Source: Bacteroidales bacterium (lineage in GTDB: Bacteria > Bacteroidota > Bacteroidia > Bacteroidales > UBA10428). From it: DNA of 64,000 nucleotides. Positions within the stretch are counted from its first letter, which is position 1. Every line of letters begins with the position of its first letter. Below are positions 1 to 64,000 of this stretch, piece by piece. Under the pieces are notes generated by a model. The model made no database searches and had not been told where the DNA came from. It saw nothing but the letters and a program-made list of their open reading frames with translations. Location of the stretch: assembly GCA_016934395.1 (NCBI GenBank), contig JAFGSZ010000057.1, positions 19,421 to 83,420 on the forward strand. The letters run 5' to 3'. Made by a program: the position numbers and the translations under genes.

Positions 1-127
1 ACCGAACATATAGAGGATATTAAAGCAGACCTGTTACAGGCTGTACATTCAATTTAAAACTATCAGAATATTCTCCTCTATTGTTAAATACATCAAACTG
101 AAAGGAGAATATAAATTAAGTAGTTCT

Positions 128-177
128 AAAAATCCTTTGGAAATTCTGCAAGGACATGAGTCTCCAGAGGATTTTTT
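128..177 (+). terminator. Putative rho-independent terminator of an upstream + strand gene
   Basis: Arms AAAAATCCTTTGGA (128-141) and TCCAGAGGATTTTT (163-176) form a 14-bp stem with one G-U pair, followed by a T-run. Frame 1 is open from the window start to TAA at 55-57, which fits the 3' end of a gene. The long loop (~21 nt) lowers confidence. Confidence 0.5.
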
Positions 178-300
178 ATTTTATTATATAAAGTCAAATC
201 ATTAGCTTTTAATTTTTAGAAATTATTAACATATTAAATTAACGTTAATACACTATATTTACCCCATTCAATTTTACTGATAGTATTCTTTTTATTCTTC

Positions 301-1407
301 ATGTTAATGATGAACAAATTAAAATTATTTCTTGCCGGAATATGTATGTTGGGAATTCTTCCACTTTATGGAAAACCAATTGTACTAACTGCAAAAGAAC
401 TGTCCTCACCACCTCCCAGAATTATCAGGATGTGTTGTTCATTCGGCACAGATTTGCGAATGGTTGCAGTACCCGTTAAAAAAATAACCGACATAACCAG
501 TATCGATCGTGTTGGGCCTCACAAATATCTTGGCAGCAGTGAAGAAGAAAACGGTATAATCTATACAAAACGGGGTGGATTTATAGATCTGGGGCACCTG
601 CGTGATCAGGCTGACTGGACTGCCTATTTATATAGTATGATCCTGGAGAAAAAGTATGATCCGGAAATTATACAGGCTCTTGGACGTGAAGGGGGTGTTA
701 AAACACTAAGTATAAATGTTACCCGCGATCTTGATAGTCTTGACATTATGATGGTAGCAGGGAAAATTGCCTATGATTTATCCGTATGGCACGAAATTGC
801 AACATGGTTTGGCGCTTCAACAGTTCCCCTGTTGCCAGAGCGATATTCAAGCTTTTCAGTAGAAGATGCCTATTCAAACCTTTTGGGAGTTACCATAGGA
901 ATTAAAGCCCTGCAAAGTGAACTGCCTTATGAAGAGGCTATGACTCAAATTATTTCACAAACTCTCGATAGTCTTGGTGCAGTAAAAACCGAAGAAGAGA
1001 CATACGAAGCCATGGAGGCTGTGCGAAATATATGGTGGACCCGGGACCATCGGCTGCCTAGTGGCAAAGTGTTGCTGGAAAGGCAACTTAATGTTTATAC
1101 AAGCGTTTTGCCTATGATTGTTCCGGATTGGGCAAATGAAATACAGACTCCGGTAAAACTTGAGGTCCCCTCATTTACAGCACACAACCAGCCGTTAACG
1201 GACTATTATACCCTTGAATTTAAATTAAATTATAAATTCCCTGTTAAAAAAATGTTTCCTGAAGAGATTAACCGTTTTATTACCCAGGAAGATTTTGACC
1301 ATTTATTGGCCCAGGTTGCTTTTGAACTGGAAAGCAAATATCAGGACACGGAAAAAATCACAAAAGAAAACCATACAAAACGAAAAGACAGAAGGCCCTC
1401 ATTATAG
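301..1407 (+). CDS. Exported protein of unknown function (possibly DUF4056-like)
   Basis: 368-aa ORF with an N-terminal signal peptide (KLKLFLAGICMLGILPLYG). No catalytic motif recognised. The family assignment is from memory and unverified. Confidence 0.55.
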   Translation: MLMMNKLKLFLAGICMLGILPLYGKPIVLTAKELSSPPPRIIRMCCSFGTDLRMVAVPVKKITDITSIDRVGPHKYLGSSEEENGIIYTKRGGFIDLGHLRDQADWTAYLYSMILEKKYDPEIIQALGREGGVKTLSINVTRDLDSLDIMMVAGKIAYDLSVWHEIATWFGASTVPLLPERYSSFSVEDAYSNLLGVTIGIKALQSELPYEEAMTQIISQTLDSLGAVKTEEETYEAMEAVRNIWWTRDHRLPSGKVLLERQLNVYTSVLPMIVPDWANEIQTPVKLEVPSFTAHNQPLTDYYTLEFKLNYKFPVKKMFPEEINRFITQEDFDHLLAQVAFELESKYQDTEKITKENHTKRKDRRPSL

Positions 1408-1484
1408 AATAATTGATACTTCAATATTTAAATAATACTTTGAGCAAAGAATTTATCGAATAAATAAATATGATCTTAAAATTT

Positions 1485-1518
1485 AAAAAGAGCGCAATAC
1501 AAGTATTGCGCTCTTTTT
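1485..1518. terminator. Bidirectional rho-independent terminator between convergent genes
   Basis: AAAAAGAGCGCAATAC-AA-GTATTGCGCTCTTTTT is a perfect inverted repeat (1489-1500 / 1503-1514) flanked by an A-run and a T-run. It lies between the stop at 1407 (+) and the stop at 1558 (-). Confidence 0.75.
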
Positions 1519-1557
1519 ATTAAAAGTTTCTAAATTTAATATCTTAAAAAGATATAA

Positions 1558-3546
1558 TTATAATGAAAAGTTAAGTCCAAAATATATTGTCCGCCCTCGA
1601 TTAAATGGTATTGATGTTCCTGGTGCTAATCCCCAATTAGGAAGCCATACTTCTTTGTTTAGAAGATTATTTGCCTGAACAGTTAAAGCCAGTTCTTTTC
1701 CTAATTTTAATTTTAATACCTGATTCAGGTCGATTTTAGCAAATAAATTTAAGGAGTTATAAGCACCGGGTGACTCATTGAACTGGGTTTCATATTTCTC
1801 ATCTAAACTGCCCTGATAATTATCGAACAGACTTAAAGTTACACCGTCTGAACTATAACTTATGCCGGCTTTTATTGCAAGATTTGCTATAGGGGTAACA
1901 TTTTTATTATCTGATGAATCCTTACTGGTAAAGTACGTGAGAGAACCATTGGCATATATTTTCTTATTGATGAAATATTTACCTTCAAATTCAACACCCT
2001 GCATTTTAACTTCACCAATATTATCGTATATGCCTACTCCCGGAACAAGAGTCCTGTTCTGAATAATAATATTTGTGAAGACTGAATTAAAATAATTAAC
2101 CCCTAAGTGAATTTGATTTTTTTGGTAATTCACCCCTAAATCAAAGGTTTTCACATTCTCCGGTTTTAAATCTGAATTTCCCTGTATACTAGGAAAGTCA
2201 ATATTTAATTCGTTTATACTTGGGGCCCGAAATGCTTCACTGTATAGTGCTTTAACACTAACAGCATCCATTGGATTCCAGATTGCACCAAGCCTTGGAA
2301 CAAAGTTAACATCAATATCTTTAACTTTATTTACCTGGATGCCTCCAATTAGTTTGAGTTGCTTTATTATGCGATAATCTAACTGGGTATAGAATCCTAA
2401 ACTATATCTACTGGCATCAGTAAGAGTATCAATACTGGTTGGCGATACTGATTTTTCAAGACCTTCTACATAGTTATACAAACCACCAAAAATAATACGC
2501 AGCTTATCTGTTGGATTAATATAGTTAGTCCATTCTCCCATGGCCTCATATGAGTCTCTATTACTAAAAGGCCATGTTGAGTTTTCGAATAGTGATTTCG
2601 TATAGGTGCCATGCAGGCTCATATCCCATATCTTGGATATTTTAAAGTCGTATCCAATATCACCAAAATATTTCTTCCAGAATGAAGTTCCGTAAGTAGG
2701 AAAAGGTAATATTGAAGCAAAATCTGTTACACTATAAAATGTTTCCCACTGATTATAAGAAAACATTAATTTTAGGTTTTTATAGTTTGCATCTACAAAG
2801 GCACCGGATCCTTTATTGGGGATTGTATAACTAAAGGTATCAACATCACCATTTATCTCATCGTAATATTTATAATCTATATCCCAATCAGCTTTATTAA
2901 AATGCCTTGCTCCAACTAATATATTTAAATCTTTTGCATTAATCGTGGCACTTCCTGATACTCCGTAAGCTCCTTCGCCTCCTACCTGGCCTTCAACCGA
3001 TACTCCGGAAGTATCAACCTTTTTAGTAATAACATTTATTACTGCTGAGAATGCATCCGATCCATACAAAACAGATCCAGGACCTTTAATTACTTCAATA
3101 CTTTCAATAATGTTAACTGGAAATGTCTCATATATTTCGCTTTTAATACCCCCTTCGAGTGCTTCACGAATTGGGCGACCGTTTATTAAAAGTAAAACAT
3201 GACTTGATGAAGCCTGGATCTGATCTCCACGTGCAGAAATAATACTTCGGTCTGTCATGTAGACTGTAGATCCAATTAAACCAGGTATCCGCTCTAAAAT
3301 ATCTTTTAGTGTGGTTCCTCCAAATCTTTTTATTTCATCTTTAGTTAAAACGGAAATTATACCGGGAGCATCAGATTGTTTCTCTGCCGATTTGGACACA
3401 GTAGTAACATCCATGTTCATAAGATCCTCAAAACTCAATTCTAATAAATCTGCTGCACTGCCATTTTCATCCTGTGCCTTAATTACGGTATTACCCGATA
3501 AGGTTAGAATTATTCCAATAATAATGTAATAGATTACTTTCTTCAT
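1558..3546 (-). CDS. TonB-dependent outer-membrane receptor
   Basis: Signal peptide, plug-domain motifs (DVTTVSKSAEKQSDAPGIISVLTKDEI, LKDILERIPGL, INGRPI), a long beta-barrel region with alternating aromatic residues, and a C-terminal GRTIYFGLNFSL. Confidence 0.9.
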   Translation of the reverse strand: MKKVIYYIIIGIILTLSGNTVIKAQDENGSAADLLELSFEDLMNMDVTTVSKSAEKQSDAPGIISVLTKDEIKRFGGTTLKDILERIPGLIGSTVYMTDRSIISARGDQIQASSSHVLLLINGRPIREALEGGIKSEIYETFPVNIIESIEVIKGPGSVLYGSDAFSAVINVITKKVDTSGVSVEGQVGGEGAYGVSGSATINAKDLNILVGARHFNKADWDIDYKYYDEINGDVDTFSYTIPNKGSGAFVDANYKNLKLMFSYNQWETFYSVTDFASILPFPTYGTSFWKKYFGDIGYDFKISKIWDMSLHGTYTKSLFENSTWPFSNRDSYEAMGEWTNYINPTDKLRIIFGGLYNYVEGLEKSVSPTSIDTLTDASRYSLGFYTQLDYRIIKQLKLIGGIQVNKVKDIDVNFVPRLGAIWNPMDAVSVKALYSEAFRAPSINELNIDFPSIQGNSDLKPENVKTFDLGVNYQKNQIHLGVNYFNSVFTNIIIQNRTLVPGVGIYDNIGEVKMQGVEFEGKYFINKKIYANGSLTYFTSKDSSDNKNVTPIANLAIKAGISYSSDGVTLSLFDNYQGSLDEKYETQFNESPGAYNSLNLFAKIDLNQVLKLKLGKELALTVQANNLLNKEVWLPNWGLAPGTSIPFNRGRTIYFGLNFSL

Positions 3547-3595
3547 TTCTTCAATTATTAAATTTTACTTTTATTTATCTCTTATAAAAATTTTG

Positions 3596-4120
3596 TTAAA
3601 ATGTTTTCATGGCCAGCCGCTCAAGATCAGGGGCTAATTTAAGTCCCAGTTTTGAAGCGTTTTCTGACTTGATCTCAAAATTTAACTTGTTGTCTGCCAT
3701 CACAAAATTTATGGCCGCTCCTTTATTAATGGCTCCATTATCGGCACTAACAACCAGCGTATTAAACCGATTGACCTTTTCCATAACCTGCAATAGATTT
3801 TTACTTTGACTTTTAGGGACAAACAGAATGTGGCATTTGGAAATATCGCTTACCGAATTGAATGCTTTAATTTCAATAGTTTGTCCTTTTACTGATCTTT
3901 TGGCAGCAATTGCATTAAATTCGGATAGTAAAGCTTTGTCCTGATCCAAAACACCAATTATAAAATTGCCTTGTCTGTATTCCGAAGGCCACTCAATAAA
4001 ATTTGTAAAATTGTAAATATATGCTGCCTGGTACTTTGCTTCCTGTGCATTGGAAACAAATGAGAAACTGCACAAACAGACAAACATAAAAAAATTCAAA
4101 ATTGGGATTTTCCTTTTCAT
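3596..4120 (-). CDS. YfiR/DUF4154 family periplasmic protein
   Basis: Signal peptide plus the characteristic AAYIYNFTNFIEWP motif and ...CHILFV... segment. It lies immediately upstream of, and on the same strand as, the TonB-dependent receptor. Confidence 0.8.
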   Translation of the reverse strand: MKRKIPILNFFMFVCLCSFSFVSNAQEAKYQAAYIYNFTNFIEWPSEYRQGNFIIGVLDQDKALLSEFNAIAAKRSVKGQTIEIKAFNSVSDISKCHILFVPKSQSKNLLQVMEKVNRFNTLVVSADNGAINKGAAINFVMADNKLNFEIKSENASKLGLKLAPDLERLAMKTF

Positions 4121-4754
4121 AGTGTGAAAAATTTTTAATGTTACGATTACTTAAATTGTTAGTTTATTTATATTATTATTTGGTTTTTCTACTCTGCTCC
4201 ATCAAAAAAACTTTAGCTCATCGCAGTATCAACTGTGAAAAGGTATTTGAATATTCGTTTAATTTATTAACCATGAAATAAATTAAACCGCAATCAAAAA
4301 AATTGTGAGGTGTTTTGACTTATTGTCAGAAAAGGATTTTGTTGAAGGGTGTAATTTCTGGTGAAAGAAATTATGCTCTATTACGATTAGGGTAAACAGA
4401 AGGTTGCATTTCTTGATTAATTACAATTTCTACTTAATAAAGTGTTATAATATCCTGACAAAAGTAAATTTTACAAGGATTAAAATATCAAAGTCTAAAC
4501 CGGCAATTCTTTTCCATTGAAATAATGGAATTTATTCAGGATATACAGCAGAAAGAATAAAATTGTTTATCCTTCGCTTCAACCAGATATAAAAAAAGAA
4601 AATCAAATTCATTTAACTACAATATTTTATTAAGAAATTAATTTCGTTAGAATTTTAATACTAAGATTTACTCATCTTATATAAGAAAATCGCACACTAG
4701 CCAAATTTATTTAACATTCAATTTATGCAAGCGTTATTACCCTTCCGGATAGAT

Positions 4755-4762
4755 TATATTTG
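4755..4762 (+). promoter_or_regulatory. Candidate Bacteroidota-type -7 promoter box (TAnnTTTG)
   Basis: TATATTTG lies 36 nt upstream of the ATG at 4798. This is a motif match only. Confidence 0.3.
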
Positions 4763-4797
4763 AAATATCTTATCTGAGGGAGTAAAACAAACAAAGA

Positions 4798-6930
4798 ATG
4801 TTTAAGATTTTTCCACATTCGAAAACTACTAGAATTAGACCTTTGGGGGTACTCCTTATTTTTATTACCCTTTTTTCAATCCGGCTGCAATCACAGGAAG
4901 TTGATATCTCAGTTATCTTTAATAAAGATGTGGCCATTGCACATTGGCAAATTGTAGACGAATCTCATCAGATAATATATTCAAATCAGGATTTACTGCA
5001 GGAAGATACGGTTTATGTAATGCTCGATGCTGAAAAACGCTTTTATTTTGAATTATCCATCGATAACATCCTTAAACCCGATACAGCGCTTTGCTCAATA
5101 TTAATTAATAATGAACCCATTCTGCTAATATTATCCGGGATTTCGCAAGGAGACCATTCTTATCCTTTCTATACCGGTACAAAAACTCCCCAATTAAAAA
5201 TAATAGGCGGGGATGAAACAGATATTTCCGATTTTCCCTGGCAGGTTTATCTGCAAGCCGGAATGTATATGTGTGGCGGATCAATAATTAGTGAACGCTG
5301 GATTTTAACTGCAGCACATTGTACAAAAAACGCTCTCGGCGGAAATATTTCAGCTTCACAAATGTTGATAAAAGCCGGGGCCACCAATCCCAATAACCCA
5401 AGCGAAGGTAAATTATATAAAGTTAGCGAGGTAATTATTCACAGCAACTATAATAACTATACATTCGAAAATGATATCGCCTTGTTAAAACTTGAAGAAG
5501 CGATTGATATAGAAAATGCAGAAGCAATAAAAATTATTTCTGCCAATGATGTAGAAGCCGGCTATACCGATCCGGGAGTAATGGCCTGGATTACAGGCTG
5601 GGGTCTTGTTAATGTCTCGCCAAATGAACTTCCTGACAATTTACAAAAAGTTCAGTTACCCATTGTTTCCAGTCAGCAAGCTTCCACGGTATGGGGCAAC
5701 ATTCCTTCTACAATTATAATGGCCGGATATATAAATGGAAATAAAGATGCCTGTAATGGGGATAGCGGGGGACCATTAACAGTGCCAACACCTGAAGGTT
5801 ATAAGCTGGCCGGTATTGTAAGCTGGGGGAATCAAAATTGTAACACGTATGGAGGTTATACCCGCGTTTCCAGCTATGAATCATGGATAAGAGCAAAAAC
5901 CGGAATTGAAGATCGGTATTTACCCCAAAAACCTCAGGGCGAAACCATAATTTGTATGGGAACAGCTTTGAGTGAGTATATTGGTGAGTATATACCTGAT
6001 GCTTCATCTTATGAATGGATCATTTCACCTTCTGAAGCCGGAAAAATGGAATACACAAAAAATTATGGGCATATTCTATGGAATACTAATTATTCCGGCC
6101 TTGCAAGCATTCAAATGAGGGTAGTAATAAATAATGAAGTTTCCGGTTGGTCTTCACTTGACATTAAAGTAGCCGAAAATACCGTTTTACTGAATCAGTC
6201 TGAAGACAAAGACCTTTGCATCCAGGAACATTTGGATCTTTTTGTTGAGGTACAGGGTAATAATCTCACCTATGACTGGTATAAAGATAATAACCTGATA
6301 CAATCCGGTGCTTCACCAAATATTGAATATTTAAATTCACAGCCATATCATTCCGGAACATATGAATGCTTGATTAATGGTACCTGCGGATCGATAACTT
6401 CTGAAAAAATCAACGTATCGGTTTTGCCCCAGACTAAAATAACTTCCTTATCACCCGATGTTGAAGTAAATTTTGGGAATCAGGCAATTCTTGCAGTACA
6501 TGCCACAGGTCATAATTTGCAATACCAGTGGGAGAAAAATTCTGAACCAATTTGGAATGAAAATTATGCAGAACTCATGCTCCAGGATGTAAATGCCAAC
6601 ACCATAGATTTTTATCAGGTAACTGTTACCGGCACCTGTGGAGTGGAACAGAGCGATTCTGTTTATGTTTTTGTTGCGCCTGAACAAAATACTGAAGAGC
6701 AAATGGTTTTTATGTGGCCTACTGTGGCTGATGATCATGTAAATATTGCCATGGAAAATGATGAGTTTTATTATGTTCAATTATTTAATAATCATGGTGA
6801 ACTGATTTACAATCAGGCAAATTGCCGCTATAGAACCATTCTAAATCTTGCTCACTTAATGGAAGGTGTATATATGGTTAATGTCTATAATACTCATTTC
6901 AAAGAAACATTTAAGCTCATAATTAAGTAA
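4798..6930 (+). CDS. Secreted S1 (trypsin/chymotrypsin-like) serine protease with Ig-like repeats and a T9SS C-terminal sorting domain
   Basis: IIGGDETDISDFPWQV...LTAAHC (His), NDIALLKL (Asp) and DACNGDSGGPL (Ser). Two Ig-like repeats (NLTYDWYKDN...GTYECLINGTCG / HNLQYQWEKN...YQVTVTGTCG). The last ~75 aa resemble a Por/T9SS CTD. Confidence 0.9.
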   Translation: MFKIFPHSKTTRIRPLGVLLIFITLFSIRLQSQEVDISVIFNKDVAIAHWQIVDESHQIIYSNQDLLQEDTVYVMLDAEKRFYFELSIDNILKPDTALCSILINNEPILLILSGISQGDHSYPFYTGTKTPQLKIIGGDETDISDFPWQVYLQAGMYMCGGSIISERWILTAAHCTKNALGGNISASQMLIKAGATNPNNPSEGKLYKVSEVIIHSNYNNYTFENDIALLKLEEAIDIENAEAIKIISANDVEAGYTDPGVMAWITGWGLVNVSPNELPDNLQKVQLPIVSSQQASTVWGNIPSTIIMAGYINGNKDACNGDSGGPLTVPTPEGYKLAGIVSWGNQNCNTYGGYTRVSSYESWIRAKTGIEDRYLPQKPQGETIICMGTALSEYIGEYIPDASSYEWIISPSEAGKMEYTKNYGHILWNTNYSGLASIQMRVVINNEVSGWSSLDIKVAENTVLLNQSEDKDLCIQEHLDLFVEVQGNNLTYDWYKDNNLIQSGASPNIEYLNSQPYHSGTYECLINGTCGSITSEKINVSVLPQTKITSLSPDVEVNFGNQAILAVHATGHNLQYQWEKNSEPIWNENYAELMLQDVNANTIDFYQVTVTGTCGVEQSDSVYVFVAPEQNTEEQMVFMWPTVADDHVNIAMENDEFYYVQLFNNHGELIYNQANCRYRTILNLAHLMEGVYMVNVYNTHFKETFKLIIK

Positions 6931-7263
6931 TTAATTGTCCACCTGGTTTCTTTCCTTTTTAAAAATTAGTTTATTTTTTCCCAGGAAATTGAGTACGTAT
7001 TAATCTAATTTGGTTTTGAATAAACTGCCGGGGATAATTTTAATTGTATGGGTCCTTAATTTGTCTATTCCATATTTTACACATTTATAAGTGTTGAATA
7101 ATTAGGTGGCATTAAAATAAAATTTAGCCTAATGGCCTTTGTTTTGCAATAATATGATTTAAATCTTCTTTGTTATTTAAATAAATTTTTGATCTATAAA
7201 AACAATTAAAATTATTATTTTCGGAAAACTTATTCAGAAAGTTAAGATTTAACAGAGATTTAC

Positions 7264-8955
7264 ATGATGTGGTCGAAAAGATGTGTTTTGATTGTGGTTT
7301 TGGGGATTATATTGTTATGTGAATCTCAACGAATATTTGCTGTAGTAAGAATACTCGAAGCAGAAAATGCAGAACTTATTGGTGTATATGAAAATAATTC
7401 GCTTTCAGGGTATTCAGGCACCGGTTATGTTGCAGGATTTGATGCTGATACTGACAGCCTGAAATACAGATTTACAATTGAAGGGGGGCTTTATAAAATA
7501 ACAATAGGTTATGCCTTGCCAAGTGGTGAAAAAGGATACCAGTTAATAGTAAATAACATTATAAGCGAAGGAATGCTGCCCGCCGGCAATCAGAATTTTA
7601 TGGAAATATCTGCAGGTAAATTTCTGTTATCTTCCGGATACAATACAATAACCCTGGCAAAAGGCTGGGGTTGGTATTATATAGACTATATTAAGATCGA
7701 AGAAGCTGTACCGCTAAATTTAATCACTCCTCCTTCCACCCTGTCTGATGAATCTACAACAGATTATACATGTAAACTTTTCGGATATTTACGCGAACAG
7801 TATGGATCAAAAGTAATTTCTGGACAACAGGATCTTGCTGAAGTAAATTACGTGAAACAGGCAACAGGATTTTCACCGGCAATAGGTGCATTCGATCTGA
7901 TTGACTATTCTCCGTCGCGAATTGAATATGGTGCAAATCCAGAAGGGGATGCGGAAAGCTGGATTGAATGGCAGACAACCGGAGGGGGTATTGTATCATT
8001 ATGCTGGCACTGGAATGCGCCAACCGATCTTATTAACGAAACTGATAAAGAATGGTGGAGAGGATTTTATACCTATGCCACCACATTTAATCTTACACAG
8101 GCGCTTTCTGATACAGAATCAGAAAACTATCAATTGCTCCTGCGCGATATTGATTCAATCGCTGTTCAATTAAAGAAATTTCAGGATGCGGAAATACCTG
8201 TTCTGTGGCGACCTCTCCACGAAGCTTCCGGCGGATGGTTCTGGTGGGGTGCATACGGGGCAGCCTCATTCAAAACTTTATGGCAGTTGGTTTATACCCG
8301 GCTCACAGATCTCCATCAACTCCATAATTTAATCTGGGTATATACATCCGGAGATGCAGACTGGTATCCCGGGGATGATTATGTAGATATCATCGGATTG
8401 GATATATATACGAATGCCACCTCACCCATGAGCGGAGAATGGGAAAATATCCAGCTACAATTTAACGGGAAACGATTGGTTGCCTTATCTGAATCCGGAA
8501 CTATCCCGATTCCGGAAAATATAAGAAGTTATGGAACATATTGGTCATGGTTTAGCATATGGTCGGGTGAATTTATTCATGGAATAAGTTCAACAGTTTT
8601 AAATACCGTTTATTCTGATTTTGATATTATAACTCTCGAAGAATTGCCGGACTGGGAAACTTATGTGGTTGGAATATCGAATCCTGGGTACGATCTGAAA
8701 CCCGGATTCTGCATATTCCCGAATCCTGCAAGTAAAACTTTGTATGTCCGTTTTCAGAACAAAATAAACCCCGGATACGCTTTAAAAATTTTTGATATTT
8801 ATGGTAATACCTTAGTAAATATTTATGATCACACAATATTAAACATGTATAGTACGCGTGAAATAAATATTGAAAATTTTAAAGAAGGGATTTATTTTAT
8901 TTCTTTATTCTCTAATGACCAACTGCTTTTTACTCAAAAATTTATAAAAAAATAA
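7264..8955 (+). CDS. GH26 family beta-mannanase with an N-terminal CBM6/35-like module and a T9SS C-terminal sorting domain
   Basis: Signal peptide, CBM-like EAENAEL...GYSGTGYV, the GH26 motif VLWRPLHEASGGWFWWG, and a C-terminal FPNPASKTLYV...GIYFISL sorting domain. Confidence 0.85.
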   Translation: MMWSKRCVLIVVLGIILLCESQRIFAVVRILEAENAELIGVYENNSLSGYSGTGYVAGFDADTDSLKYRFTIEGGLYKITIGYALPSGEKGYQLIVNNIISEGMLPAGNQNFMEISAGKFLLSSGYNTITLAKGWGWYYIDYIKIEEAVPLNLITPPSTLSDESTTDYTCKLFGYLREQYGSKVISGQQDLAEVNYVKQATGFSPAIGAFDLIDYSPSRIEYGANPEGDAESWIEWQTTGGGIVSLCWHWNAPTDLINETDKEWWRGFYTYATTFNLTQALSDTESENYQLLLRDIDSIAVQLKKFQDAEIPVLWRPLHEASGGWFWWGAYGAASFKTLWQLVYTRLTDLHQLHNLIWVYTSGDADWYPGDDYVDIIGLDIYTNATSPMSGEWENIQLQFNGKRLVALSESGTIPIPENIRSYGTYWSWFSIWSGEFIHGISSTVLNTVYSDFDIITLEELPDWETYVVGISNPGYDLKPGFCIFPNPASKTLYVRFQNKINPGYALKIFDIYGNTLVNIYDHTILNMYSTREINIENFKEGIYFISLFSNDQLLFTQKFIKK

Positions 8956-9026
8956 AATTTTTCTCACAGATATAAATAAAGCAAGTATTTAATGATTAAC
9001 TAAATTTAAAATTTAATCGATATAAT

Positions 9027-11537
9027 ATGAAAAACATGCAGCAATTAAGAGCACCGGTTTTATACCGGCGATTTCTAAAAATATGTATTCTTTTAGTTAT
9101 TATTGTTAATCCGGGATTTTCACAACAACAAAGCCTTAAGATCAATGATCTGGGATATTTTGAAATGCCAGGATTAAATGTTACAGCATTCAGTGATTTT
9201 TATCCAGACGGACATCAGTCTGGTGTAACTATTATACAGCATGGCGTTCGCGTAGCTGCTAACGGTGACCTCCGGCTTGAAACCTCACCCGGACAATGGT
9301 CTGCCATTCCAAAAAACGGAACCCGGATCATAGACACCCTCAACCAGACTATAACCCAAAAATTGTGGTTTCCTGATTCGAGCAGAAACGCTAAAGGGTT
9401 CAATCCTATATATTACCCGGATTTTACCTTTAAATATCAGGTAAATGTAAACGTGTTATCAAACAACACTTTTAGGGTTACTGTTGATCTCGAAAAACCT
9501 CTTCCTGAAGAGTGGGTTGGACAGGTAGGATTTAATTTCGAGCTTTTTCCCGGTGATCTTTTTGGGAAAGCTTTTCTTATGGATAACCAGTCCGGAATTT
9601 TCCCGGCTTTTCCATATGGCCCTTTAAAAGAATATTACGATAATGTTCTGGCTGAACCGCTTGCAGAAGGAAAAAGACTGGTGGTTGCCCCGGAATCTGA
9701 TATGCAAAAAATTACAATTGAATCCCGGTCGGGCCAACTCGAATTATGGGATGGGCGCACCAATCATAATAATGGATGGTATATTCTGCGCAGCCTTATA
9801 CCTGCAAATACAACAAAATCTGCTATAGAATGGGTTATTACTCCAAATGTTGTTCCCGACTGGAAGTATATTCCGATAGTCCATATATCGCAGCTTGGTT
9901 ATAAAAACAATCAGCAAAAAATTGCAATTATTGAGCAGGATAAATCGGATTTTAACGCCGACCAGGTTACATTATTACGTCTTACTCCTGAAGGAAAAAA
10001 AGCCGTAAAAACAAGTAAACCTGAATATTGGGGCAAGTTTCTCAGATACAATTATCTCACATTCGATTTCTCGGAAATAAAAGAACCCGGGATGTATCAG
10101 ATCAGCTATCGTAAACAAACAAGTGCAGTTTTTAAAGTTAGTGATGATGTATACGACCGCAACGCATGGCAACCTACCTTGGAATATTTTCTTCCGGTAC
10201 AAATGTGCCATATGCGCATAAATGAAAAATACAGAGTATGGCATGATCGCTGTCACCTGGACGATGCTTTAATGGCCCCGGTGGATTCTACCTTTTTTGA
10301 TGGATACATGCAAGGTCCATCTACCCTGACTGATTATAAACCTTTTGAACATGTTCCGGAATTAAATGCCGGTGGATGGCACGATGCCGGGGATTATGAC
10401 CTGCGCGTAGAATCGCAAATAGGGACAGTCTGGAAACTGGCTATGATGATTGAAGAGTTTGGGCTGGATTATGATGCCACGCTTATAGACCAGGAAAAAA
10501 AGCTGGTTGAAATACATGTGCCTGATGGCAAATCTGATGCTATTCAACAAGTTGAACACGGCTTATTAACCGTACTTGGAGCTTACCGTTCTATGGGAAG
10601 ATTGTACAGGGGAATTATTTGTCCAACACTCCGGCAATATGTAATGCTTGGTGATGCATCATCAATGACTGATGATCTTATATTTGATCCTTCACTAACA
10701 GAAGATGAAGTAAAAGACGGACACTCAGGTATTCAGGATGACCGGTTGGTATTTACTGAGGTTAATCCCGACAGAGAACTGTACACTGCTGCAGGTTTAG
10801 CTGCCGCTTCAAGAGTTCTTAAAGATTCAAATCCTGAATTATCTGAAGAGTGCCTAACCACATCGCTTGCCCTTTATTATAGTGCAGAAAAGAATGTTCG
10901 TCGAACTTCACGAAAAGTAATGGCCCTTACTGAGTTAATATTAACCACAGACGACAGTAAACTTAAGGAAACGCTGGTTAGTATGAAGGATTCGATTATT
11001 AAAGATATTGACCATAGCGGATGGATTTTGGGACGAGTTATTCACAAAATAGATAATAAAAAGTTTAAAAAAGATATTGCTTTTGCAGTGGCGGCTTACC
11101 AGGCCAGTCTGAATGAAATTGCAAAAGAATCACCTTTCGGAGTTCCCTACAGACCCAATATCTGGGGTGCCGGTTGGATTATCCAGGAATTTGGCCTCGA
11201 ACAATATTTCTTTTATAAAGGATGGCCTGAATCCACAAATCCGGAATTTTTTGTAAATGCACTGAATTTTGTATTAGGAGTTCACCCTGGTGAAAATTCC
11301 GCATCGTTTGCCTCTGGTGTTGGTTCCGAATCTGTTAAAGTGGCATATGGCGTAAATCGCGCCGACTGGTCATTTATTCCGGGTGGCGTTGTTTCAGGTA
11401 CCGCACTTATCCGTCCTGATCTTCCTGAGTTAAAAATATGGCCGTTCTTCTGGCAGCAAACTGAATATGTATTAGGCGGCGGGGCTACCAATTATATGTT
11501 CCTGGTACTAGCAGTTGATAACTGGATAAAACAATAA
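9027..11537 (+). CDS. GH9 family endoglucanase with an N-terminal Ig-like (CelD_N-type) domain
   Basis: The GGWHDAGDYDLRV motif typical of GH9, a C-terminal (alpha/alpha)6-type region and a signal peptide. No T9SS CTD seen. Confidence 0.8.
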   Translation: MKNMQQLRAPVLYRRFLKICILLVIIVNPGFSQQQSLKINDLGYFEMPGLNVTAFSDFYPDGHQSGVTIIQHGVRVAANGDLRLETSPGQWSAIPKNGTRIIDTLNQTITQKLWFPDSSRNAKGFNPIYYPDFTFKYQVNVNVLSNNTFRVTVDLEKPLPEEWVGQVGFNFELFPGDLFGKAFLMDNQSGIFPAFPYGPLKEYYDNVLAEPLAEGKRLVVAPESDMQKITIESRSGQLELWDGRTNHNNGWYILRSLIPANTTKSAIEWVITPNVVPDWKYIPIVHISQLGYKNNQQKIAIIEQDKSDFNADQVTLLRLTPEGKKAVKTSKPEYWGKFLRYNYLTFDFSEIKEPGMYQISYRKQTSAVFKVSDDVYDRNAWQPTLEYFLPVQMCHMRINEKYRVWHDRCHLDDALMAPVDSTFFDGYMQGPSTLTDYKPFEHVPELNAGGWHDAGDYDLRVESQIGTVWKLAMMIEEFGLDYDATLIDQEKKLVEIHVPDGKSDAIQQVEHGLLTVLGAYRSMGRLYRGIICPTLRQYVMLGDASSMTDDLIFDPSLTEDEVKDGHSGIQDDRLVFTEVNPDRELYTAAGLAAASRVLKDSNPELSEECLTTSLALYYSAEKNVRRTSRKVMALTELILTTDDSKLKETLVSMKDSIIKDIDHSGWILGRVIHKIDNKKFKKDIAFAVAAYQASLNEIAKESPFGVPYRPNIWGAGWIIQEFGLEQYFFYKGWPESTNPEFFVNALNFVLGVHPGENSASFASGVGSESVKVAYGVNRADWSFIPGGVVSGTALIRPDLPELKIWPFFWQQTEYVLGGGATNYMFLVLAVDNWIKQ

Positions 11538-11566
11538 TATTTATACGCCGGGATTAATACAATAAA

Positions 11567-11821
11567 ATGAACTGGATTACAATAATTGGCCTTGTTGCCG
11601 CATCGTGCACAACAATATCATTTTTACCCCAGGCAGTTAAAATTATTAAAACAAAACATACCAAGGACTTGTCCCTTGGTATGTATATTTTGTTTTCAGC
11701 CGGGGTATTATTTTGGTTGTTATACGGAATTCTGACGAAGGATCTGCCGGTATTGCTTGCAAACGCTATAACTCTTTCATTATCGGTGGTTATATTGTTC
11801 TTTAAAATAAAATACAAGTAG
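11567..11821 (+). CDS. SemiSWEET (PQ-loop) sugar transporter
   Basis: An 84-aa protein with three TM helices and the PQ motif (SFLPQAVKIIKTK). Size and topology are typical of bacterial SemiSWEETs. Confidence 0.85.
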   Translation: MNWITIIGLVAASCTTISFLPQAVKIIKTKHTKDLSLGMYILFSAGVLFWLLYGILTKDLPVLLANAITLSLSVVILFFKIKYK

Positions 11822-11907
11822 TCTGATATATAAATTTAATAATCTCAAGATTACAAGTATTTAATCGTATTATATTTCGGTAATAATTAAATAGATTTCC
11901 GGTACAG

Positions 11908-14900
11908 CTACCAATTTCTATTTAGTATTCGAAGTATCCTTCGGTTAAAGCGATTAATTTTAATACTTTCAATATAACTAATAAGCTTTTTAAGTAGATC
12001 AAAATATAAAACTACATATAACAATCCCGTATATAACCATATTATAATCATATTAAACCAGGTAGTATCAATAAGCAAATTGCCGGTCCGTTTTACCGGG
12101 GCATAAAACTGTGCCCGGCCATACCTTGATTCCGGAATCTGATAAATGGGTTCTTTGAGTCGAATAAATTCGTTATCGGTAATTATATATTCCAATAATT
12201 CATTTTCGTTAAGCACTACTTCTGCCAGCTGTTTATTATAATATCTATTTTTAAATTCCAGAAAATTATCTTTACCTCCGAATTTTTGAATTAATGCATT
12301 ATATTTTGCCTCTTTTTCACGGAGGGCGCTTAAGTAAACTTTCTGAAAATAAATATCTGAGGCATCCAGACAGCTATTAATTAGATTAATAGAAGTTTCG
12401 TTGAATGTCTCCAAGCTTGATATTTCTTCAATGAAAATTTTTTGATCCGGAACCTCTTTACAAATTTTTTGAATTTCGTTTTTAACTATCCGAATATTCT
12501 TATCTGTCATATCTTTATTTTCATTGGACATAGTATTGGTCTTTATTTCATCCACCAATGTCCGTAGTCCCGGAATTAGATAGGTACGGTAATAAATTGC
12601 TTTATGAGATTCCTGTTCAATCCCGAAAAAATAATTCTCAAATTTGTTTCTCTTAAACTGGGCTACCGCCAAACCTTCATAAGACCAGCGTGAGGTAATC
12701 ACGTCACCAATAAGAGGTACATGTTTTTCGGATTTAATCCTGTCATTAATATTATTAAAATTTACTACCACTCCGCTAAAAATCAATTGTGGCACCAAAA
12801 TAAGAGGGATTAAGATATAAATAGTAATTACAGAGTTAAATCCGGATGATATATTCAACCCAAGCATATTGGCCCAGCATGCTGTAGTAAACAAAATAAG
12901 AAAATACCGGAGTTCCATTCCCCTGATCTCAAGAATATAATTTCCCACAAGCACAAACGAAAGGGATTGAATTGCTGATAGTAAAAACAACAGGGCGATT
13001 TTCGAATTTAAATAACTAAACCGGCTCAGATTCAGGAATTTTTCACGGTTAAGTATTTTCCGGTCTTTATAAATTTCTTCGGCGCTGATTACGAGTCCCA
13101 GAAATAAGGATACGATTACAGCCATAAACAGATAGGCCGGTATATTCACATTATCAATAAAAGAATATACATCGGTGCGGCCGTGAATATTTCTTGAACT
13201 TTTTGTAAAAAATGCAAGAATAAGGGCTAATACCGGAGCCTCCAGCAAGTTTATCAGCAGATATTGCCTATTGGCCAGTTTTGAAAGTATATCGCGGGTG
13301 AAAAAAACCTTAAATTGTTGCCATTTATTAGGAATACTAAAATTACTTTTAGGAATAACAGGTTCAAATGGACGTTTAATCTTCTGGATTTCGGGATCAA
13401 ACTTATCCATATACATTTTATACCATTCTTCCGGACTTGTTTTCCGGGTCCTGGTTAAGCTGCCATTTACGTCCACCATCCGTACCTCAACATTTCGTAA
13501 AATCTGGTCAGGATTAATGTTACCGCATGTAAGGCATTCCGTTTCGGTAGCATCAACATACTGGTTAACCTTTTTAAAATATTGAATGGCATCCAGGGGA
13601 TTACCATAAAAAATTACACGTCCACCCTGGTCAATCACAAGCAGTTTGTCGAGCAATTTAAAAATATCCGAAGAAGGCTGATGAATAATCGTTATAACCA
13701 GTTTACCCTTTAGGGTCTGCCGCTTTAATAAGGTCATTACTTTTTCAGAATCCATGGAAGACAACCCGGAAATAGGCTCATCAATAAGAAGAATAGAGGG
13801 CTCGCGCATAAGCTCGAGGGCAATGTTCAGCCGCTTTCGCTGACCACCGCTAAGAAAGGTATTCTGTTCATCACCCACTTTCAGGTTTTTTGCTTCAACA
13901 AGATCAAAATTTATAAGAGAATCATTTACGACCTTATCGAGCTGTTCTTCTGAATAATTACTGAAACTTAACCTGGCATTATAATACAGGTTTTGATAAA
14001 CTGTTAATTGTTTTAATAAAAAGTCCTCCTGCGGAACATATCCGATTACGCCTTTAAGTTGTTCCCGGTTCTCGTGGATATCAAAACCGTTAATTTCAAT
14101 CCGACCCCGCCTGGGTTTAAGATTCCCATTCAGAACTTTTAGCAATGTAGATTTACCGGAACCGCTTCCGCCTATAATCCCAATTAATCTCCCGGATTCT
14201 TCCGTAAAGTTAAAGCGCTTTATACCAAACCGGCTTTGAGGATATGTATATTCAATGTTACTGGCAGTATACACAAATTTTGTTTTAGCCTCTTCCTGAA
14301 TAAACCTTCCGGCAACCCAGATATAATAGATGGAGCCAAATCGGGGGCTTTTAATCACAGATCCATTTGACCATATGTACGACCGGTTTGGTTTTACGAG
14401 ATGGCCATTCAGTAATAAACTTTCGTTTCCATAATACCGAAATACAAATGTAGATGCACTCTTAATATGAAGGACTTCGATTCGACCTTCCATTTTTGGA
14501 ATGGTCAGATGTTTTATTTTTGATGCACGCGCTGCTTCATACGTATCGATGATTAACAGGTTTTCTTTCTTTTTTATTTCATCAATCTTTCCGAAAGTAA
14601 ATAACCTAGTCTGAATAAATTCTTCCTCATTAATTTTAAGGTTTCTGGCCACTGAGGTTATAAATATTAATTCAGATTCTGTAATATCTTCTCCGCGATT
14701 AATAAAATCGAGTAAATGTACCAGTACAATTATTTTTTGCTTATGATAAAGTTCTTCATTCAACTGGTCACAAAGTTCGTTTACCCTCCGGGTATTATGT
14801 GAATCCTGTTTTTTAATGTCTTCTTCATTTCCCTGGCTGAAATCGGGATGATAATGACGTACATGGTGATCAAAAAAACCCATGTATTTATCCACCAGTT

Positions 14901-15027
14901 CATTGCTGAATTGGCGGCTTAAATATTCAATTACGACATCTCTTTCATTTTTCGATGTTCCTTCTTCGGAAACATCGGCCACAATTGCAAATAACCGCAT
15001 TAGCGCTTCCAGGATGGATTCATTCAT
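11908..15027 (-). CDS. Fused ABC transporter (ATPase + ABC-2/ABCG-type permease) with a ~280-aa N-terminal accessory region
   Basis: Walker A GIIGGSGSGKSTLL, signature LSGGQRKRLNIA, Walker B ILLIDEP, then about 6 TM helices. The N-terminal region is not an ABC domain (possibly FHA-like or TerB-like, unverified). Confidence 0.85.
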   Translation of the reverse strand: MNESILEALMRLFAIVADVSEEGTSKNERDVVIEYLSRQFSNELVDKYMGFFDHHVRHYHPDFSQGNEEDIKKQDSHNTRRVNELCDQLNEELYHKQKIIVLVHLLDFINRGEDITESELIFITSVARNLKINEEEFIQTRLFTFGKIDEIKKKENLLIIDTYEAARASKIKHLTIPKMEGRIEVLHIKSASTFVFRYYGNESLLLNGHLVKPNRSYIWSNGSVIKSPRFGSIYYIWVAGRFIQEEAKTKFVYTASNIEYTYPQSRFGIKRFNFTEESGRLIGIIGGSGSGKSTLLKVLNGNLKPRRGRIEINGFDIHENREQLKGVIGYVPQEDFLLKQLTVYQNLYYNARLSFSNYSEEQLDKVVNDSLINFDLVEAKNLKVGDEQNTFLSGGQRKRLNIALELMREPSILLIDEPISGLSSMDSEKVMTLLKRQTLKGKLVITIIHQPSSDIFKLLDKLLVIDQGGRVIFYGNPLDAIQYFKKVNQYVDATETECLTCGNINPDQILRNVEVRMVDVNGSLTRTRKTSPEEWYKMYMDKFDPEIQKIKRPFEPVIPKSNFSIPNKWQQFKVFFTRDILSKLANRQYLLINLLEAPVLALILAFFTKSSRNIHGRTDVYSFIDNVNIPAYLFMAVIVSLFLGLVISAEEIYKDRKILNREKFLNLSRFSYLNSKIALLFLLSAIQSLSFVLVGNYILEIRGMELRYFLILFTTACWANMLGLNISSGFNSVITIYILIPLILVPQLIFSGVVVNFNNINDRIKSEKHVPLIGDVITSRWSYEGLAVAQFKRNKFENYFFGIEQESHKAIYYRTYLIPGLRTLVDEIKTNTMSNENKDMTDKNIRIVKNEIQKICKEVPDQKIFIEEISSLETFNETSINLINSCLDASDIYFQKVYLSALREKEAKYNALIQKFGGKDNFLEFKNRYYNKQLAEVVLNENELLEYIITDNEFIRLKEPIYQIPESRYGRAQFYAPVKRTGNLLIDTTWFNMIIIWLYTGLLYVVLYFDLLKKLISYIESIKINRFNRRILRILNRNW

Positions 15028-15059
15028 CTTTTAAAGTTTAAATGAAAAAGGATATTTAT

Positions 15060-15092
15060 GAAAATAGCTCCATCAATAATGAAGGAGCTATT
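15060..15092 (-). terminator. Putative terminator of the lipoprotein gene
   Basis: ATAGCTCC (15064-15071) pairs with GGAGCTAT (15084-15091), with a T-run on the minus strand. It lies just downstream of the stop at 15115. Confidence 0.4.
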
Positions 15093-15114
15093 CGGAAAAA
15101 TTATTAATATATCG

Positions 15115-15951
15115 TTATGAAATTATGCTGCTTCTAATAGTTTCAATTGTTGAAGTAATTTTATATAACTGATCATTCGTTAAACTACTACCGGCTTCAT
15201 CATACAATACTTTTAGTTTTTTAAGCGCTTCAGCAATATCAATAACCACTTCTGTGTCTCCAAATCTATCCAGTACCTCAATAACTTTTTCCAAAGACGA
15301 CTTCTGATCATAAATCAATTTCACCATTTCGTAGTTATTAAAGGTATCTTCTGATATATGAGTGGCAATAAATAAACCCTCAATCCATACTCCTGAAATC
15401 ATTAAAGCTGATAAGGCCGGATCGCTTTTTTTATTAAAAAACGAATAGGTGTCATATACAATATTGGTTACCATGCTTACCAGGGAATCTTTATTTTCAA
15501 AAGTTTCCTTTGATTCACTATTCAGATATTCCACAAAATCAACATCAATACCCAAATCATCAATAATTGATTTTAGCGCACCGGAATACATTTTTACTTC
15601 CTGCGATTTATTGTAGGTAGCTGCATAGCTTAAATCTGCCGTATAAACACCCATAGCCAGTGCTTTACTTTTTTCAGTAAAATAACGGCTTACATTTTCA
15701 GCAGGATTCAAAACTTTCCCAACATAAATAGCACCAATGTCATCAAGCTTATTGTTCAATTCAAATGGTGAAGGTAAGGGATAAATAATCTCCTCGACGT
15801 CTGATTTTATTTCTTCTTTATTAAGCAACTCGCCTGTTCCCTCTTGCGAGGTAGTGGTTGAACTTCGTTTACACCCTGAAATAGCGAGAATACCAAAAAT
15901 TGCTACTAAAGCAAACAGAACTTTTAAATGTTTAATTTCTTTCACGGTCAT
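15115..15951 (-). CDS. Lipoprotein of unknown function (paralog of 24433-25341)
   Basis: Lipobox LAISGC. Full-length similarity to the 24433-25341 product (e.g. GVYTADLSYA vs GVYAVDLSYA; NKDSLVSM vs DKDSLIII; SGVWIEGLFIA vs GGWVEAVYIA). Confidence 0.6.
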   Translation of the reverse strand: MTVKEIKHLKVLFALVAIFGILAISGCKRSSTTTSQEGTGELLNKEEIKSDVEEIIYPLPSPFELNNKLDDIGAIYVGKVLNPAENVSRYFTEKSKALAMGVYTADLSYAATYNKSQEVKMYSGALKSIIDDLGIDVDFVEYLNSESKETFENKDSLVSMVTNIVYDTYSFFNKKSDPALSALMISGVWIEGLFIATHISEDTFNNYEMVKLIYDQKSSLEKVIEVLDRFGDTEVVIDIAEALKKLKVLYDEAGSSLTNDQLYKITSTIETIRSSIIS

Positions 15952-16198
15952 ATAATTTTGATAGTGTTATTTGCTGCAAATATACAACTAACTAAGATTT
16001 AAAAGAATTTTTAAGCTTACATATTTCCACTTTTAATTAACAGTTAACATTAGTTAAACATTACGAAAATAAAAATTGTTGTGCCGGAAGCAAATTAGTC
16101 TTATAAAACAAAGTTATTTATGTATAACCCGGTAACTGATTAAATAGCTTAATGTCCAGGGTAACTATTCATTTATTTTTGTATTATTTTTTAATAAT

Positions 16199-17293
16199 CT
16201 ATTTATCTTTTTTTTCTGATGACTCAGGAATAATGACTACCCGGGATTTCGGCAAACTTTCAGGGTAATTTTTTTGGAGAAATAAAATTATGTTTTCCCT
16301 GATATACACCCGCAGATTCCATGCTGTGGATGAATCTGCCGCGCTCATTAATGCTCTTATCTCAACCGTTTTTTCAGTGGCATTGGTAACCTGCAGAACA
16401 TTTACTTTTTTATCCCAAAGCTCTGTGATATTCAGGAGTCGTGTCAGTTCATTTCTTAAAGCATCAAAAGGCACCGTGTAATCAGTATAAATAAATACCG
16501 TTCCCAGAATTTCAGCAGAAGTACGCGTCCAATTCTGAAATGGATGTTCAATAAAATAGGTAGTAGGCAATATCAATCGCCGTTTGTCCCAAATCTGCAC
16601 TACTACATAGGTAAGATTTATTTCTTCAATGCGTCCCCATTCATTTTCAACCACAACTACATCATCGATGCGTATTGGCTGTGTGAGTGCCAACTGGAAT
16701 CCTGCCAGTACCGAACCAATAATTTTCTGCGCCGCAAGTCCAAGAATAATACCGGTTACACCGGCAGAAGCAATCAAACTTATTCCGATTTTACGAATCC
16801 CGTCAAAGGTCATTAAACTAAGAGCTATTGCAATAACAATTATAACAAACACAAGAATCCGTTCAATAATTCTGAATTGGGTATATACTTTCCGGGCTTT
16901 CAGGTTGTCTTTTTGGTCAAGGTCATATTGTTTTAAAACCAGAAACTTAAATAAGCCTACTACCCTGATCAGAATCCATGAAAAAAGCGCAATAGTTGAT
17001 AATACCATAATCTTTCCTGCCGGATTGGTTAGTGTCTCAGAAATTTCAAAAAACGTGGCCGGTAAAACAACGGATATTATCAGCATTAACAATATCAGAG
17101 GTGTTCTGAATAACTTTCTGATCCTGGTAATAATTGTGAACTCAGAGCGTTTTTCGATCTTTTTTAAGATGCGGGTGAAAATAAAATAAATGCTTAGAAA
17201 AATTACAAATACAGCCGAAGCGGTAATAATGTATTGTAATAATTCGCCGATTTTTTCTGAATATTCATTTGTAAATATTTTATCAATTATCAT
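16199..17293 (-). CDS. MscS-family mechanosensitive channel
   Basis: TM helices followed by the MscS beta-domain motif GIILGLAAQKIIGSVLAGFQLALTQPIRIDDVV...GRIEEINLTYVVV. The ATG at 17293 (MIIDKIF) is preferred over the TTG at 17353 given in the ORF track. Confidence 0.85.
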   Translation of the reverse strand: MIIDKIFTNEYSEKIGELLQYIITASAVFVIFLSIYFIFTRILKKIEKRSEFTIITRIRKLFRTPLILLMLIISVVLPATFFEISETLTNPAGKIMVLSTIALFSWILIRVVGLFKFLVLKQYDLDQKDNLKARKVYTQFRIIERILVFVIIVIAIALSLMTFDGIRKIGISLIASAGVTGIILGLAAQKIIGSVLAGFQLALTQPIRIDDVVVVENEWGRIEEINLTYVVVQIWDKRRLILPTTYFIEHPFQNWTRTSAEILGTVFIYTDYTVPFDALRNELTRLLNITELWDKKVNVLQVTNATEKTVEIRALMSAADSSTAWNLRVYIRENIILFLQKNYPESLPKSRVVIIPESSEKKDK

Positions 17294-17388
17294 AGGTATG
17301 GATTTTAGTTCTGGTAAGTAAACAAAGATATTACACTCCGGCCATTCTACCAACCCTGTGGAAATATCAAACTTTGAAATGTTTTATG

Positions 17389-17396
17389 TATTTTTG
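17389..17396 (+). promoter_or_regulatory. Candidate -7 promoter box (TAnnTTTG) for the aspartase-like/hydF/hydE unit
   Basis: TATTTTTG lies 22 nt upstream of the ATG at 17418. This is a motif match only. Confidence 0.3.
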
Positions 17397-17417
17397 CACA
17401 TTCACAGAAGCCTTTAT

Positions 17418-18869
17418 ATGCGCAAAGAAACAGATTTTATCGGTACAATTGAGATTCCTCAATCTTCCTTATTTGGTATTCATTCTGTAAGGGCGCAAAA
17501 TAATTTTCCCGATAAATCACCCTTTCTTATTGAATGGTATAAAGCTGTAGGATCTGTTAAAAAAGCCTGCTACCTTACTGCTGAAATATTTTTCAGGGAA
17601 GTTGAGACTAATTATCCGGATAAAAGTTTGCCTTTAAGGCAGATTGATGAAAAAATTCTGGAATCATTAATTTTATCTGCTGAAGATGTTGAAACCGGGA
17701 AATGGTTCGATCATTTTATTGTTCCGGCAATACAGGGAGGTGCAGGTACCAGTATTAATATGAATATCAATGAAATTATTGCTAACGCATCCCTTCTAAA
17801 GATGAACAAACAGCCGGGCGATTATCATTTCATTGATCCCGTTGAACATGCAAATATTTTCCAGTCCACAAATGATGTAATCCCCACTTCACTCAAATTG
17901 GCCACAATAAGGTTACTCACAGAGCTTGAGGAATCCATAAACCGGTTACGGCAAAGTGTGGAAAAGCTTGAGGGTAATTACCGGAACATTCTTCGGATAG
18001 GATACACGCAAATGCAGGAAGCCGTGCCAACCTCATATGGCAGGTTATTTGGATCGTATAGTGAAGCCCTGTCGCGTGACTGGTGGAGAGTATCAAAATG
18101 TTTTGAACGTATTAAAGTGGTAAACCTGGGGGGTAGCGCTATAGGGACCGGAATCACGGTTCCCCGTTATTTTATCATGAATGTAGTGCCTGCCCTGCAA
18201 AAGATTACAGACCTCCCACTTACACGTGGAGAAAACCTGGCTGATATTACCAGTAATTTAGATGCTTTTGTTGAGGTACATGCCATTCTTAAAACTCATG
18301 CAGTAAACCTCGAAAAGATGGTAAATGATCTTCGGCTTTTATCATCTGATTTGGTTCAGCCGGGTGAATTAAAAATTCCACAGAAACAAGTGGGCAGTTC
18401 CATTATGCCTGGAAAAGTTAATCCTGTAATTCCTGAGTTTGTTATAAGCGCTGCCCATAAAATTTATACCAACGATACGCTTATAACTTCGCTTTGTGCC
18501 CAGGGATGTCTGGAATTAAATGCCTATATACCGGTTATCGGCCACGCTCTGCTGGAAAGCATTAAATTACTCATAGCCTGTAATTTTACAATTTATGAAA
18601 ACCTGCTTTCCGGAATTGTTATCAGTGAAAGCACGGCGGCAAATAACCTGTTGGGCAGTCCGGTATTAACAACCTCGCTCCTTCCCTATATCGGATATCA
18701 TAAAGCTTCTGAGATGGCCCGTTTAATGAAAGAAAAAAAAATTGATATTTTTGCCGCTAATAAAGAATTGAATTATATTCCCGAAGCAAAGCTTAAAAAA
18801 ATACTCGAACCCCAACAATTACTTTCAGGCGGATTTTCAGTTCAGGATATCTTACAAAATGATGAATAA
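17418..18869 (+). CDS. aspA: Aspartate ammonia-lyase (aspartase/fumarase class II superfamily)
   Basis: N-terminus KETDFIGTIEIP...NFP, GAGTSINMNINEIIAN, and the signature GSSIMPGKVNPVIPE. The ATG at 17418 is preferred over the GTG at 17358. The stop overlaps the hydF start by 11 nt. Confidence 0.85.
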   Translation: MRKETDFIGTIEIPQSSLFGIHSVRAQNNFPDKSPFLIEWYKAVGSVKKACYLTAEIFFREVETNYPDKSLPLRQIDEKILESLILSAEDVETGKWFDHFIVPAIQGGAGTSINMNINEIIANASLLKMNKQPGDYHFIDPVEHANIFQSTNDVIPTSLKLATIRLLTELEESINRLRQSVEKLEGNYRNILRIGYTQMQEAVPTSYGRLFGSYSEALSRDWWRVSKCFERIKVVNLGGSAIGTGITVPRYFIMNVVPALQKITDLPLTRGENLADITSNLDAFVEVHAILKTHAVNLEKMVNDLRLLSSDLVQPGELKIPQKQVGSSIMPGKVNPVIPEFVISAAHKIYTNDTLITSLCAQGCLELNAYIPVIGHALLESIKLLIACNFTIYENLLSGIVISESTAANNLLGSPVLTTSLLPYIGYHKASEMARLMKEKKIDIFAANKELNYIPEAKLKKILEPQQLLSGGFSVQDILQNDE

Positions 18870-20091
18870 AGGAAAAGAAAGTAAACCCCATATCGGTATT
18901 TTCGGAAAACGAAACAGTGGCAAAAGCTCCCTGATAAATGTGCTTACCCAACAGGATATTGCTATAGTATCGGATAAAGCAGGAACTACCACCGATCCTG
19001 TAAAAAAATCGATGGAAATACCGGGTATTGGCCCGGTAGTATTGATCGATACCGCAGGCATAGACGATTCTGGAAAATTAGGTGACCTGAGAAAAAAAAA
19101 GACTTTCGATACAATTAAAACTATCGATTTTGCCCTGCTGGTAATTACTTCAAATAACTTTGGGGATTTTGAAAAAGATCTGATCCAACGGTTTTCTGAT
19201 TTTAACATACCCTTTATCATTGTTCATAATAAATCAGACCTTCAGCAATTACACGATAAGTTCAAAAATGATATCGGTATAAAAAACCAAAACCATATAA
19301 TTGATTTTTCTGCAAAATACCCCTTAAAACTTGAAGAACTTGTAGAAGTAATTAAAAGCAATATTCCTTCTACAGCATGGAAAAAACCTTCACTGCTTGG
19401 AGATTTGTTATCATATGGAGATATTGTATTACTGATTACCCCGATTGATATTGAGGCTCCGGAAGGCAGAATGATTTTACCCCAGGTGCAGGCTATACGG
19501 GATATTCTGGATAACGATTGTGTGGCAGTGGTATTAAAGGAACGTGAAGTAGATGCTTTTCTGCGGAAAACAGGAATAAAACCCAAACTGGCGGTTACCG
19601 ACAGCCAGGTATTTCTGAAAGCAGATGCCTCCATTCCAAAAGAAATTCCGCTTACCAGTTTCAGTATTATGCTGGCCAGACATAAAGGTGATTTTGAAAA
19701 CTACCTTAAAGGTACCCCAAAAATTTCTGAGCTTAAAGACGGCGACAGGATTTTACTGCTGGAATCGTGCACTCATCATGTATCCTGCGATGATATTGGC
19801 CGGGTAAAAATTCCCCGGTGGATCAGTAATTTTACAGGAAAACATTTAATTTATGATGTGGTAGCCGGGCTTGATAACCTGCAAAGGCCTATGGAAGAAT
19901 ATGCCCTGGTGATCCAGTGCGGTGGGTGTATGATTACACACAAACAATTGATAAACCGGCTGAAGCCTGCAGTAGATAAAAATATTCCGGTTACCAATTA
20001 TGGAATGGCAATTGCATATGTTCAGGGGATTTATAAGCGTGCAATTGCCCCATTTACCAGCATTGAAAAAGACACAATCCATTATTTATAA
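18859..20091 (+). CDS. hydF: [FeFe]-hydrogenase maturation GTPase HydF
   Basis: P-loop GIFGKRNSGKSSL, DTAG, NKSD, and C-terminal cluster motifs CTHH...CGGC. Confidence 0.92.
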   Translation: MMNKGKESKPHIGIFGKRNSGKSSLINVLTQQDIAIVSDKAGTTTDPVKKSMEIPGIGPVVLIDTAGIDDSGKLGDLRKKKTFDTIKTIDFALLVITSNNFGDFEKDLIQRFSDFNIPFIIVHNKSDLQQLHDKFKNDIGIKNQNHIIDFSAKYPLKLEELVEVIKSNIPSTAWKKPSLLGDLLSYGDIVLLITPIDIEAPEGRMILPQVQAIRDILDNDCVAVVLKEREVDAFLRKTGIKPKLAVTDSQVFLKADASIPKEIPLTSFSIMLARHKGDFENYLKGTPKISELKDGDRILLLESCTHHVSCDDIGRVKIPRWISNFTGKHLIYDVVAGLDNLQRPMEEYALVIQCGGCMITHKQLINRLKPAVDKNIPVTNYGMAIAYVQGIYKRAIAPFTSIEKDTIHYL

Positions 20092-20115
20092 ATAATATTT
20101 TGAAGGCAGATTAAA

Positions 20116-21225
20116 ATGGAGAGGAGCATTGCACAACTATTACAACTTGAATCTTTTACTAAAAGTGAAATTGTTGAACTACTCTCATCCGATGGAGAAG
20201 ACAAAGTTCAGCTGTTTAAAAAATCGGCTGCCGTAAAAGAAAAATACGTAAAAAATAAAGTTTATTTCAGGGGATTAATTGAATTTTCGAACATCTGTGA
20301 AAAGAACTGTTTTTATTGTGGCATTAGAAAAACAAATATGCATGTGCGCAGGTATAACCTTTCAGATGATGAGATATTACATGCAGCAAAATTTGCCTTC
20401 GATAACAATTACGGATCGATTGTATTACAATCGGGAGAAATACAAAGCCCGGTATTTACCAAACGAATCGAAAACCTGCTAAAAAAGATTGCAAGGTTTT
20501 CCGGTAATAAACTACGGGTAACCCTGTCGTTAGGAGAACAAAGTTATAAAACATACCGGCAATGGTTTGAAAGCGGCGCCCACCGTTATTTATTGCGCAT
20601 CGAATCCTCTAATCCTGAATTGTATAAAAAACTACACCCAAATGATGAACTGCACAGGTTTGAACGACGCCTGGAATCCCTTAAAATTCTTAAGGACATA
20701 GGTTATCAGACCGGCACAGGGGTAATGATCGGATTACCATTCCAAACCCTCGAAAACCTTGCTGATGATTTGCTGTTTATGAAAAACTTTAGTATTGATA
20801 TGGTGGGAATGGGACCCTATATAGAACATGCCGATACCCCGCTTTTTCAATATCGTCAAATGTTGTTACCTAAAGAAGAACGATTTCAGCTTGCATTAAA
20901 AATGATCGCGATATTGCGGATTATGATGAAGGATATCAATATTGCCTCGGCCACAGCCCTTCAGGCAATCGATAAACTGGGCCGCGAAAAAGCAATTAAA
21001 ATAGGCGCTAATGTAATTATGCCTAATGTAACTCCCGGCTATTACCGTGACGATTATGCTCTATATGAAAATAAACCATGCACCGATGAAAATCCCGAAG
21101 ATTGTATAAGCTGTCTTGAAGCCCGGATTGCGTTAAGCCTGAATAAAATTGGATTTGGTGAATGGGGAGATTCAGCACATTATAATAACCGGATGGGAAA
21201 AACAGAAACAAATCAGGATATATAA
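20116..21225 (+). CDS. hydE: [FeFe]-hydrogenase maturase HydE (radical SAM)
   Basis: CEKNCFYCGIRK radical-SAM motif in a BioB-like fold of the expected length. It lies adjacent to hydF. Confidence 0.9.
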   Translation: MERSIAQLLQLESFTKSEIVELLSSDGEDKVQLFKKSAAVKEKYVKNKVYFRGLIEFSNICEKNCFYCGIRKTNMHVRRYNLSDDEILHAAKFAFDNNYGSIVLQSGEIQSPVFTKRIENLLKKIARFSGNKLRVTLSLGEQSYKTYRQWFESGAHRYLLRIESSNPELYKKLHPNDELHRFERRLESLKILKDIGYQTGTGVMIGLPFQTLENLADDLLFMKNFSIDMVGMGPYIEHADTPLFQYRQMLLPKEERFQLALKMIAILRIMMKDINIASATALQAIDKLGREKAIKIGANVIMPNVTPGYYRDDYALYENKPCTDENPEDCISCLEARIALSLNKIGFGEWGDSAHYNNRMGKTETNQDI

Positions 21226-22409
21226 TGCCTGAGGGGCTTATTTTTGAATATATAAAAAATCAGAGCCAGTAAACCGATCATTACGAGAGTAAAGCCACTT
21301 TCAAAACGCATCATATTTTTCATTCCGATATTTTCTGCCAGAAAACCGATCCATGCATTACCCAGCGCCATTCCTCCGCCAAAGTAAAATGCATAAATAA
21401 ATGATTGTCCTGTAGCCCGCATTTCAGGGGGTATAAACTTGTGTACATATTCCACAAGAGCCACAAAAAACAACGCCAGACAAATGCCGTGTGTTGTTCC
21501 TGTAATTATGGCGATCCATGGATTTGATACCAGGCTGTAGATTAACATACGTAATGCTGTAACAAACATGGTGAGCAGAATAACCCTTTGATCACCAATG
21601 GCATTTACAATTCTTTTTCCATAAAAGAAAAATGGCAGTTCACTCATTGCCTGAAATACATAAGCGTATCCCACGTGGAAAAAACTGGCCCCAATATCCG
21701 CATAATACATATTAATAAACAAATGTATAGGGGCAGATGATATGCCGTAAAACAATAAAATAAGCAGGACAATGAATAATTGACGATTATGCAGTAACAC
21801 ACCTTTCAAATGACTTATTTGCATCGATTGCAAGTTCTTTTTAAATCGTAATGGCCGGTAAATAAATTTTATTAAAATCCAGTTCACCAAAAGAATCGAG
21901 GAAGCAATCGGAAAAATCAAAACCGACTTTTCGGCATTAATAATATAGCCTGTAAGCAGGGCAGACATTGCCCAGCCAACGGAGGCCCATAACCTTAATT
22001 CCCCAAACGATGATCGTTTATATTGCTCTACATAATCAAGCGCAATACTATCTACGAGCGAGTTTAGCGGATTATAGAAAAGAGTAAATACAAATGTAAA
22101 TACAACAAAAGCTATAAATGAATTTTGCAGTACAAAACCATAAAATAAAATAATCACTATAAATAATGCCAGCAATAATATGTTTTTCCGGCCAAACTTA
22201 TCGGCCAGCATACCCCACAAAGGGAGCACAAGGAGCATGTTTATCTGTTGGATTGCAGCAATGATTCCAATCTGACTATCTGAAAAGCCTGCATAGTCTT
22301 TAAGGAACAGGTTAAAAAAAGATAACCAGGCAGAAAACGCGGCATACGAAAGAAAATATATTATTCTTACAACAATTCCCTGGAAACGAAAGCCCTTTAA
22401 TGCCGCCAT
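21213..22409 (-). CDS. MFS transporter
   Basis: About 12 TM helices and the loop motif GMLADKFGRK between TM2 and TM3. Confidence 0.8.
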   Translation of the reverse strand: MAALKGFRFQGIVVRIIYFLSYAAFSAWLSFFNLFLKDYAGFSDSQIGIIAAIQQINMLLVLPLWGMLADKFGRKNILLLALFIVIILFYGFVLQNSFIAFVVFTFVFTLFYNPLNSLVDSIALDYVEQYKRSSFGELRLWASVGWAMSALLTGYIINAEKSVLIFPIASSILLVNWILIKFIYRPLRFKKNLQSMQISHLKGVLLHNRQLFIVLLILLFYGISSAPIHLFINMYYADIGASFFHVGYAYVFQAMSELPFFFYGKRIVNAIGDQRVILLTMFVTALRMLIYSLVSNPWIAIITGTTHGICLALFFVALVEYVHKFIPPEMRATGQSFIYAFYFGGGMALGNAWIGFLAENIGMKNMMRFESGFTLVMIGLLALIFYIFKNKPLRHYIS

Positions 22410-22500
22410 GTTAATAAAATCAATAATCCCTGTATCTGTGTCCTTTTGGTTTACGAACTTTAGGTTTCGTATTAAAATAAAAAGACAAAACTATAAAAAT

Positions 22501-23934
22501 TTAGAAATACAGGTCTCTTTCGCCACTTTTTATTCGCTCGATTCGATCGCGGATTTCAGGAACATCCTGATGGCCATTAAGGCTGTTCAGATTATTTTCA
22601 ATTATTTCCCATCCTTTCTTTGCAGTTTTTTCCGGGGCATAATCTACAAGATATTCAGCAAGCGTAAGCATGGCATTGGGTGAGCAAAACCTCTTTATAA
22701 AACCCGGAACCGAAAATTCCATAAAATGCTCCCCGGTGCGTCCCAGCCGATAACAGGCTGTACAAAAAGAAGGCAAATAATCTTCATGTAAAAGTTCATC
22801 AATTACTTCATTTAATGAACGGTCATCATTTATCTTAAACTGTTCTTTATCCAGGTTTTGATTATCGTTTTTGGAAGCCGCGTAAGCCCCCAGTTCAATT
22901 TTAGTTCCGCCATCGATTTGTGAAACTCCAAAACGTAAAATTTCCTTGCGCAACTGTGCCGGCTCACGGGCAGTTAGAATTAACCCGGTATACGGCACCG
23001 CTAAACGAAGAATCGCCACTATACGCGAGAATTCATCATCATTAACAATAAATTTTGGATCCAGGTTTACCGTTGAAGCATCTTTCAGGCGAGGAAAAGA
23101 TATGGTATGTGGTCCTACATTATAGCAAGCTTCCAGATGATTTGTATGCCTTACCAGGGCCATAACCTCGAAGCGCCAGTTGTGCAATCCAAATAATGCA
23201 CCGATGCCTACATCGTCTAAGCCAGCCTCCTGCGCTCTGTCGAGAGCTGTTAACCGGTTATTGTAATCACTTTTTTTCCCGCCCGGATGATAGGTTTTAT
23301 AAGCTTCAGGATGGTAGGTTTCCTGAAATATCTGGTATGTGCCAATACCGGCCTCTTTTACTATTTTAAATCCTTCAATATCCATTGGGGCCGCATTGAT
23401 GTTTACCCTGCGAATTTCTCCGTTACCACACTTAACGTGATATACGGTTTTTACACAACTGGCAATAAACTCAGGATTATATTCAGGGTGTTCACCAAAA
23501 ACAAGTATTAATCGTTTCTGCCCATTTTCTTCGAGCGCTTCCACCTCCCGAACAAGTTCAGAATGCTCCAATGTTTTGCGGACCTGCGCTTTGTTGCTGG
23601 TCCTGAAACCGCAGTACTGACAGTTATTTGTACATTTATTACCTACATATAATGGCGCAAACAGTACGATACGGTTCCCGTATATATTTTCTTTTAATGT
23701 TCGCGCACCCTCTTTGATCAATTCTATTGATTCCGGGGAATCCGCATTGATAAGATAAGCAACCTCCATAAGATTTAACCGGTGCTTATCCAGCGACTTT
23801 GCAATTATATTTTTAATAATCTGCTGATCGGGCCTGGCATTGTAAAGGTATCCTTCAATTTCTTCAACATCAATAAAAGGCTTTTGAGGTTCGTCTGGAA
23901 TCTTGTATCGCTCCGGTTTAAATATCATAATCAA
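22501..23934 (-). CDS. hydG: [FeFe]-hydrogenase maturase HydG (radical SAM tyrosine lyase)
   Basis: CTNNCQYCGF radical-SAM motif, ThiH-like body, and C-terminal auxiliary-cluster cysteines (SFCTACYRLGRTGEHFMEF...FCSPN). Confidence 0.92.
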   Translation of the reverse strand: MIMIFKPERYKIPDEPQKPFIDVEEIEGYLYNARPDQQIIKNIIAKSLDKHRLNLMEVAYLINADSPESIELIKEGARTLKENIYGNRIVLFAPLYVGNKCTNNCQYCGFRTSNKAQVRKTLEHSELVREVEALEENGQKRLILVFGEHPEYNPEFIASCVKTVYHVKCGNGEIRRVNINAAPMDIEGFKIVKEAGIGTYQIFQETYHPEAYKTYHPGGKKSDYNNRLTALDRAQEAGLDDVGIGALFGLHNWRFEVMALVRHTNHLEACYNVGPHTISFPRLKDASTVNLDPKFIVNDDEFSRIVAILRLAVPYTGLILTAREPAQLRKEILRFGVSQIDGGTKIELGAYAASKNDNQNLDKEQFKINDDRSLNEVIDELLHEDYLPSFCTACYRLGRTGEHFMEFSVPGFIKRFCSPNAMLTLAEYLVDYAPEKTAKKGWEIIENNLNSLNGHQDVPEIRDRIERIKSGERDLYF

Positions 23935-23985
23935 ACGGTTAACTAATAAAACAATTAATAATTAACGTCTGAAGCAAAAATCCGA

Positions 23986-24231
23986 TTACTGTTTAGACAT
24001 TACTGACCGTACTGAAACACCTTCAAGTTTTCCAATTTGTCCGGTAAGCGATCCTATTTCATCGGTTGTTCCTTCAAGAACCAGTGAAATTATATTCAGG
24101 TTCTTTTCCCTTACAGGTATACCTTGTCGTCCAAGAATTATAGATGCGTGTGAGGTAAGAATTTCATTCAGTTTATGAACGGAATCTTTCTTTTCAACAA
24201 TAATTAATGTAGCTCCTATTCTCCTTTCCAT
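23986..24231 (-). CDS. TM1266-family iron-only hydrogenase system regulator (ACT/NikR-C-like)
   Basis: An 81-aa protein of the size and pattern (IGATLIIVEK...LTSHASIILGRQGIP...ISLVLEGTTDEI) I associate with the TM1266 family. It lies directly upstream of hydG. Confidence 0.75.
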   Translation of the reverse strand: MERRIGATLIIVEKKDSVHKLNEILTSHASIILGRQGIPVREKNLNIISLVLEGTTDEIGSLTGQIGKLEGVSVRSVMSKQ

Positions 24232-24432
24232 CAGAGGTTTCCTTTGGATCTGACGTATTAAATTTAAATCCTTGAAGCAAAACCATTTTACTTCTCAGAA
24301 TTTGATGTGCAAAAATATTAAATTAAATGATCCTTTAAGCTCGATATATTATAAATTATTCCGGTTGGTAAAATTTATAACCACTCTAAATAATAAGCGC
24401 AATTATTATTAATGAAGCCTACAACTTTAATT

Positions 24433-25341
24433 TTAGCTGATCATCTCTTTTCTGATAGAGGATACGGAAACCCTGATTTTCTCAACAGTTTTCATATACT
24501 CCTGTATTTGTTGTTTGCCCTTGTTTGATGTTGCATCAAATTCAGGTTCAACGTCAACAACAAATTTATCAAAGTTCTCTTTTAAAGGTTTCAGTATATC
24601 CAGGAAATGCTTTACAACTTCATCATCTGCATTAACCGTAAGCATATCCATAAGGTTATAAAGAGAAAATTTTTGTTCGGCTAATCGTTCAATAATATCA
24701 ATATCATTACTTTCTTCTGCAATATTACACGCTATATAAACAGCTTCCACCCATCCGCCAAGGATAATCAATGCGGCAGCGCTGTATCTTTCATTTTCTC
24801 TCAGATAGCTGTCGGTTTTCATATAAACCTCATTGGCAATAATTATTAATGAGTCCTTGTCATTCATATTTCGTTCAAAACGCTCGGCAGAATTATAAAA
24901 AAACTCGTTGGGTATTCCCATCTCCTCAGAAAGTTTCTTCATGGAATTGAAATATTGACCGGCCACTTCAAGTTGGTTAAGAACACGGGCATAACTCAAA
25001 TCAACAGCATATACACCAAGAATTATTGCCTGGTCGGAACTGGTAATATAGTCTGAAACATTACCGGGAGGAGTTACTATATCTGAATTATAAACAGTTC
25101 CGGAAGTTTCAAACAGGCTGGACATTTCTACAGAAAGATACATATTATAGAATATAGGTAATCCTTCACCAATGGTATCATGTGCGGCAACTATCTTGCC
25201 GGATTCATCAAGGTCTAGATCACTCAAATCAACACTGTTTTTACCGGACTTTCCGTCCGATTTGCATCCGGCCAATATAAAAGCAAGAAGTACAAATATT
25301 AATAGTGTATTGGAAATTAAAATCTTAGGCATGACTTTCAT
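24433..25341 (-). CDS. Lipoprotein of unknown function (paralog of 15115-15951)
   Basis: Lipobox ILAGC. Similar along its full length to the 15115-15951 product. Confidence 0.6.
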   Translation of the reverse strand: MKVMPKILISNTLLIFVLLAFILAGCKSDGKSGKNSVDLSDLDLDESGKIVAAHDTIGEGLPIFYNMYLSVEMSSLFETSGTVYNSDIVTPPGNVSDYITSSDQAIILGVYAVDLSYARVLNQLEVAGQYFNSMKKLSEEMGIPNEFFYNSAERFERNMNDKDSLIIIANEVYMKTDSYLRENERYSAAALIILGGWVEAVYIACNIAEESNDIDIIERLAEQKFSLYNLMDMLTVNADDEVVKHFLDILKPLKENFDKFVVDVEPEFDATSNKGKQQIQEYMKTVEKIRVSVSSIRKEMIS

Positions 25342-25441
25342 TTGTTTTTGGGTAATTAATAATACAATGATAATAATTTTTTTTTAAGTAAAACAAAATT
25401 TCAGATTTTACTGTCAATGATAATAGTCTATTTATCAAATT

Positions 25442-27241
25442 TTAAGCATTCAGAAGTTTATCCAAAACCGAAAGTAAAACCTGGGGATCTAAAGGTTTTG
25501 ATATATAATCGTTAAAGCCCATTTCAATGTATTTTTCCCGGTCGCCCTTCATGGCAAAAGCGGTTTGAGCGACTATGATTACTTTCCCATTAGTCGCTTT
25601 AATCCTTTTCATGGCTTCATCGCCCTGAATACCGGGTAATTGAACATCCATTAAAACCAGGTCAATTTCGGGATTTTTTTGTATTGTTTTTATAGCCGTT
25701 TCTCCGCTATTCGAATTATAAATTTTTATTCCTGATTTTTTTAAAATTTCCTGTAAAAGAATTTTACTCGCTTCATCATCTTCTACAATTAATATTGATT
25801 TTCCTTTCCAATTAAATGCTGTAGGAGTAAACTTTGTATTGTTTTTTGTGTCATCAATCGCACTATCTGCAATACGATAAGGGTGGGTAAAATAAAAAGA
25901 TGAGCCTTTATTTGGCTGAGATTCTACCCAGATTTTTCCCCCCATAAGATTTACCAATCCTTTTGAAATAGTTAATCCCAAACCTGTACCTTCAATAAGC
26001 TTATCCTTCTGGCTGTTATATTTCATAAACCTTTCAAATATAACCTCCTGCATTTCCATGGGAATTCCAATACCGGTATCGTGCACATAAAAACAAATTT
26101 CCTTATTCTGAATTTTAAAGCCAAAAGTCACGCTTCCTTTATCTGAAAATTTAATAGCATTATTTACAAGATTAATTAAAACCTGCTGAATTTTTGTTGG
26201 ATCCATGATCACGGTAGATTCCCTGTTATTGTATTTTTGTTCAAATTGTAATTGTATCTGTAATGAGGGATTATTATTTATCTGGGATCGAAACATAATT
26301 TCGATATCTCCAAGTAATTCATTTAAATTGGTTTTCTTTTCTTCAATTATTACCTGTTTTGAATCTATCTTTGAAATATCAATAATATCGTTAATAATTC
26401 TTAGTAAATAATAACTTCTGTCGCAAATAAGATTTACATATTTAGCACGTGTTTCTGCACTTAGGTTCTCGCGGCGCATAATTTCAGAAAATCCGATAAT
26501 ACCATTCATGGGAGTACGAATTTCATGAGACATATTGGCAAGAAAGGCTGATTTTAATTTATCCGATTCTTCTGCCTTTTCTTTGGCTTTACTTAGTTTT
26601 TCCGCTTCCAGTTGTAACATTTGCAACAAATCTTTTTCCCTTTTTAAAGATTTATCCAGTCCATTCAATAATATTGATAATGGTATGGCCGCCAGCGAGC
26701 TTAATACTACTAAATTTGCACTAACTGCAATCCATCCTCCTAAATTCATTTGCATTAAAAGCGTTTGGCCAAGCCAGTGATAATAAATTGCAAATGCAAA
26801 AAATACAACCGTTAAAATATTTATTACTACTGAAATTATAGCAGCATTTAGTCCTAATAATATTGCAGCAATAATTGATACACTCAAAAGCCAGATCATT
26901 CCGGGACCTAATGTTCCCAAAACCACAAGGAGTGAAACTCCTAATGTATATAGCAGAAACTCCAGAATAAAAATTCTGATTTTTAAGGATATATTCCTGA
27001 AAATAAAAATAAAAACAGAAGTAAAATAAACGATAGTGTCAAAAACAAAAAGGTAGGTAAGGTTTTCTCTATACGACATTATTGCACTGGGAATGTATGC
27101 AAAAAGCCCAAATACTGCAAATACCAACATTATTCCGAGAAAAATCCTTTCCCGCCAGAAATTGAGACCTGAATGCGATGTAAATTCACTCGGTTCAAGC
27201 TTTTTCCTGAAAAATGCTGATAATTTACTTGCGATCTTCAA
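25442..27241 (-). CDS. Hybrid sensor histidine kinase/response regulator with a multi-TM N-terminal sensor
   Basis: About 6 TM helices and a coiled coil. The HisKA H-box is FLANMSHEIRTPMNGIIG. The HATPase region contains NLVNNAIKFS, DTGIGI and GTGLGL. The C-terminal REC domain contains ILIVEDD...DLVLMDVQLPG. The ORF begins with TTG. Confidence 0.85.
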   Translation of the reverse strand: MKIASKLSAFFRKKLEPSEFTSHSGLNFWRERIFLGIMLVFAVFGLFAYIPSAIMSYRENLTYLFVFDTIVYFTSVFIFIFRNISLKIRIFILEFLLYTLGVSLLVVLGTLGPGMIWLLSVSIIAAILLGLNAAIISVVINILTVVFFAFAIYYHWLGQTLLMQMNLGGWIAVSANLVVLSSLAAIPLSILLNGLDKSLKREKDLLQMLQLEAEKLSKAKEKAEESDKLKSAFLANMSHEIRTPMNGIIGFSEIMRRENLSAETRAKYVNLICDRSYYLLRIINDIIDISKIDSKQVIIEEKKTNLNELLGDIEIMFRSQINNNPSLQIQLQFEQKYNNRESTVIMDPTKIQQVLINLVNNAIKFSDKGSVTFGFKIQNKEICFYVHDTGIGIPMEMQEVIFERFMKYNSQKDKLIEGTGLGLTISKGLVNLMGGKIWVESQPNKGSSFYFTHPYRIADSAIDDTKNNTKFTPTAFNWKGKSILIVEDDEASKILLQEILKKSGIKIYNSNSGETAIKTIQKNPEIDLVLMDVQLPGIQGDEAMKRIKATNGKVIIVAQTAFAMKGDREKYIEMGFNDYISKPLDPQVLLSVLDKLLNA

Positions 27242-27407
27242 TTAAGAACAATATTAATCCGCCTTTAAATCTCGTAATAATTTCTTACTAAAATTACAAT
27301 ACTTTATAATTTGTAACAAACCTTTACGAATAATTCTCAGATTTTGTTAGTTTATTTATAAATCAAAGAAGATCGGTTTGAAAACTTAAATAATTATGCT
27401 CATCTGG

Positions 27408-28388
27408 TTATAGCTTTCCGGTAGTTTTTTGCATAAACTGTATTCTCTCAAAAGCATGTTTGTTTTCAGCAGCCTTTGAAATTATTCCTTTAAAATCGGA
27501 GATACTATTATATCCTTTATTTTTCATCCAGAATTCAAGGTTTTTGAGAATCTCTTCCATGTATTCCAAACCGTTTTTATATAAAGCTGAGCATAACTGA
27601 ACGGCATTGGCGCCGGATAAGATATATTTAATGAGTCCTTCGTGGGAATGTACACCTGTAGCTCCTACCATTTCCGACTTTACCAAACCCGAAAGAAGAG
27701 CAATCCAACGTAATGATAATGTAATTTCTTCGGGTGAACTGTAAATGTTTTTTGCAATTACCTGTAGTTTGTCAATATCAATATCAGGTCGGTAATATCT
27801 GTTAAACAATACTATCGATTCTATATCGGTATTGCTTAACTTAAATACTGTACGCACAATGTTTGTGAAAAAATATCCGATTTTTACAGCAATTGGCAGG
27901 TTGGTATTTTTCTTCACCTCACGAACAATATCAATATAAATTTCTTCTATCTGATTTGGTGTTTGTCCTATTTCAGTGGGAGGAATAAAAATATTTAACT
28001 CCAGACCGTCTGCCCCGGATTCTTCAATCTTTTTTGCAAATGAAGGCCATTCTACCGGTGATACACAGTTGATACTGGCAATAACCGGAATGTTAACTTT
28101 CTTTTTTGCTTCCTGAATTAAGGATAAATATTGGGCAACTCCATGATCTTTTGAAAAAGTATCAACAAAATTAATAGCCTCAGGATACCAGAAATACATG
28201 TCGTCCTGACTGTGAAGTTTGCTTTTATCGGCAATTAATTGTTCCTCAAACAGCGATTTAAGCACTACTGCTCCTGCACCGTGATCCTCACATTTTTTAA
28301 TTTTATCGGCTGTGTTGGTTAATCCCGAACTGCTTACTACTAAAGGATTTTTAATTGTTAATCCCATAAATTTTGTTGAAAGATCCAT
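27408..28388 (-). CDS. Dihydroorotate dehydrogenase-like flavoprotein (TIM barrel, DHOD/DHPD family)
   Basis: N-terminus LSTKFMGLTIKNPLVVSSSGLT, then VVLKSLFEEQ and a C-terminal FMN-phosphate-type segment (GATGVHSHEGLIKYILSGANAVQLCSALY). It is the last gene in the hox transcription direction. Confidence 0.75.
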   Translation of the reverse strand: MDLSTKFMGLTIKNPLVVSSSGLTNTADKIKKCEDHGAGAVVLKSLFEEQLIADKSKLHSQDDMYFWYPEAINFVDTFSKDHGVAQYLSLIQEAKKKVNIPVIASINCVSPVEWPSFAKKIEESGADGLELNIFIPPTEIGQTPNQIEEIYIDIVREVKKNTNLPIAVKIGYFFTNIVRTVFKLSNTDIESIVLFNRYYRPDIDIDKLQVIAKNIYSSPEEITLSLRWIALLSGLVKSEMVGATGVHSHEGLIKYILSGANAVQLCSALYKNGLEYMEEILKNLEFWMKNKGYNSISDFKGIISKAAENKHAFERIQFMQKTTGKL

Positions 28389-28414
28389 AATATCCGATTT
28401 AGGTAGATAACTTC

Positions 28415-28918
28415 TTATAAAATTATTGATTTCTTTGATTTTTCTGCAGATTCTGAAGAAATATATTCGGTGATATATTTTGTGATAAATTCAAATGCAC
28501 TATCCAGATTCGAAGATGCATCAGAAGTTATTTCTTCAAGAAAATCCCATTGATAACCCTTTATCTGAAGCAAATAGGCTGCCGGGATTTTGCCATAAAG
28601 AGATTGACATAAATCCAGCACAAACGCCGGTGATACGGCATGCATGGTAAACTCCACCTTAGGATTGGGAATAATTTCAGAAAATATATAGTTCTTGTTA
28701 ATATTTAACGAAGCATCGGCAAATATCACAAGATCATAGTTATTTATTGTTGCTGCATCTTCGATATTTAACTGGTAATTCGAATCGATATTAACTCCTT
28801 CAATATGGAACTCAGCAACCCATTTTTCAAGTCTTTCAGCAAGCATTACCCCAAGCGCATCATCCTGGCGCCCCGGATTTCCATATCCATATACCAGTAT
28901 TTTATTTTTCTGCTGCAC
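28415..28918 (-). CDS. hoxW: [NiFe]-hydrogenase maturation endopeptidase (HoxW type)
   Basis: ILVYGYGNPGRQDDALG motif. The size and the position directly after hoxH fit. Confidence 0.85.
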   Translation of the reverse strand: MQQKNKILVYGYGNPGRQDDALGVMLAERLEKWVAEFHIEGVNIDSNYQLNIEDAATINNYDLVIFADASLNINKNYIFSEIIPNPKVEFTMHAVSPAFVLDLCQSLYGKIPAAYLLQIKGYQWDFLEEITSDASSNLDSAFEFITKYITEYISSESAEKSKKSIIL

Positions 28919-28921
28919 GTA

Positions 28922-30373
28922 TCAACTTCTCCGTTTATCAATTAATTGGTCTTTGTGATCGTATAGAGAAATTTCAAGCGGCATTTGTCCAATTGCATGT
29001 GTAGCGCAACTTAAACAGGGATCGTAAGCCCTAATTGACACCTCAACAGCGTTAAGCATTCCCTCGGTAATTTCTTTCTGTCCGGTTAAAAATTTGGTAG
29101 CCACCTGGTTTACCGCATTATTCATCGGCTGATTATTATTGGTGGTAGAAACAATAAGGTTAGCCATTACAATCTGGTCGTTTTCATCAATCTTATAATG
29201 ATGGAACAAAGTTCCTCTGGGGGCTTCTATTAAACCCACACCTTCAAATTTTTTCGTTCCTTTTTTCACGAGTTCTCCCTTTAGCAGGTCGGGATCGTTT
29301 AGTAATTCTTTCATTTTTTCTGCAGCATGAAGAATCTCAATAAGCCTTGCCCAATGCATATGCATTGGCCGGTGACTTGGTTTCCCGTTGGAATATGCCC
29401 TGAATTTTTCAAATTCTTTTTGCGCCAGCGATGTATCAATAAAATCAATGGTATTTAACCTGGCCAAGGGGCCAACAGTATACCAGCCATCGTTTTTCCC
29501 GATCTGTTTCAGGTAGGGAAATTTCATATAACTCCAGCTTCGCACCTCTTCGTCGATGTATTTATTATAATCCTGATAATCCACATCGTGCAAAATTTTC
29601 TTGCCATTGGCATCAACGGCTCGTAATACTCCGTGATATATATCCAGCGCCCCGTCTTTTCTTACCAGGCTTAAATAGCTGGAAGGAAATTCCACAAATC
29701 CATCTATAATTTCTTTATGATTTTTATGATAATCGTGAAAAAATTCAAGCGCTCCCTCCGACCATGAAATCATTTTATCAATGTTCATAGGATCATGCCC
29801 GTTTAGCAAATACTCCTTTTCAGCTTCGGTAAGATGTTTATTAATTCCACCGGGAACAGCGCCGGTTCCATGTATCTTCTTTCCGGCAGTAGCCCTAATA
29901 ACTTCCTGACCATATTTTCGCATCATAACCCCCTGCACGGCCAGTTCCTTATGTTCCATAGCTACTCCAATAATATTTCTTATTGCAGGATCGGCATCAA
30001 TACCAAATAATAAATCGGGGGATGCCAGATGGAAAAAGTGAAGCGTATGTGATTGAAAAAATTGTCCATAATGCATAAGCCGTCGCATTTTTTCACCCGT
30101 AGGTGTTAAACCGTTACCGTTACCGGCACCAACAATTACATCCAGCGCTTTAGCAGCTGCAAGATGGTGACTTACCGGGCAAATGCCGCAAAGACGTTGC
30201 ACAAGCACAGGGGCTTCCCAATAAGGACGTCCCTGAACAAAACGCTCAAAACCACGGAATTCGACAATATGCAATCTGGTTTGTTCAACATTTCCATCGT
30301 TATCAAGATGAATGGTAACTTTGCCGTGGCCTTCCACACGGGTAACAGGTTCAATTGTAATTTTTTGTCCCAT
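28922..30373 (-). CDS. hoxH: Bidirectional NAD-linked [NiFe] hydrogenase large subunit (group 3d)
   Basis: EPVTRVEGHGKV, RLCGICPVSH, and a C-terminal DPCLSCATHA followed by a cleavable extension. Confidence 0.93.
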   Translation of the reverse strand: MGQKITIEPVTRVEGHGKVTIHLDNDGNVEQTRLHIVEFRGFERFVQGRPYWEAPVLVQRLCGICPVSHHLAAAKALDVIVGAGNGNGLTPTGEKMRRLMHYGQFFQSHTLHFFHLASPDLLFGIDADPAIRNIIGVAMEHKELAVQGVMMRKYGQEVIRATAGKKIHGTGAVPGGINKHLTEAEKEYLLNGHDPMNIDKMISWSEGALEFFHDYHKNHKEIIDGFVEFPSSYLSLVRKDGALDIYHGVLRAVDANGKKILHDVDYQDYNKYIDEEVRSWSYMKFPYLKQIGKNDGWYTVGPLARLNTIDFIDTSLAQKEFEKFRAYSNGKPSHRPMHMHWARLIEILHAAEKMKELLNDPDLLKGELVKKGTKKFEGVGLIEAPRGTLFHHYKIDENDQIVMANLIVSTTNNNQPMNNAVNQVATKFLTGQKEITEGMLNAVEVSIRAYDPCLSCATHAIGQMPLEISLYDHKDQLIDKRRS

Positions 30374-30385
30374 TTGCTAAATCTT

Positions 30386-30934
30386 TTAATCGAATTTTAC
30401 AACTTCATAAGGTAATTTCATCTCATTTCCTGTAATGAGCGCTGTTAATGCATCCCATATCAGGTCTGCGCGGGGTGGACATCCTGGCAAATAATAGTCT
30501 ATTTTTACTACTTCATGACATGGATATACTTTATTCAGGAGTATTGGCAGTTCAGGATCGTTAGGTACAATCTTTTCAGTATTTCCCACAACCGTAGGTC
30601 CATTTAAGTAGGCCTCGTCCAAACATTCTTTAATCGGTATGCCATTTCGCATGGCAGGCAGACCACCCATTATGGCGCATTCGCCAACAGAAACCAAAAT
30701 TTTGCAGTGTTCTCTGAAATCCTTCAGCACGTGTACATTTTCACTGTTACAACATCCTCCTTCGATAAGGCCAATATCACACTTTTTTGTGAATTTCTTA
30801 ATATCATCAATGGGAGATTTATTAAATTCTACCAATTCAATAAGTTCGAGAATTCTGTCATCGATATCCAGAATTGACATGTGACATCCAAAGCATCCTG
30901 CCAGTGATGTTGTTGCTATAACCGGTTTACTCAT
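30386..30934 (-). CDS. hoxY: [NiFe] hydrogenase small subunit HoxY (NuoB-like)
   Basis: SLAGCFGCHMS and GCPP motifs, 182 aa. Confidence 0.9.
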   Translation of the reverse strand: MSKPVIATTSLAGCFGCHMSILDIDDRILELIELVEFNKSPIDDIKKFTKKCDIGLIEGGCCNSENVHVLKDFREHCKILVSVGECAIMGGLPAMRNGIPIKECLDEAYLNGPTVVGNTEKIVPNDPELPILLNKVYPCHEVVKIDYYLPGCPPRADLIWDALTALITGNEMKLPYEVVKFD

Positions 30935-30945
30935 TTTTAGTCAAT

Positions 30946-31659
30946 TTATGGTTTTGAAACTACCAGATTTTCTATATCGCTTCCAATCGGGTTTTTATCA
31001 TATTTTCTGGTGCCAATAGGCTGGTAAAATCCTTTTTCTTTAACCAGGATTGATCCCACAGGGCAAATATCCATAGCTTTTTGGGCCAGTTCGTCTGTTA
31101 ATTCTTTGCCCAGCTTTGAATCCACACCTACTTCAACCCTGTTGCCTCTTTTGCTGTAGGCAAAAATACTTCTCCCTTTATAATCTTTTATTGCCCTTAT
31201 GCACCGCTTGCATAAAACACATCGGTTTTGTTCTTTAATTATTTTTGGGTGTGATGCATCCACTTTTCTTATTGGAAACGAGAATGGAAATCTGGGTGCC
31301 ATTACATGAAAACGGTATGCAAGTGCCTGTAATTCGCAATTGCCACTCTTTTCACAGGCGGGACAAAAATGATTGCCCTCGACAAACAATAATTCTACAA
31401 TGGCTTTTCGTATTTCATTTATTTCATTTGCATTATTTTCGATTTGCATCCCTTCTGAAACAGGTGAAGTACATGCGGTCATAAGTTTTCCGTTTATTTT
31501 TACCGTGCAAATTCTGCAACCCCCTTTGGGTTTTACACCGGGGTAATTACAAAGTGTAGGTATATAAATTCCGTTCTCCTTTGCTGCATCCACAACAAAT
31601 TGCCCCCGTGTAGCAAGACATTCAACACCATCAATTGAAAATTTTACTATTTTATTCAT
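30946..31659 (-). CDS. hoxU: Diaphorase iron-sulfur subunit HoxU (NuoG N-terminal-like)
   Basis: 2Fe-2S motif (LCNY...GGCRICTV...ACTS), HFCPACEKSGNCELQ, CVLCKRCIR, and CPVGS. Confidence 0.9.
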   Translation of the reverse strand: MNKIVKFSIDGVECLATRGQFVVDAAKENGIYIPTLCNYPGVKPKGGCRICTVKINGKLMTACTSPVSEGMQIENNANEINEIRKAIVELLFVEGNHFCPACEKSGNCELQALAYRFHVMAPRFPFSFPIRKVDASHPKIIKEQNRCVLCKRCIRAIKDYKGRSIFAYSKRGNRVEVGVDSKLGKELTDELAQKAMDICPVGSILVKEKGFYQPIGTRKYDKNPIGSDIENLVVSKP

Positions 31660-31672
31660 AATGTGAGTCTTT

Positions 31673-33481
31673 TTAAAAGTTTGGAATTCTACTTGTGGCT
31701 TCGCTGCCTTCTTTAACAGCCATACTCAGATCAAAACCACTGTCAAATACTTTATTTTTCTGGACTTTTTCTTCGTAAAGATGCCTGAAATTTTTTATAC
31801 TGGACAGTACAGGATTGGCTGCCGTTTGTCCCAGGCCACACCGGCTCGCTTTTAAAATTTTGCCCCATTCCACCATGTCATCAATATCCTGCATTACCCC
31901 TCTGGCATTCAGGATTTTTTTCAGTTTATTTTTAAGCACGGATGGAACGATCCTGCAGGTAGAACAGCTCCCACAAGATTCCTCAATAAAAAAGTCGGTA
32001 AAATTAAGTACTACATCATTTAGCAGTTCTCTGGATCTTCCAAAAATTATAAGCGATCCTCCTGTAGCAAGATCTTCATATCCCAGTATCCGGTTAAATT
32101 CATTTGGCGCAATTAACGCTCCGGAAGGCCCTCCGACCTGCACAGCCTGAGTTTCTGATTTTAAAGCTCCTACCATATCCAACATATCGTTAATGGAAAA
32201 TCCCCATTCCACTTCGTATACCCCCGGGAACCGGCAATCGCCAGAAATACTTAAAAGTTTTGTTCCGGTAGATTCAGTTGTACCAAAAGACTTATACCAT
32301 TCACCGCCATGTAATATTACTTTTACAACTGAACAAAGGGTTTCCACATTGTTTACCACAGTGGGCATATCAAGATATCCTTTTTCAACAGGGAATGGGG
32401 GCCTGTCGCGTGGTTCACCCCTTTTTCCTTCTGCAGATTCAATAAGTGCAGATTCTTCACCACACACATAGGCACCGGCACCAAACTGGATACGGATTTC
32501 AAAATTAAATCCTTTCTTACCCCCGATGTCTTTCCCTAAATAGTTCTTTTTACGGGCATTCTCCAGAATATCTTCAAGGTATTGCTCTAAATATTTATAT
32601 TCATAGCGTAAATATAAGATGCCTTCTGTTGCTCCAACTGCATAACCGGCAATTACCATACCTTCAAAAGGCAATCGCGGAAACTCGGTAAGTATAACCC
32701 GGTCTTTAAATGTTCCGGGTTCACCCTCATCTGCATTACAGAAAATATATTTTTGTTTTCCGGAGGCATTTCGGCAAAATTCCCATTTTAATCCTGTGGG
32801 AAATCCTGCTCCTCCCCGACCACGAATATTTGACTTTTTTATTTCTTCAATAACTTGTGTGGGAGTCATTTTAACAATTTGCTTAATGGCTTCACCGGGC
32901 TTATAGTTAGGATCTAATATCGGACCTATTTTACGGATATTATTGCTTACAACCGACCGGATAAGTTCGGAGGCATTTTTCCCGTCGCCGAAACTTGCCG
33001 AAAACATCTCTACAACCGGTTTTTCTTCTTTAATGTCCCTTACAATTTCTTTAACTCTGAAAGGGGTAAGTTTTGTGAATATTAAATTATTAATGATTGC
33101 TGCCGGTTCCTGATCATTCATACCGATACAGGATGTTTCGAATAATCCAATTTGCCCATCGGGTGTTAATTGACCGAATTTAATACCCAGTTCTTTTTCA
33201 AATGTAGCAGCGACTTCTGCCCGTCCCATCATATTCGAAACCGCACTGTTATTCAAGTAAATCTTATATTTACCGGTTGGAATTAGAGAGAAGAAGTGAT
33301 AAAAGGATACGGTTTGCTCAACATCCACTTCTGACATATGCAAATCTTCTGCTATCTGCGTAACAGCATAATCAGGAATAAAACCAATTTCTGTCTGGAT
33401 GTCTATTAATATATCCATTAAACGCGTTCTATCCTTATTGTACTTACTGATAATCTTTATGATGGCGTTTTTCATAAACAA
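31673..33481 (-). CDS. hoxF: Diaphorase NAD/FMN subunit HoxF (NuoE-like + NuoF-like fusion)
   Basis: GRGGAGFPTGLKWEF, the FMN/NADH region and ESCGSCSTCR 4Fe-4S motif. The N-terminal NuoE-like domain lacks 3 of the 4 cluster cysteines. Confidence 0.9.
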   Translation of the reverse strand: MFMKNAIIKIISKYNKDRTRLMDILIDIQTEIGFIPDYAVTQIAEDLHMSEVDVEQTVSFYHFFSLIPTGKYKIYLNNSAVSNMMGRAEVAATFEKELGIKFGQLTPDGQIGLFETSCIGMNDQEPAAIINNLIFTKLTPFRVKEIVRDIKEEKPVVEMFSASFGDGKNASELIRSVVSNNIRKIGPILDPNYKPGEAIKQIVKMTPTQVIEEIKKSNIRGRGGAGFPTGLKWEFCRNASGKQKYIFCNADEGEPGTFKDRVILTEFPRLPFEGMVIAGYAVGATEGILYLRYEYKYLEQYLEDILENARKKNYLGKDIGGKKGFNFEIRIQFGAGAYVCGEESALIESAEGKRGEPRDRPPFPVEKGYLDMPTVVNNVETLCSVVKVILHGGEWYKSFGTTESTGTKLLSISGDCRFPGVYEVEWGFSINDMLDMVGALKSETQAVQVGGPSGALIAPNEFNRILGYEDLATGGSLIIFGRSRELLNDVVLNFTDFFIEESCGSCSTCRIVPSVLKNKLKKILNARGVMQDIDDMVEWGKILKASRCGLGQTAANPVLSSIKNFRHLYEEKVQKNKVFDSGFDLSMAVKEGSEATSRIPNF

Positions 33482-33520
33482 GTAATTTTTAAAAAAACAG
33501 ACTCAATTCTGCCCAAATAT

Positions 33521-33538
33521 TTGTTAATTTTTTAACAA
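33521..33538. promoter_or_regulatory. Candidate Rex operator upstream of hoxF
   Basis: TTGTTAA-TTTT-TTAACAA is a perfect 18-bp palindrome identical to the TTGTTAAnnnnTTAACAA Rex consensus. It lies 40-57 nt upstream of the hoxF ATG. Confidence 0.6.
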
Positions 33539-33652
33539 CTAAATATAGAGGGAATAAAAATTCTAAACAACAGGAGATTAAAATTTAGAATGATTTTAAT
33601 TTTACGGAAATCACATAACCCTTTAATATCAAGCTTTTTAGGATGGTTTTAT

Positions 33653-33670
33653 TTGTGAATAAAATAACAA
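33653..33670. promoter_or_regulatory. Second, weaker Rex-like site
   Basis: TTGTGAA-TAAA-ATAACAA lies between the Cys-rich gene and hoxF. One half-site is of the TTGTGAA type and the other is one mismatch from TTAACAA. Confidence 0.35.
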
Positions 33671-33730
33671 TAAAAATATGAAAAAGCAATTTACCTATAC
33701 TAAATAATAATAAACCTGGGCATGTTGTTT

Positions 33731-34156
33731 CTAAAAATCATTATCCTCGGCACCATAATTATATTCAGTATAAAAACTGGTGAGCGTGTCATGGATATCC
33801 TCAAAAGATACATAATGATTTGTACAACCTATCCTGGAACATACGTGTACCTTACCCCCTTTAGCAAGATTAAAATCCACAATTGGCGCCTTACATAAGG
33901 CACATAAAGCAGAAGATGAAAGTTCTGTATGACAATGCGGACAAATCAGCTTTGCTGTTTCATTATCAACAAGATCAACATCACTGAGCTTGTCATAACA
34001 TCCATACGTAGCACACAGATTGATTACCCCCTGCTGGCCGGCTACTTCAATGTGAAGCTTAATACTTGGTTTTGCATTCAGATACTGGGTGTAGTCCATT
34101 AAGGATTTGTTGCAGTTTGGACAGTTCACCTTCAAAGAAATCAGGTTCTTTGTCAT
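33731..34156 (-). CDS. Cys-rich double zinc-ribbon protein of unknown function (paralog of 54033-54440)
   Basis: 141 aa with 10 Cys conserved with the paralog (CPxC...LCxxYGC...CPxCH...CxxC...CSRxGCxxH). A strong SD (AGGGAGGA) lies 7 nt upstream of the ATG. Confidence 0.7.
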   Translation of the reverse strand: MTKNLISLKVNCPNCNKSLMDYTQYLNAKPSIKLHIEVAGQQGVINLCATYGCYDKLSDVDLVDNETAKLICPHCHTELSSSALCALCKAPIVDFNLAKGGKVHVCSRIGCTNHYVSFEDIHDTLTSFYTEYNYGAEDNDF

Positions 34157-34252
34157 AGTAAATCCTCCCTATGGTTAATTAAAACTTATTTCAATATACA
34201 ACAATCATAGTGGATTACCAAGTTTAGCCTTCATATTTTTTATAATCCACAG

Positions 34253-34702
34253 TTAATTTGAATTAATACGTCTAATAATTTTATCAGCTGTTTGTTTTAC
34301 CAATGGAGTCAAATTTTCACCAAAAACAACCGATTCAGGCTGAATTCCCAGAATAAAAACCTTGCCGATAAAAAGTTCCGAGATTTTTTTAAGAGAGATA
34401 TTATGTGTATGGGTTGTAATATTTTGAAGATTTTCTACCGGAATTAATTCACAATAACCGGGATCCCGGTTAAAATTAACAGCATCAACCAAAATAAGTA
34501 CTTCCGGTTTAAAATCATTAATTTTTTTAATATAATTTTCAATACTGATTTCAACACAAAGGTTCCTGATATTTTTTCGTTCTTTGATTTTTTGAGAGAT
34601 ATAAACACCAACTCCGTCGTCGGTTTTCAAAACATTGCCAATACCTACAAATAAAATAGTATTTGTTCCGGTTTCCAGAATATTGATGAGATTCTCAAGC
34701 AC
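34253..34702 (-). CDS. [NiFe]-hydrogenase maturation endopeptidase (HycI type)
   Basis: ILFVGIGNVLKTDDGVGV motif, 149 aa. It is the last gene of the group-4 operon. Confidence 0.85.
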   Translation of the reverse strand: MLENLINILETGTNTILFVGIGNVLKTDDGVGVYISQKIKERKNIRNLCVEISIENYIKKINDFKPEVLILVDAVNFNRDPGYCELIPVENLQNITTHTHNISLKKISELFIGKVFILGIQPESVVFGENLTPLVKQTADKIIRRINSN

Positions 34703-35314
34703 CTAATCAAAAATTTTTACCAGCACTTTCCTCAAACAATTGGGGCATATAATATTGAACATATCTTTTCTTTTTAATCCATCAACAACCTCAACCTGTA
34801 CATCTTTTTGTTGTGCCAGTTTTAATTTTTCATTTAGTATATTTAAATTCAGGATGGATGAATAGGCAATCGATCCGAGTTTTTTATGAAGATACACCAT
34901 ATGCTCTTTTGTGGTGATTACAGCCCCGCAACTTTGACAAATTAATAATTCTTTTTCCTGTGTCTCAATAAGCTCTTTGCGGTTAAATGTTGCCAGGTCG
35001 TAAATGGTATCACTCAGTTTTATCCCTTTTCCGGTGATACAATGTTCCTGGCACTGGCCGCAAAAAATGCAAAGACCATAATTTCGTTCAATTTTCCGGA
35101 TTTTTTTTTCTTTATTGTCCGTAAATTTTATCACCCCCGAAGGGCAGACATTTGTACAGGTTTCACAACCGACACAATGTTCGTTGTCTACAACCGGTTT
35201 ACCCCTGTAGTTTTCACTTGGTGTATGGGGCTTTTTTGGAAATTTGGTGGTATAAGCCGGTGAAAATAATGATACAACTGCCTCACCTACTTCTCTTATT
35301 TTAGGATATCTCAT
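34703..35314 (-). CDS. NuoI/MbhN-like 2x[4Fe-4S] subunit with a C-terminal CxxC...CxxC extension
   Basis: CVGCETCTNVCP and CIFCGQCQEHC, plus an extra CQSCGAV...CPNC segment. Confidence 0.85.
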   Translation of the reverse strand: MRYPKIREVGEAVVSLFSPAYTTKFPKKPHTPSENYRGKPVVDNEHCVGCETCTNVCPSGVIKFTDNKEKKIRKIERNYGLCIFCGQCQEHCITGKGIKLSDTIYDLATFNRKELIETQEKELLICQSCGAVITTKEHMVYLHKKLGSIAYSSILNLNILNEKLKLAQQKDVQVEVVDGLKRKDMFNIICPNCLRKVLVKIFD

Positions 35315-35658
35315 TTTTCCTCCTCTTTATTCTTTTCATTCGCATTTTTATAATGATCAACCACACTTCTGTCTCCCAGTTTTATTCCAAAAATATATGC
35401 TCCCCGCACCAGTGCATGAGCGGCAACAGTGGCTGCAAAAAATAACATAATTATAGCCAGGATGGATTTGATACCGATTTCTTTAAAACCGAAAAAAAAC
35501 AACAAGCTTAGCAGGATGCTGCATGTGCCCAGGGTAACACATTTTGTGGCGGACTGTAATCGGTTATACACATCAGGTAAACGAATTAATCCAATGCAAC
35601 CGAAAAGATTAAACAAAATTCCAATACTTAGTAATATTACAGCAATTATATTATTCAT
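35311..35658 (-). CDS. MrpG/MnhG-like antiporter subunit
   Basis: 115 aa, 3 TM helices, with the LIRLPDVYNRLQSATK motif typical of MnhG. Confidence 0.8.
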   Translation of the reverse strand: MNNIIAVILLSIGILFNLFGCIGLIRLPDVYNRLQSATKCVTLGTCSILLSLLFFFGFKEIGIKSILAIIMLFFAATVAAHALVRGAYIFGIKLGDRSVVDHYKNANEKNKEEEK

Positions 35659-35917
35659 TTAATTTTCTGCCTCCTAAATATTTAGCTAAAGTTAATGTTC
35701 CGATAAAACTCAGGATAATCCATGCAATGCCGATATCAATAATAAACGACCTTTCGGTGATCATGGCAATAATAGCGCAGATACCTACTACAAGAATCCC
35801 GAAAATATCAATGCCCACCATACGGTCAGCAATAGTAGGTCCTTTAATAATTCTGTAAAGACAGAAAAAGCATAAAATAATTTGTATATAAAGTAAAACG
35901 TTTAATACCTGATTCAT
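35651..35917 (-). CDS. MrpF/MnhF-like antiporter subunit
   Basis: 88 aa, 3 TM helices, with the IIKGPTIADRMVGID motif. The internal ATG at 35917 was chosen to avoid overlap with the MrpE-like gene. Confidence 0.75.
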   Translation of the reverse strand: MNQVLNVLLYIQIILCFFCLYRIIKGPTIADRMVGIDIFGILVVGICAIIAMITERSFIIDIGIAWIILSFIGTLTLAKYLGGRKLNE

Positions 35918-35936
35918 ACCAATTAATATAAATTTA

Positions 35937-36422
35937 TTATTCAAAAATCTTTTTAATGTACTTTTCAAATCTTCCCGATACCTGACGACTATATGTTTCC
36001 GGATCGATACTATGCACATAAATCCAATGCACATATAAATCATCATCTATCAAATCCACTGTAATGGTTCCAGGTGTCATGGTTATAGAATTTGCCAGGA
36101 TTGTTTTTGCAATACTTGTTTTTAAACCGGTTTTTACTTTTACGATCCCCGGTTTAATGGGCATTGCAGGATGTAATACCCTGTAAGCCACATCAAAATT
36201 TGCCCTGATGCATTCCCATAAAAATATAAAGAGATATACTACAAACCAGAATATCCGCCTTGGGTGTAATACTTTCCATGGTGAACTGACAAAATATTTC
36301 CCAAAGAAAAGTACTGTAATTAAAGCCATAACTGCACCTACAATAATATTGGCAACAGATATGTTATAGGTTAGCAGTAACCAAAGCCCTACAAGAAATA
36401 CAAAAGAAATTATGTTTTTCAT
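35937..36422 (-). CDS. MrpE/MnhE-like antiporter subunit
   Basis: 161 aa with N-terminal TM helices and the SITMTPGTITVD motif typical of MnhE. Confidence 0.75.
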   Translation of the reverse strand: MKNIISFVFLVGLWLLLTYNISVANIIVGAVMALITVLFFGKYFVSSPWKVLHPRRIFWFVVYLFIFLWECIRANFDVAYRVLHPAMPIKPGIVKVKTGLKTSIAKTILANSITMTPGTITVDLIDDDLYVHWIYVHSIDPETYSRQVSGRFEKYIKKIFE

Positions 36423-36423
36423 A

Positions 36424-37956
36424 TCAATTGCCCAATATTACTGTTGAATAATTTGTGGTATCCAATAAAACATTCACTGCCGGTCCCAGGAAAGAATCCC
36501 TGATGTCTGGCAATATAAGCAGGCTCAATCCAAGGCACAATACAGCCATAAATATCATTACAGCCGTCATGGAAAGAGGAACCTCTTTAATAACTTTCTT
36601 TGGCGCCGAAGTATTAAAAAATGCATACCGCTGAAATTTCATAAACGATGCAAGGGTAATAATACTTACCACAACAGCCAATACTGCCAGTAAATAAAAT
36701 CGTGCCTGAACAGCAGCAAGTATAATAATAAGCTTACTAAAGAAGCCATTAAAAGGAGGGATTCCTGAAATGGCCAGTGAGGCGCTTAATGAAGTTACCG
36801 ATGTAACCGGCATTTTTGAATACAAACCTCCCATTTTTTTAAGGTCCCGTGTTCCCAGGGTATATTCAATTGCCCCGGCATTTAAAAATAACAATCCTTT
36901 AAAAACTGCATGATTCACAAGATGGAACAAACCGCCACCAATGGCTAAAGCTGCCAGGGTTTTATTCCCATTCTTTGCAAGTATAAGCATACCCATGCCT
37001 ACACCAAGAATTACATAGCCCATCTGGCTGATGCTGTGGTAAGCCAAAAGCCGTTTCAGGTCCCACTGGCCAATAGCAAGAAACACCCCAACCACCATCG
37101 ACAGTGTTCCAATGGCCGTGATTAATACTCCTATATCAAAAGAGATAACATACATGTTAAAGAATAACCGGAACAGCACATATAATCCGGCAGCTTTAAT
37201 TACCACACCCGACAGCATAGCCGATATGGGTGAAGGAGCTGATGAATGGGCATCGGGTAGCCATCCGTGAAATGGCATAATAGCAGCTTTAAGTCCAAAA
37301 CCGGCAATAAGCATAAGCTGTGAAAATTCTATAAGCCGGTGGTCCTCACTGGTCTGAAGTATTTCGGAAATATCAGCTATATTCAGTGTTTTTGTGTACC
37401 AGTATATCAGGCCAATGCTGAACAGAATCATGGCTGTGGCTATTCCTCCCAATACCTGATATTTAAAAGATGCTTCCAGTTCTTCTTTTTCAGTGCCAAA
37501 AGCAACCAGGGCATAAGATGCGATTACGGTTATTTCCAGAAAAACATATAAATTAAAAAGATCTCCGGTAAGTACAATCCCGTTTAATCCGGCTACCATA
37601 ATACATAATAATGTATAGAAATTGTTTATGCCGGTATACTTTTCGATATAAGAAACCGAATACAATGCTGAAAGAAACGCCATAACATTAATGATACAAA
37701 GCATAAAAATGCTGAATGAATCAAGAACCAGATATATGGCAATAGGTATATTTTCAACAGGTTCCCATCCCCCGATTTTATAAATTATCGGACTAAAGTC
37801 TGATAAAAAGATATAATTCAGGCTTAGCAATAGCAAACATAAAAATGCTGTAAGTGTAATTATTTTACTGAAGCCTTTGATTAACCTTCCGATAACCGGA
37901 ACAAGAAAAGCAGAAGCTAAAGGAATTACTATAAATAAAGGTATCAGGTTATGCAT
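36424..37956 (-). CDS. MrpD/NuoM/N-like antiporter-type subunit
   Basis: 510 aa, about 14 TM helices, with proton-antiporter-M motifs (GFGLKAAIMPFHGWLPDAH, LLAYHSISQMGY). Confidence 0.85.
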   Translation of the reverse strand: MHNLIPLFIVIPLASAFLVPVIGRLIKGFSKIITLTAFLCLLLLSLNYIFLSDFSPIIYKIGGWEPVENIPIAIYLVLDSFSIFMLCIINVMAFLSALYSVSYIEKYTGINNFYTLLCIMVAGLNGIVLTGDLFNLYVFLEITVIASYALVAFGTEKEELEASFKYQVLGGIATAMILFSIGLIYWYTKTLNIADISEILQTSEDHRLIEFSQLMLIAGFGLKAAIMPFHGWLPDAHSSAPSPISAMLSGVVIKAAGLYVLFRLFFNMYVISFDIGVLITAIGTLSMVVGVFLAIGQWDLKRLLAYHSISQMGYVILGVGMGMLILAKNGNKTLAALAIGGGLFHLVNHAVFKGLLFLNAGAIEYTLGTRDLKKMGGLYSKMPVTSVTSLSASLAISGIPPFNGFFSKLIIILAAVQARFYLLAVLAVVVSIITLASFMKFQRYAFFNTSAPKKVIKEVPLSMTAVMIFMAVLCLGLSLLILPDIRDSFLGPAVNVLLDTTNYSTVILGN

Positions 37957-37959
37957 ATC

Positions 37960-38298
37960 TTATCCTTTTAAACTGGTTACCTTACGAATATCAAATGTGC
38001 CGAACTTCTTGTATATTCGAATCGCCATAGTAAGCAACATGCCTTTGGTGGCCAAACCAATAACAATAGCAGTAAGTACCATTGCCTGGGGTAAAGGATC
38101 TACAAAATTCGTTTGTGCCGGATTTCCGGTGAGAATTGGTGCACTGGCATTTTCAATATATCCGATGAGTACCAGGAACAGATACACGCTAAACTCCATG
38201 AAGGATAATCCAATCACAATCTTAATAATGTTACGGCTCGTAAGAATTCCGAAAAGGCCTACCTGGAATAGTATAAAACATAAAATGTATACAATCAT
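37960..38298 (-). CDS. MrpC/NuoK-like subunit
   Basis: 112 aa, 3 TM helices, with a conserved PLPQAMVLTAIVIG segment. Confidence 0.8.
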   Translation of the reverse strand: MIVYILCFILFQVGLFGILTSRNIIKIVIGLSFMEFSVYLFLVLIGYIENASAPILTGNPAQTNFVDPLPQAMVLTAIVIGLATKGMLLTMAIRIYKKFGTFDIRKVTSLKG

Positions 38299-38732
38299 GT
38301 TGATATCTCTTCTTTATAAATAACCAAAGCGAGAAAAATAGTAAATAATGCAGCCGCAACCTCAACGCCAACCGCAATATTGTACAAAGGAATTACCCCT
38401 GCACTGATGAGTTCGCCTATGTTGCCCTTAGGCAAATAGTTACTGAAAAATATTGTTGTTCCAATAAAAAATGCAAGTACTGCCAGTAGTAAAAAAAACA
38501 GTATCGCCACACTTTCCACAACTGATGAACCCTCTTCCCGGCTTTTCAGGTTCATTACATTGCTGCCAAAGGCAAGCACGAGTAATATAAAAGCGCCCGA
38601 TATAACAGCCCCTCCGGCAAAACCGCCACCGGGAGTAAGGTGCCCATGGACAATAATATAAATGCCATACATAAAAATAATACCAACCATAAGCTGGGCA
38701 ACTTTTTTTACTATGGGTGACATTCCGTGCAT
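38295..38732 (-). CDS. MrpB/MnhB-like subunit (C-terminal part, MbhF-like)
   Basis: HGHLTPGGGFAGG motif, 4 TM helices. Confidence 0.75.
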   Translation of the reverse strand: MHGMSPIVKKVAQLMVGIIFMYGIYIIVHGHLTPGGGFAGGAVISGAFILLVLAFGSNVMNLKSREEGSSVVESVAILFFLLLAVLAFFIGTTIFFSNYLPKGNIGELISAGVIPLYNIAVGVEVAAALFTIFLALVIYKEEIST

Positions 38733-38751
38733 ATCTTAATATTAAATTGTT

Positions 38752-39309
38752 TTACTTCCTGCCTTTTAATCTTAAAATAGTCAACACACCAACCACTGCA
38801 GTAAACAGTATAGTTATTTCCCCCAGGGTATCATATCCCCTGAAATCGAAAATTACCCCGGTAACCAGGTTGGCGCTTCCGGTTTTTTCTGCTGCATGTT
38901 CTATATAAGCCGATGACATGCGTGTAACATGCTGACCGAGGGGTTCAAGTTTATCAATAGCCTGGTTAAAGAAAAAAAGGAAAAACAAAGCCAGTACGAT
39001 TACGGTAAGTACATTAAAAACATACTTGGCATTGATATATGAAACTCCTTTTTCTTTTAGTACAATAGTCTCTTTCAAATCTTCTCGGGTACTATCCAGC
39101 ACAACTGCAACCATTATAATCAGTGTTATGGATTCTACAACAATCTGAACTATTGCCAGGTCTGGAGCTTTTAGCAGCAAAAAACAGATGACCAGTCCAT
39201 ATCCCACAATTCCACAGGCAATCAGCGCCGATAGTAAATCTTTTGCAAATAATGCATAAAGCGCCCCGGCAATCATAAACAATAACAATATGGACAGAAT
39301 CAATTCCAT
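38752..39309 (-). CDS. MrpA C-terminal/DUF4040 + MnhB N-terminal-like subunit (MbhD/E-like)
   Basis: A TM-rich N-terminus and the NLVTGVIFDFRGYDTLGE motif of the MnhB domain. Confidence 0.7.
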   Translation of the reverse strand: MELILSILLLFMIAGALYALFAKDLLSALIACGIVGYGLVICFLLLKAPDLAIVQIVVESITLIIMVAVVLDSTREDLKETIVLKEKGVSYINAKYVFNVLTVIVLALFFLFFFNQAIDKLEPLGQHVTRMSSAYIEHAAEKTGSANLVTGVIFDFRGYDTLGEITILFTAVVGVLTILRLKGRK

Positions 39310-39322
39310 GTATGCAACCTTT

Positions 39323-41200
39323 TTACATTAAAAGAAAAATAAACATAATAATAAGCCCGGCAAGTACCCAGAAAGCCAGGTTCGATAAAATTCCATTATG
39401 GGCAGCGCTAAAAAAATGACTGATTTTTAATACACTATTTTTTGAGAGTTCATAAATATCAAACCATTTTTTCTCTGCCGCTTTATAGAAAATTGAGAAG
39501 AATGAGGAATTTTTAATCGTATCATAAAACTCAGTGGTTTCAAATCCTGCCTGGTCCCTAAAGGTTTCTCCGCCAATAAAACTGTCTTCTGTTCTGAATT
39601 TTTTAAGGGTAAGTGTAAAATATATAGCGATGCCAAGCAGAATGGAGATAATTATCAACAGAGATATAGCAGAAGAATTCCAAAGGCCGGAATATAAAAT
39701 TTCACCGGTAACAGGTGTAAAAATTTGTGGTATTACCCGGTTTGAAGCCATAACCCCAAAACCAATGCAGGCAACTGCCAGGATAATTTGTGGCAGCCAC
39801 ATTAGCCAGTTAACTTCCTTAATTTCCTTTAATGATGTTTTTTGCCGTCCCAGGAATATTCCGGATATAAATTTTATGAAGCTGGCCAGTGTAAGGGCCG
39901 AACCAATAACTGCAAGCGCAAGCCAGAGTATCCATAGTTGATTGGCAATGCCTGTACCGGTACCAAATTCAATAATTCCCTGGTAGATGAGCCATTTAGA
40001 TGCAAATCCGTTTAATGGCGGAATTCCGGAAATTGATAACGCAAATACAAGGGCACAAATAAATGTTACCGGCATAAATTTACTTAGCCCCCCGAGTTGT
40101 TCAAGATTGTCTTTTCCGGAAGCTTTCTTAATACTTCCTGCTACAAGAAATAGTCCGCTCTTGTATAGTGCATGATTGACCATATGAAATAATCCACCAA
40201 CAATACCGAGCACTGAACCTAATGCTATTCCGGTAACCATATATCCTACCTGAGAAACGGCATGATATCCGAGAAGTCTTTTATAATTGTGCTGAACAAG
40301 GGCCATCATTACTGCAATAATAATGGTAGAAGTTCCTAAAATGAGCACAACCAGCCTTATCCAGCTGCTTACCTCAAAAAGGTCGTTAAATATTCGAGCC
40401 AGAAAATATATTCCCAGCAATTTATCAAGCGAAGCCGGCAGATAAGCTGATGCAGGAGCAGGAGCCGATTCCGTGTAATCCGGAATCCAGGTATGGAAAG
40501 GAAAAGCTCCGGCTTTTGTAAAACTGCCTACCAAAAGACAGAAAAAGGCTGTAATGCTTAAACCGTTGGTTGTAGGAATACCTGCCCGGGTAAAATCAAA
40601 GCTTCCCGAAATTTTCCAGAGTATAGCAATACCTAATATCATTAAACCATCGGAAGCCCCGACAAGGATTAAGGTTTTTTTAGCTGCTGCCGAGCTTATC
40701 TCATCGTGAGCGTTTATAAGCTTATACAGTGTAATTCCAAGGAAACCCCAGAAAAATACAAACACCAGTAAATTGCCTGTTAAAACAGTTATTACCGACG
40801 CGCCCAGGGTAAATAACATATATGAATAAAAATGGGAAATGCTATTTTCTTTTGCAGTGAATGCTGTATAGTATATGGTTATGAGAAATGAAAAAAAGCA
40901 AATAAAAAGGCTCACCAGCCGGGCCAGGGGATCAATATTGCACAGCAGAAGACTACTGGCGGCTACATTAAAATAAGTTATACCGGCAGGTAAAACAGAA
41001 TACTGCTCATGAAGTGATGCGGCAGAATATAAAACAAAAGCAAAATATAGTGAAATACCGCTAAGCATAACCGCAATAATTCCTTTTGTTATTTTAAGTT
41101 TTTCAGGAATAAGAAAAAACAGAATACCTGCAATTAAAGGCAACATGCAAGTGTAAACAACAGGATTAATCAGGTTAATATGCATGAAGTTTTCTTCCAT
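39323..41200 (-). CDS. MrpA/NuoL-like antiporter-type subunit
   Basis: 625 aa with motifs KAGAFPFHTWIPDYTESAPAPASA and LLGYHAVSQVGYM. This is the second antiporter-like subunit in the operon. Confidence 0.85.
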   Translation of the reverse strand: MEENFMHINLINPVVYTCMLPLIAGILFFLIPEKLKITKGIIAVMLSGISLYFAFVLYSAASLHEQYSVLPAGITYFNVAASSLLLCNIDPLARLVSLFICFFSFLITIYYTAFTAKENSISHFYSYMLFTLGASVITVLTGNLLVFVFFWGFLGITLYKLINAHDEISSAAAKKTLILVGASDGLMILGIAILWKISGSFDFTRAGIPTTNGLSITAFFCLLVGSFTKAGAFPFHTWIPDYTESAPAPASAYLPASLDKLLGIYFLARIFNDLFEVSSWIRLVVLILGTSTIIIAVMMALVQHNYKRLLGYHAVSQVGYMVTGIALGSVLGIVGGLFHMVNHALYKSGLFLVAGSIKKASGKDNLEQLGGLSKFMPVTFICALVFALSISGIPPLNGFASKWLIYQGIIEFGTGTGIANQLWILWLALAVIGSALTLASFIKFISGIFLGRQKTSLKEIKEVNWLMWLPQIILAVACIGFGVMASNRVIPQIFTPVTGEILYSGLWNSSAISLLIIISILLGIAIYFTLTLKKFRTEDSFIGGETFRDQAGFETTEFYDTIKNSSFFSIFYKAAEKKWFDIYELSKNSVLKISHFFSAAHNGILSNLAFWVLAGLIIMFIFLLM

Positions 41201-41201
41201 C

Positions 41202-42386
41202 TTACAGTTTCAATAGTTTATCTGTTTGTTTTTGTGATATTCGTATCAATTCCTCTCCTCCCAGTATCTTGTGCCCTGATCCAAAATCATAGACACTGGC
41301 CAGTCGTTCGGTGCAGCAATAACATGGGTCAACTGCTGCCAGGGAAATGGTAGCATCGGATATCGTTTGACCGATACACGATTTTTTAAATGTGGCGATA
41401 TTCACATAGCTGGGGGCGCGAATTTTATGACGCACCGGGTAATTTGAACCATTCGTTTTGGCAAAATGAAACACTTCACCACGCGGAGCTTCGGCATGCC
41501 CTGTCCCTATTCCTTCCGGAATGTTTTTCACAACAATCTCAGTTTGTCCTTCGGGTTCTTTCTTTAAACCGTCCAGGCATTGTTCGATAATTGAAACGGA
41601 TTCATACATTTCAAGCAGCCGAACCTTGGCTTTTGCAAATACATCACCCTCTTCGGCCGTAATTACCTTCCAGTTTATAAGCGGATAAGCAGCATAGGGA
41701 TCGTCTTTTCTGACATCAATAGCTATCCCGGAGGCTCTTGCTGTAGGACCCACAGCAGCAAAATCTATAATATCTTCTTTTGTAAGTATACCCACGCCTT
41801 TTGTACGGGCATGGATTACCGGATCATCCATTACGGCTCCAGTTAACAGATCGGTTTTTTTCTTTACCAGATCCAGTATTTTTTTTATCTCAGGAATTTT
41901 ATCATTTTCTATATCCCGACGTACACCACCAATTTTAAACATGGCATAGCTGTTCCGGTTACCTGAAATTTTTTCAAATAAATCCAATACGGGTTCCCTG
42001 TACTTCCAGGCCCACATAAATACCGTATTGTACCCGAGAAAATGACCGGCTAGTCCCACCCACAATAAATGACTGTGTATCCGCTCCAACTCTGCAATTA
42101 TAGTACGTATATATTTCGCCCGGTTTGGGACTTCAATTTCCCCGATTTCCTCGATACAATTTGCAAATGCAAAAGGATGAGAAGTGGAACAAATCCCGCA
42201 TACTCTTTCAACGAGAAAAAATACCTGGTCAAAAGTCTTACTCTCGCTTAGCTTTTCTATTCCCCTGTGATTGTATCCCGTTTCCCATTTAACATCTTTT
42301 ACAATCTCTCCTTCGCAATACAATTTAAACAATTCAGGTTCTTCCTGAAGCGGATGGTAAGGCCCTATGGGAATAATTTTACTCAT
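41202..42386 (-). CDS. Group-4 membrane-bound [NiFe] hydrogenase large subunit (NuoD/MbhL/HycE-like)
   Basis: N-terminal RVCGICSTSH and C-terminal DPCYCCTER, followed by a ~33-aa extension. Both Ni-binding Cys pairs are present. Confidence 0.9.
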   Translation of the reverse strand: MSKIIPIGPYHPLQEEPELFKLYCEGEIVKDVKWETGYNHRGIEKLSESKTFDQVFFLVERVCGICSTSHPFAFANCIEEIGEIEVPNRAKYIRTIIAELERIHSHLLWVGLAGHFLGYNTVFMWAWKYREPVLDLFEKISGNRNSYAMFKIGGVRRDIENDKIPEIKKILDLVKKKTDLLTGAVMDDPVIHARTKGVGILTKEDIIDFAAVGPTARASGIAIDVRKDDPYAAYPLINWKVITAEEGDVFAKAKVRLLEMYESVSIIEQCLDGLKKEPEGQTEIVVKNIPEGIGTGHAEAPRGEVFHFAKTNGSNYPVRHKIRAPSYVNIATFKKSCIGQTISDATISLAAVDPCYCCTERLASVYDFGSGHKILGGEELIRISQKQTDKLLKL

Positions 42387-42395
42387 TTAAATCTT

Positions 42396-42830
42396 TTATT
42401 TTTCAATTCGATATGGGTAAACGCCTTCAGCCCAGTTTCCTTCTGAAATTAATTTCTCCAGATTGGGATGATTTAAAAAATCAATTCCCAGTATTTCATG
42501 CATCTCCCGTTCAATCCAGTTAGCAGCCTCAAAAAGCCCTGTTAAGGATTCAATTGCAGTTTTTTTTGCTGGCAGAATTACATGCAGGTTTACTATCTCC
42601 CCATTTTTATCATTGCTGAAATGGTAATAAATCTCAAAACCCAGATTTGACTGAAGCGCTGAAGCAATAATAAACCGGTAATGAAGATTACTAAAAAGAA
42701 AGTCTGAAATTTTCACAACAGCATCGGGCGAAATATGCACAAAAATTCTCCTGTTATTCTTTTTTTCAATCAGAATAACCTTATCCTTAAAATGCTTTTT
42801 TAATTCGTCTATCTGGAAATCTTTTTCCAT
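42396..42830 (-). CDS. NuoC/MbhK-like subunit
   Basis: 144 aa with the ANWIEREMHEILGI motif typical of NuoC/HycE-N. Confidence 0.85.
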   Translation of the reverse strand: MEKDFQIDELKKHFKDKVILIEKKNNRRIFVHISPDAVVKISDFLFSNLHYRFIIASALQSNLGFEIYYHFSNDKNGEIVNLHVILPAKKTAIESLTGLFEAANWIEREMHEILGIDFLNHPNLEKLISEGNWAEGVYPYRIEK

Positions 42831-42840
42831 ATAATAATCC

Positions 42841-43275
42841 TTATGCAGATTTATGTTGTTCCGGTTTTTTATTCAGCAACTTTACAATTCCGGCAAGTAT
42901 GGCTTCAGGCTTTGGCGGACATCCCGGGATATAGGCATCTACCGGGATAATTTTATCTACCGGGCCTGCAAATGTGTTGCCTTCGGCAAAAATTCCTCCT
43001 GTACACCCACATGCGCCAATGGCCACTACCAATATGGGCTTCGGCGCCTGATGGTAAATCTCCAGCAGTCTTTTCTTATCTTTCTGGTTTATCGATCCGT
43101 TTACAAGCAATACATCGGCATGGCGTATACTGCCCACCAGTAGCATACCAAAACGTTCCACATCGTATCGCGGGGTAAGGCAGTCCAGGATTTCAATATC
43201 ACAATTATTGCATGATGCCCCACCGAAGTGAAACAGCCAGAGTGATTTTTTAAAACAAAATTCTTTAAAACCCAA
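42841..43275 (-). CDS. Group-4 [NiFe] hydrogenase small subunit (NuoB/MbhJ-like)
   Basis: FGGASCNNCDIE, GACGCTGG and GCPP motifs. The TTG at 43275, 11 nt after the NuoH-like stop, is preferred over the ATG at 43341, which would overlap the upstream gene by 55 nt. Confidence 0.85.
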   Translation of the reverse strand: MGFKEFCFKKSLWLFHFGGASCNNCDIEILDCLTPRYDVERFGMLLVGSIRHADVLLVNGSINQKDKKRLLEIYHQAPKPILVVAIGACGCTGGIFAEGNTFAGPVDKIIPVDAYIPGCPPKPEAILAGIVKLLNKKPEQHKSA

Positions 43276-43286
43276 TGTAATAAAGT

Positions 43287-44216
43287 TTATAATCCAAATA
43301 AAATTAATACAATAGCAATAATTACCAGAAGATTCATCCATACAAAGAAAAATCTCATGGCCTGATCAATCCGTACCCTGGGATTGGTATTTCTTATCAG
43401 CGTCAGCAACAATACTATTCCCAACAGCTTTAGCACTGACCACAAAATATTCAAGCCGTTAAACTGCAAACCGCCCAGAAACAAGGAACAAAGAAATACC
43501 GGCAAAATAAACAGCATACTATATTTTGCGAGCTTAATAAAGGCATAAGGGGTACCTGAATATTCGATAAAAAAACCATGGGTGATTTCGGTTTCTGCTT
43601 CGGCCATATCAAAAGGGACAAGACCCAGTTTTGCCTGAACTGTAAATACCGCAACTATAAATAGTAATACCCCTGAGATGCTCCCAATAAATGGTGAATC
43701 TTCCTGCACCAATAAAATTTCGTTCAATTTAATACTCATGTTTGCTTTCAGGATTATTGCTGCAATTATGAGTAAAAAGGTAAGCTCATAACTAACGATA
43801 AGCTTCATTTCTCTTGATGCCCCTACAGCCGCCAGTGGATTACCAGAGGCCAGGGCCCCTATGATATAGGTTAACGAGGGTATCGTGAGCAAATAAAAAA
43901 TTACGATAATATCACCGCTAAAACCCGATTTAATATTTAAAACCGGAAGAAGAATCAGTAAACCGGCCAATAATGCTCCGGTAAGTGAAAAAACCGGGGC
44001 TAACAAAAAAGTGATTTTTGATCCCTTTGCCGGTAAAATGGTTTCTTTTACAAGGAGTAGTTTAAAAAAATCGTAAAAAGGCTGCAAAAAAGGTGGTCCT
44101 TTTCTGAATTGAAGCCAGGCAGTAATTTTTCTGTCGAACCAGGCCAAAATACCTCCTGAAACTGCTACAAACAGAAAACCTGGATAGATTATATAATAGA
44201 ATAAATCCTTTAACAT
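43287..44216 (-). CDS. NuoH/MbhM/HycD-like membrane subunit
   Basis: 309 aa, about 8 TM helices, with RKITAWLQFRKGP and PFDMAEAETE motifs. Confidence 0.85.
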   Translation of the reverse strand: MLKDLFYYIIYPGFLFVAVSGGILAWFDRKITAWLQFRKGPPFLQPFYDFFKLLLVKETILPAKGSKITFLLAPVFSLTGALLAGLLILLPVLNIKSGFSGDIIVIFYLLTIPSLTYIIGALASGNPLAAVGASREMKLIVSYELTFLLIIAAIILKANMSIKLNEILLVQEDSPFIGSISGVLLFIVAVFTVQAKLGLVPFDMAEAETEITHGFFIEYSGTPYAFIKLAKYSMLFILPVFLCSLFLGGLQFNGLNILWSVLKLLGIVLLLTLIRNTNPRVRIDQAMRFFFVWMNLLVIIAIVLILFGL

Positions 44217-44217
44217 A

Positions 44218-44688
44218 TCAGGACCATATTGATTCTTTAATAAGTATTTTTTCGTTTAATGCATAGATATTTTCGTCAGGATTTGCATCCTTTTCAATAA
44301 TACAAATCACATCATCGGGAAATAATTCTGCAAACTGGGTTAAACTATTTTCATCGGTTATATTGAAAAATTTGTACCCCGAGGTTTTTACTTCAAATAA
44401 ATCATTCATCAGGGTGCCAAAGGGACAGATCACGATACAGGATTTGCAGCGTATGCAAAGATTTACAGCACGTGACACAATGCCGTTTTCTTCCTTCTCA
44501 AGAGCCTTGGCCGGACAGGCATTGATGCATGGCGCATTTTCACACCGTCTGCAGGTATATAAAAATGTTGCCAGTTCACGAACGGTTTTAAATGACTTGG
44601 CAGGATTACCAGTCAGAAGCACGGCATCGGCTTTTGAATCGGGAAAATCCCGTAATTTAAGTAAATCGATTAACAACTTTTTACTCAT
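44218..44688 (-). CDS. 2x[4Fe-4S] ferredoxin-like subunit
   Basis: CRRCENAPCINACP and CIRCKSCIVICP motifs. The ATG at 44688 (MSKKLL), 10 nt after the upstream stop, is preferred. Confidence 0.75.
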   Translation of the reverse strand: MSKKLLIDLLKLRDFPDSKADAVLLTGNPAKSFKTVRELATFLYTCRRCENAPCINACPAKALEKEENGIVSRAVNLCIRCKSCIVICPFGTLMNDLFEVKTSGYKFFNITDENSLTQFAELFPDDVICIIEKDANPDENIYALNEKILIKESIWS

Positions 44689-44698
44689 TCCTTTGCAT

Positions 44699-45523
44699 TT
44701 AAATCCAGATATCCGGCTGATCTTTAATTTCATCGTATGTAAATACCGGCCCGTCTTTACACACGTAATATTTTCCCATCATACAGTGCCCGCATTTTCC
44801 CAGGCCGCAGGACATATTTTTTTCCATCGACAGATAAATTTTTTCTTCGGGATATCCCAGTTCCAGTAATTTCAGGGTTCCGAATTTCATCATTACGGGA
44901 GGTCCGCAAACCACAGCAACAGATTCAGCAATATTTACATTAATATCATCAAGCAATACCGTAACCACACCTTCTTTCTCTTCCCAGGTTTCATCGGCAT
45001 GATCAACACTGCGTAACACTTCAAACTTTTCAATTTTTTTAAGTTCATCCACAAATGGCTTATAAATACATTCATCGGGGGTTTTGGCACCATAACACAG
45101 TGTAACTTTTTTAAATTTTTCCTTTTCAGCAATTAAGTTATACATTAAAGAACGAATAGGTGCAAAACCACAACCGCCTCCAAGAATAACCACTTCCTTC
45201 CCATAAAATTTATCCAGGGGGTACCCCCTTCCGTATGGACCCCTGATCCCAACCACATCGCCACGTTTTAAAGCATGAATTTTTTCTGTTACATATCCGG
45301 CTTTCATTACGGTAACTTCAATCTTTTTTGTTTCCAGGGGCGAAGACGAGGGAGTGAATGGCGCTTCACCATAACCATTTATGGTAAGTTCGATAAACTC
45401 ACCCGTTTTGAAAAAGAATTCCTTTTCCGGAATCAGCACAAAAGATTTTATCATGGGCGATTCTTTAATCACCCGGTCAACGGTAGCTTTTATGGGTTTA
45501 TATATATTATGGTTTCCCTGCAT
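44699..45523 (-). CDS. FAD/NAD(P)-binding 2Fe-2S oxidoreductase (sulfhydrogenase gamma / AsrB / PyrK family)
   Basis: RGPYGRGY, ILGGGCGFAPIRS, and a C-terminal MSCGLGKCGHCMMG. Confidence 0.85.
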   Translation of the reverse strand: MQGNHNIYKPIKATVDRVIKESPMIKSFVLIPEKEFFFKTGEFIELTINGYGEAPFTPSSSPLETKKIEVTVMKAGYVTEKIHALKRGDVVGIRGPYGRGYPLDKFYGKEVVILGGGCGFAPIRSLMYNLIAEKEKFKKVTLCYGAKTPDECIYKPFVDELKKIEKFEVLRSVDHADETWEEKEGVVTVLLDDINVNIAESVAVVCGPPVMMKFGTLKLLELGYPEEKIYLSMEKNMSCGLGKCGHCMMGKYYVCKDGPVFTYDEIKDQPDIWI

Positions 45524-45535
45524 ATATATTATTTA

Positions 45536-46537
45536 TTACAAAGAGGCCATCTGTATAAAAATTTCATTTTTATTTATATTACCAATGCACGTGTCAATGC
45601 ATCGCCCGCAACCGGTACAGGCAATGGATTTATATTTTTCCGGCCGCCATACATATTTACACATGTATCGGTTTCTGAACCTCATATACTTCTTTTTTAG
45701 CGGATCTTCACCGGCAGCAATTCTTTCAAATCCCAGGTACTGACAAGCGTCTGTCTGTCTCACTTTTTCAAAATCCGGCCGGTCTACCAAAAGAAAACAG
45801 GTACAGGTTGGACAAATAACAGCGCATGCCCCGCACGATACGCAGTTCTTTGAATATTCCTCCCATTTATCATTTTCCGATTTTTTAATAAGGGCTCCTG
45901 TATGTTGATAATCCGGTAGCCGGGTATTTTTTTTCTCCAGCATTTTTTTAACCGAATTTCTTTTCTCCTGAAGTTTCTTTAGGATATCTAGTCCGGCTTC
46001 AGTGAGCTGAAAATTTAAAATCATTTCATTGACCAACTTCTCCCCTTTTTCAGAATTGGAAAAAATTATAAAATCGTCGTTTATTGCTGATAAGGAAAGA
46101 TCAAAATTAACTTCAGGCCAGGGATTGATATTATAGGAAACACAATGACAATGTTCCTGTATCTCGTAACAATCACTTCCAATTAGAATGGTGTTTTCCC
46201 TGTTAAAGTTATATACTGTATCCGTATGATCAGGATCAAGATAAATTTCATCAAGAAGTTCAAGCGCCTTTAAATCGCATGCCGGAACTCCGAGAATTAT
46301 ATTTTTATTGTGAATCTCTCTCTCAATAACTACATTCTCCTTAATAGGCAATAAAAAAGCTTTGAGAGGGGTAACAGGCTTAGCTGCAAAATAGGACAGG
46401 TTATTTAATTCAGGACTATATTCCTCATATTCAATAATATTATTATTATTGACCGGAACAAACATGTTATGAGAATTGGTAAGGAGAGTGAGATATTTTA
46501 ACCAGGAATGTTTGTGTATTTGGAATCCTTTTTTCAT
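45536..46537 (-). CDS. 4Fe-4S protein (sulfhydrogenase beta / AsrA family)
   Basis: CVSCGACAVICPTCTCF and CTGCGRCIDTC motifs. The ATG at 46537 (MKKGFQ) is preferred over 46582. Confidence 0.8.
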   Translation of the reverse strand: MKKGFQIHKHSWLKYLTLLTNSHNMFVPVNNNNIIEYEEYSPELNNLSYFAAKPVTPLKAFLLPIKENVVIEREIHNKNIILGVPACDLKALELLDEIYLDPDHTDTVYNFNRENTILIGSDCYEIQEHCHCVSYNINPWPEVNFDLSLSAINDDFIIFSNSEKGEKLVNEMILNFQLTEAGLDILKKLQEKRNSVKKMLEKKNTRLPDYQHTGALIKKSENDKWEEYSKNCVSCGACAVICPTCTCFLLVDRPDFEKVRQTDACQYLGFERIAAGEDPLKKKYMRFRNRYMCKYVWRPEKYKSIACTGCGRCIDTCIGNINKNEIFIQMASL

Positions 46538-46541
46538 TTTT

Positions 46542-46559
46542 TTGTTCCAAATTTCACAA
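46542..46559. promoter_or_regulatory. Degenerate Rex-like site at the head of the group-4 operon
   Basis: TTGTTCC-AAAT-TTCACAA has one perfect TTCACAA half-site and one 5/7 half-site. It lies 5-22 nt upstream of the ATG at 46537. Confidence 0.35.
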
Positions 46560-46695
46560 TAATTGGAGTAAATATAATTCAAATGATTATATTTGTCAAT
46601 AAATTCTCCCGATTTTTTCCCGAAAGCTAAAATTACTTATTCACATTTAATTAACGTTTTCTATTAATCTATTATAAAATAAGAGTTTGGAAGTT

Positions 46696-47298
46696 ATGGT
46701 TAATCAGAAATCACTAAAAAGATTTCTTCAATACAGATTAAGTCTGATTAAATTTCAGCGACTGGGTTTTGAAAAAGTGTTTTCTTATAATTTGGGTAAA
46801 GATGTGGGCGTAACTGCTGAACAGGTTCGTAAAGATTTTTCAATGTTTGGATTAAAAGGCAGTAAACGTGGTGGTTACGACATAAAATATCTGTTAAAAA
46901 CGATAGATGAAATTTTTAAGCGAAACGGAGAAAGGCAGGTTATTATAATAGGTATGGGAAATATTGGACAAGCCTTATGCAATTACCAGGGATTTAAAGA
47001 AAATAATATTATTATAGTTGCTGGTTTTGATCTTGATCCGGCAAAGTACTCTAAAAAATATGCCATACCTGTGCACTCAACGGATAAAATGGAAGAAGTG
47101 ATTAAAAAGAACAGCATTAGAACTGCTATTATTGCTGTGCCGGAGTTTGCTGGTCAGGAGGTTTGCGATCAACTGGTTTCTTTGGGCATAAAAGGTATTC
47201 TGAATTTTTCTCCGGTAAACTTAAAGGTCCCGGAAGATATTGTGGTAAATTATGTTAACCTGAGAAATGAGCTGGAAAGTTTATTTTATTACACCTGA
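46696..47298 (+). CDS. rex: Redox-sensing transcriptional repressor Rex (copy 1)
   Basis: N-terminal wHTH (RFLQYRLSL...AEQVRKDFSMFG...GYDIKYL) and a Rossmann motif IIIGMGNIGQAL. The ORF track starts at the TTG at 46687. Confidence 0.88.
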   Translation: MVNQKSLKRFLQYRLSLIKFQRLGFEKVFSYNLGKDVGVTAEQVRKDFSMFGLKGSKRGGYDIKYLLKTIDEIFKRNGERQVIIIGMGNIGQALCNYQGFKENNIIIVAGFDLDPAKYSKKYAIPVHSTDKMEEVIKKNSIRTAIIAVPEFAGQEVCDQLVSLGIKGILNFSPVNLKVPEDIVVNYVNLRNELESLFYYT

Positions 47299-47483
47299 GT
47301 CTGTCTTTTTATCTATTTTATAATGATTCCAACCTTCTGATTTGTTATTATTCTTTCAATTTTATTGTGAATTCTGATTCTTATCATGAACTGACCAAAA
47401 TCATATATGGATTTTGAAAATTTCTATTCATTTACTTTAAATTTAATCGGTAAAATATTAACCTTCATAACAGTGCTCAGAAT

Positions 47484-48599
47484 ATGAAAATTGGATGTGT
47501 TAAAGAAATCAAAAAACATGAATATCGTGTTGGGTTAACCCCCTCGGATGTAAAATCGTACATATCGCGGGGCCATGAAGTTAAAATCCAGAAAGATGCC
47601 GGTGAAGCTGCCGGTTTTGAAGATATCGCCTATAAAAATGCAGGCGCTGTTGTTGTAGCCGACAGAAAAGAGATTTTCGACTGGAGCGATATGATTGTTA
47701 AAGTAAAAGAACCCATTCCCGAAGAGTATGATCTTTTCCATGAAAATCAGATATTATATACCTATTTGCACCTTGCTGCAAATCGTGAACTTACTGAAAA
47801 GCTTATGGAAAAGAACGTAAAAAGTGTAGCTTACGAAACCATTGAAGAAGAAGAAGGTCATTTGCCATGTCTGCAACCGATGAGCGAAATTGCCGGCAGG
47901 CTGGCGGTTCAGGAGGGCGCCAAATACCTTGAAAAGACATATGGGGGCCGCGGTATTTTATTAGGGGGCGTACCCGGTGTTGGCCGTGGAAAAGTAGGTA
48001 TTATTGGCGGAGGTGTTGTAGGTACCAATGCCTGTAAAATTGCCACCGGCATGGGCGCCGATGTTACGATTCTGGATATTAATGCCCGACGGCTGGCTTA
48101 TCTCGATGATATTTTTGGCTCCAGAATTACCACATTATACAGCACAGATGCCAATATTGAAAAAGTATTGAGAGAAAGTGACCTGATTATTGGTGCCGTA
48201 TTACTTCCTGGCGCAAAAGCCCCTACACTGGTAAGCCGGGAGGATCTCAAATTAATGAAAAAAGGTTCTGTAATTGTTGATGTTGCGGTAGATCAGGGCG
48301 GCTGTATTGAAACCATACGGCCTACAACACACGATGATCCGGTATATGTAATAGATGAGGTGGTACATTACGGTGTTGCCAATATGCCCGGCGCAGTGGC
48401 TTTAAGCTCAACCAACGCACTTACCAGCACTACCCTGCCCTACGGTTTAATGATCGCGGAATTGGGTCTTGAAGAAGCCTGTAAAAAATCAAATGCAATA
48501 AAGCTTGGAATTAATATTTATAAGGGAAAGTGTGTCTATCCCAACGTTGCTAAGGCATTCGATATGCCTTATTATTTAATTGACAGTCTTTTGGATTAA
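47484..48599 (+). CDS. ald: Alanine dehydrogenase
   Basis: MKIGCVKEIKKHEYRVGLTP, the NAD-binding motif VGIIGGGVVGTNA, and VDVAVDQGGC. Confidence 0.92.
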   Translation: MKIGCVKEIKKHEYRVGLTPSDVKSYISRGHEVKIQKDAGEAAGFEDIAYKNAGAVVVADRKEIFDWSDMIVKVKEPIPEEYDLFHENQILYTYLHLAANRELTEKLMEKNVKSVAYETIEEEEGHLPCLQPMSEIAGRLAVQEGAKYLEKTYGGRGILLGGVPGVGRGKVGIIGGGVVGTNACKIATGMGADVTILDINARRLAYLDDIFGSRITTLYSTDANIEKVLRESDLIIGAVLLPGAKAPTLVSREDLKLMKKGSVIVDVAVDQGGCIETIRPTTHDDPVYVIDEVVHYGVANMPGAVALSSTNALTSTTLPYGLMIAELGLEEACKKSNAIKLGINIYKGKCVYPNVAKAFDMPYYLIDSLLD

Positions 48600-48604
48600 A
48601 TCCC

Positions 48605-48632
48605 AATACACCCCTGAAATATGGGGTGTATT
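48605..48632. terminator. Bidirectional terminator between ald and rex copy 2
   Basis: AATACACCCC-tgaaatat-GGGGTGTATT forms a 10-bp perfect stem, followed by CTTTAT. It lies between convergent stops at 48599 and 48640. Confidence 0.7.
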
Positions 48633-48639
48633 CTTTATG

Positions 48640-49260
48640 TTAATCTTTTGCTTTTATAAAAAACCCAATCTCTTCGAGCGAAGTAATAATATCGTAATTT
48701 TTTATATAAATTCCTGCAGGTAAATCAAGGTGCATTGAAGTAAAATTTAAAATACCTTTCACACCGGCATGAATTAATCTGTGTGCTGTATCTAACGCCA
48801 CATCCATTGGAAGTGTTAAAATTGCAATATGAATATTCAGTTCATCAACCTTTTTTCGGATATCTTTTATTGAAAAACATTCAATACCTGCAACTTTCCG
48901 GTTTATTTTTTTGGCATCCACGTCAAACCCCGCAACCACATTCATTTGTGTATTTGAATTACGAATAAATGTAGAAATGGCGCTGCCCAGGTTTCCCATG
49001 CCTATAATTGCTATATTATAACCTTTTTTATGATCTATAACACTTCCAATATGTGTAACCAATTCCTGTATGTTGTAACCCTTTCTGTGATTCCCGGATA
49101 AGCCGATCAGCATCATATCACGCCTTACCTGCACAGGAGTGAGGTTAAGTTGCAACGCCAGGTCGTGCGAAAAAATATGAGCTTCTTTAATATTTTTATA
49201 TTTTTCAAGTAACCGCCGATATTGGCTTAAGCGTTTTACAGTGCGTGGAGGTAGATCCAT
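48640..49260 (-). CDS. rex: Redox-sensing transcriptional repressor Rex (copy 2)
   Basis: RLSQYRRLL...PVQVRRDMMLIG...GYNIQEL and IAIIGMGNLGSAI. Confidence 0.88.
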   Translation of the reverse strand: MDLPPRTVKRLSQYRRLLEKYKNIKEAHIFSHDLALQLNLTPVQVRRDMMLIGLSGNHRKGYNIQELVTHIGSVIDHKKGYNIAIIGMGNLGSAISTFIRNSNTQMNVVAGFDVDAKKINRKVAGIECFSIKDIRKKVDELNIHIAILTLPMDVALDTAHRLIHAGVKGILNFTSMHLDLPAGIYIKNYDIITSLEEIGFFIKAKD

Positions 49261-49338
49261 AAAAATTAGTTAAAATTATCATTAAATTAGACAGCGTTAA
49301 AATTACTCGATTTTTATCAATTTTCAATTTACGCCCTT

Positions 49339-51630
49339 ATGGGATCAAAAACAAATACTATTGCCAAACGGTTCATAATAAAAGGAAGAGTCCAGGGTGT
49401 AGGTTTCAGGCCTTATGTTTTTCGTCTGGCATACGAATACAGGCTGTCCGGATTTGTCTATAACCAAACAGATGCAATAGTTATAAAAGTGCAGGGCGAT
49501 TTATCGGATATCAATAAATTTTCTGCCGACCTGCCGGAAAGATTACCTCCTGCTGCCAATATAACCTCATTAAGTATAACTACAGAACCTGTTGAAAATA
49601 TTAAAACCTTCACGATTAAAGAAAGCCTGGACCTGAATGATGATATATCGGAAATTAGTCCGGATATCGCTGTTTGTAATGAATGCCTTGAAGATATTAA
49701 ATCACAACATCACCGGTTCAATTACCCCTTTATCAATTGCACGAATTGCGGGCCAAGATTTACCATTATTCAGGATTACCCCTACGACCGGAGAACAACA
49801 ACAATGGAAACATTTTCTATGTGCGGCACTTGTGAAAAAGAATATATAGATATACACGACAGGAGATTTCATGCCCAACCTGTAGCATGCAGTACTTGTG
49901 GTCCCCAATATGAATTGATTCAAAATTCAGTGTCCGTTTCGCGTATTCAGGAAATTATATTAAGGGTAAGTCAGCTGACAGAAGAGGGGAAAATAATTGC
50001 CATAAAAGGACTGGGGGGATTTTTTCTGATGTGTGATGCCTTAAATAATTCTGCCTCAAAAAAACTTCGTGATTCAAAAATACGCGAAGGAAAACCCTTT
50101 GCCGTAATGTTTAAAGATTTGAATACCATTGAGCAATACGCATTTGTTAATGAACAGGAAAAAAAGTCCCTTATTTCATGGCGACGCCCAATTGTTATCC
50201 TTGAGAAAAAGAAGGAACTTGCTCCTGAAGTAGGTAAAAACTTTAATACCATTGGCGCCTTTTTACCCTATATGCCCATCCATTATTTACTGTTCGAAAA
50301 ATTAAAAACCACGGCCATTGTTCTCACCAGCGGAAATATTTCCGATGAACCCATAATTATTGATAACCATAAAGCGCAGGCTGCACTTTCTCCTATATCT
50401 GATGCCTTACTGATTTACAATCGTGATATTTATAACCGCACAGATGATTCAGTTGTAAAAATCATAAATAACAAGGAACAGGTTTTCAGAAGATCGAGAG
50501 GATATGTACCGGAAGTTTTTGAGTTGCAGATCAATGCAGACTCCATTCTGGCTACAGGTGCAGAACTTGTGAATTGTTTTTGCCTGGGAAAAGGGAATAC
50601 AGCCATACTAAGCCAGCATATCGGCGATTTAAAAAATTATGAAACCTATGAATTTTACCTGGAATCCATAGAACGTTTTAAAAAATTATTCAGGATAAAA
50701 CCCACATTGATAGCTGCCGATTCCCATCCGGATTATCTGTCTGTGCGATATGCCCGTGAACTATCCCTGCCAATAGTGTTTGTACAGCATCATTATGCCC
50801 ATATTGTTTCGTGTATGGTAGAAAATCAGCTGAATACCCCGGTAATCGGAGTAAGCTTTGATGGAACGGGGTATGGTGATGATGGTAACATTTGGGGAAG
50901 TGAATTTTTAATCTGTGATTTAAAGGAGTACAAACGTGTTGCACATTTTGAATATATTCCATTGCCCGGTGGCGACAAAGCCACTGAAGAACCATGGCGT
51001 ACTGCAGTTTCATACTTGTATAAAATTTTTGGGAAAGAACTAACTTATTCAGACCTCCCTTTTCTAAAAAAAATTGATTCGAACACGGTAAGTCTGGTAA
51101 TCCAATCCATCGAAAAAAACATTAATTGTCCGCTAAGTTGCAGTGCCGGAAGATTGTTTGATGCTGTAGCAGCATTACTAAATATATGCCCTGTTTCGGA
51201 TTTTCATGCCCAGGCGCCCATGTTGCTCGAATCTGTTCTACAAAAAAATGTCACAGATTTTTACCGGATACATCAGGATGATACATTATCCTTTTTGCCG
51301 GTGATTCAACATATTCTGGATGATATGAAAAATCTGGTCCCTGTTTCTGTGATATCGGCAAAATTTCATAACACGGTAGCAGAAGCTATTAAGAAAACTG
51401 TATTATCGATCAGAGAAACTTCAGGATTAAATCAGATTGCCTTGTCCGGAGGAACATTTCAAAATAAATACCTTACAGAATGCGTGGTGCAAAAGCTCGA
51501 AAATCTCAATTTTAAAGTATATACCCAGCATCTTGTTCCGTGCAACGACGGGGGTATAGCACTGGGACAACTGGCTGTGGCTGCTGAAAAAAGGAAAAAT
51601 TCCAGGTTAAATGAACTTCAGGAGGGATAG
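49339..51630 (+). CDS. hypF: [NiFe] hydrogenase maturation carbamoyltransferase HypF
   Basis: Acylphosphatase domain (KGRVQGVGFRP), two zinc-finger pairs (CNECLEDI...NCTNCGPRF; CGTCEKEY...CSTCGP), and YrdC- and Kae1-like domains. Confidence 0.93.
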   Translation: MGSKTNTIAKRFIIKGRVQGVGFRPYVFRLAYEYRLSGFVYNQTDAIVIKVQGDLSDINKFSADLPERLPPAANITSLSITTEPVENIKTFTIKESLDLNDDISEISPDIAVCNECLEDIKSQHHRFNYPFINCTNCGPRFTIIQDYPYDRRTTTMETFSMCGTCEKEYIDIHDRRFHAQPVACSTCGPQYELIQNSVSVSRIQEIILRVSQLTEEGKIIAIKGLGGFFLMCDALNNSASKKLRDSKIREGKPFAVMFKDLNTIEQYAFVNEQEKKSLISWRRPIVILEKKKELAPEVGKNFNTIGAFLPYMPIHYLLFEKLKTTAIVLTSGNISDEPIIIDNHKAQAALSPISDALLIYNRDIYNRTDDSVVKIINNKEQVFRRSRGYVPEVFELQINADSILATGAELVNCFCLGKGNTAILSQHIGDLKNYETYEFYLESIERFKKLFRIKPTLIAADSHPDYLSVRYARELSLPIVFVQHHYAHIVSCMVENQLNTPVIGVSFDGTGYGDDGNIWGSEFLICDLKEYKRVAHFEYIPLPGGDKATEEPWRTAVSYLYKIFGKELTYSDLPFLKKIDSNTVSLVIQSIEKNINCPLSCSAGRLFDAVAALLNICPVSDFHAQAPMLLESVLQKNVTDFYRIHQDDTLSFLPVIQHILDDMKNLVPVSVISAKFHNTVAEAIKKTVLSIRETSGLNQIALSGGTFQNKYLTECVVQKLENLNFKVYTQHLVPCNDGGIALGQLAVAAEKRKNSRLNELQEG

Positions 51631-51683
51631 CCTTTGAATGATAAAAAAAAATTATCTTTAAATTTTAATAAAATACGATTTTT

Positions 51684-51923
51684 ATGTGTCTTGCTATTCC
51701 TGCAAAGGTTATTGAAATACACGGTGAAACTGCAAAAGTTTCTATTGGAGGAACTACCGTAAATATCGGACTGCAAATGGTTGATGACGTTCGGATCGGT
51801 GATTACGTCCTTGTTCATACAGGTTTTGCATTGCAAAAGATCAGTGAAGAAGAAGCAAAAGAAACCCTTGAGATCATTAAAGAATATGAACAATCATTTG
51901 ATCAGACCGATCAGAAAGAATAA
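51684..51923 (+). CDS. hypC: Hydrogenase assembly chaperone HypC/HupF
   Basis: The MCLAIPAKV N-terminus with the essential Cys2, 79 aa. Confidence 0.9.
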   Translation: MCLAIPAKVIEIHGETAKVSIGGTTVNIGLQMVDDVRIGDYVLVHTGFALQKISEEEAKETLEIIKEYEQSFDQTDQKE

Positions 51924-51937
51924 TGCTACAAGTTGGT

Positions 51938-53026
51938 ATGAAATACATTAATGAATTCAGAAATAAAAAAATAGTTGCTGATTTATCTGCTCAAATAGTA
52001 AAATTATCAAAATCAAAGATCACCTTAATGGAAGTATGTGGCGGGCATACTATGGCCATTCAGAAATTTGGTATCCCTTCGCTCCTGCCAGATACTATAA
52101 ACCTGATCTCAGGCCCGGGTTGTCCGGTTTGTGTTTCTTCGCGCAATTATATCGATAATAGTATACAGCTTGCCCGCTTTCCTGAAAATATAATTACAAC
52201 CTATGGCGATTTGATCAGGGTTCCCGGATCGCAGTCAAGTTTGGATATAGAGAAAGCCTCAGGGGCAGATGTAAGAATTGTATACTCAACACTGGATGCG
52301 CTTGAAATTGCCCGGAAGAATCCGGGCAAGAATATTATTTTTCTCGGTATTGGTTTTGAAACAACCACACCATCCAGCGCTGTCGCCATTCAGCAGGCAG
52401 CCAAAGAAAAGATTACAAACTTTTTTGTATACAGTACCCATAAAATTATGCCTCCGGCCATGGAAGCCCTCATTGATGAAGGAATACAAATCGACGGTTA
52501 TATCGGGCCGGGCCATGTTAGTACTGTGGCAGGATCACAAATGTACCGGAACCTGGTAAACAGGTTCCGCATTTCGGTGGTAATTTCAGGATTTGAACCG
52601 GTAGATATCCTGCAATCCATTTATATGCTGGTTAAGCAACACGAAACCCGGGATAAAAAAATCGAAATACAATATACCCGAACGGTGTTGCCTGAGGGTA
52701 ACCTTAAAGCCCGCAAACTTGTAGATGAGGTATTTGAGCCGCGTAATGACTGGTGGCGCGGATTGGGAATTATTTCAGACAGTGGATTAAAAATCAGGGA
52801 GAAATATGTTTTGTTTGATGCAGAAAAAAAGTTTAATCTTGAGGATAAAGAAATAAAAGAACCCGGGGGCTGCATCTGCGGCGAGGTATTAAAAGGCTTA
52901 AAAAAGCCTGTTGAATGCGGGTTGTTTAAAAAAGTATGTACTCCTGAAAATCCGGTTGGGGCCTGCATGGTCTCTAATGAGGGAGCTTGTAATGCGTATT
53001 TTAGATTTTCTGGTTATGAAGGATAA
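51938..53026 (+). CDS. hypD: Hydrogenase maturation protein HypD
   Basis: MKYINEFRN start and motifs CGGHT and GPGCPVCV. An alternative ATG at 51923 overlaps the hypC stop (TAATG). Confidence 0.9.
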   Translation: MKYINEFRNKKIVADLSAQIVKLSKSKITLMEVCGGHTMAIQKFGIPSLLPDTINLISGPGCPVCVSSRNYIDNSIQLARFPENIITTYGDLIRVPGSQSSLDIEKASGADVRIVYSTLDALEIARKNPGKNIIFLGIGFETTTPSSAVAIQQAAKEKITNFFVYSTHKIMPPAMEALIDEGIQIDGYIGPGHVSTVAGSQMYRNLVNRFRISVVISGFEPVDILQSIYMLVKQHETRDKKIEIQYTRTVLPEGNLKARKLVDEVFEPRNDWWRGLGIISDSGLKIREKYVLFDAEKKFNLEDKEIKEPGGCICGEVLKGLKKPVECGLFKKVCTPENPVGACMVSNEGACNAYFRFSGYEG

Positions 53027-54026
53027 AATTTTATTAGGACATGGCAGTGGCGGTAAAATGAGTGCAGACCTCATTAAAAATATATTTGTTAAAAATTTTA
53101 GCAATTCAGTTATTGAAGCGCTTACAGATTCGGCAATACTCAGTGTTGGAACCAGCAGTTTGGCTTTCACCACCGATTCGTATGTAGTGGACCCTGTTTT
53201 TTTCCCGGGGGGAAATATTGGTAAGCTGGCCGTTTGTGGCACTGTGAATGACCTGGCTGTCTCAGGCGCCGAACCCCTTTATTTGAGTGCATCTTTTATT
53301 ATCGAGGAAGGATTCCTGATCAAAGATTTGGAAACCATCGTACTCAGCATGAAAGATGAAGCCTGTGAAGCCGGAGTTAGTATTGTAACCGGCGACACTA
53401 AAGTTGTAAAAAAAAGACAATGTGACAAACTTTTTATAACAACTTCCGGGATTGGTATCCTGGAGCCAAAAAATGATCATATTGCCACAGGCAGCACTAT
53501 AAAAGCCGGCGATAAAATTATTGTAAACGGATACTTGGGAGATCACAGTGCAGCAGTGCTTATGGCCAGAAATGAGTTAAATGTACAATCGTCTGTAATT
53601 TCTGATGTAGCTCCTTTAAATGGTTTAATAAAAAATGCTATGGCAGGAAATACAATACGATTTATGCGTGATATTACACGTGGCGGACTGGCCACTATTC
53701 TGGCAGAAATTGTGGAAAATCATAATTTTGGTATTCGTATTTACGAAGAACATGTTCCGGTACGCCAAGAAGTAAAAGGGTTGTGTGAGATTTTTGGTTT
53801 CGATCCGCTTTACATGGCTAATGAAGGAAAACTGGTAGCCGTTGTCTCACCTGATTCGGCTGAATCGGTGCTTAAAAAAATGAGAAACCATAAATATGGA
53901 AAGCATGCAGCAATCATCGGAGAAATTACAAAAAACCATCCCGGTAAAACAGTAATGGAATCAATAATAGGTGGAAACCGGATTATTGATAAATTGGCCG
54001 GAGAACAGCTTCCACGTATTTGTTGA
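53016..54026 (+). CDS. hypE: Hydrogenase maturation protein HypE
   Basis: LGHGSGGKMS N-terminal motif, an AIR-synthase-like body and a C-terminal PRIC. The start at 53016 overlaps the hypD stop by 11 nt. Confidence 0.92.
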   Translation: MKDKILLGHGSGGKMSADLIKNIFVKNFSNSVIEALTDSAILSVGTSSLAFTTDSYVVDPVFFPGGNIGKLAVCGTVNDLAVSGAEPLYLSASFIIEEGFLIKDLETIVLSMKDEACEAGVSIVTGDTKVVKKRQCDKLFITTSGIGILEPKNDHIATGSTIKAGDKIIVNGYLGDHSAAVLMARNELNVQSSVISDVAPLNGLIKNAMAGNTIRFMRDITRGGLATILAEIVENHNFGIRIYEEHVPVRQEVKGLCEIFGFDPLYMANEGKLVAVVSPDSAESVLKKMRNHKYGKHAAIIGEITKNHPGKTVMESIIGGNRIIDKLAGEQLPRIC

Positions 54027-54032
54027 GAGCTT

Positions 54033-54440
54033 TTAATTGAAATATCCTGTATCATCATGTAAATATTTTCCTGCTTCCGAGGGGTTTTCAAAAAGTAAAT
54101 CATGTTCCTTACATCCTACCCGTGAACAAAAAATAATAACGCCCCCTCCTTCAATATCGAAACCAACCATTTTTGCGCTACACTCCGGACAAAATTTATC
54201 CGAGATCAGACTCTTATGACATTCAGGACAAAAAAACTTTGCAGAAATTCTGTCAGGAAGAGGTATGTTCGCTTTTCTTTCATAACAACCATACACAGGG
54301 CAGAGATGGATGATGCCTCGTTCACCTGCTATTTCGATATCTGCTCTAATTGCCGGCAGATTATGCAACTTTACATGGCTGTCCATTAATGACCTGTGGC
54401 ATTCCGGACATTTCACTGCTAAAGAAATTTGCTTCTCCAT
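54033..54440 (-). CDS. Cys-rich double zinc-ribbon protein of unknown function (paralog of 33731-34156)
   Basis: 135 aa with the same 10-Cys pattern as the paralog. It is convergent with hypE and divergent from hypA. Confidence 0.7.
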   Translation of the reverse strand: MEKQISLAVKCPECHRSLMDSHVKLHNLPAIRADIEIAGERGIIHLCPVYGCYERKANIPLPDRISAKFFCPECHKSLISDKFCPECSAKMVGFDIEGGGVIIFCSRVGCKEHDLLFENPSEAGKYLHDDTGYFN

Positions 54441-54699
54441 GGTTTAAAATTATTTAATTATTAGTTGAAAAATGCAGTGTAAGTGAATGGTATTTGAGTA
54501 TGAATAAGATGAAAAATTGTTATTCATTTTTTAATGAACTACCTCGCATAAAAGCTGACGAAGTATAACCAGGAAATTTTTTCCGTTTTTAGCTTTAAAA
54601 ATTATAATCTCTCTGATTTAAATAACGAGAATACAGAGTGGAAATTTTAATTAATCTATTTATTTATCTTTACTTTTTAAAAATTCTTATTCTGGTTAT

Positions 54700-55041
54700 A
54701 TGCATGAATTTTCAATAGCGCTCAATATCGTTAAACTCACTGAAGAAAACGCTAAAAAAGCCAATGCGAATAAGATTCTTGCCATCGATATTGAGGTGGG
54801 CAAATTTTCAGGCGTTGTAAACGATGCACTCCGGTTTGCCATGGAATCGGCAACAAAAGAAACCATGCTTGAACATGCACAAATAAACCTTATTGATAAA
54901 GAAGCGTGGGCAATATGCGAAGAATGCCACCATAAATTTTCAATTGAAAATTTTGCAGATGTTTGTCCTGAATGCCATTCGGTTCGGTATACCATTACTC
55001 AGGGAAAAGAACTCCGGGTTAAATCCATTGAAATTGAATAA
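54700..55041 (+). CDS. hypA: Hydrogenase nickel-insertion protein HypA
   Basis: The MHEFSIA N-terminus (Ni site) and a CEECHH...CPECHS zinc site, 113 aa. Confidence 0.9.
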   Translation: MHEFSIALNIVKLTEENAKKANANKILAIDIEVGKFSGVVNDALRFAMESATKETMLEHAQINLIDKEAWAICEECHHKFSIENFADVCPECHSVRYTITQGKELRVKSIEIE

Positions 55042-55134
55042 GAACTAAAATATCCTTCTTTCAGCAAATATTGACTTGTTCATTCACTTCATTTTTTCTA
55101 ATTTAGTCAATTCAACTTTTAATATTCTTGCTTT

Positions 55135-55950
55135 ATGTGCGATACATGCGGTTGCGGAAATTCAGATACAGAATACACACTTTTAAGGCCCGGCATGGCC
55201 GATGAGCACCTTTCAGCACATGCGCATGATCACTCACATGACCATCCGCATTCTCATTCGCACGATTCTTCTGAACATACACATCACCACGATCACGATC
55301 ACTCCCGGACATTAAATATTGAGCAGGATGCCCTGCAACAAAACAATCTTGTAGCAGAACGGAACCGCGGCTTTTTGGAGGCAAAAGAAATACTGGCCGT
55401 TAACCTGGTCAGTTCCCCGGGTTCGGGCAAAACCACATTACTTGAAAAAACGCTTGTTGACCTCTCCAGTTCACTCGGGTTTTTTGTTATTGAAGGCGAC
55501 CAGCAGACTGCCAATGATGCCGCAAGGATACAAAAAACCGGAGTTCCCGTAATACAGGTCAATACAGGCAGCGGGTGTCACCTGGATGCCGAAATGGTAT
55601 ATCGGTCGGTGAAAGAACTTAAAATTACCGATCATGCCGTTCTTATGATTGAAAATGTAGGCAACCTGGTTTGCCCTGCACTGTTTGATCTCGGCGAAAA
55701 ATTCAGGGTTGTCATCATCAGTGTTACCGAGGGGGATGACAAAGCGCTGAAATACCCTTATATGTTTCAGAGTTCCCATTTATGTATCATCAACAAAACC
55801 GATCTGTTGCCCTACGTTGACTTTGATGTGGAAAAATTTAAAGAATATGCGTTAAGAATCAACCATCACCTGGAATTTATTGAATTATCGGCAAAAAGCG
55901 GCGATGGATTGAATGATTGGTATTCCTGGATTAAAAAACAAACAAAATAA
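55135..55950 (+). CDS. hypB: Hydrogenase nickel-incorporation GTPase HypB with a His-rich tract
   Basis: N-terminal CDTCGC, a His-rich stretch (HAHDHSHDHPHSHSHDSSEHTHHHDHDH), the P-loop SSPGSGKTTL, and ENVGNLVCP. Confidence 0.92.
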   Translation: MCDTCGCGNSDTEYTLLRPGMADEHLSAHAHDHSHDHPHSHSHDSSEHTHHHDHDHSRTLNIEQDALQQNNLVAERNRGFLEAKEILAVNLVSSPGSGKTTLLEKTLVDLSSSLGFFVIEGDQQTANDAARIQKTGVPVIQVNTGSGCHLDAEMVYRSVKELKITDHAVLMIENVGNLVCPALFDLGEKFRVVIISVTEGDDKALKYPYMFQSSHLCIINKTDLLPYVDFDVEKFKEYALRINHHLEFIELSAKSGDGLNDWYSWIKKQTK

Positions 55951-56175
55951 TTCCCCATTATAATAATATTTCTTCCCAATACAATTTTCATTCTAAGAAT
56001 TTTTTTTTGTAAATGATAATTTTCAATTCAATAATCTTCAAAAAAAAATCCCAAAAAAAACAATAACTAGTAATAACAGATCATCAGTTCATACTCGATC
56101 GGGCATTTTAAGATGACAGCCACATTTGCATTAATATTATTTAGAAACATTATATATTGAGACTTACGTGATTTA

Positions 56176-56193
56176 TTGTTATTTAGATAACAA
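56176..56193. promoter_or_regulatory. Candidate Rex operator upstream of the [FeFe] sensory/hydrogenase cluster
   Basis: TTGTTAT-TTAG-ATAACAA is a perfect inverted repeat, 6/7 + 6/7 to TTGTTAAnnnnTTAACAA. It lies 56-73 nt upstream of the GTG at 56249. Confidence 0.55.
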
Positions 56194-56202
56194 CAAATTA
56201 TA

Positions 56203-56222
56203 TACCTTTGCGTATACATTTG
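56203..56222 (+). promoter_or_regulatory. Two tandem candidate -7 promoter boxes (TAnnTTTG)
   Basis: TACCTTTG (56203-56210) and TACATTTG (56215-56222) lie immediately downstream of the Rex-like palindrome. Confidence 0.35.
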
Positions 56223-56248
56223 AACCATAAAATTCAGGAACAAAAAAA

Positions 56249-56593
56249 GTGATTATAAGCGAAGTTTTAAAGTTGATCGATGGCAAGATAGTTGCCGGAG
56301 AAAAATACCTTTCAAGAGAAGTATCAAAAGCATTTTCATCCGATTTAATGAGTGATGTGCTTACCCTAGATACGGATGAAATTCTTTTAATTACGGGCCT
56401 GATTAATGTGCAGACTATCCGAACAGCAGAAATGGCAGAAATATCCTGTATCGCTTTCGTTCGTAATAAAAAAGTAACAAAAGAAATGGTAAGCCTGGCA
56501 GAAGTAAACCATATGGTGCTTATAGAATGCGCCTCTTCAATGTTCAGTGTCAGTGGAAAGTTATATCAGGCAGGTATTCAACCCGTATTTTAG
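56249..56593 (+). CDS. DRTGG domain protein (copy 1)
   Basis: 114 aa starting with GTG. The pattern SDLMSDVLTL...LITGL matches my memory of DRTGG-domain proteins found next to [FeFe] hydrogenase genes. Confidence 0.7.
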   Translation: MIISEVLKLIDGKIVAGEKYLSREVSKAFSSDLMSDVLTLDTDEILLITGLINVQTIRTAEMAEISCIAFVRNKKVTKEMVSLAEVNHMVLIECASSMFSVSGKLYQAGIQPVF

Positions 56594-56601
56594 AGTAAAG
56601 C

Positions 56602-57021
56602 ATGCATGCACAATACGAAATACAGGGCGGGGATTTCACAAAAGCCGGTTTGGCCTCAAGCGAAGTAAAAAAAATGTTGAAGCAATTGAACCTGGATCCG
56701 AAAATAATTAAACGTATTGCCGTTGCCATGTATGAGGCTGAAGTTAATGTTGTGGCACATGCTTACCATGGAATTATGGATATTGAATTAAATACAGAAA
56801 AAATAATTATAAAAGTTCAGGATACGGGTCCCGGTATAGCAGATATTGATAAAGCTATGGAAGAGGGATTTTCCACAGCTTCGAAAGAAGTAAGGGAAAT
56901 GGGATTTGGAGCCGGCATGGGTTTGCCCAATATAAAAAAAAATGCAGACGAGTTAATCCTGAACAGCAAAATTAACAAAGGCACTGAAGTAAAACTTGTA
57001 TTTTATCTGAATCATCAATAA
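56602..57021 (+). CDS. RsbW/SpoIIAB-like anti-sigma-type serine kinase (GHKL ATPase)
   Basis: 139 aa with the N-box region YEAEVNVVAHAY and G-boxes DTGPGI and GFGAGMGLPN. Confidence 0.75.
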   Translation: MHAQYEIQGGDFTKAGLASSEVKKMLKQLNLDPKIIKRIAVAMYEAEVNVVAHAYHGIMDIELNTEKIIIKVQDTGPGIADIDKAMEEGFSTASKEVREMGFGAGMGLPNIKKNADELILNSKINKGTEVKLVFYLNHQ

Positions 57022-57022
57022 A

Positions 57023-58384
57023 ATGGCTGACCATACATTTCATCACGCATTAAAAATACTGGAGGAGGTTTGCATCGGATGTACCCATTGTATGCAGGCC
57101 TGCCCTACAGAAGCTTTGCGTGTACGAAACGGGAAAGCTGTTTTAAATAAAAACAAATGTGTAGATTGTGGTGAATGTATGCGGGTTTGCCCTGTTAACG
57201 CCATAACCGTTGAACAGGATGATTTTGAGGATATTTTTAAATTTAAGGTAAGAATTGCCCTGGTTCCGTCCGTTTTTATCGGCCAGTTTGCCAGAAATAT
57301 TCCCACCCGAAAAATATACAGCAGTATTCTTGAACAGGGTTTTACCCATGTTTACGAAGCCGAACACGGGGTAAACATATTAATAAATGCTGTTAATTCA
57401 TATCTCGATAACAGAAAAGAAATAAGACCTGTGATCTCTTCATTTTGCCCGGCCATAGTGCGTATGATACAGGTAAGGTTTCCTAACCTGGCAGAAAACA
57501 TCATGTTGTTAAAAGCCCCGTTGGATATTGCTGCTTTATCATATCGTAAAGTGCTGAATGAACGTGGTTACAACGATGACGAAATCGGTATTTATTATAT
57601 TACCCCTTGCGCCGCAAAAATTGCTGCAGTAAAAAGCCCGGTAGGTGAATTATCTTCTGCCATAACCGGCGTTATCAGGCTCGATTCGTTGTATAATAAA
57701 GTTTATTCATCCATTAAAAAAGAAGTAAACTCAAGTTGTATTGTTCCTGAAAAAGAACAGTTAAAACCGCGTGAAATGACCTGGAGCCTTACAGGAGGGG
57801 AATCACGGTTTATTAACGGCAGAAGCCTGGCAATCGATGGAATTAATAATGCCATAGAATTTTTAGAAAAAATTGAAAACGGCAGTATCAGCAATTTTGA
57901 TTTTATTGAGTTGCGGGCATGCGACGAAAGTTGCGCCGGGGGCATTCTTTCTGCCAATAACAGGTTTCTTGTTAGCGAAAGGCTAAAAGAACGGGCAAAA
58001 CAGTACAAACTGGATAAAAAAGAAGGGAAAATTATTAACAATAAAACCATCCGGCAAAACACAGAATACCTGCTGGACCATATTTCTATTGATGAAGTAA
58101 AAGCACGATCGGGACTGATGCTTGATGAAGACATGAATGCTGCCCTGAAAAAGATGGAGAAAATCCGGCAGTTCACCAACTATCTTCCCGGTATAGACTG
58201 TGCAGCATGTGGTGCTCCGTCTTGTAAAACACTGGCAGAAGATATTGTACAGGGAAATGCAAAAACATTGGATTGCATTTTTGTGCAATATGCAATAAAC
58301 CGTCAGGAAAGCAGCGAAAAAATGAATGACCAGATGGAGAAAATCTGGGGAACGGAAAAACTTAATAAACTAGCGGGCTCATAA
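57023..58384 (+). CDS. [FeFe]-hydrogenase-like putative sensory protein (2x[4Fe-4S] + H-domain + C-terminal 4-Cys FeS domain)
   Basis: CIGCTHCMQACP and CVDCGECMRVCP. Degenerate H-cluster motifs are SSFCPAI (F141-C142), TPCAAK (C196, K199) and ELRACDESCAGG (C300, C304). The C-terminal segment is CAACGAPSCKTLAEDIVQG...C. Confidence 0.85.
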   Translation: MADHTFHHALKILEEVCIGCTHCMQACPTEALRVRNGKAVLNKNKCVDCGECMRVCPVNAITVEQDDFEDIFKFKVRIALVPSVFIGQFARNIPTRKIYSSILEQGFTHVYEAEHGVNILINAVNSYLDNRKEIRPVISSFCPAIVRMIQVRFPNLAENIMLLKAPLDIAALSYRKVLNERGYNDDEIGIYYITPCAAKIAAVKSPVGELSSAITGVIRLDSLYNKVYSSIKKEVNSSCIVPEKEQLKPREMTWSLTGGESRFINGRSLAIDGINNAIEFLEKIENGSISNFDFIELRACDESCAGGILSANNRFLVSERLKERAKQYKLDKKEGKIINNKTIRQNTEYLLDHISIDEVKARSGLMLDEDMNAALKKMEKIRQFTNYLPGIDCAACGAPSCKTLAEDIVQGNAKTLDCIFVQYAINRQESSEKMNDQMEKIWGTEKLNKLAGS

Positions 58385-58395
58385 ATAATAAGAAT

Positions 58396-58728
58396 ATGAA
58401 TATTATTACTATCATCGATAAACTCGGATTAACACAACTTTCGGAAATTTTTAACCCGGAACAGGAAATTAATGGCGGGTATACTTCCGATTTATTAAGC
58501 GATGTAATGGGCAATGCTTCAGAGGGTGAAGTTTGGATTACCATGCAAACCCACAAAAATATTATTGCGGTAGCCAGCTTAAAAGAACTGGCAGCTATAA
58601 TAATAGTAAACAATCACAAACCTGAAAAAGATACGATAGAAGCAGCCGAAAAAGAACAAATACCCTTATTGGGAACAAATAATGGCGCATTCGAAATATC
58701 GGGTGAAATTTATAATTTATTAAAATGA
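58396..58728 (+). CDS. DRTGG domain protein (copy 2)
   Basis: 110 aa with the pattern SDLLSDVMGN...VWITMQTH. Confidence 0.7.
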   Translation: MNIITIIDKLGLTQLSEIFNPEQEINGGYTSDLLSDVMGNASEGEVWITMQTHKNIIAVASLKELAAIIIVNNHKPEKDTIEAAEKEQIPLLGTNNGAFEISGEIYNLLK

Positions 58729-59466
58729 ATGAAACAGTTTCGGGCTGATTTACACATTCATAGCGTTCTTTCTCCTTGCGGGTCACTGGACATGAGTCCG
58801 CAAAATATAATAAAAACAGCCCGTGAAAGGAATATTAACATACTTGGATTAACCGATCACAATACAACAAGGCATTGTGAAATCCTGGAAAAGCTGGGAA
58901 AACCTTACGGGATATTCGTTTTACCGGGAGTGGAAATTACCACAAAAGAAGAAATTCATTGTCTTGCGTTCTTTGAAAATATTGAAAAAACTGAGGAGTT
59001 TGAAAAGTATCTTACTATTCATCGCTCATCAATAAAAAACAGGCCGGATATTTTTGGCGACCAGCCTGTAATTGATGAAAATGAGCATATTGTTGAAATA
59101 ATTAAAACTGTGCTTACTGCTGCCCTTGATGCTGACCTGAAAAATATTGAGCAGAAAGTGCACGAATTAAACGGATTGTTTATTCCTGCACATATTGAAA
59201 GAGCTCACTACGGAATGATCAGTCAGATAGGATTTATCCCTGCAGATTTGGAGATGGATGCTGTTGAAATTCAACTACTCCATAAAATGGATTTAACATT
59301 AAAACAACAACTTGAATCCTTATCATTAACAATAATCCGTGGATCGGATGCACATACGCCGGAACAAATCGGCAGCAGAACCACCACTTTTTTGTTAAAC
59401 GACCTAAGTTTTCAGGAAATAAAACTTGCTCTTCTAAATAAAAACGGAAGAAAAGTATTGCTGTAA
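58729..59466 (+). CDS. PHP-domain phosphoesterase
   Basis: ADLHIHSVLSPCG, LGLTDHN, and a later GSDAH motif. Confidence 0.85.
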   Translation: MKQFRADLHIHSVLSPCGSLDMSPQNIIKTARERNINILGLTDHNTTRHCEILEKLGKPYGIFVLPGVEITTKEEIHCLAFFENIEKTEEFEKYLTIHRSSIKNRPDIFGDQPVIDENEHIVEIIKTVLTAALDADLKNIEQKVHELNGLFIPAHIERAHYGMISQIGFIPADLEMDAVEIQLLHKMDLTLKQQLESLSLTIIRGSDAHTPEQIGSRTTTFLLNDLSFQEIKLALLNKNGRKVLL

Positions 59467-59467
59467 T

Positions 59468-60010
59468 ATGAAAGACCTGTCGTTACATATTCTGGATATT
59501 GTGCAAAATTCTTTGCATGCAGGGGCAACAAGGGTAGATATCAGCATTACTGAAGATGTTGTAAAAAATATTTTTGAAATAACAATTAAAGATAACGGGT
59601 CTGGTATCGATCCGGGAAACTCTGAAAAAGTTACCGATCCATTTTATACAACAGGAACAAAAAAGAAAGTCGGATTGGGATTGGCGTTACTAAAACAAAA
59701 TGCAGAAGCTGCAGGTGGCTTTTTAAAAATTGAAAATTCGTTTCCCCGGGGAGTAAAAGTAACCGCAAGGTTTCAGCATAATCATATTGACCGCCAGCCG
59801 CTGGGGAAAATCGAAGAAACCATTAAAATATTGATGACCGCTATAAACCTGAGACTTATTTATTCGCATGAATACAACGGAAAAATTTTTGTGTTGGATA
59901 CGCTGGAAATAGAGGATGCGCTGGAAACTAAAAACTTATCCAATCCGAAAATAGTGAAATATATTACTGAAATGATTATCGAAAACCTAACAGATATTGG
60001 AGCTTATTAA
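59468..60010 (+). CDS. GHKL-type ATP-binding protein (histidine-kinase-like ATPase without an H-box)
   Basis: LDIVQNSLHAG (N-box), IKDNGSGI (G1) and GLGLALL (G2). No HisKA domain is present. Confidence 0.75.
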   Translation: MKDLSLHILDIVQNSLHAGATRVDISITEDVVKNIFEITIKDNGSGIDPGNSEKVTDPFYTTGTKKKVGLGLALLKQNAEAAGGFLKIENSFPRGVKVTARFQHNHIDRQPLGKIEETIKILMTAINLRLIYSHEYNGKIFVLDTLEIEDALETKNLSNPKIVKYITEMIIENLTDIGAY

Positions 60011-60050
60011 TCTTTAACAAGACTATAAAATTTTAAAACAAATTATAAAA

Positions 60051-60452
60051 ATGGGAAAAATAAAAACCTTAGCTGATTTGCGCAAAATGCGTGAGAAGCT
60101 TAAATCGGAAACCGACTTAAGGGACAAGAGTGAGCATCCCGAAGATATGGTACAAATTAAGGTGGCCATGGCAACCTGTTGTATTGCTTCCGGATCAAGG
60201 GAAACAATGAACTATATCGTTGATGAACTGGAAAAGCGAAATGTTGATGCCGTTGTTACCCAAACCGGTTGTATGGGTTATTGTTATGCCGAACCCACTG
60301 TGGAGGTTACTGTTCCGGGTAAAGAACCTATTGTTTTTGGTTATGTGGATGAAAAGAAGGCGAATGAGATTATTGAACGCTACATAAAAAACGGGGAACT
60401 GGTTGAAGGGATCATTCCAATGAATTACCGAAGTATTGAAGAAACAAAATAA
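60051..60452 (+). CDS. Thioredoxin-like (2Fe-2S) ferredoxin, HydD-like small subunit
   Basis: 133 aa with MATCCIASGS and TGCMGYCYAEP motifs. It lies directly upstream of hydB. Confidence 0.75.
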   Translation: MGKIKTLADLRKMREKLKSETDLRDKSEHPEDMVQIKVAMATCCIASGSRETMNYIVDELEKRNVDAVVTQTGCMGYCYAEPTVEVTVPGKEPIVFGYVDEKKANEIIERYIKNGELVEGIIPMNYRSIEETK

Positions 60453-60467
60453 ACAGGAGGGAAAATA

Positions 60468-62261
60468 ATGTCAGGATATAAAATACATTTACTGGTTTGC
60501 GGGGGTACCGGATGTAAAGCCTCTTTAAGCACAGCAGTAGTTGAAAACTTAAACCACGAAATAAAAACCCAGGGGCTTGATGATTTTGCCCAGGTGGTTA
60601 CTACAGGATGTTTTGGATTCTGTGAAAAAGGGCCGATTGTTAAAATCATTCCCGACAATACATTTTACGTTCAGGTAAAACCCGAAGATGCACGGGAAAT
60701 TGTTGAGGAACATATAGTAAAAGGAAGAAAGGTGGAGCGGCTTCTTTATCACGATCCTGATAAAGAAACTATTGTCAGCGACTCCAAACATATGAATTTT
60801 TATAAAAAACAGGTTCGTATAGCCCTCAGGAATTGTGGCGTTATTGATCCGGAAAATATCGATGAATACATTGCCAGAGATGGTTATAAAGCCCTGGGTA
60901 AAGTGCTTTCCGAAAAAACACCCGAAGAAGCAATTAAGCTGATCAAGGATTCAGGTTTGCGTGGCCGCGGCGGTGGAGGATTTTCTACCGGAATGAAATG
61001 GGAACTCGCTGCTAAAAATATAAGCGACGAAAAATATGTGGTGTGTAATGCTGATGAAGGTGACCCCGGTGCATTTATGGACCGGTCTATTCTTGAAGGT
61101 GATCCGCATACCGTGGTGGAAGCGATGGCCATTTGTGGATACTCCATTGGTTCAAATTATGGCCTGGTATACATTCGCGCCGAATATCCGCTTGCAATTG
61201 AACGTTTAAAAACAGCCATAAAGCAGGCCCGCGATTACGGATTACTGGGAAACAACATTCTTGGAACCGGGTTTAAATTCGATATAGAACTTCGATACGG
61301 AGCGGGCGCTTTTGTTTGTGGTGAAGAAACAGCCCTGATACATTCTATGGAAGGAAGCCGCGGCGAACCGACTATGAAACCGCCATTCCCTTCCGACTCG
61401 GGATATCTTGGTAAACCAACCACTGTAAATAATGTAGAAACATTTGCCAATATCCCGGTAATAATCAATAAAGGAGCAGCATGGTTCAGCAGTATTGGAA
61501 GTGAAAAAGCAAAAGGCACCAAGGTTTTTGCCCTTGCCGGGAAAATAAACAATGTAGGCCTTATTGAGGTGCCCATGGGAATCACTTTGCGTGAAGTAAT
61601 TTTTGAAATCGGCGGTGGAATTAAAAACGGTAAAAAATTTAAAGCCGTACAAACCGGTGGCCCTTCGGGAGGCTGTTTAACAGAAAAACATCTGGATACG
61701 CCCATCGATTATGATAATCTTATTGCTGCCGGTTCCATGATGGGATCCGGAGGTATGGTGGTAATGGACGAAGACGATTGTATGGTGGATGTGGCAAAAT
61801 TTTTCCTCGACTTTACCGTAGAAGAATCCTGCGGTAAATGCGCACCCTGCCGCATCGGGAATAAACGGTTACATGAAATTCTTGAAAAAATAACAAAAGG
61901 AAATGGTACCCCTGAAGATATTACCAGGCTTATAAATCTGGGAACCGTAATTAAAGACACTTCTCTGTGTGGCCTGGGACAAAGTTCTCCTAACCCGGTG
62001 CTCGCCACAATAAATAATTTTATGGATGAGTATACCGCACATATTGAAGATAAAAAGTGCCCGGCCGGAGTATGTAAAGCCCTGATGAAGTATGAGATTG
62101 TAGATGAAAATTGTGTGGGGTGTACCGCCTGCGCAAGAGCATGTCCTGTGGGAGCCATCACAGGAGAAAGGAAAGAGATTCATCATATTGATACGTCCTT
62201 GTGTATTAAATGCGGAGCATGTATTGATCGGTGTAAGTTTAATGCAGTTATAATAAAATAA
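60468..62261 (+). CDS. hydB: NuoF-like NAD(H)/FMN subunit of a bifurcating-type [FeFe] hydrogenase (HydB)
   Basis: N-terminal 2Fe-2S (VCGGTGC...TGCFGFCEKGP), GRGGGGFSTGMKWE, ESCGKCAPCR, and C-terminal CVGCTACARACP and CIKCGACIDRC. Confidence 0.92.
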   Translation: MSGYKIHLLVCGGTGCKASLSTAVVENLNHEIKTQGLDDFAQVVTTGCFGFCEKGPIVKIIPDNTFYVQVKPEDAREIVEEHIVKGRKVERLLYHDPDKETIVSDSKHMNFYKKQVRIALRNCGVIDPENIDEYIARDGYKALGKVLSEKTPEEAIKLIKDSGLRGRGGGGFSTGMKWELAAKNISDEKYVVCNADEGDPGAFMDRSILEGDPHTVVEAMAICGYSIGSNYGLVYIRAEYPLAIERLKTAIKQARDYGLLGNNILGTGFKFDIELRYGAGAFVCGEETALIHSMEGSRGEPTMKPPFPSDSGYLGKPTTVNNVETFANIPVIINKGAAWFSSIGSEKAKGTKVFALAGKINNVGLIEVPMGITLREVIFEIGGGIKNGKKFKAVQTGGPSGGCLTEKHLDTPIDYDNLIAAGSMMGSGGMVVMDEDDCMVDVAKFFLDFTVEESCGKCAPCRIGNKRLHEILEKITKGNGTPEDITRLINLGTVIKDTSLCGLGQSSPNPVLATINNFMDEYTAHIEDKKCPAGVCKALMKYEIVDENCVGCTACARACPVGAITGERKEIHHIDTSLCIKCGACIDRCKFNAVIIK

Positions 62262-62270
62262 ATATCAAAA

Positions 62271-64000
62271 ATGGAAAAGGTAAAACTCACTATAGATAAT
62301 AAAACGGTTGAAGTGGAAAAGGGAACCACTATTTACAAAGCAGCTAAAACTATTGGTATTGATATTCCGGTGCTTTGTTATATGGATCTTGGAGACCTGA
62401 ATATAGAAAATAAACCCGGGGGATGCCGCATGTGTTCTGTTGAGGTGCAGGGAAGAAGAAATCTTGCCCCTTCATGTGCCACAGACGTTTTTGATGGAAT
62501 GGTAGTCAATACCCATTCTATGCGTGTGTTGAATGCCCGAAGAGTAGTTATGGAACTTATTCTTTCCGATCACCCGAAAGATTGCCTGGTATGCCCGAAA
62601 TCAGGAAATTGTGAATTGCAAAGCCTCGCCAATAAACTTGGAATACGTGAAATTCCCAACCAGGATATTGCTGAAATGTCTACCTATCGTAAGGATTTTT
62701 CACCAAGCATTATCCGCGATATGGACAAATGTATTATGTGCCGCAGGTGCGAGACTATGTGTAACGAATTTCAGACAGTAGGAGCGCTTTCAGCAGTTAA
62801 CCGTGGTTTTATGTCTGTGGTTGCCCCGGCATTTGAAATGGACCTTGAAGATTCCGTATGTACCTATTGCGGACAATGTGTGGCTGTTTGCCCAACCGGC
62901 GCCCTCACTGAAGTAAACCATACCAACAGGTTGATCCGCGACTTGTCGAATCCGAATAAAACCGTTATCGTTCAGACAGCTCCGGCTGTAAGGGCCGCAC
63001 TGGGTGAAGAATTCGGACATAAGCCCGGAACCCTGGTAACCGGAAAAATGGTTTCTGCACTCAAACAATTGGGATTTCACCATGTATTTGACACTGATTT
63101 TGCTGCCGATCTAACTATTATGGAAGAAGGTACCGAGTTGCTTAGCCGCCTGACCAGGCATTTAAATGGTGACAAAAGCGTTAAACTACCTATGTTAACA
63201 TCTTGTTGTCCGGGATGGGTTAACTTTTTTGAATCCCAGTTTACCGACATGCTAGATATTCCTTCAACCGCAAGGTCACCCCAACAAATGTTTGGTTCTA
63301 TAGCAAAGACTTATTTTGCAGATTTAATAAATATACCCCGCGAAGATCTGATTGTAGTATCTATAATGCCCTGCCTGGCTAAAAAATACGAATGTCAGCG
63401 CGATGAATTTAAAGTGGATGGAAACCCGGATGTAGATTATTCGATCTCTACAAGGGAACTTGCCCACCTTATTAAAAGAGCCAACATCGATTTTGATTCC
63501 CTTTCTGAAGAAGATTTTGATCAGCCACTGGGAGAGTCAACAGGAGCTGGTGTAATATTCGGTACTACAGGTGGCGTTATCGAAGCAGCTGTGCGAACAG
63601 CTTACGAATTGCATACAGGAAAAACCCTGCAGGATGTAGATTTTAAAGAACTCAGGGGAATGGATGGAATACGCCATGCCACCATAGATTTTGACGGGCA
63701 ACCCATAAATATTGGTATTGCCCACGGATTGGGAAAAGCAAGACAATTACTGGAAGGTATTCGTAACGGCACATCTGAATTTCACGCTATTGAAATTATG
63801 GCCTGCCCCGGTGGTTGTATTGGTGGCGGTGGTCAACCATTACATCATGGTAAATTTGAAATTCTGCAAAAACGCATGGAAGCCATTTACCAGGAAGACA
63901 AAAACAAACCGCTGCGTAAATCGCATGAAAATCCATATATTATAAAACTGTATGAGGAATTCCTGGGCAAACCGATGAGCGAAAAAGCCCATAAATTGTT
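62271..64000 (+). CDS. hydA: [FeFe] hydrogenase catalytic subunit HydA (group A, M3 architecture), 3' end truncated by the window
   Basis: My own translation from the ATG at 62271 gives 2Fe-2S (LCYM...GGCRMCSVEV), HPKDCLVCPKSGNCELQ, CIMCRRCETMC and CTYCGQCVAVCP. All three canonical H-cluster motifs are present: TSCCPGW, MPCLAKKYE and EIMACPGGCIGGGGQP. The frame stays open to base 64000. Confidence 0.93.
   Translation, partial: MEKVKLTIDNKTVEVEKGTTIYKAAKTIGIDIPVLCYMDLGDLNIENKPGGCRMCSVEVQGRRNLAPSCATDVFDGMVVNTHSMRVLNARRVVMELILSDHPKDCLVCPKSGNCELQSLANKLGIREIPNQDIAEMSTYRKDFSPSIIRDMDKCIMCRRCETMCNEFQTVGALSAVNRGFMSVVAPAFEMDLEDSVCTYCGQCVAVCPTGALTEVNHTNRLIRDLSNPNKTVIVQTAPAVRAALGEEFGHKPGTLVTGKMVSALKQLGFHHVFDTDFAADLTIMEEGTELLSRLTRHLNGDKSVKLPMLTSCCPGWVNFFESQFTDMLDIPSTARSPQQMFGSIAKTYFADLINIPREDLIVVSIMPCLAKKYECQRDEFKVDGNPDVDYSISTRELAHLIKRANIDFDSLSEEDFDQPLGESTGAGVIFGTTGGVIEAAVRTAYELHTGKTLQDVDFKELRGMDGIRHATIDFDGQPINIGIAHGLGKARQLLEGIRNGTSEFHAIEIMACPGGCIGGGGQPLHHGKFEILQKRMEAIYQEDKNKPLRKSHENPYIIKLYEEFLGKPMSEKAHKL

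Follow-up and report, generated by a model that had tools for sequence, protein, structure and literature searches.

An aspartase-type lyase gene overlapping hydF and its probable role in supplying ammonium for H-cluster maturation

Introduction

Why should a gene for an aspartate ammonia-lyase homolog share nucleotides with hydF, which encodes a GTPase and scaffold of H-cluster maturation? The question is raised by a 64,000-nt stretch of Bacteroidales DNA (hereafter, the window). An earlier note, made from its letters alone, had suggested that the lyase is a dedicated local source of ammonia for H-cluster biosynthesis, or has another lyase activity, rather than being a housekeeping aspartase.

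The association of aspA with hydF in genomes was reported by Pagnier et al. (2024, J Biol Chem 300:107760; PMC11736057), who relied on Pfam domains alone to recognize the genes, stated that aspA carriers always have sdaA or ilvA, and proposed that the lyase is a source of ammonia for the bridge of the dithiomethylamine (DTMA) ligand. In their defined in vitro maturation system, in which E. coli AspA was the only aspartase used, 15N from aspartate reached DTMA (PMC11736057). The role of aspA was restated in 2025 (PMC12501116), and earlier genome notes had dealt with Pelobacter carbinolicus (PMC3543383) and with Sulfurospirillum cavolei and Desulfovibrio vulgaris (PMC4794192). Thus, the idea of an ammonia source has published experimental support and is not new: both the arrangement and its explanation by ammonia donation appeared between 2012 and 2024, and the window itself is an ordinary case of a known arrangement. 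What is new here is modest, namely the separation of the hyd-linked lyases as a clade, their signature RD[RW]WR..K..ER, family scores below the cut-offs combined with an intact active site, and counts of genomic linkage.

Results

The lyase gene overlaps hydF in a maturase cluster

The lyase gene (17418-18869, forward strand) runs from ATG 17418 to a TAA stop and encodes a protein of 483 aa with Lyase_1 and FumaraseC_C domains. An in-frame GTG is located upstream, at 17358, but alignments with E. coli AspA and other homologs begin at residue 1-2 of the protein that starts at ATG 17418. Its stop overlaps the start of hydF by 11 nt (18859-18869, forward strand; ATGATGAATAA), as had been claimed in the earlier note: in aaaATGATGAATAAagg, the ATG of hydF is at 18859 and the TAA of the lyase at 18867-18869, and the overlap would shrink to 8 nt if hydF started at its second ATG. 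The hydF gene (18859-20091, forward strand; 410 aa; TIGR03918, 498.5 bits, cut-off 325.55) encodes HydF_dimer, HydF_tetramer and MMR_HSR1 domains, and the gene calls also bore out the reported spacing of 24 nt between its end and the start of hydE (20116-21225, forward strand), which encodes a radical SAM maturase of 369 aa (TIGR03956, 343.7 bits, cut-off 254.6). The other radical SAM maturase gene, hydG (22501-23934, reverse strand; 477 aa; TIGR03955, 500.6 bits, cut-off 312.15), has as its immediate upstream neighbor an ORF for a TM1266-like small protein of 81 aa (23986-24231, reverse strand; PF21699, 92.4 bits, cut-off 27), annotated as a putative iron-only hydrogenase system regulator. 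HydF, HydE and HydG all score above the NCBIfam equivalog cut-offs, and the same window also holds [FeFe]-hydrogenase genes. Overlapping hydF, closely followed by hydE and with hydG within 2.5 kb, the lyase gene is a hyd-operon-associated aspA, which resembles those described by Pagnier et al. in that an aspartase-family gene stands beside hydF in a hydE/F/G cluster.

Translational coupling between the lyase gene and hydF is likely. The two genes overlap or lie at most 30 nt apart in 17 of the 28 related loci in which the spacing was measured, and overlaps of 4-14 nt are also present in unrelated lineages. From gene spacing alone, we infer that the lyase, hydF and hydE would be carried by one transcript. 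The octamer TATTTTTG at 17389-17396 (forward strand), 22 nt 5' of the lyase ATG, matches the Bacteroidota -7 box TAnnTTTG and is, at most, a possible promoter element. The earlier note had placed such a box before the lyase gene only, but a second TATTTTTG is found at 18746-18753 (forward strand), within the lyase gene and 106 nt 5' of hydF, and a further TAnnTTTG match is at 19155 (forward strand). Because of the box in front of hydF and because the window shows no excess of such matches (58 observed versus 89 expected from shuffles), the motif provides no evidence for a single promoter. A sigma-70-type promoter scan gave sites no commoner than in shuffled sequence, and an Rfam scan of the window gave zero families at the gathering score.

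The lyase combines sub-cut-off family scores with an intact active site

Membership in the aspartase/fumarase superfamily is indicated by matches to PF00206 (196.5 bits, cut-off 27) and PF10415 (38.6 bits, cut-off 32.5) and by the GSSxMPxKxN loop; the gene is full length, as described before, and GSSIMPGKVNP occupies residues 326-336. The top lyase families were NF008909 (aspartate ammonia-lyase) and the aspA equivalog TIGR00839, and in both cases the protein scored below the cut-off (440.8 bits versus 510 and 371 bits versus 681.2, respectively). The PDB entries that match it best belong to E. coli AspA (1jsw, 3.6e-85) and Bacillus AspB (1j3u, 4.5e-84), and such matches to solved aspartases (E = 1e-85) already make the predicted fold clear. 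In the NCBI database, close relatives are named 'lyase family protein', 'hypothetical protein' or 'aspartate ammonia-lyase'.

The fold and domain order are shared with the canonical aspartases (AspA, 1JSW; Bacillus sp. YM55-1 AspB, 1J3U/3R6V), the identity with E. coli AspA being about 35% over the full length, and the GSSxMPxKxNP SS loop and the QSTND and GxTQ/H motifs are intact. The lyase differs from E. coli AspA by an 11-residue insertion near residue 60, and from canonical aspartases by GYT in place of GRT, by its sub-cut-off scores, and by the signature and sister-clade placement described below. The R-to-Y change (GYTQ) is shared with ArgH of the same genome (GYTH). Equivalents of AspB T101, S140, T141, N142, T187, S318, S319, M321, K324 and N326, whose catalytic or aspartate-binding roles were taken from the literature (PMC11744663), are all present in the window lyase and are kept in at least 55 of 63 clade members, while position 188 (H/Q188 in AspB) is Q, the same as in E. 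coli AspA. The protein is thus predicted to be a catalytically competent aspartase. Another lyase activity, as had been proposed alternatively, is unlikely because every catalytic and aspartate-binding residue is kept; our literature searches found no enzyme assay of any member of the hyd-linked clade. FumC belongs to the same superfamily and shares the SS-loop chemistry, but it has SQSSND and GRTH, unlike the lyase, and E. coli FumC is 61% identical to the FumC of this genome and only 29% to the window lyase.

Hyd-linked lyases form a clade of their own

The comparison of hyd-linked with housekeeping aspartases that the earlier note had called for placed them in two separate clades. The hyd-linked lyases formed a single clade in a tree of 114 rows (SH-aLRT 97) and in a careful tree of 58 rows (UFboot 100 / SH-aLRT 98), E. 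coli AspA fell in another clade (98/99) that excludes the window lyase, and both nested in a larger clade devoid of FumC-like sequences (100/98). The hyd-linked clade carries the signature RD[RW]WR..[FY]K..ER[LI][RK] at about residues 220-234 of the window lyase (where SRDWWRVSKCFERIK is at about residues 219-233), together with E185, R270 and E286. None of these residues falls within a known active-site motif, and AspA and FumC lack them. The signature comprises eight positions and was obtained under relaxed conservation criteria; strict criteria, which asked for a residue conserved to at least 85% among the hyd-linked lyases and a different one conserved to at least 80% among members of the AspA clade, yielded zero discriminating residues.

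The clade is linked to hydF across genomes

Of the 73 related loci that could be assessed, 35 have the lyase gene directly beside hydF and 52 have it within 10 kb, whereas 21 have no hydF in the available flank. The same gene order is also found in distant lineages: when the hyd-linked clade was reduced to representatives of 50%-identity clusters, eight of the nine divergent ones with readable context were found among hydG/E/F/A or TM1266-like genes, while three representatives just outside the clade had no hyd genes around them. Among 301 genomes of the phylum, HydF was found in 15, the hyd-type lyase in 12 and both in 10 (Fisher p = 1.3e-13, phylogeny uncorrected), and in all 10 genomes with both (10 of the 12 lyase carriers) the lyase is immediately 5' of hydF. 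Even when the lyase gene is away from hydF, 11 of 12 such Bacteroidales genomes encode hydF elsewhere. In contrast, in the loci examined, hydF was never the neighbor of a canonical AspA gene of this phylum. Linkage of this clade to hyd genes, the absence of which would have spoken against the proposal, is hence evident both as adjacency and as co-occurrence.

The exceptions fall on both sides. Genomes G121 and G041 keep the lyase type and have neither HydF nor HydG, and in G121 hydF is cleanly absent from an otherwise syntenic locus. Conversely, five of the 15 HydF-positive genomes have no lyase of this type, and one of these has zero aspartase/fumarase matches at E ≤ 1e-40, which implies that the lyase is not required for maturation.

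Discussion

A probable source of ammonium for the H-cluster

On balance, the window lyase is probably an aspartase of a HydF-associated sister clade that is produced alongside HydF and HydE and provides ammonium for the dithiomethylamine nitrogen. It would convert L-aspartate to fumarate and NH4+, being co-produced with both maturases from one transcript and translationally coupled to hydF. From the NH4+, the T- and H-proteins of the glycine cleavage system would most likely form aminomethyl-lipoyl-H-protein, which in turn would donate the CH2-NH-CH2 bridge of the ligand assembled on HydF, and the genome does encode GcvP, GcvH and GcvT. This scheme agrees with that of Pagnier et al. in proposing the lyase as an ammonium source for DTMA nitrogen via the H- and T-proteins; the present case differs in that the hyd-linked genes form their own clade with a signature and the genome has no other aspartase. 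Feeding maturation would be the in vivo role that we infer for the lyase, which may also serve general aspartate catabolism because it is the only aspartase homolog of this genome.

Whether the lyase is dedicated rather than housekeeping is less clear. In favor of the earlier suggestion, it belongs to a distinct clade tied to hydF/E/G. However, a dedicated role is unproven, since the genome has no second aspartase homolog, two genomes devoid of HydF and HydG keep the lyase, and a third of HydF-positive genomes (5/15) do without it. Free ammonium is normally abundant in cells, and it is not evident why maturation would need a source of its own. Any model must explain these exceptions, while the distinct, signature-bearing, hyd-linked clade shows experimenters which protein to assay.

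Alternative explanations

The most serious alternative, which we nevertheless regard as unlikely, is that the lyase is an ordinary catabolic aspartase, making aspartate a source of nitrogen and of fumarate, the latter an electron sink tuned to H2 metabolism, and that it stands beside hydF because fermentative or anaerobic functions are regulated together, with no specific contribution to the H-cluster. The gene content of the genome speaks in its favor. When the whole assembly (155 contigs, 98.6% complete) was searched for Lyase_1 proteins, only the window lyase, FumC (cut by a contig end), PurB and ArgH came up, and tblastn with E. coli AspA agreed that there is no second aspA, so the separate housekeeping gene that the earlier note had asked about was not found. 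Likewise, genomes G057, G105, G185, G225 and G121 hold only the lyase type and FumC as aspartase/fumarase-type matches, and the lyase must therefore cover any aspartase need there. The retention of the lyase in G121 and G041 fits as well, and similar metabolic readings were offered for Pelobacter (PMC3543383) and discussed by Pagnier et al. (PMC11736057). On the other hand, the partner of the gene across deeply divergent lineages, often through overlapping codons, is the maturase gene hydF, and not hydrogenase structural genes or fumarate reductase; nor is it dcuA, as for canonical aspartases, and an E. coli DcuA-type query found no homolog in this genome. That no canonical AspA gene of the phylum was beside hydF in the loci examined also argues against simple catabolism. 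As to sdaA and ilvA, the second ammonia-lyase genes said to accompany aspA, tblastn with E. coli SdaA at 1e-8 gave no match in the genome, and the best IlvA-like match, on contig C118, was weak (32% identity over 300 of 514 residues).

A more speculative possibility, to which we assign a low probability, is that the lyase is a dedicated fourth maturation factor whose putative signature surface docks HydF or the aminomethyl-H-protein/T-protein. If so, ammonia derived from aspartate would bypass the bulk ammonium pool, being transferred locally or gating the cation-dependent GTPase of HydF. The narrower version, in which the surface docks on HydF itself and the lyase provides local ammonia, gates the GTPase or acts on something other than free aspartate, appears quite improbable. 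Clade-specific residues outside the active-site motifs, the frequency of translational coupling to hydF and the reported stimulation of HydF GTP hydrolysis by ammonium (PMC11736057) are what such a factor would lead one to expect, but the lyase has the active site of an ordinary aspartase, is often unlinked from hydF and survives in HydF-less genomes. Moreover, no fusion with HydF or any other Hyd protein was present among the long relatives examined, which instead carry cNMP-binding, malic-enzyme, methyltransferase or peptidase S51 domains.

That the adjacency is a functionally meaningless accident, by chance or of particular lineages, as fluid gene order and the loci with no hydF in their flank might suggest, is scarcely credible and was rejected, being contradicted by a pairing that recurs in many independent lineages with differing neighbors and by co-occurrence, which is significant in the phylum sample without correction for phylogeny and persists in genomes where lyase and hydF are unlinked. 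An example of such fluidity is locus L008, where the genes between the lyase and hydF, which are several kb apart, were inspected for hidden hyd genes and proved to be unrelated glycosyltransferase and membrane genes.

Returning to the window, an MFS_1_like transporter gene (21213-22409, reverse strand; PF12832, 210.7 bits) is located downstream of hydG. It was rejected as a conserved partner, with a homolog in 0 of 80 related loci (1e-20). Its 3' end overlaps that of hydE by 13 nt in convergent orientation.

Organization of the lyase-hydF-hydE locus

The window lyase is encoded on the forward strand by an ORF of 483 aa that runs from ATG 17418 to TAA 18869. An upstream in-frame GTG at 17358 would give it 20 extra residues; all homologs and E. 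coli AspA begin their alignment at residue 1-2 of the ATG form. The protein matches the Pfam families Lyase_1 (196.5 bits) and FumaraseC_C (38.6 bits), and its residues 326-336 are GSSIMPGKVNP, the signature that an earlier note had recognized in this full-length gene. As had also been read from aaaATGATGAATAAagg, the lyase stop codon (18867-18869) overlaps the hydF start (18859) by 11 nt, and the coordinates of the maturase genes hydF (18859-20091, +; TIGR03918, 498.5 bits) and hydE (20116-21225, +; TIGR03956, 343.7 bits) agree with the 24 nt reported between them. The lyase-hydF feature is therefore real and was read correctly, and it is an ordinary case of a published arrangement, recorded in Pelobacter carbinolicus in 2012 (PMC3543383) and in Sulfurospirillum cavolei and Desulfovibrio vulgaris in 2016 (PMC4794192), and analyzed systematically, together with an ammonia-donor experiment, in 2024 (PMC11736057). 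The earlier note's idea of a local ammonia source is thus already known.

The lyase, hydF, and hydE genes are probably co-transcribed. A TAnnTTTG box had been placed ahead of the lyase gene only, which proved incorrect: TATTTTTG is present at 17389, 5' of the lyase, the same octamer recurs at 18746, 106 nt ahead of hydF, the motif matches once more at 19155, and its 58 occurrences in the window fall short of the 89 in shuffles. Beyond hydE, the minus strand encodes an MFS transporter (MFS_1_like, PF12832; 21213-22409), located between hydE and hydG, then HydG (22501-23934; TIGR03955, 500.6 bits) and a TM1266-like ORF of 81 aa (23986-24231; PF21699, 92 bits).

Active site and probable role of the lyase

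The solved structures closest to the window lyase are aspartases, i.e. E. coli AspA (1jsw, 3.6e-85) and Bacillus AspB (1j3u, 4.5e-84), with fumarases ranking next at about 1e-60. The highest-ranking NCBIfam models are aspartate ammonia-lyases, yet the scores fall under the curated cut-offs (440.8 versus 510 and 371 versus 681.2), and the NCBI labels on close relatives vary ("lyase family protein," "hypothetical protein," "aspartate ammonia-lyase"). The aspartate-binding and catalytic residues of AspB are T101, S140, T141, N142, T187, H188, S318, S319, M321, K324, and N326 (PMC11744663). The window lyase keeps every one of them, with Q at 188 like E. coli AspA, and across the hyd-linked clade they hardly vary. 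A GRT to GYT change is found in the Bacteroidales branch only; since the argininosuccinate lyase of the same genome carries the same Y (GYTH), the superfamily tolerates it. Because the active-site residues are kept and this change is tolerated, a different substrate, which the earlier note had considered, is not indicated, and aspartase chemistry is the best reading of the sequence.

The best-supported account of the lyase's role is the published ammonia-donor model. The lyase would cleave aspartate to fumarate and ammonium, T-protein would use ammonium and methylene-THF to load H-protein as aminomethyl-lipoyl-H-protein, and HydF would use the latter for the dithiomethylamine (DTMA) bridge of the H-cluster (PMC11736057; stated again in PMC12501116). 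GcvP, GcvH, and GcvT are all encoded by the genome. The 15N of aspartate reaches DTMA, as established with E. coli AspA only (PMC11736057); the 2024 study picked genes by Pfam domain only and assayed the housekeeping enzyme. We infer that the window paralog has the same activity and serves this role in vivo, where translational coupling would link production of the lyase to that of HydF.

Limits on a dedicated function

The window lyase is the sole aspartase homolog of its genome (98.6%-complete assembly). The second, housekeeping aspA envisaged by the earlier note was not found, the remaining Lyase_1 genes being FumC, PurB, and ArgH. The class II fumarase (C76:62625-63591, locus L001) ends at residue 325 at the contig end, and when E. 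coli queries were run by tblastn, the assembly yielded no homolog of class I fumarase, SdaA, or DcuA. PMC11736057 states that sdaA or ilvA is always also present in carriers; for this genome, the search gave only a weak IlvA-like match besides the negative SdaA result. Several carriers in another family likewise have a single aspartase homolog, their second match being a FumC 60-62% identical to E. coli FumC.

In an evenly sampled set of 301 genomes of the phylum, the lyase type (scoring ≥300 bits against the window protein) was present in 12, HydF (above its cut-off) in 15, and both in 10. Two genomes, G121 and G041, retain the lyase type without HydF and HydG, and it is missing from 5/15 HydF-positive genomes, three of which have a canonical AspA; in another of the five, nothing of the aspartase/fumarase type matched at E ≤ 1e-40. 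Maturation therefore does not require the lyase, nor is the lyase useless where maturation is lacking. These exceptions and the sole-aspartase status limit the word "dedicated." The rival reading, in which the gene is simply a catabolic aspartase under common regulation with anaerobic H2 metabolism, seems unlikely.

Hyd-linked lyases form a separate clade

In a maximum-likelihood tree of 114 rows, every hyd-linked sequence fell in one clade (SH-aLRT 97), whose sister group comprised E. coli AspA and the unlinked AspA genes of the phylum. A careful 58-row tree (LG+C20, ultrafast bootstrap) supported the hyd clade at 100/98 and the E. coli AspA clade at 98/99. Of nine in-clade representatives of 50%-identity clusters, which share 37-44% identity with the window protein, eight lay on contigs where hyd genes surround the lyase (hydG-hydE-lyase-hydF; lyase-hydG; hydG-lyase-hydF; hydA...lyase-hydF; lyase-hydF-hydE; lyase-hydF-TM1266-like; hydE-lyase-hydF; TM1266-like-lyase-hydF-hydG-hydE). 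The ninth, P0152, was not among hyd genes, and the contigs of 3/3 representatives just outside the clade showed no hyd-gene setting.

The clade carries the signature RD[RW]WR..[FY]K..ER[LI][RK] at window residues about 220-234, together with E185, R270, and E286. These positions set it apart from AspA and FumC, and all lie outside the active-site motifs. A specialised, dedicated factor docking on HydF might show such positions; with the lyase type also present in genomes lacking HydF, we regard this as improbable. In G121, where 5955-8380 of contig C2 (locus L085) is syntenic with 4606-8422 of contig C4 of genome G185 (locus L087), hydF is cleanly missing between the lyase and a neighbouring 326-aa gene; the lyase is intact and keeps the signature.

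Fusions of the aspartase family also occur among the relatives: P0230 (676 aa) with peptidase S51, P0209 (878 aa) with malic enzyme, and P0127 (1420 aa) with cNMP-binding domains and two Lyase_1 stretches. The peptidase S51 family counts cyanophycinase and aspartyl dipeptidase among its members; if P0230 follows them, its fusion would join aspartate release to aspartate deamination.

Linkage and co-occurrence with hydF

Eighty related loci, 60-70% identical, were collected from species genomes of uncultured Bacteroidales, Carboxylicivirga, and Saccharicrinis. In 35 of the 73 assessable loci, hydF immediately followed the lyase in the same orientation, and in 52 it was at most 10 kb away; 17 of 28 measured adjacent pairs either overlapped or were no more than 30 nt apart. 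Across the phylum sample, the lyase was immediately 5' of hydF in 10/10 genomes having both, and lower-scoring aspartase homologs were never near hydF. The association was strong (Fisher p = 1.3e-13, with no correction for common ancestry, 9/10 double carriers coming from one family), and it is very hard to see the adjacency as an accident, even with unlinked copies present. Moreover, 11/12 Bacteroidales genomes whose lyase does not adjoin hydF encode hydF elsewhere, and therefore co-occurrence outlasts loss of adjacency. The additions made here (clade separation, signature, co-occurrence when unlinked, and exceptions) are modest; we did not find them stated in the literature searched, subscription journals being outside its coverage.

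At locus L008 (11457-17765), lyase and hydF are separated by an insert of about 6 kb containing two family-2 glycosyltransferases, an LPG-synthase-TM-like gene, and two ORFs without family match. Two contigs of one MAG, Bacteroidales bacterium 20BLK6-1.bin.63 (L017 and L020), each carry a lyase-type copy 65-66% identical to the window protein, and hydF was not found in that assembly; the double copy may reflect a mixed bin or a duplication.

Other hyd features in the window

The 3' end of the MFS transporter gene overlaps that of hydE by 13 nt. The transporter is absent from all 80 close-relative loci; in an unrelated lineage (L114, 8781-10004), a PF12832 MFS gene is found close to hydF and to a TM1266-like gene. 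Within 24232-24330 (-), a leader of about 75 nt separates a TATTTTTG box (24317-24310, -) from the TM1266-like ORF and contains a possible hairpin, AAGGAT...ATCCAAAGG; Rfam gave zero matches in the window. The window that holds the maturase genes also holds an [FeFe]-hydrogenase gene group (57023-64000), composed of a HydA-like protein of 453 aa (57023-58384) that has a weak H-cluster domain and, at its C terminus, an FeS domain, a NuoF-like subunit (60468-62261), a full HydA (62271 onward, past the window end), a PHP-domain protein, and a HATPase_c protein.

Follow-up and report, generated by a model that had tools for sequence, protein, structure and literature searches.

What is the role of a small, cysteine-rich protein whose gene separates the operons of two different hydrogenases? 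The question is raised by a window of 64,000 nucleotides (the whole stretch of DNA analysed here) from a Bacteroidales genome, in which an open reading frame, copy 1, stands between a group-4 (Mbh/Mrp) operon and a hox operon, while a related frame, copy 2, lies in the hyp cluster. A first-pass annotation, made from the letters of the DNA, proposed that both encode metal-binding factors specific to [NiFe] hydrogenase biogenesis or electron transfer. The features discussed below are collected in Table 1.

Table 1. Features of the window around the two copies, with their positions, strands and basis
Feature	Position	Strand	Basis and remarks
DHOD-like flavoprotein	27408-28388	minus	Pfam
hoxW protease	28415-28918	minus	Pfam
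hoxH	28922-30373	minus	Pfam
hoxY	30386-30934	minus	Pfam
hoxU	30946-31659	minus	Pfam
hoxEF fusion, proposed partner	31673..33481	minus	PF01257 + PF01512 + PF10589; NCBIfam NuoE/NuoF/HoxE similarities
Rex-box-like perfect palindrome TTGTTAATTTTTTAACAA	33521..33538		pattern search; 40 nt upstream of hoxEF start
Second Rex-box-like site, 1 mismatch	33653..33670		pattern search; same gap between copy 1 and hoxEF
ZnR copy 1 (type 1)	33731..34156	minus	ORF and translation; 141 aa, 10 Cys, ATG start
Shine-Dalgarno-like AGGGAGGA	~34163..34170	minus	6-7 nt upstream of copy 1 ATG
HycI-type maturation protease	34253..34702	minus	PF01750; last gene of group-4 (Mbh/Mrp) operon, upstream of copy 1
Rex-type redox repressor gene	46687-47298	plus	PF06971 + PF02629
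Rex-type redox repressor gene	48640-49260	minus	PF06971 + PF02629
ZnR copy 2 (type 2, P0119)	54033..54440	minus	ORF; 135 aa, same 10 Cys, no Shine-Dalgarno
hypA	54700-55041	plus	Pfam PF01155, 108 bits; divergent from copy 2
hypB	55135-55950	plus	Pfam PF02492; divergent from copy 2

The reading frame of copy 1 is found exactly where the annotation had placed it, with the length, strand and ATG start given. The automatic gene call (P0001) is a protein of 122 aa which begins at M20 and loses the first CxxC; unlike it, the start that gives 141 aa is the one conserved in the close homologs. The latter form 118 clusters (at 90% identity), are 58–79% identical to copy 1 and are nearly all 141 aa long, which establishes that copy 1 is a real gene.

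Its ten cysteines are C12, C15, C48, C53, C72, C75, C85, C88, C106 and C111. They follow the pattern that had been read from the sequence, CPNC-x32-CATYGC ... CPHC-x9-CALC-x17-CSRIGCTNH, except that the spacing of nine residues runs from C75, so that the central part should be written CPHCH-x8-CALC. The internal duplication that had been proposed is clear in a profile–profile comparison of residues 4–60 with residues 64–120 (probability 95%, E 3.3e-8), in the alignment of which C12/C15 match C72/C75, C48/C53 match C106/C111, and C85/C88 remain as an unpaired insert. The description of copy 1 as two four-cysteine units plus an extra CxxC thus matches the duplication, but not the conservation of the cysteines. 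In copy 1 numbering, C12, C15, C72, C75, C85, C88, C106 and C111 are invariant in 266 of the 267 full-length domains of the family, whereas C48 and C53 are gained or lost as a pair, are replaced by Ser or Asp in about half of the family (same 267 domains), and are an add-on found chiefly in Bacteroidales. The pair that is dispensable, judging from conservation, is therefore C48/C53 and not C85/C88, and the eight invariant cysteines would suffice for two tetra-cysteine metal sites. The fold of copy 1 is confidently predicted to be all-beta and made of two units (AlphaFold2 model, core spanning residues 5–118, pLDDT ~90). In type 1, the C-terminal helix and the tail that follow are nearly invariant.

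Duplicated zinc-ribbon-like proteins of about 135 aa form a widespread and uncurated family, for which we use the working name ZnR and whose Bacteroidales form is copy 1. We define the family by eight cysteines spread over two homologous beta-ribbon units (CxxC ... CxxC-x9-CxxC-x17-Cx4C), which form a domain of about 115 aa; all eight cysteines are present in both copies of the window. Clustering at 50% identity divides ZnR into 326 clusters or more. The earlier statement that neither copy could be assigned to a known accessory family is borne out: neither can be placed in HypA, HypC or another curated family (Pfam, NCBIfam, PDB, Foldseek), nor, among the matches listed, in rubredoxin. When both copies were scanned against Pfam and NCBIfam, the matches were generic zinc ribbons, all of them below threshold. 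PDB sequences were searched with two profiles of the family and with one of its members; the best matches were the HYB domain of Hakai (E 0.008–0.04), YfgJ and MetRS (E 0.5–1), none of which is significant. A Foldseek search of the PDB with the model of copy 1 gave nothing at E < 0.3, the weak matches being topoisomerase I zinc ribbons (TM 0.26). In the literature, we found no description of a zinc-ribbon partner of NuoE/HoxE or of Bfu enzymes.

The proteins to which ZnR is covalently attached are informative. Outside Bacteroidales, and in several lineages, a NuoE-like domain (PF01257) is followed by a C-terminal ZnR domain; this is so in 18 of the best 149 representatives (at 50% identity). 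Some of these fusions retain only the N-terminal helical half of NuoE, which is the part that touches NuoF in the structures of complex I. One full fusion leads a cluster of genes coding for a NuoF-like protein with two 4Fe–4S clusters and for NuoG-like, PyrK-like and GltD-like proteins, a gene content which makes it an Nfn-Bfu-like cluster. The N-terminal half of this fusion superposes on BfuC/HydC/StnA subunits (TM 0.81–0.87, E ~1e-14); the extra ZnR domain is absent from the solved BfuC, NuoE, FdsG, HydC and StnA subunits with which it was compared in the PDB. The AlphaFold2 model of a natural NuoE-ZnR fusion consists of two confident domains, but the pTM is 0.43 and the linker is disordered, so that a fixed interface is not predicted. 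The fusions lack the C-terminal helix and tail of the free-standing ZnR.

The same association is seen in operons outside Bacteroidales. The order nuoE-like, ZnR, nuoF(-gltD), Fer2_4, gltB-FMN, with spacings of 10–60 nt, occurs in two named MAG loci and in about 40 of 80 sampled metagenome loci, a share that is inflated since the sample was seeded with nuoE-linked members and ordered by similarity to one of them. These operons are of the glutamate-synthase type and contain no hydrogenase. ZnR is also found downstream of split gltB genes and, in some loci, beside [FeFe] hydrogenase regulatory clusters. Contexts free of NuoE/F exist as well: in 17 loci ZnR precedes an uncharacterised 239-aa protein and Dus, in 8 loci it comes after MacB, and in one locus no link could be recognised. 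The contexts L070/L071 and L158 (a ZnR-CBS protein) gave no functional lead. The common denominator of the ZnR contexts is a NAD(H)–flavin–iron–sulfur module of the NuoE/NuoF type.

Copy 1 is itself adjacent to genes of the NuoE/HoxE and NuoF/HoxF types, since 249 nt separate it from the downstream hoxEF fusion gene, whose product combines a NuoE-like 2Fe–2S domain with a NuoF-like FMN/4Fe–4S part. The hox operon continues after hoxEF over positions 27408..31659 of the minus strand, with NCBIfam matches TIGR00072 and NF005741 above their cut-offs, and its gene order is common to the orthologous Bacteroidales loci. In Bacteroidales MAGs, the type-1 gene adjoins hox in all 38 loci with enough flanking sequence, and in 33 of these 38 it is the next gene upstream of hoxEF, in the same orientation. 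The adjacency persists whether Mbh/HycI, alanine dehydrogenase, Rex or a histidine kinase is on the far side. In 17 of 36 type-1 loci the gene that precedes ZnR on its strand is hycI. In four type-1 loci the hox operon is inverted while ZnR remains behind hycI, which we count against the idea that HoxEF is the partner.

The gap between ZnR and hoxEF is 213–535 nt in Bacteroidales and contains a Rex operator and presumably the hox promoter; judging from this length and from the operator, the Bacteroidales ZnR is not tightly coupled to hoxEF. The Rex-box pattern matches the window at 10 places, where 3.2 would be expected. A Rex-type operator is present in 32 of 33 orthologous ZnR-hoxEF gaps, at a density of 2.9 per kb compared to 0.004 per kb elsewhere in those loci. 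The two Rex genes of the window (46687..49260), which flank an alanine dehydrogenase gene, likely code for the proteins that read these boxes. A terminator and promoter scan around copy 1 found nothing convincing between copy 1 and hoxEF, and an Rfam scan of the whole window gave zero matches.

Copy 2 is a clear paralog, as had been noted: the two copies share 40% identity over 129 aa (E 6e-39), and copy 2 is the second-best match of the ZnR profile (176 bits), whose query alignment has copy 1 as its first sequence. A word-indexed search for homologs of copy 2 returned copy 2 alone, but an exhaustive profile search and synteny revealed type-2 relatives, which rules out that it is an orphan. 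In other MAGs, too, such a gene lies between hypA/B and hypE and is read from the opposite strand, and type-2 genes diverge from hypA/hypB in 15 of 21 loci. Type 2 is thus a gene of hyp clusters and has no NuoE/F neighbour. Copy 2 likewise has no adjoining NuoE/F gene, the nearest being a nuoE/nuoF-like pair at 60051-62261. An inverted-repeat search of the region between hypA and copy 2 found nothing notable.

Ribosomes of the Bacteroidales lineage disregard Shine-Dalgarno (SD) sequences. The strong SD that had been pointed out upstream of copy 1 is nevertheless there and is rare, although its coordinates were off by one base and it is not unique in the window: four of the 57 genes have an SD of at least 5 nt at the proper spacing, the other three being 34703-35314, 35311-35658 and 60468-62261. 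Of 47 Bacteroidales ZnR genes, 37 (79%) have an SD-like motif in front of them, compared with only 10 of 236 neighbouring genes (4%; Fisher p 5.5e-28). A gene family that keeps a strong SD in Bacteroidia offers a natural test case for translation by specialised ribosomes beyond rpsU.

How does the proposed specificity for [NiFe] hydrogenases fare? The linkage to hydrogenase genes recurs in other genomes, as the counts for type 1 and type 2 show. On the contrary, the presence of ZnR in hydrogenase-free operons, in fusions to NuoE/BfuC-like subunits including the Nfn-Bfu-like case, and next to [FeFe] hydrogenases leaves the specificity for [NiFe] enzymes unsupported. ZnR is probably an accessory part of an NADH-handling module, and not specific to nickel hydrogenases.

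We tentatively favor the idea, to which we give a little less than an even chance, that the small protein encoded by copy 1 binds metal and assists the HoxE/HoxF NADH module or docks on it. The analysis establishes the gene, its fold class, the conservation of its cysteines, its synteny, its fusions and its places in operons; we infer that it physically binds HoxEF, what its tail may do, which metal it may hold and how it may act once bound. Copy 1 would be expressed as a protein of its own and would serve the HoxEF diaphorase half of the group-3 NAD-linked [NiFe] hydrogenase whose genes follow immediately downstream, either as an accessory subunit or as a docking module; it would bind near the HoxE-type [2Fe–2S] domain. 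The free-standing ZnR may dock through its conserved C-terminal amphipathic helix and its acidic-aromatic tail (...DxDF). If loaded with zinc, it could stabilise or gate the access of a redox partner; if loaded with iron, it could relay single electrons like a rubredoxin. Copy 2 would then be a diverged paralog kept in the hyp cluster. Against this reading stand the loose coupling to hoxEF in Bacteroidales, the hyp setting of type 2, the ZnR contexts free of NuoE/F, the fusions that point toward signalling, and the modelled NuoE-ZnR fusion, for which a fixed interface is not predicted.

It may also be that ZnR is a redox- or metabolite-responsive, cysteine-rich zinc switch rather than a stoichiometric subunit, and controls the expression or the activity of hydrogenase and NADH-module genes, for example by binding a regulator (Rex, PucR-like or of the HydS pathway) or the enzyme itself. 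We consider this doubtful, although several observations are consistent with it. The Bacteroidales ZnR is a separate unit, and the hox promoter region under the control of Rex follows it directly; type 2 diverges from hypA/B, and divergent orientation is a frequent layout for regulator genes. ZnR is also fused to CBS pairs, to a response-regulator receiver domain and to an adenylate cyclase with an AAA domain, which may point toward signalling; it immediately precedes PucR-like and HydS-like sensory genes (L099, L132 and L144), and a CBS gene with a tandem ZnR diverges from a rex-hydS-SpoIIE-hydA cluster. The conserved SD suggests unusual translational control. However, the proteins have no recognisable DNA-binding domain and are near-neutral to acidic (the two window copies have a pI of 5.6 and 6.1, and the type-1 median is 6.9), and the tight nuoE-ZnR-nuoF placement and the covalent fusion to NuoE are more typical of subunits. 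A broader proposal, which we regard as unlikely, is that ZnR is a hitherto unseen mobile metal domain of NuoE/BfuC modules, either tethered or docked by its tail, whose amount in Bacteroidales is set by the SD. Loaded with iron, it would be a built-in entry or exit point for electrons; loaded with zinc, a gate for the docking of ferredoxin or flavodoxin. It would serve NAD-linked hydrogenases, Nfn/Bfu-type enzymes and NuoEF-linked glutamate synthases alike, and the Bacteroidales SD would be readable solely by ribosomes whose anti-SD is freed (for example, those lacking bS21).

The position of type 2 between hypA/B and hypE, and that of type 1 after the HycI protease even when hox is inverted, could instead suggest a maturation factor specific to [NiFe] enzymes, that is, a metallochaperone, or a protein that supplies electrons to the Hyp-dependent assembly of the cofactor, like HypA or the rubredoxins HoxR/HupI. 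A weak, sub-threshold similarity to the zinc region of HypA would fit. We judge this quite improbable: most of the sampled members outside Bacteroidales are in operons that contain neither hydrogenase nor hyp genes, some are beside [FeFe] hydrogenases, which work without Hyp proteins, the HypA scores are 12–13 bits against a cut-off of 28.9, the N-terminal MHE is missing, and the window already has a bona fide hypA. We give very little credence to the idea that ZnR is a generic nucleic-acid or translation zinc ribbon whose hydrogenase neighbourhood is incidental. It is what the automatic JGI and NCBI names would imply (methionyl-tRNA synthetase fragment, DUF1610 RNA-binding Zn-ribbon, Mu Com-like), as would the weak similarity to the MetRS zinc knuckle, but the synteny is much too consistent for chance placement, the window copies score below the MetRS cut-off, and the protein, of 141 aa, has no Rossmann catalytic core and is not basic.

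NAD(H)-linked hydrogenases, Bfu-type bifurcating enzymes and related iron–sulfur flavoenzymes are closely studied by cryo-EM, yet the solved NuoE/HydC/BfuC/FdsG subunits lack this domain, and curated families do not cover it. If copy 1 is indeed an accessory or docking partner of the HoxE/HoxF module, a conserved small partner would alter the models of subunit composition and of redox-partner docking in uncultured anaerobes, among them the sediment and digester Bacteroidales with three hydrogenases in one locus. It would also set right database names that mislead, among them 'class I tRNA ligase family protein' and 'methionyl-tRNA synthetase'.

Regarding known systems, HypA/HybF resembles ZnR in being small and cysteine-rich, with CxxC pairs and genes in hydrogenase or hyp neighbourhoods, but HypA has a single Cys4 site, whereas ZnR has two tandem ribbon units and 8–10 cysteines and is not restricted to [NiFe] contexts. 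Copies 1 and 2 score 12.0 and 12.8 bits with PF01155, a weak likeness over the zinc region. The Met-His-Glu at the N-terminus of HypA is its nickel-binding motif; the neighbouring HypA begins with MHEFS and the two copies with MTKNLIS and MEKQISL, so we rejected this assignment.

Rubredoxins have two CxxCG/CPxCG knuckles around an aromatic core and an Fe(Cys)4 site. The HoxR/HupI-type rubredoxins share with ZnR the CxxC knuckles on beta hairpins and a possible role as single-electron relay beside iron–sulfur flavoenzymes. In ZnR, however, one knuckle per unit is Cx4C and not CPxCG, and there are two units and an inserted CxxC. No rubredoxin family is among the 25 best Pfam matches of each copy (of 33 and 49 families at E <= 10), and the NCBIfam rubrerythrin-like domain matches at E 0.18 only.

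The connective-peptide zinc knuckle of MetRS (PF09334) has a similar nested CxxC-x9-CxxC flanked by cysteine pairs, but ZnR lacks the synthetase core and its genomic context is unrelated. We discarded this family for the window copies, which reach 11.9 and 13.9 bits against 20.1 over positions ~109–203 of the 391 of the profile. It is nevertheless the only curated profile (tRNA-synt_1g) above whose cut-off a ZnR member scores: P0141 reaches 25.5 against 20.1 bits, but over positions 108–227 only, which are the zinc-knuckle insertion. The nearest generic matches, DZR, Zn_ribbon_6 (PF07191) and the HYB domain of Hakai, a zinc-coordinated dimerisation and peptide-binding module, align with residues 65–110 (CxxC-x9-CxxC ... 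Cx4-5C) and are below significance; DZR (PF12773) was rejected with 20.7 bits for copy 1 and 24.4 for copy 2 against 27.3, over residues ~65–93.

Last, HydB/BfuB has a structural zinc site (the 'hinge', or B2 site), in Nfn-Bfu enzymes zinc stands in place of clusters, and zinc bound by Cys and His in the NuoF/NuoE-type core is thought to arrange mobile domains and the docking of ferredoxin (PMC9499530, PMC12018979). The zinc site of BfuB consists of a few ligands inside that subunit, whereas ZnR is a separate folded domain or protein of 115 aa.

The ORF that the first-pass annotation had singled out, copy 1 of the family that we call ZnR, is present as described, with its ATG and its ten cysteines in the pattern CPNC-x32-CATYGC ... 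CPHC-x9-CALC-x17-CSRIGCTNH; only the spacing written as "CPHCH-x9" should read x8. Its paralog in the hyp cluster (copy 2) shares 40% identity with it over 129 residues (E 6e-39). The proposed internal duplication has statistical support: a profile-profile comparison of residues 4-60 with residues 64-120, using a 42-sequence family alignment, gives a probability of 95% (E 3.3e-8), pairs C12/C15 with C72/C75 and C48/C53 with C106/C111, and leaves over C85/C88 as an insertion in unit 2. The AlphaFold2 model of copy 1 has an all-beta core (residues 5-118, pLDDT about 90), beyond which a helix and a tail are modelled at low confidence. The automatic gene call of the contig starts copy 1 at the internal Met20 (34097-34099), not at M1 (34154-34156), and some 20 homologs in the databases, 122-123 aa long, likewise begin there; this start deletes the invariant first CxxC, and the conserved start is the 141-aa one.

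Coordinates of the ZnR genes and of the hydrogenase-related features of the window
Feature	Position	Strand	Remarks
ZnR copy 1	33731..34156	minus	ATG start, 141 aa, ten cysteines
ZnR copy 2 (paralog)	54033..54440	minus	135 aa, all ten cysteines kept
Rex-box-like palindrome	33521-33538		perfect; upstream of hoxEF
Second Rex-box-like site	33653-33670		upstream of hoxEF
Two Rex paralog genes	46687-47298; 48640-49260
Group-4 Mbh/Mrp-type [NiFe] hydrogenase operon	34253-46582		last gene codes for HycI-type protease
HoxW-type protease	28415-28918		NCBIfam TIGR00072, 54 bits; missed by Pfam
Dihydroorotate-dehydrogenase-like FMN protein	27408-28388		NF005741; conserved, end of hox operon
Third hydrogenase system, [FeFe]	56249-64000 and 22501-23934

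As anticipated, neither copy can be assigned to a known family: all matches in Pfam-A and NCBIfam are sub-threshold and of generic zinc-ribbon type. In Pfam-A the two copies score 20.7 and 24.4 bits with DZR, below the cut-off of 27.3. HypA was rejected (12-13 bits vs a cut-off of 28.9), as was methionyl-tRNA synthetase (MetRS), whose zinc-knuckle region gives 12-14 bits vs 20.1. PDB profile searches returned nothing significant (top matches Hakai HYB, E 0.008-0.04, and MetRS, E 0.5-1), nor did Foldseek find a PDB match at E < 0.3. Homologs are named "methionyl-tRNA synthetase", "class I tRNA ligase family protein", "DUF1610" or "Com" in the databases; these names appear to be automatic assignments, the MetRS-type ones agreeing with the weak zinc-knuckle similarity.

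ZnR is a sizeable family for which the libraries searched have no curated entry. There are 118 clusters close to copy 1 (58-79% identity, nearly all 141 aa, from Bacteroidales MAGs), and an exhaustive profile search gives 326 clusters (at 50% identity) at E <= 1e-3 and 187 at E <= 1e-10. The best 149 representatives include 97 stand-alone proteins, 12 tandem doubles, 18 C-terminal fusions to a NuoE-like domain, four proteins in which CBS domains follow ZnR (a full pair in three), one with ZnR behind a receiver domain and one with ZnR behind a cyclase with an AAA domain. Apart from one exception, C12, C15, C72, C75, C85, C88, C106 and C111 are invariant across 267 full-length domains, and H114 is conserved at about 90%. 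C48 and C53 go as a pair: either both are present, mostly in Bacteroidales, or both are replaced, by Ser-Ser, Ser-Asp or Ser-Val. Judging from this conservation, C48/C53 is the dispensable pair, and the family-wide core consists of eight cysteines, sufficient for two Cys4 sites. Judging from the duplication, each unit was once a CxxC...Cx4C site. The ten-cysteine proteins of Bacteroidales have one pair to which no other pair of the same chain corresponds; it could take part in a site that bridges to a partner protein or within a dimer, or in one containing His114. The metal may be either structural zinc or redox-active iron.

The HycI-type protease gene lies 96 nt upstream of copy 1, and a hoxEF fusion gene begins 249 nt downstream, followed by hoxU, hoxY, hoxH and the genes for the HoxW-type protease and the dihydroorotate-dehydrogenase-like flavoprotein. 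In most orthologous loci hoxH is likewise followed by the last two. Within the hypF-C-D-E / hypA-B cluster, copy 2 stands between hypE and hypA/hypB and lies on the opposite strand. The group-4 operon opens (44699-46582) with sulfhydrogenase beta/gamma-like genes (AsrA/AsrB-like, PyrK-like FAD/NAD), which suggests an NAD(P)H-linked membrane-bound hydrogenase. The [FeFe] system comprises PucR-like, HATPase, HydS-like (453 aa, Fe_hyd_lg_C plus FeS), DRTGG, PHP, HATPase, small NuoE-like and NuoF-like (two 4Fe-4S) genes; about 30 kb from the rest lies the gene of a HydG-like radical SAM protein (Radical_SAM and BATS domains). Two Rex genes are also present.

In Bacteroidales, the hydrogenase linkage of both copies is real. 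The 61 loci that a search of GTDB species genomes yielded come without exception from MAGs of Bacteroidales or Bacteroidota; we classed them by tblastn with the window's own proteins. Type 1 (61-76% identity to copy 1) comprises 42 genes, 38 of which have sufficient downstream flank. The next gene downstream, on the same strand, is hoxEF in 33 of these 38, and one further has a broken hoxEF; in four the whole hox operon is inverted, ZnR remaining behind hycI. The upstream neighbour is HycI in 17/36; alanine dehydrogenase, Rex, a kinase or others take this place in the rest. One Bacteroidales MAG (L009) has two type-1 copies (10001-10426 and 17950-18372), one behind the hycI that ends the Mbh operon and the other before an inverted hoxEF; on the type-1 tree they belong to separate sub-clades, a hint of Mbh- and Hox-associated sub-lineages. 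Type 2 (40-54% identity) comprises 21 genes, 15 of which are divergent from hypA/hypB and usually convergent with hypE, the exact position of copy 2, itself a long-branch member.

The Shine-Dalgarno (SD) sequence reported before copy 1 exists (AGGGAGGA, 6-7 nt upstream of the ATG), although it lies at 34163-34170, one base from where it had been placed; with such small corrections, the original observation is confirmed. An SD motif of at least 5 nt at -20 to -4 precedes 37/47 Bacteroidales ZnR genes of both types (79%), vs 10/236 neighbouring genes with confident starts (4%; Fisher p 5.5e-28), 8 of these 10 being mnhG. In the window, 4/57 genes bear an SD, and copy 2 has no SD-like GGAGG motif; the window's mnhG also carries an SD-like motif (35659-35680). 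Bacteroidia ribosomes, which sequester their anti-SD, reportedly do not recognise SD sequences, apart from that of rpsU, the known exception (PMC9976891, PMC7797042); the SD remarked on in the first-pass annotation therefore points to a conserved feature.

In 32/33 loci a Rex-type palindrome, TTGTGAAnnnnTTAACAA or a sequence one mismatch away from it, stands in the ZnR-hoxEF gap (213-535 nt); the density there is 2.9 per kb vs 0.004 per kb elsewhere in the same loci. This suggests that hox would have its own Rex-controlled promoter downstream of ZnR. A scan of the gap behind copy 1 found no terminator. There are weaker Rex-box candidates where the group-4 operon starts (46542-46559) and upstream of the [FeFe] sensory cluster (56176-56193).

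The first-pass annotation proposed a metal-binding factor specific to [NiFe] hydrogenases; the linkage holds in Bacteroidales, but the specificity does not hold for the family, many ZnR contexts having no hydrogenase. In Zixibacteria and another MAG, ZnR lies between a nuoE-like gene and a nuoF-gltD fusion, behind which come Fer2_4 and glutamate-synthase FMN subunit genes, without a hydrogenase. From a metagenome scan seeded with this subgroup, the best 80 of 561 confirmed stretches were retained; the nuoE-like/ZnR/nuoF-gltD operon (10-60 nt spacing) makes up about 40 of these 80, a set whose proportions are biased because of the seeding. The widespread operon (L067 7497-13995, L076-L112: NuoE-like, ZnR, NuoF-GltD fusion of about 1050 aa, Fer2_4, GltB-type FMN subunit) often adjoins glutamate dehydrogenase and looks as if it encoded an enzyme of glutamate-synthase type that is driven by NuoEF and possibly Bfu-like; we found no description of it in the literature searched. 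ZnR also stands straight behind two split gltB genes (nine of the 80 loci, without other recognised neighbour, plus L125). In the same best 80, a group-3 [NiFe] hydrogenase with HydS-type sensory genes follows about 2 kb downstream in 6, L125 among them, ZnR is behind a MacB transporter in 8, and it is immediately upstream of PucR-like and HydS-like genes in 3 (L099, L132, L144); this last pair, from other phyla, is the same as in the window's [FeFe] cluster. One tandem ZnR and a CBS gene lie divergently to a rex-hydS-SpoIIE-nuoF/gltD-hydA [FeFe] cluster, and another tandem ZnR is upstream of a PyrK-like gene (L075). In 17 of the 80 (L116 8001-10137, L131 7947-10121 and 15 further), ZnR heads a conserved triad with a 239-aa protein without Pfam or NCBIfam match and Dus, a tRNA-dihydrouridine synthase (an FMN/NADPH enzyme); this triad has no NuoE/F gene and is outside what our main hypothesis explains.

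The context that ZnR shares is the NAD(H)-flavin-FeS module of NuoE/HoxE plus NuoF/HoxF type, not [NiFe] hydrogenase, and more loosely NAD(P)H flavoenzymes. Physical association is classically indicated both by fusion, here to the NuoE-like subunit, and by a place in mid-operon, here between nuoE and nuoF. On the strength of these two features, we favour, at somewhat less than even chances, the reading that copy 1 docks to HoxEF as a partner or serves it as an accessory subunit. At the C-terminus, stand-alone ZnR proteins keep an amphipathic helix and an acidic-aromatic tail (...DxDF in type 1) that hardly vary; both are missing from the NuoE-ZnR fusions, which would fit a docking tether.

The main rival, that ZnR is a regulatory protein, would account for its separate transcription unit, the divergence of type 2 from hyp genes, the fusions with CBS, receiver and cyclase domains and the HydS/PucR neighbours, but we consider it rather unlikely, ZnR having no DNA-binding feature and a near-neutral to acidic pI. 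A maturation factor specific to [NiFe] enzymes explains type 2 and fails for the family at large, so that it seems improbable.

One NuoE-ZnR fusion leads a cluster of NuoF-like (two 4Fe-4S), NuoG-like, PyrK-like and GltD-like genes. In its model (pTM 0.43) a disordered linker joins two domains of high confidence, and the ZnR domain is therefore read as flexibly tethered, as far as the prediction goes. Literature text searches found no paper on such a partner of NuoE/HoxE or of a Bfu enzyme. The N-terminal half of this fusion matches the BfuC, HydC and StnA subunits (TM 0.81-0.87), which, unlike it, are all about 150 aa long and have no ZnR domain. ZnR fits the theme of small zinc-ribbon or rubredoxin-like accessory proteins, here attached to NuoE/F-type modules.

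What the first reader, a model, noticed from the sequence alone, without database searches (positions are those of the whole stretch)
34253..46559. 17-gene operon fusing an NAD(P)H-type (sulfhydrogenase beta/gamma) module to a group-4 [NiFe] hydrogenase and a complete MrpA-G antiporter set
Seen in sequence: seventeen minus-strand genes are packed with junctions of -8 to +19 nt. In order they are:
- an AsrA/sulfhydrogenase-beta-like 4Fe-4S protein (CPTCTCF);
- an AsrB/PyrK/sulfhydrogenase-gamma-like FAD-NAD(P) protein (GGGCGFAPIRS, CGLGKCGHC);
- a 2x[4Fe-4S] ferredoxin;
- NuoH-, NuoB- and NuoC-like subunits;
- a [NiFe] large subunit with both Cys pairs (RVCGICSTSH, DPCYCCTER);
- MrpA-, MrpA-C/B-, MrpB-, MrpC-, MrpD-, MrpE-, MrpF- and MrpG-like genes in canonical Mrp order, with two antiporter-type subunits of 625 and 510 aa;
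- a NuoI-like subunit;
- a HycI-type protease.

Established knowledge: characterised Mrp-linked group-4 hydrogenases (Pyrococcus Mbh, the Thermococcus formate- or CO-linked enzymes) use ferredoxin, formate or CO. The beta/gamma pair is the NAD(P)H-binding module of soluble group-3b sulfhydrogenases and of anaerobic sulfite reductase.

Inference: this complex may couple NAD(P)H/NAD(P)+ to H+/H2 with ion translocation. H2 oxidation by NAD(P)+ is exergonic (E0' about -414 vs -320 mV) and could pump ions. In the reverse direction, ion-motive force could pull H2 evolution from NAD(P)H. I know of no biochemically characterised enzyme with this composition.
Basis: partly seen in the sequence, partly recalled or inferred. 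Interest (0 to 1): 0.8.

Follow-up and report, generated by a model that had tools for sequence, protein, structure and literature searches.

The report
NAD(P)H-linked ion-pumping membrane hydrogenase operon
This Bacteroidales operon encodes a membrane-bound nickel-iron hydrogenase with a sodium/proton-pumping arm and an NAD(P)H-type electron-input module, a conserved enzyme family found in several phyla that has been listed in genome papers but never tested biochemically and that probably links cellular NADH to hydrogen gas and the membrane ion gradient.

Summary
Seventeen tightly packed minus-strand genes (34253-46537) encode:
- sulfhydrogenase-type beta and gamma subunits;
- a 2x[4Fe-4S] HycB-like connector;
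- NuoH/B/C, a group-4 [NiFe] large subunit, a HycF-like NuoI and a HycI protease;
- a full Mrp-type membrane arm with two antiporter-like subunits.

All cofactor cysteines and the gamma NAD(P)-binding motifs are invariant in 53-81 orthologues. All 17 genes are colinear in 43 of the 80 best-matching species genomes, all Bacteroidota. The same architecture occurs in Kosmotoga and Elusimicrobia. In a neighbour-joining tree, all beta/gamma-linked large subunits form one clade.

K. olearia RNA-seq places beta/gamma/connector in one transcription unit with the hydrogenase core. A Rex (NADH-sensor) gene and/or Rex operator sits at the operon start in Bacteroidota, Kosmotoga and Elusimicrobia.

Best reading: a Rex-controlled, reversible, ion-translocating NAD(P)H:H+ oxidoreductase, most likely evolving H2 from NADH.

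I found no biochemical characterisation. The cluster has been catalogued before (Kole_0560-0574; "Mbh-Mrp" types), and related bacterial enzymes are classed in HydDB 4g as "ferredoxin-coupled (putative)". I rate it a new variant of a known kind. Direction, cofactor and ion coupling remain inferred.

The parts
46571..46599 (-). Best sigma-70-like promoter match of the region (TTGACA-17-TATATT, 11/12), directly upstream of the Rex box
   Evidence: This is a consensus match only. Bacteroidota often use a different promoter consensus (my own knowledge), and the total promoter-like count in the region is not above the shuffles.
46542..46559 (.). Rex-operator-like palindrome (TTGTGAAATTTGGAACAA on the operon strand; 2 mismatches to TTGTKAANNNNTTMACAA), 4 nt upstream of the beta ATG
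   Evidence: Such boxes occur in the rex-beta intergenic region of 49 of 57 orthologous loci. A 1-mismatch box sits 15 nt upstream of beta in the Kosmotoga-type locus L086.
46687..47298 (+). Divergently transcribed rex (redox-sensing repressor Rex, NADH/NAD+ sensor)
   Evidence: NCBIfam NF003996 scores 210 bits against a cut-off of 138. Pfam gives Put_DNA-bind_N + CoA_binding. An orthologue lies next to beta in 50 of 57 loci and in the Elusimicrobia locus L094.
45536..46537 (-). Beta subunit: sulfhydrogenase-beta/AsrA-like protein, 333 aa, 16 invariant Cys
   Evidence: Pfam Fer4_22 2e-22. NCBIfam ShyB 134 bits, AsrA 118, HydB 116, all below the equivalog cut-offs. The only PDB hit is 9NEZ_B, 5e-32. 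The start is supported by P0121.
44699..45523 (-). Gamma subunit: FAD / NAD(P)H / [2Fe-2S] protein, 274 aa
   Evidence: Pfam NAD_binding_1 3.6e-16, DHODB_Fe-S_bind, FAD_binding_6. PDB 9NEZ_C 3e-51. GGGCGxAPiRS, CGPPxMMKF and four [2Fe-2S] Cys are conserved.
44218..44688 (-). HycB/HydN-like 2x[4Fe-4S] connector ferredoxin subunit (about 156 aa; longest ORF reaches 44733)
   Evidence: Pfam Fer4_11/Fer4_16. Best PDB hits are HycB4/HycB3 of HDCR 7QV7 and HycB of FHL 7Z0S_B. Eight Cys are invariant.
43287..44216 (-). NuoH/MbhM-like membrane anchor
   Evidence: Pfam NADHdh 3e-65.
42841..43341 (-). NuoB-like hydrogenase small subunit (start codon uncertain)
   Evidence: Pfam Oxidored_q6 4e-32. C44, C47, C111 and C141 are invariant.
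42396..42830 (-). NuoC/MbhK-like subunit
   Evidence: Pfam Complex1_30kDa 4e-20.
41202..42386 (-). Group-4 [NiFe] hydrogenase large subunit, 394 aa, with both CxxC pairs and a 33-aa C-terminal extension
   Evidence: It is 100% identical to P0001, an NCBI 'MAG: nickel-dependent hydrogenase large subunit [Bacteroidales bacterium]'.
39323..41200 (-). Antiporter-like subunit 1 (625 aa; MrpA N-part / MbsH'-like, including the C-terminal part)
   Evidence: Pfam Proton_antipo_M. It aligns end to end with MbsH' 6U8Y_X, residues 17-618 against 7-611.
38752..39309 (-). MbhD+MbhE fusion (MrpA C-terminal part)
   Evidence: Pfam MbhD 1.7e-16 and MbhE 4.8e-10.
38295..38732 (-). MrpB/MbhF-like subunit
   Evidence: Pfam MnhB 7.5e-24.
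37960..38298 (-). MrpC/NuoK/MbhG-like subunit
   Evidence: Pfam Oxidored_q2 2e-25.
36424..37956 (-). Antiporter-like subunit 2 (510 aa; MrpD/MbhH orthologue)
   Evidence: Pfam Proton_antipo_M 1e-64. PDB 6CFW_H, 288 bits, full length.
35937..36422 (-). MrpE/MbhA-like subunit
   Evidence: Pfam MNHE 7e-45.
35651..36046 (-). MrpF/MbhB-like subunit (longest ORF; probable start ATG 35917)
   Evidence: Pfam MrpF_PhaF 8e-13 on residues 73-124. Orthologues are 84-112 aa.
35311..35658 (-). MrpG/MbhC-like subunit
   Evidence: Pfam PhaG_MnhG_YufB 5e-22.
34703..35314 (-). NuoI/HycF-like 2x[4Fe-4S] subunit with four extra invariant Cys
   Evidence: NCBIfam 'formate hydrogenlyase complex iron-sulfur subunit' 101 bits. 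The best PDB hit is HycF 7Z0S_F, ahead of NdhI and MbhN.
34253..34702 (-). HycI-type large-subunit maturation endopeptidase
   Evidence: Pfam HycI. NCBIfam TIGR00072 scores 83.5 bits against a cut-off of 47.45.

Best explanation
The operon encodes one membrane complex: a Rex-regulated, reversible, ion-translocating NAD(P)H:H+ oxidoreductase, that is, an NAD(P)H-linked, Mrp-type group-4 [NiFe] hydrogenase.

**Proposed electron path (inferred by homology to solved complexes).** NAD(P)H -> FAD and [2Fe-2S] in gamma -> three [4Fe-4S] in beta -> two [4Fe-4S] in the HycB-like connector -> two [4Fe-4S] in the HycF-like NuoI subunit -> the single [4Fe-4S] of the NuoB-like small subunit -> the [NiFe] site, where 2 H+ become H2.

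**Ion coupling (inferred).** The catalytic module sits on NuoH. It is coupled to a membrane arm with two antiporter-like subunits plus the MrpB/C/E/F/G-type Na+/H+ module, so redox turnover is linked to H+/Na+ movement.

**Physiological direction I consider most likely.** H2 evolution from NADH when the NADH/NAD+ ratio is high and Rex repression is lifted. At very low H2 the reaction could export ions. At higher H2 it would be driven by ion influx (reverse electron flow). This would let a fermenter reoxidise glycolytic NADH and make more acetate and ATP.

**What is shown and what is inferred.** Shown: gene content, cofactor motifs, conservation, clade structure, the Rex association, and co-transcription in an orthologue. 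Inferred: physical assembly, NADH versus NADPH, direction, the ion translocated and the stoichiometry.
For: 1. **Module identity.** Pfam, NCBIfam and PDB matches for all 17 products.
2. **Purifying selection on every cofactor site.** Invariant across 53-81 orthologues are 16 Cys in beta; the [2Fe-2S] Cys plus GGGCGxAPiRS and CGPPxMMKF in gamma; 8 Cys in the connector; 12 in the NuoI-like subunit; and the four Ni-Fe Cys.
3. **Conserved tight operon.** All 17 genes are present in 43 of 80 Bacteroidota species loci. In all 80 loci beta/gamma/connector are present wherever the contig reaches.
4. **Same architecture in other phyla.** Kosmotoga (P0242, identical to entries named 'Kosmotoga sp.' and clustered at 90% with K. 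olearia ACR79287), Elusimicrobia MAG GCA_020523885.1 and metagenome contig L093.
5. **One clade.** All five relatives whose context could be read within the window's large-subunit clade carry beta/gamma/connector. Relatives at 45-48% identity outside the clade (P0245, P0246, P0247, P0254) show none in the DNA available, though two of those contigs are short or end near the gene. In a neighbour-joining tree of 127 large-subunit representatives, the beta/gamma-linked ones form a single 9-leaf clade.
6. **Own beta/gamma lineage.** Where a soluble group-3b operon with its own beta/gamma lies next door (L093), the window's beta and gamma are closer to the group-4-linked copies (36% and 50%) than to the 3b copies (28% and 34%).
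7. **Internal contrast.** Gamma keeps intact NAD(P)-binding motifs in all Mrp-linked versions. The motifs are degenerate in the two Mrp-less relatives.
8. **NADH-sensing control.**
   - A bona fide Rex is encoded divergently.
   - Rex-like boxes occur in 49 of 57 orthologous rex-beta intergenic regions. About one would be expected in those 18 kb at the window-wide shuffle rate.
   - Boxes are present in 48 of 50 loci with rex and in 1 of 7 without it.
   - The Kosmotoga-type locus has a 1-mismatch box 15 nt upstream of beta, the only hit in 20.8 kb.
   - Rex lies immediately upstream in the Elusimicrobia locus.
9. **Co-transcription in K. olearia.** RNA-seq transcription units join beta, gamma and connector with NuoH/B/C/large subunit (Kole_0568-0575). 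All cluster genes co-vary at low level on pyruvate, a substrate that yields reduced ferredoxin but no glycolytic NADH (PMC5674127 supplement; the last point is my inference).
10. **FHL-like wiring.** The NuoI-like and connector subunits are most similar to HycF and HycB. In formate hydrogenlyase these link an external substrate-oxidising module to the hydrogenase core (structure described in PMC9474812, listed; its role is from my own knowledge).
Against: - No biochemical, proteomic or structural evidence exists for assembly or for NAD(P)H use.
- NAD(P)H -> H2 is endergonic under standard conditions (E0' about -320 vs -414 mV; established knowledge). Ion export in the H2-evolving direction is therefore feasible only at very low H2. 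Otherwise the complex must consume the gradient.
- The same window already encodes two other NADH-linked hydrogenases: a Hox group-3d-like operon and the start of a HydABC-type [FeFe] enzyme. A third needs a distinct role.
- Beta and gamma score far below the NCBIfam equivalog cut-offs for ShyB/HydB/AsrA and ShyC/HydG/AsrB, so their function is transferred only at superfamily level.
- Published genome studies place bacterial Mrp-linked Mbh enzymes from other phyla in HydDB 4g, 'ferredoxin-coupled (putative)'.
- The two Mrp-less relatives have gamma subunits with degenerate NAD(P) motifs, so the module need not always bind a nucleotide.
- NADH versus NADPH could not be decided from sequence.
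- The tree is neighbour-joining without support values.
- The Rex box in this window has 2 mismatches.
Confidence: 0.6

Rival explanations
1. Same complex, opposite physiological direction. It acts as an H2-uptake enzyme (H2:NAD(P)+ oxidoreductase) that pumps Na+/H+ while making NAD(P)H, for example to feed Nqr/fumarate respiration or biosynthesis.
For:
- The complex has a full pumping arm with two antiporter-like subunits.
- Group-4 enzymes such as Ech and FHL are reversible (PMC9474812 abstract; HydDB table).
Against: - Rex is a repressor released by high NADH (established knowledge). The conserved Rex association therefore fits an NADH-consuming enzyme better than an NADH-producing one.
- At the very low H2 typical of anoxic sediments the reaction is close to equilibrium or endergonic (inference).
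- The window's hydrogen-related neighbours are fermentative types: Hox, HydABC-like and an alanine dehydrogenase.
Confidence: 0.2
2. An ordinary ferredoxin-dependent Mrp-Mbh, the default function HydDB gives for groups 4d and 4g. Beta, gamma and the connector would form a separate soluble oxidoreductase, or an accessory, that merely shares the operon.
For: - HydDB lists 4d as ferredoxin-coupled and 4g as 'ferredoxin-coupled (putative)'.
- Metagenome papers assume ferredoxin for bacterial Mrp-Mbh.
- MbhL is the best solved relative of the large subunit.
Against: - Beta/gamma/connector are always first in the operon, with junctions of a few nucleotides.
- They are co-transcribed with the core in K. 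olearia.
- They track the large-subunit clade across phyla, including versions without Mrp.
- No other catalytic partner for beta/gamma, such as AsrC or a group-3 large subunit, is in the operon.
- The NuoI-like subunit is HycF-like, the type that docks a HycB-like connector, rather than MbhN-like.
Confidence: 0.1
3. A three-partner enzyme. Reduced ferredoxin and NAD(P)H both feed the [NiFe] site (confurcation-like). Alternatively the complex works mainly as an ion-translocating ferredoxin:NAD(P)+ oxidoreductase, with H2 as a relief valve.
For: - The complex has many Fe-S clusters and a ferredoxin-like connector that could offer a second docking site.
- Gamma is related to NfnA/PyrK-type subunits of bifurcating enzymes (4YLF, E 1e-18).
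- Mbx was once proposed to be a ferredoxin:NADP+ oxidoreductase (quoted).
Against: - No subunit carrying a second, bifurcating flavin (GltD/NfnB-like or NuoF/HydB-like) is encoded in the operon.
- Sulfhydrogenase-type beta/gamma are not known to bifurcate (my own knowledge).
Confidence: 0.07
4. The beta/gamma module reduces a sulfur compound (polysulfide, S0 or sulfite) rather than exchanging electrons with NAD(P)H, making the complex a membrane 'sulfhydrogenase' or an Mbs/Asr-like sulfur reductase.
For: - Beta and gamma are homologous to AsrA/AsrB and to sulfhydrogenase beta/gamma.
- JGI annotates orthologues as 'sulfhydrogenase subunit beta (sulfur reductase)'.
- The membrane arm resembles MBS.
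Against: - The large subunit keeps all four Ni-Fe Cys, a cleavable extension and a dedicated HycI, so it is a true hydrogenase, unlike MbsL.
- No AsrC/siroheme subunit is present in the operon.
- The gamma NAD(P)-binding motifs are invariant.
- The regulator is an NADH sensor.
Confidence: 0.03

Closest known systems
Pyrococcus furiosus membrane-bound hydrogenase MBH (MbhA-N; PDB 6CFW; HydDB group 4d)
   Same: - Group-4 [NiFe] catalytic module on a NuoH-like anchor, with a NuoB-like small subunit and separate NuoC-like and NuoD-like subunits.
- Mrp-derived Na+/H+ module (MbhA-G equivalents).
- MbhH orthologue (288 bits) and MbhL as the best solved relative of the large subunit (281 bits).
   Different: - MBH takes electrons from free ferredoxin at MbhN and has no beta, gamma or HycB-like subunits.
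- MBH has one antiporter-like subunit plus MbhI. Here a second, 625-aa antiporter-like subunit is present.
- The gene order differs.
- The NuoI-like subunit here is closer to HycF than to MbhN.
Pyrococcus furiosus soluble (sulf)hydrogenase I, group 3b (alpha-beta-gamma-delta; PDB 9NEZ)
   Same: Beta (three [4Fe-4S]-type Cys sets) and gamma (FAD, [2Fe-2S], NAD(P)H site) are the closest solved relatives of the first two gene products. The presumed role as the NAD(P)H-side electron module is the same.
   Different: - SHI is cytosolic. Its beta/gamma deliver electrons to a group-3 small subunit with three clusters and a group-3 large subunit.
- Here they are attached, via a HycB-like connector, to a membrane-bound group-4 core.
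- The sequences score far below the NCBIfam equivalog cut-offs (134 vs 690; 178 vs 600).
- They form a lineage distinct from co-resident 3b beta/gamma.
Escherichia coli formate hydrogenlyase FHL-1 (PDB 7Z0S; group 4a) and the Thermococcus Mrp-linked formate/CO-dependent hydrogenases (group 4b)
   Same: - The design principle is the same: a substrate-oxidising module is wired through a HycB-type poly-ferredoxin and a HycF-type subunit to a group-4 hydrogenase.
- HycF and HycB are among the best solved matches of the NuoI-like and connector subunits, and HycE scores 272 bits.
- Group 4b also carries Mrp subunits.
   Different: - The input module is a flavoprotein pair (beta/gamma) instead of a molybdopterin formate dehydrogenase or a CODH.
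- The connector has two clusters rather than four.
- NuoC and NuoD are separate rather than fused.
Pyrococcus furiosus membrane-bound sulfane reductase MBS (PDB 6U8Y) and Mrp antiporters (6Z16, 7QRU)
   Same: The membrane arm has two antiporter-like subunits. The 625-aa protein aligns end to end with MbsH', and all MrpA-G equivalents are present.
   Different: MbsL lacks the Ni-Fe Cys ligands and reduces polysulfide. Mrp has no redox module. Here the large subunit is a complete hydrogenase.
'Mbh-Mrp' and 'Mbh-Mrp-oxidoreductase' gene clusters reported from genomes: K. olearia Kole_0560-0574, Elusimicrobia, Saganbacteria RX5A
   Same: - The Kosmotoga and Elusimicrobia loci fetched here have the same 17-gene architecture.
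- Saganbacteria RX5A carries asrA-like, asrB-like and cooF-like genes next to an Mrp-type group-4 hydrogenase.
- All are uncharacterised.
   Different: - The Saganbacteria and some Elusimicrobia clusters add a molybdopterin FdhH-like subunit. None is present here.
- Those papers left the function open or assumed ferredoxin.
NAD+-coupled bidirectional Hox hydrogenase (group 3d) and respiratory complex I
   Same: Both couple NADH to a NuoB/NuoD-type module. Complex I couples NADH oxidation to ion pumping through antiporter-like subunits. A Hox-like operon lies immediately downstream in this window and also carries Rex boxes.
   Different: - Hox and complex I use a NuoE/F/G-type FMN module, not a PyrK-like FAD subunit.
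- Hox is soluble and does not pump.
- Complex I reduces quinone, not protons.

Membership tests
[quoted passage not shown] | Large subunit of NuoD type with N-terminal RxCGxCxxxH and C-terminal DPCxxC Ni-Fe ligands | tested here: met
   RVCGICSTSH (C63, C66) and DPCYCCTER (C355, C358) are invariant in 81 sequences. Pfam gives Complex1_49kDa + NiFeSe_Hases. The best PDB relatives are MbhL and HycE.
[quoted passage not shown] | NuoB-like small subunit with one [4Fe-4S], plus NuoC-, NuoH- and NuoI-like subunits | tested here: met
   Pfam Oxidored_q6, Complex1_30kDa, NADHdh and Fer4. The small-subunit Cys C44, C47, C111 and C141 are invariant.
[quoted passage not shown] | Hydrogenase activity coupled to ion translocation | not testable with these tools
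   Needs enzyme assays on membranes or proteoliposomes.
Mrp-linked ferredoxin-dependent MBH (HydDB 4d, P. furiosus type) | Mrp-derived Na+/H+ module (MbhA-G equivalents) encoded with the hydrogenase | tested here: met
   Pfam MNHE, MrpF_PhaF, PhaG_MnhG_YufB, MbhD, MbhE, MnhB and Oxidored_q2.
Mrp-linked ferredoxin-dependent MBH (HydDB 4d, P. furiosus type) | A single antiporter-like subunit (MbhH) plus MbhI, 14 subunits, and no dedicated electron-input module (free ferredoxin is the donor) | tested here: not met
   There are two antiporter-like subunits (625 and 510 aa) and three extra redox subunits (beta, gamma, connector).
HydDB group 4g ('ferredoxin-coupled (putative)', uncharacterised) | Large-subunit sequence assigned to 4g by the HydDB classifier | not testable with these tools
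   HydDB is not available here. A homologue search with a member of the beta/gamma-linked clade (P0244) returned an Omnitrophota large subunit at 49% identity (P0517). Published work assigns Mrp-linked Mbh of Omnitrophota, Cloacimonadota and Auribacterota to 4g. Membership is therefore plausible but untested.
Group 3b sulfhydrogenase (alpha-beta-gamma-delta) | Beta subunit with three [4Fe-4S]-type Cys sets, and gamma subunit with FAD, a [2Fe-2S] cluster and an NAD(P)H site | tested here: met
   All Cys of SHI beta align with Cys here. The gamma motifs are conserved. The match is at superfamily level only, since NCBIfam scores are below the equivalog cut-offs.
Group 3b sulfhydrogenase (alpha-beta-gamma-delta) | Group-3 large subunit and three-cluster delta small subunit, forming a soluble heterotetramer | tested here: not met
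   The large subunit is of NuoD/group-4 type and the small subunit is NuoB-like. Ten membrane subunits are encoded.
Formate hydrogenlyase-type complexes (groups 4a/4b) | HycB-type connector and HycF-type subunit linking an external dehydrogenase to the core | tested here: met
   The best PDB hits are HycB3/HycB4/HycB and HycF. The connector has only two clusters.
Formate hydrogenlyase-type complexes (groups 4a/4b) | Molybdopterin formate dehydrogenase (or CODH) as the electron-input subunit | tested here: not met
   No such domain is found in any of the 17 products or in the immediate neighbours.
Anaerobic sulfite reductase AsrABC | AsrA and AsrB together with the siroheme subunit AsrC | tested here: not met
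   AsrA and AsrB models match below their cut-offs (118 vs 323; 212 vs 289). No AsrC-like gene is in the operon or among the annotated flanks. ORFs at 301-6930, 24433-25341 and 60051-60452 were not scanned or gave no hit.
Rex regulon | A Rex operator (TTGTGAAnnnnTTCACAA-like palindrome) in the promoter region, and a Rex protein in the genome | tested here: met
   Rex1 and Rex2 score above the NCBIfam cut-offs. A box lies at 46542-46559 with 2 mismatches. Boxes occur in 49 of 57 orthologous upstream regions and track the presence of rex. A box is also present in the Kosmotoga-type locus. Binding itself was not tested.

The most novel reading that the evidence does not exclude
The whole clade would be a previously unrecognised bioenergetic coupling site. 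The clade comprises large subunits linked to beta/gamma/connector and is found in Bacteroidota, Kosmotoga, Elusimicrobia and others. Published genome studies treat such bacterial Mrp-Mbh enzymes as ferredoxin-coupled and class examples from other phyla in HydDB 4g. On this reading the enzyme is a reversible Na+/H+-translocating NAD(P)H:H+ oxidoreductase under Rex control. It would let common anaerobic polysaccharide degraders make H2 directly from NADH at the expense of, or at very low H2 with a gain in, ion-motive force, without ferredoxin or electron bifurcation.
Probability: 0.5. Interest if true: 0.8.

Novelty: new variant of a known kind. Interest (0 to 1): 0.62.

Why it matters
- **The open problem.** How fermenters dispose of NADH as H2 is a long-standing thermodynamic question. 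The known answers are very low H2 (syntrophy), electron-confurcating [FeFe] hydrogenases, or Rnf run in reverse together with a ferredoxin-dependent hydrogenase.
- **What this enzyme would add.** A single membrane enzyme tying NAD(P)H directly to H+/H2 and to the ion gradient would be a fourth solution. [quoted passage not shown]
- **Distribution.** The 80 best loci are all Bacteroidota and all share the architecture.
- **Consequences for annotation.** Published metagenome studies treat bacterial Mrp-linked Mbh enzymes as ferredoxin-coupled, so H2 budgets and metabolic models for anoxic sediments, digesters and guts built on that assumption may be wrong for this clade.
- **Testability.** The architecture occurs in cultured organisms: Kosmotoga, Labilibacter sediminis CG51 and, by its large subunit (context not read), Marinilabiliaceae JC017.

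Tried and rejected
1. **Literature.** Ten full-text searches looked for a characterised NAD(P)H-dependent Mrp/Mbh hydrogenase or for a description of the Bacteroidota cluster.
   - Only genome-level mentions turned up: Saganbacteria, Elusimicrobia, and the K. olearia gene list.
   - The Staphylothermus, Methylocystis and Effluviviacota papers were read and are not relevant to beta/gamma.
   - Schut et al. 2012 (FEMS Rev), Schut et al. 2016 (BBA) and Ravcheev et al. 2012 (Rex regulons) are not held. I cannot say whether they already proposed NAD(P)H coupling or a Rex site for the Kosmotoga cluster.
2. **NADH versus NADPH.** I compared the stretch after the second Rossmann strand (window YGAKTPDE) with SHI gamma, 3b gammas and relatives. 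The G-A-[KR]-T-P motif is shared with 3b enzymes and the acidic residues are not conserved, so no call is possible. A paper on the SHI structure 9NEZ could not be found.
3. **HydDB subgroup.** The classifier is not available. Scores against MbhL (4d) and HycE (4a) are nearly equal, so the large subunit is neither. A 4g assignment is only indirect.
4. **Promoters and terminators.** The overall counts in the region are no higher than in shuffles. Only the single best promoter-like hit, in front of beta, is worth noting. No internal terminator stands out.
5. **Homologue searches with the window's own proteins.** Searches with the large subunit and with beta returned only Bacteroidota-level relatives in the top 120. 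Diversity came instead from the 50%-identity representative library plus context look-ups.
6. **Source contig.** The look-up of the window's own large subunit returned only a 4.1-kb Logan contig, which gives no environmental information.
7. **Hox as part of the system.** I considered and rejected this. Hox is present downstream in only 3 of the 80 loci and has its own Rex boxes and intergenic region.

Full report
**1. The observation**

The window carries 17 consecutive minus-strand ORFs between 34253 and 46582. In operon order they are:

1. Beta, a Fer4_22 protein. It matches ShyB at 134 bits, AsrA at 118 and HydB at 116.
2. Gamma, with FAD_binding_6, NAD_binding_1 and DHODB_Fe-S_bind domains.
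3. A 2x[4Fe-4S] protein, called the connector below.
4. NuoH-like, NuoB-like and NuoC-like subunits.
5. A Complex1_49kDa/NiFeSe_Hases large subunit.
6. A 625-aa Proton_antipo_M protein.
7. An MbhD+MbhE fusion, then MnhB, MrpC/NuoK, a 510-aa Proton_antipo_M protein, MrpE, MrpF and MrpG.
8. A NuoI-like protein.
9. HycI.

With the most plausible start codons the junctions run from -8 to +19 nt.

Two coordinates need correcting:
- Beta starts at ATG 46537. That gives 333 aa, the length of the identical NCBI protein P0121.
- The connector starts at 44688, which is where conservation among orthologues begins.

**2. Organism and surroundings**

The large subunit is identical to a protein from a Bacteroidales MAG. 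The window is a hydrogen-metabolism island:
- Directly downstream on the same strand is a Hox-like group-3d operon: a NuoE-NuoF fusion, HoxU-, HoxY- and HoxH-like proteins, and a maturation protease.
- Upstream and divergent is a bona fide rex (210 bits against a cut-off of 138), followed by an alanine dehydrogenase and a second rex.
- Further out lie hypF, hypD, hypE and a hypB-like gene, hydF and radical-SAM HydE/G-like genes, a sensory-type [FeFe] hydrogenase, and the start of a HydABC-type enzyme.

**3. Is it real and conserved?**

The best 80 loci are all Bacteroidota. They include Bacteroidales, Marinilabiliaceae and Rikenellaceae MAGs and the isolate Labilibacter sediminis CG51.
- tblastn with all window proteins shows the same genes in the same order in every locus, as far as each contig reaches. 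Identities are 45-59% for beta, 65-85% for gamma and 78-87% for the large subunit.
- All 17 genes are present in 43 loci, with median junctions of -8 to +28 nt.
- In alignments of 53-81 orthologues, every presumed cofactor ligand is invariant:
  - 16 Cys in beta;
  - the four [2Fe-2S] Cys of gamma, with GEAPFTPSSSP, GGGCGxAPiRS and CGPPxMMKF conserved at 90% or more;
  - 8 Cys in the connector;
  - 8 + 4 Cys in the NuoI-like subunit;
  - the four Ni-Fe Cys of the large subunit.
- This is purifying selection on a working redox chain, not a chance juxtaposition.

**4. What the parts resemble**

- *Beta and gamma.* Among solved structures, beta matches only P. furiosus sulfhydrogenase I beta (9NEZ_B, 5e-32), with all its Cys aligned. 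Gamma matches 9NEZ_C (3e-51).
- *Large subunit.* It scores almost equally against MbhL (6CFW, 281 bits) and HycE (7Z0S, 272 bits). It carries a 33-residue extension after DPCYCCTER, as expected for a HycI substrate (the cleavage rule is established knowledge from HycE).
- *Peripheral wiring.* The NuoI-like subunit is closest to HycF, ahead of NdhI and MbhN. The connector is closest to HycB-type proteins. The wiring therefore follows the formate-hydrogenlyase plan, in which an external dehydrogenase is plugged in through HycB and HycF.
- *Membrane arm.* The 510-aa subunit is an MbhH orthologue (288 bits). The 625-aa subunit aligns end to end with MbsH'. The membrane arm is therefore the two-antiporter MBS/Mrp type rather than the one-antiporter MBH type.

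**5. Beyond Bacteroidota**

In the 50%-identity representative library the nearest large-subunit clusters are only 59-60% identical. All others are 48% or lower. Context look-ups gave the following.

| Large subunit | Identity to window | Source | Context |
|---|---|---|---|
| P0242 | 59% | Kosmotoga; its 90% cluster contains K. olearia ACR79287 | Same 17 genes, followed by hypF, hypC, hypD |
| P0510 | 63% | Elusimicrobia MAG | rex, then the same 17 genes |
| P0414 | 64% | Metagenome contig L093 | Same set except the terminal HycI; next to a complete group-3b operon with its own beta/gamma |
| P0244 | 46% | Metagenome contig L084 | beta-gamma-connector-NuoH-NuoB-NuoC-large subunit-NuoI, no Mrp gene |
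| P0408 | 42% | Unclassified MAG (L092) | Same as P0244, no Mrp gene; a group-3b operon lies next door |
| P0245, P0246, P0247, P0254 | 45-48% | Various | No beta/gamma in the DNA available; two of the contigs are short or end near the gene |

- In a neighbour-joining tree of 127 representatives, all beta/gamma-linked large subunits fall in one 9-leaf clade. The tree has no support values.
- In L093 the window's beta and gamma are closer to the group-4-linked copies (36% and 50%) than to the neighbouring 3b copies (28% and 34%).
- The beta/gamma/connector module is therefore an old, clade-defining part of this hydrogenase lineage. The Mrp arm is present in one branch of it.
- Gamma keeps its NAD(P)-binding motifs in all Mrp-linked versions. 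In the two Mrp-less ones the motifs are degenerate.

**6. Regulation**

- A search for TTGTKAANNNNTTMACAA with up to two mismatches finds 10 sites in the window, against 3.2 expected.
- A perfect site and a 1-mismatch site lie upstream of the Hox operon (33521-33538 and 33653-33670).
- A 2-mismatch site (46542-46559) lies 4 nt upstream of the beta ATG. It sits just downstream of the best sigma-70-like promoter match in the region.
- In 49 of 57 orthologous loci at least one such box lies in the rex-beta intergenic region. About one would be expected in the roughly 18 kb examined.
- Boxes track the regulator: 48 of 50 loci with a divergent rex have one, against 1 of 7 without rex.
- The Kosmotoga-type locus has a 1-mismatch box 15 nt upstream of beta, the only hit in 20.8 kb.
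- The Elusimicrobia locus has rex immediately upstream on the same strand.
- Rex is a repressor released at a high NADH/NAD+ ratio (established knowledge). Association of this operon with an NADH sensor in three phyla is independent support for a link to the NAD pool, and it favours an NADH-consuming role.

**7. Transcripts in an orthologue**

The RNA-seq supplement of Pollo et al. 2017 (PMC5674127) lists Kole_0560-0574 as a hydrogenase, citing Schut et al. 2012. Its transcription-unit table gives two units:
- Kole_0568-0575: large subunit, NuoC, NuoB, NuoH, connector, gamma, beta and a hypothetical protein.
- Kole_0555-0566: Mrp genes, NuoI, HycI and five further genes downstream (hyp genes, judging by the homologous locus L086).

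The split falls at Kole_0567, the MrpA-like gene, which is annotated as a pseudogene in that strain. All these genes co-vary at RPKM of about 30-200 on pyruvate.

Low expression on pyruvate, which yields no glycolytic NADH, is what Rex control would predict. That last point is my inference.

**8. Mechanism proposed**

- *Electron path (inferred from homology).* NAD(P)H -> FAD/[2Fe-2S] in gamma -> three [4Fe-4S] in beta -> two [4Fe-4S] in the connector -> two [4Fe-4S] in the HycF-like subunit -> [4Fe-4S] in the NuoB-like subunit -> [NiFe].
- *Thermodynamics (established knowledge plus inference).*
  - E0' is about -320 mV for NAD+/NADH and -414 mV for H+/H2.
  - H2 evolution from NADH costs about +18 kJ/mol at 1 atm H2.
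  - It becomes exergonic only at roughly 10 Pa H2 or below.
- *Consequences for coupling.*
  - At very low H2 the complex could export an ion.
  - At higher H2 it would use Na+/H+ influx to push electrons uphill, as Ech and Rnf do in reverse in other organisms.
  - The gain for a fermenter is more acetyl-CoA routed to acetate and ATP.
  - The reverse reaction, H2 uptake with ion export, is equally possible chemically. I rank it second because of the Rex logic.
- *Unresolved.* NADH versus NADPH.

**9. Comparison with what is known, and novelty**

- The enzyme is a member of the group-4 [NiFe] hydrogenases by every sequence criterion I could test.
- It is not a P. furiosus-type MBH: it has an extra antiporter-like subunit and an extra input module.
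- It is not a group-3b sulfhydrogenase: the catalytic dimer is of the wrong type and the complex is membrane-bound.
- It is not a formate hydrogenlyase: it has no molybdopterin subunit.
- It is not an Asr sulfite reductase: it has no AsrC.
- It works like an FHL/4b-type modular complex in which the input module is the sulfhydrogenase beta/gamma pair.
- HydDB labels group 4g "ferredoxin-coupled (putative)", and metagenome papers that assign bacterial Mrp-Mbh to 4g assume ferredoxin. The Omnitrophota large subunit P0517 appeared at 49% identity in a homologue search with a clade member. That makes 4g the likely bin, but I could not run the classifier.
- Prior mentions exist:
  - the K. olearia list;
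  - Saganbacteria RX5A, with asrA-, asrB-, cooF- and fdhH-like genes, called "enigmatic";
  - the Elusimicrobia "Mbh-Mrp" type, and an "Mbh-Mrp-oxidoreductase" type whose oxidoreductase was said to be of unknown function.
- I found no biochemical work.
- I could not read Schut et al. 2012. That review may already comment on the Kosmotoga cluster.

**10. Verdict**

The finding is a new variant of a known kind rather than categorically new, and it has been partly noticed before. It is nevertheless widespread, it probably differs from the ferredoxin coupling that genome papers assume, and it can be tested directly in cultured organisms.

- Interest: 0.62.
- Confidence in the NAD(P)H-linked, ion-coupled, Rex-controlled H2-evolving reading: about 0.6.

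Noticed in passing
window 28415-33481 (-), Rex boxes at 33521-33538 and 33653-33670: A Hox-like group-3d NAD-coupled [NiFe] hydrogenase operon lies directly downstream. It comprises a NuoE-NuoF fusion (602 aa), a HoxU-like protein (237 aa), a small subunit (182 aa), a large subunit (483 aa, RLCGICPVSH ... DPCLSC) and a maturation protease (167 aa). A perfect Rex palindrome (TTGTTAATTTTTTAACAA) and a 1-mismatch one sit in its upstream region. The operon is present next to the Mrp-Mbh operon in only 3 of 80 related loci.
   Followed up: partly
window 33731-34156 (-): A 141-aa ORF with 10 Cys in CxxC-type pairs (weak zinc-ribbon Pfam hits, no NCBIfam hit) lies between HycI and the Hox operon and is preceded by a GGGAGGA motif. 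It is conserved only in L010 (70%). It is unclear whether it is an 18th operon gene, a hox-associated gene, or neither.
   Followed up: partly
window 46687-49260: Two Rex paralogues (46687-47298 + and 48640-49260 -, about 31% identical by tblastn) flank an NAD-dependent alanine dehydrogenase (47484-48599 +). The rex1-alaDH pair is conserved in the closest relatives (L001, L003-L005, L010). Alanine formation is another NADH sink, which fits a local Rex-controlled redox-balancing gene set.
   Followed up: partly
window 17358-23934 and 49339-62261: The window is a hydrogenase island.
- [FeFe] maturases: HydF (18859-20091) and radical-SAM HydE/G-like genes (20116-21225; 22501-23934).
- [NiFe] maturation genes: HypF (49339-51630), HypD (51923-53026), HypE (52911-54026) and a HypB-like gene (55135-55950).
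- A sensory-type [FeFe] hydrogenase-like gene (57023-58384) lies among HATPase and PHP genes.
- A NuoF-like HydB (60468-62261) probably starts a HydABC-type enzyme.
   Followed up: partly
window 34703-35314 (-), residues C126, C129, C190, C193: The NuoI/HycF-like subunit has a C-terminal extension with two CxxC pairs that are invariant in 53 orthologues, in addition to the two [4Fe-4S] motifs. It could be an extra metal site or a zinc ribbon for docking the connector. This was not examined further.
   Followed up: no
L084 5808-12011 and L092 5846-11775: Relatives in the same large-subunit clade encode beta-gamma-connector-NuoH-NuoB-NuoC-large subunit-NuoI with no Mrp or antiporter-like gene at all (GC 56-64%, T9SS-type neighbours). 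Their gamma subunits have degenerate NAD(P)-binding and CGPP motifs. This may be a membrane-anchored, non-pumping and possibly nucleotide-independent variant.
   Followed up: partly
L093 962-5431 and L092 1-3641: In two loci a complete soluble group-3b (sulfhydrogenase-type) operon with its own beta/gamma pair lies immediately upstream of the beta/gamma-linked group-4 operon. The two beta/gamma pairs are clearly paralogous.
   Followed up: partly
K. olearia Kole_0567 (PMC5674127 supplement); compare L086 10753-12552: The MrpA-like antiporter gene of the orthologous cluster is annotated as a pseudogene in K. olearia TBF 19.5.1, whereas it is an intact 599-aa gene in the Kosmotoga-type contig L086. 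This matters when choosing a model strain.
   Followed up: no
L082 827-2578, L083 840-2591 (protein P0241): A large subunit 60% identical to the window's is fused to NuoC (583 aa) in short metagenome contigs. It falls inside the beta/gamma-linked clade in the neighbour-joining tree, but the contigs are too short to see beta/gamma or Mrp.
   Followed up: no
window 7264-11537 (+): Secreted glycoside hydrolases are encoded here: GH26 with CBM35 and a T9SS sorting domain, and a GH9-like protein. They indicate a polysaccharide-degrading Bacteroidales lifestyle, consistent with a fermentative need for NADH disposal.
   Followed up: no
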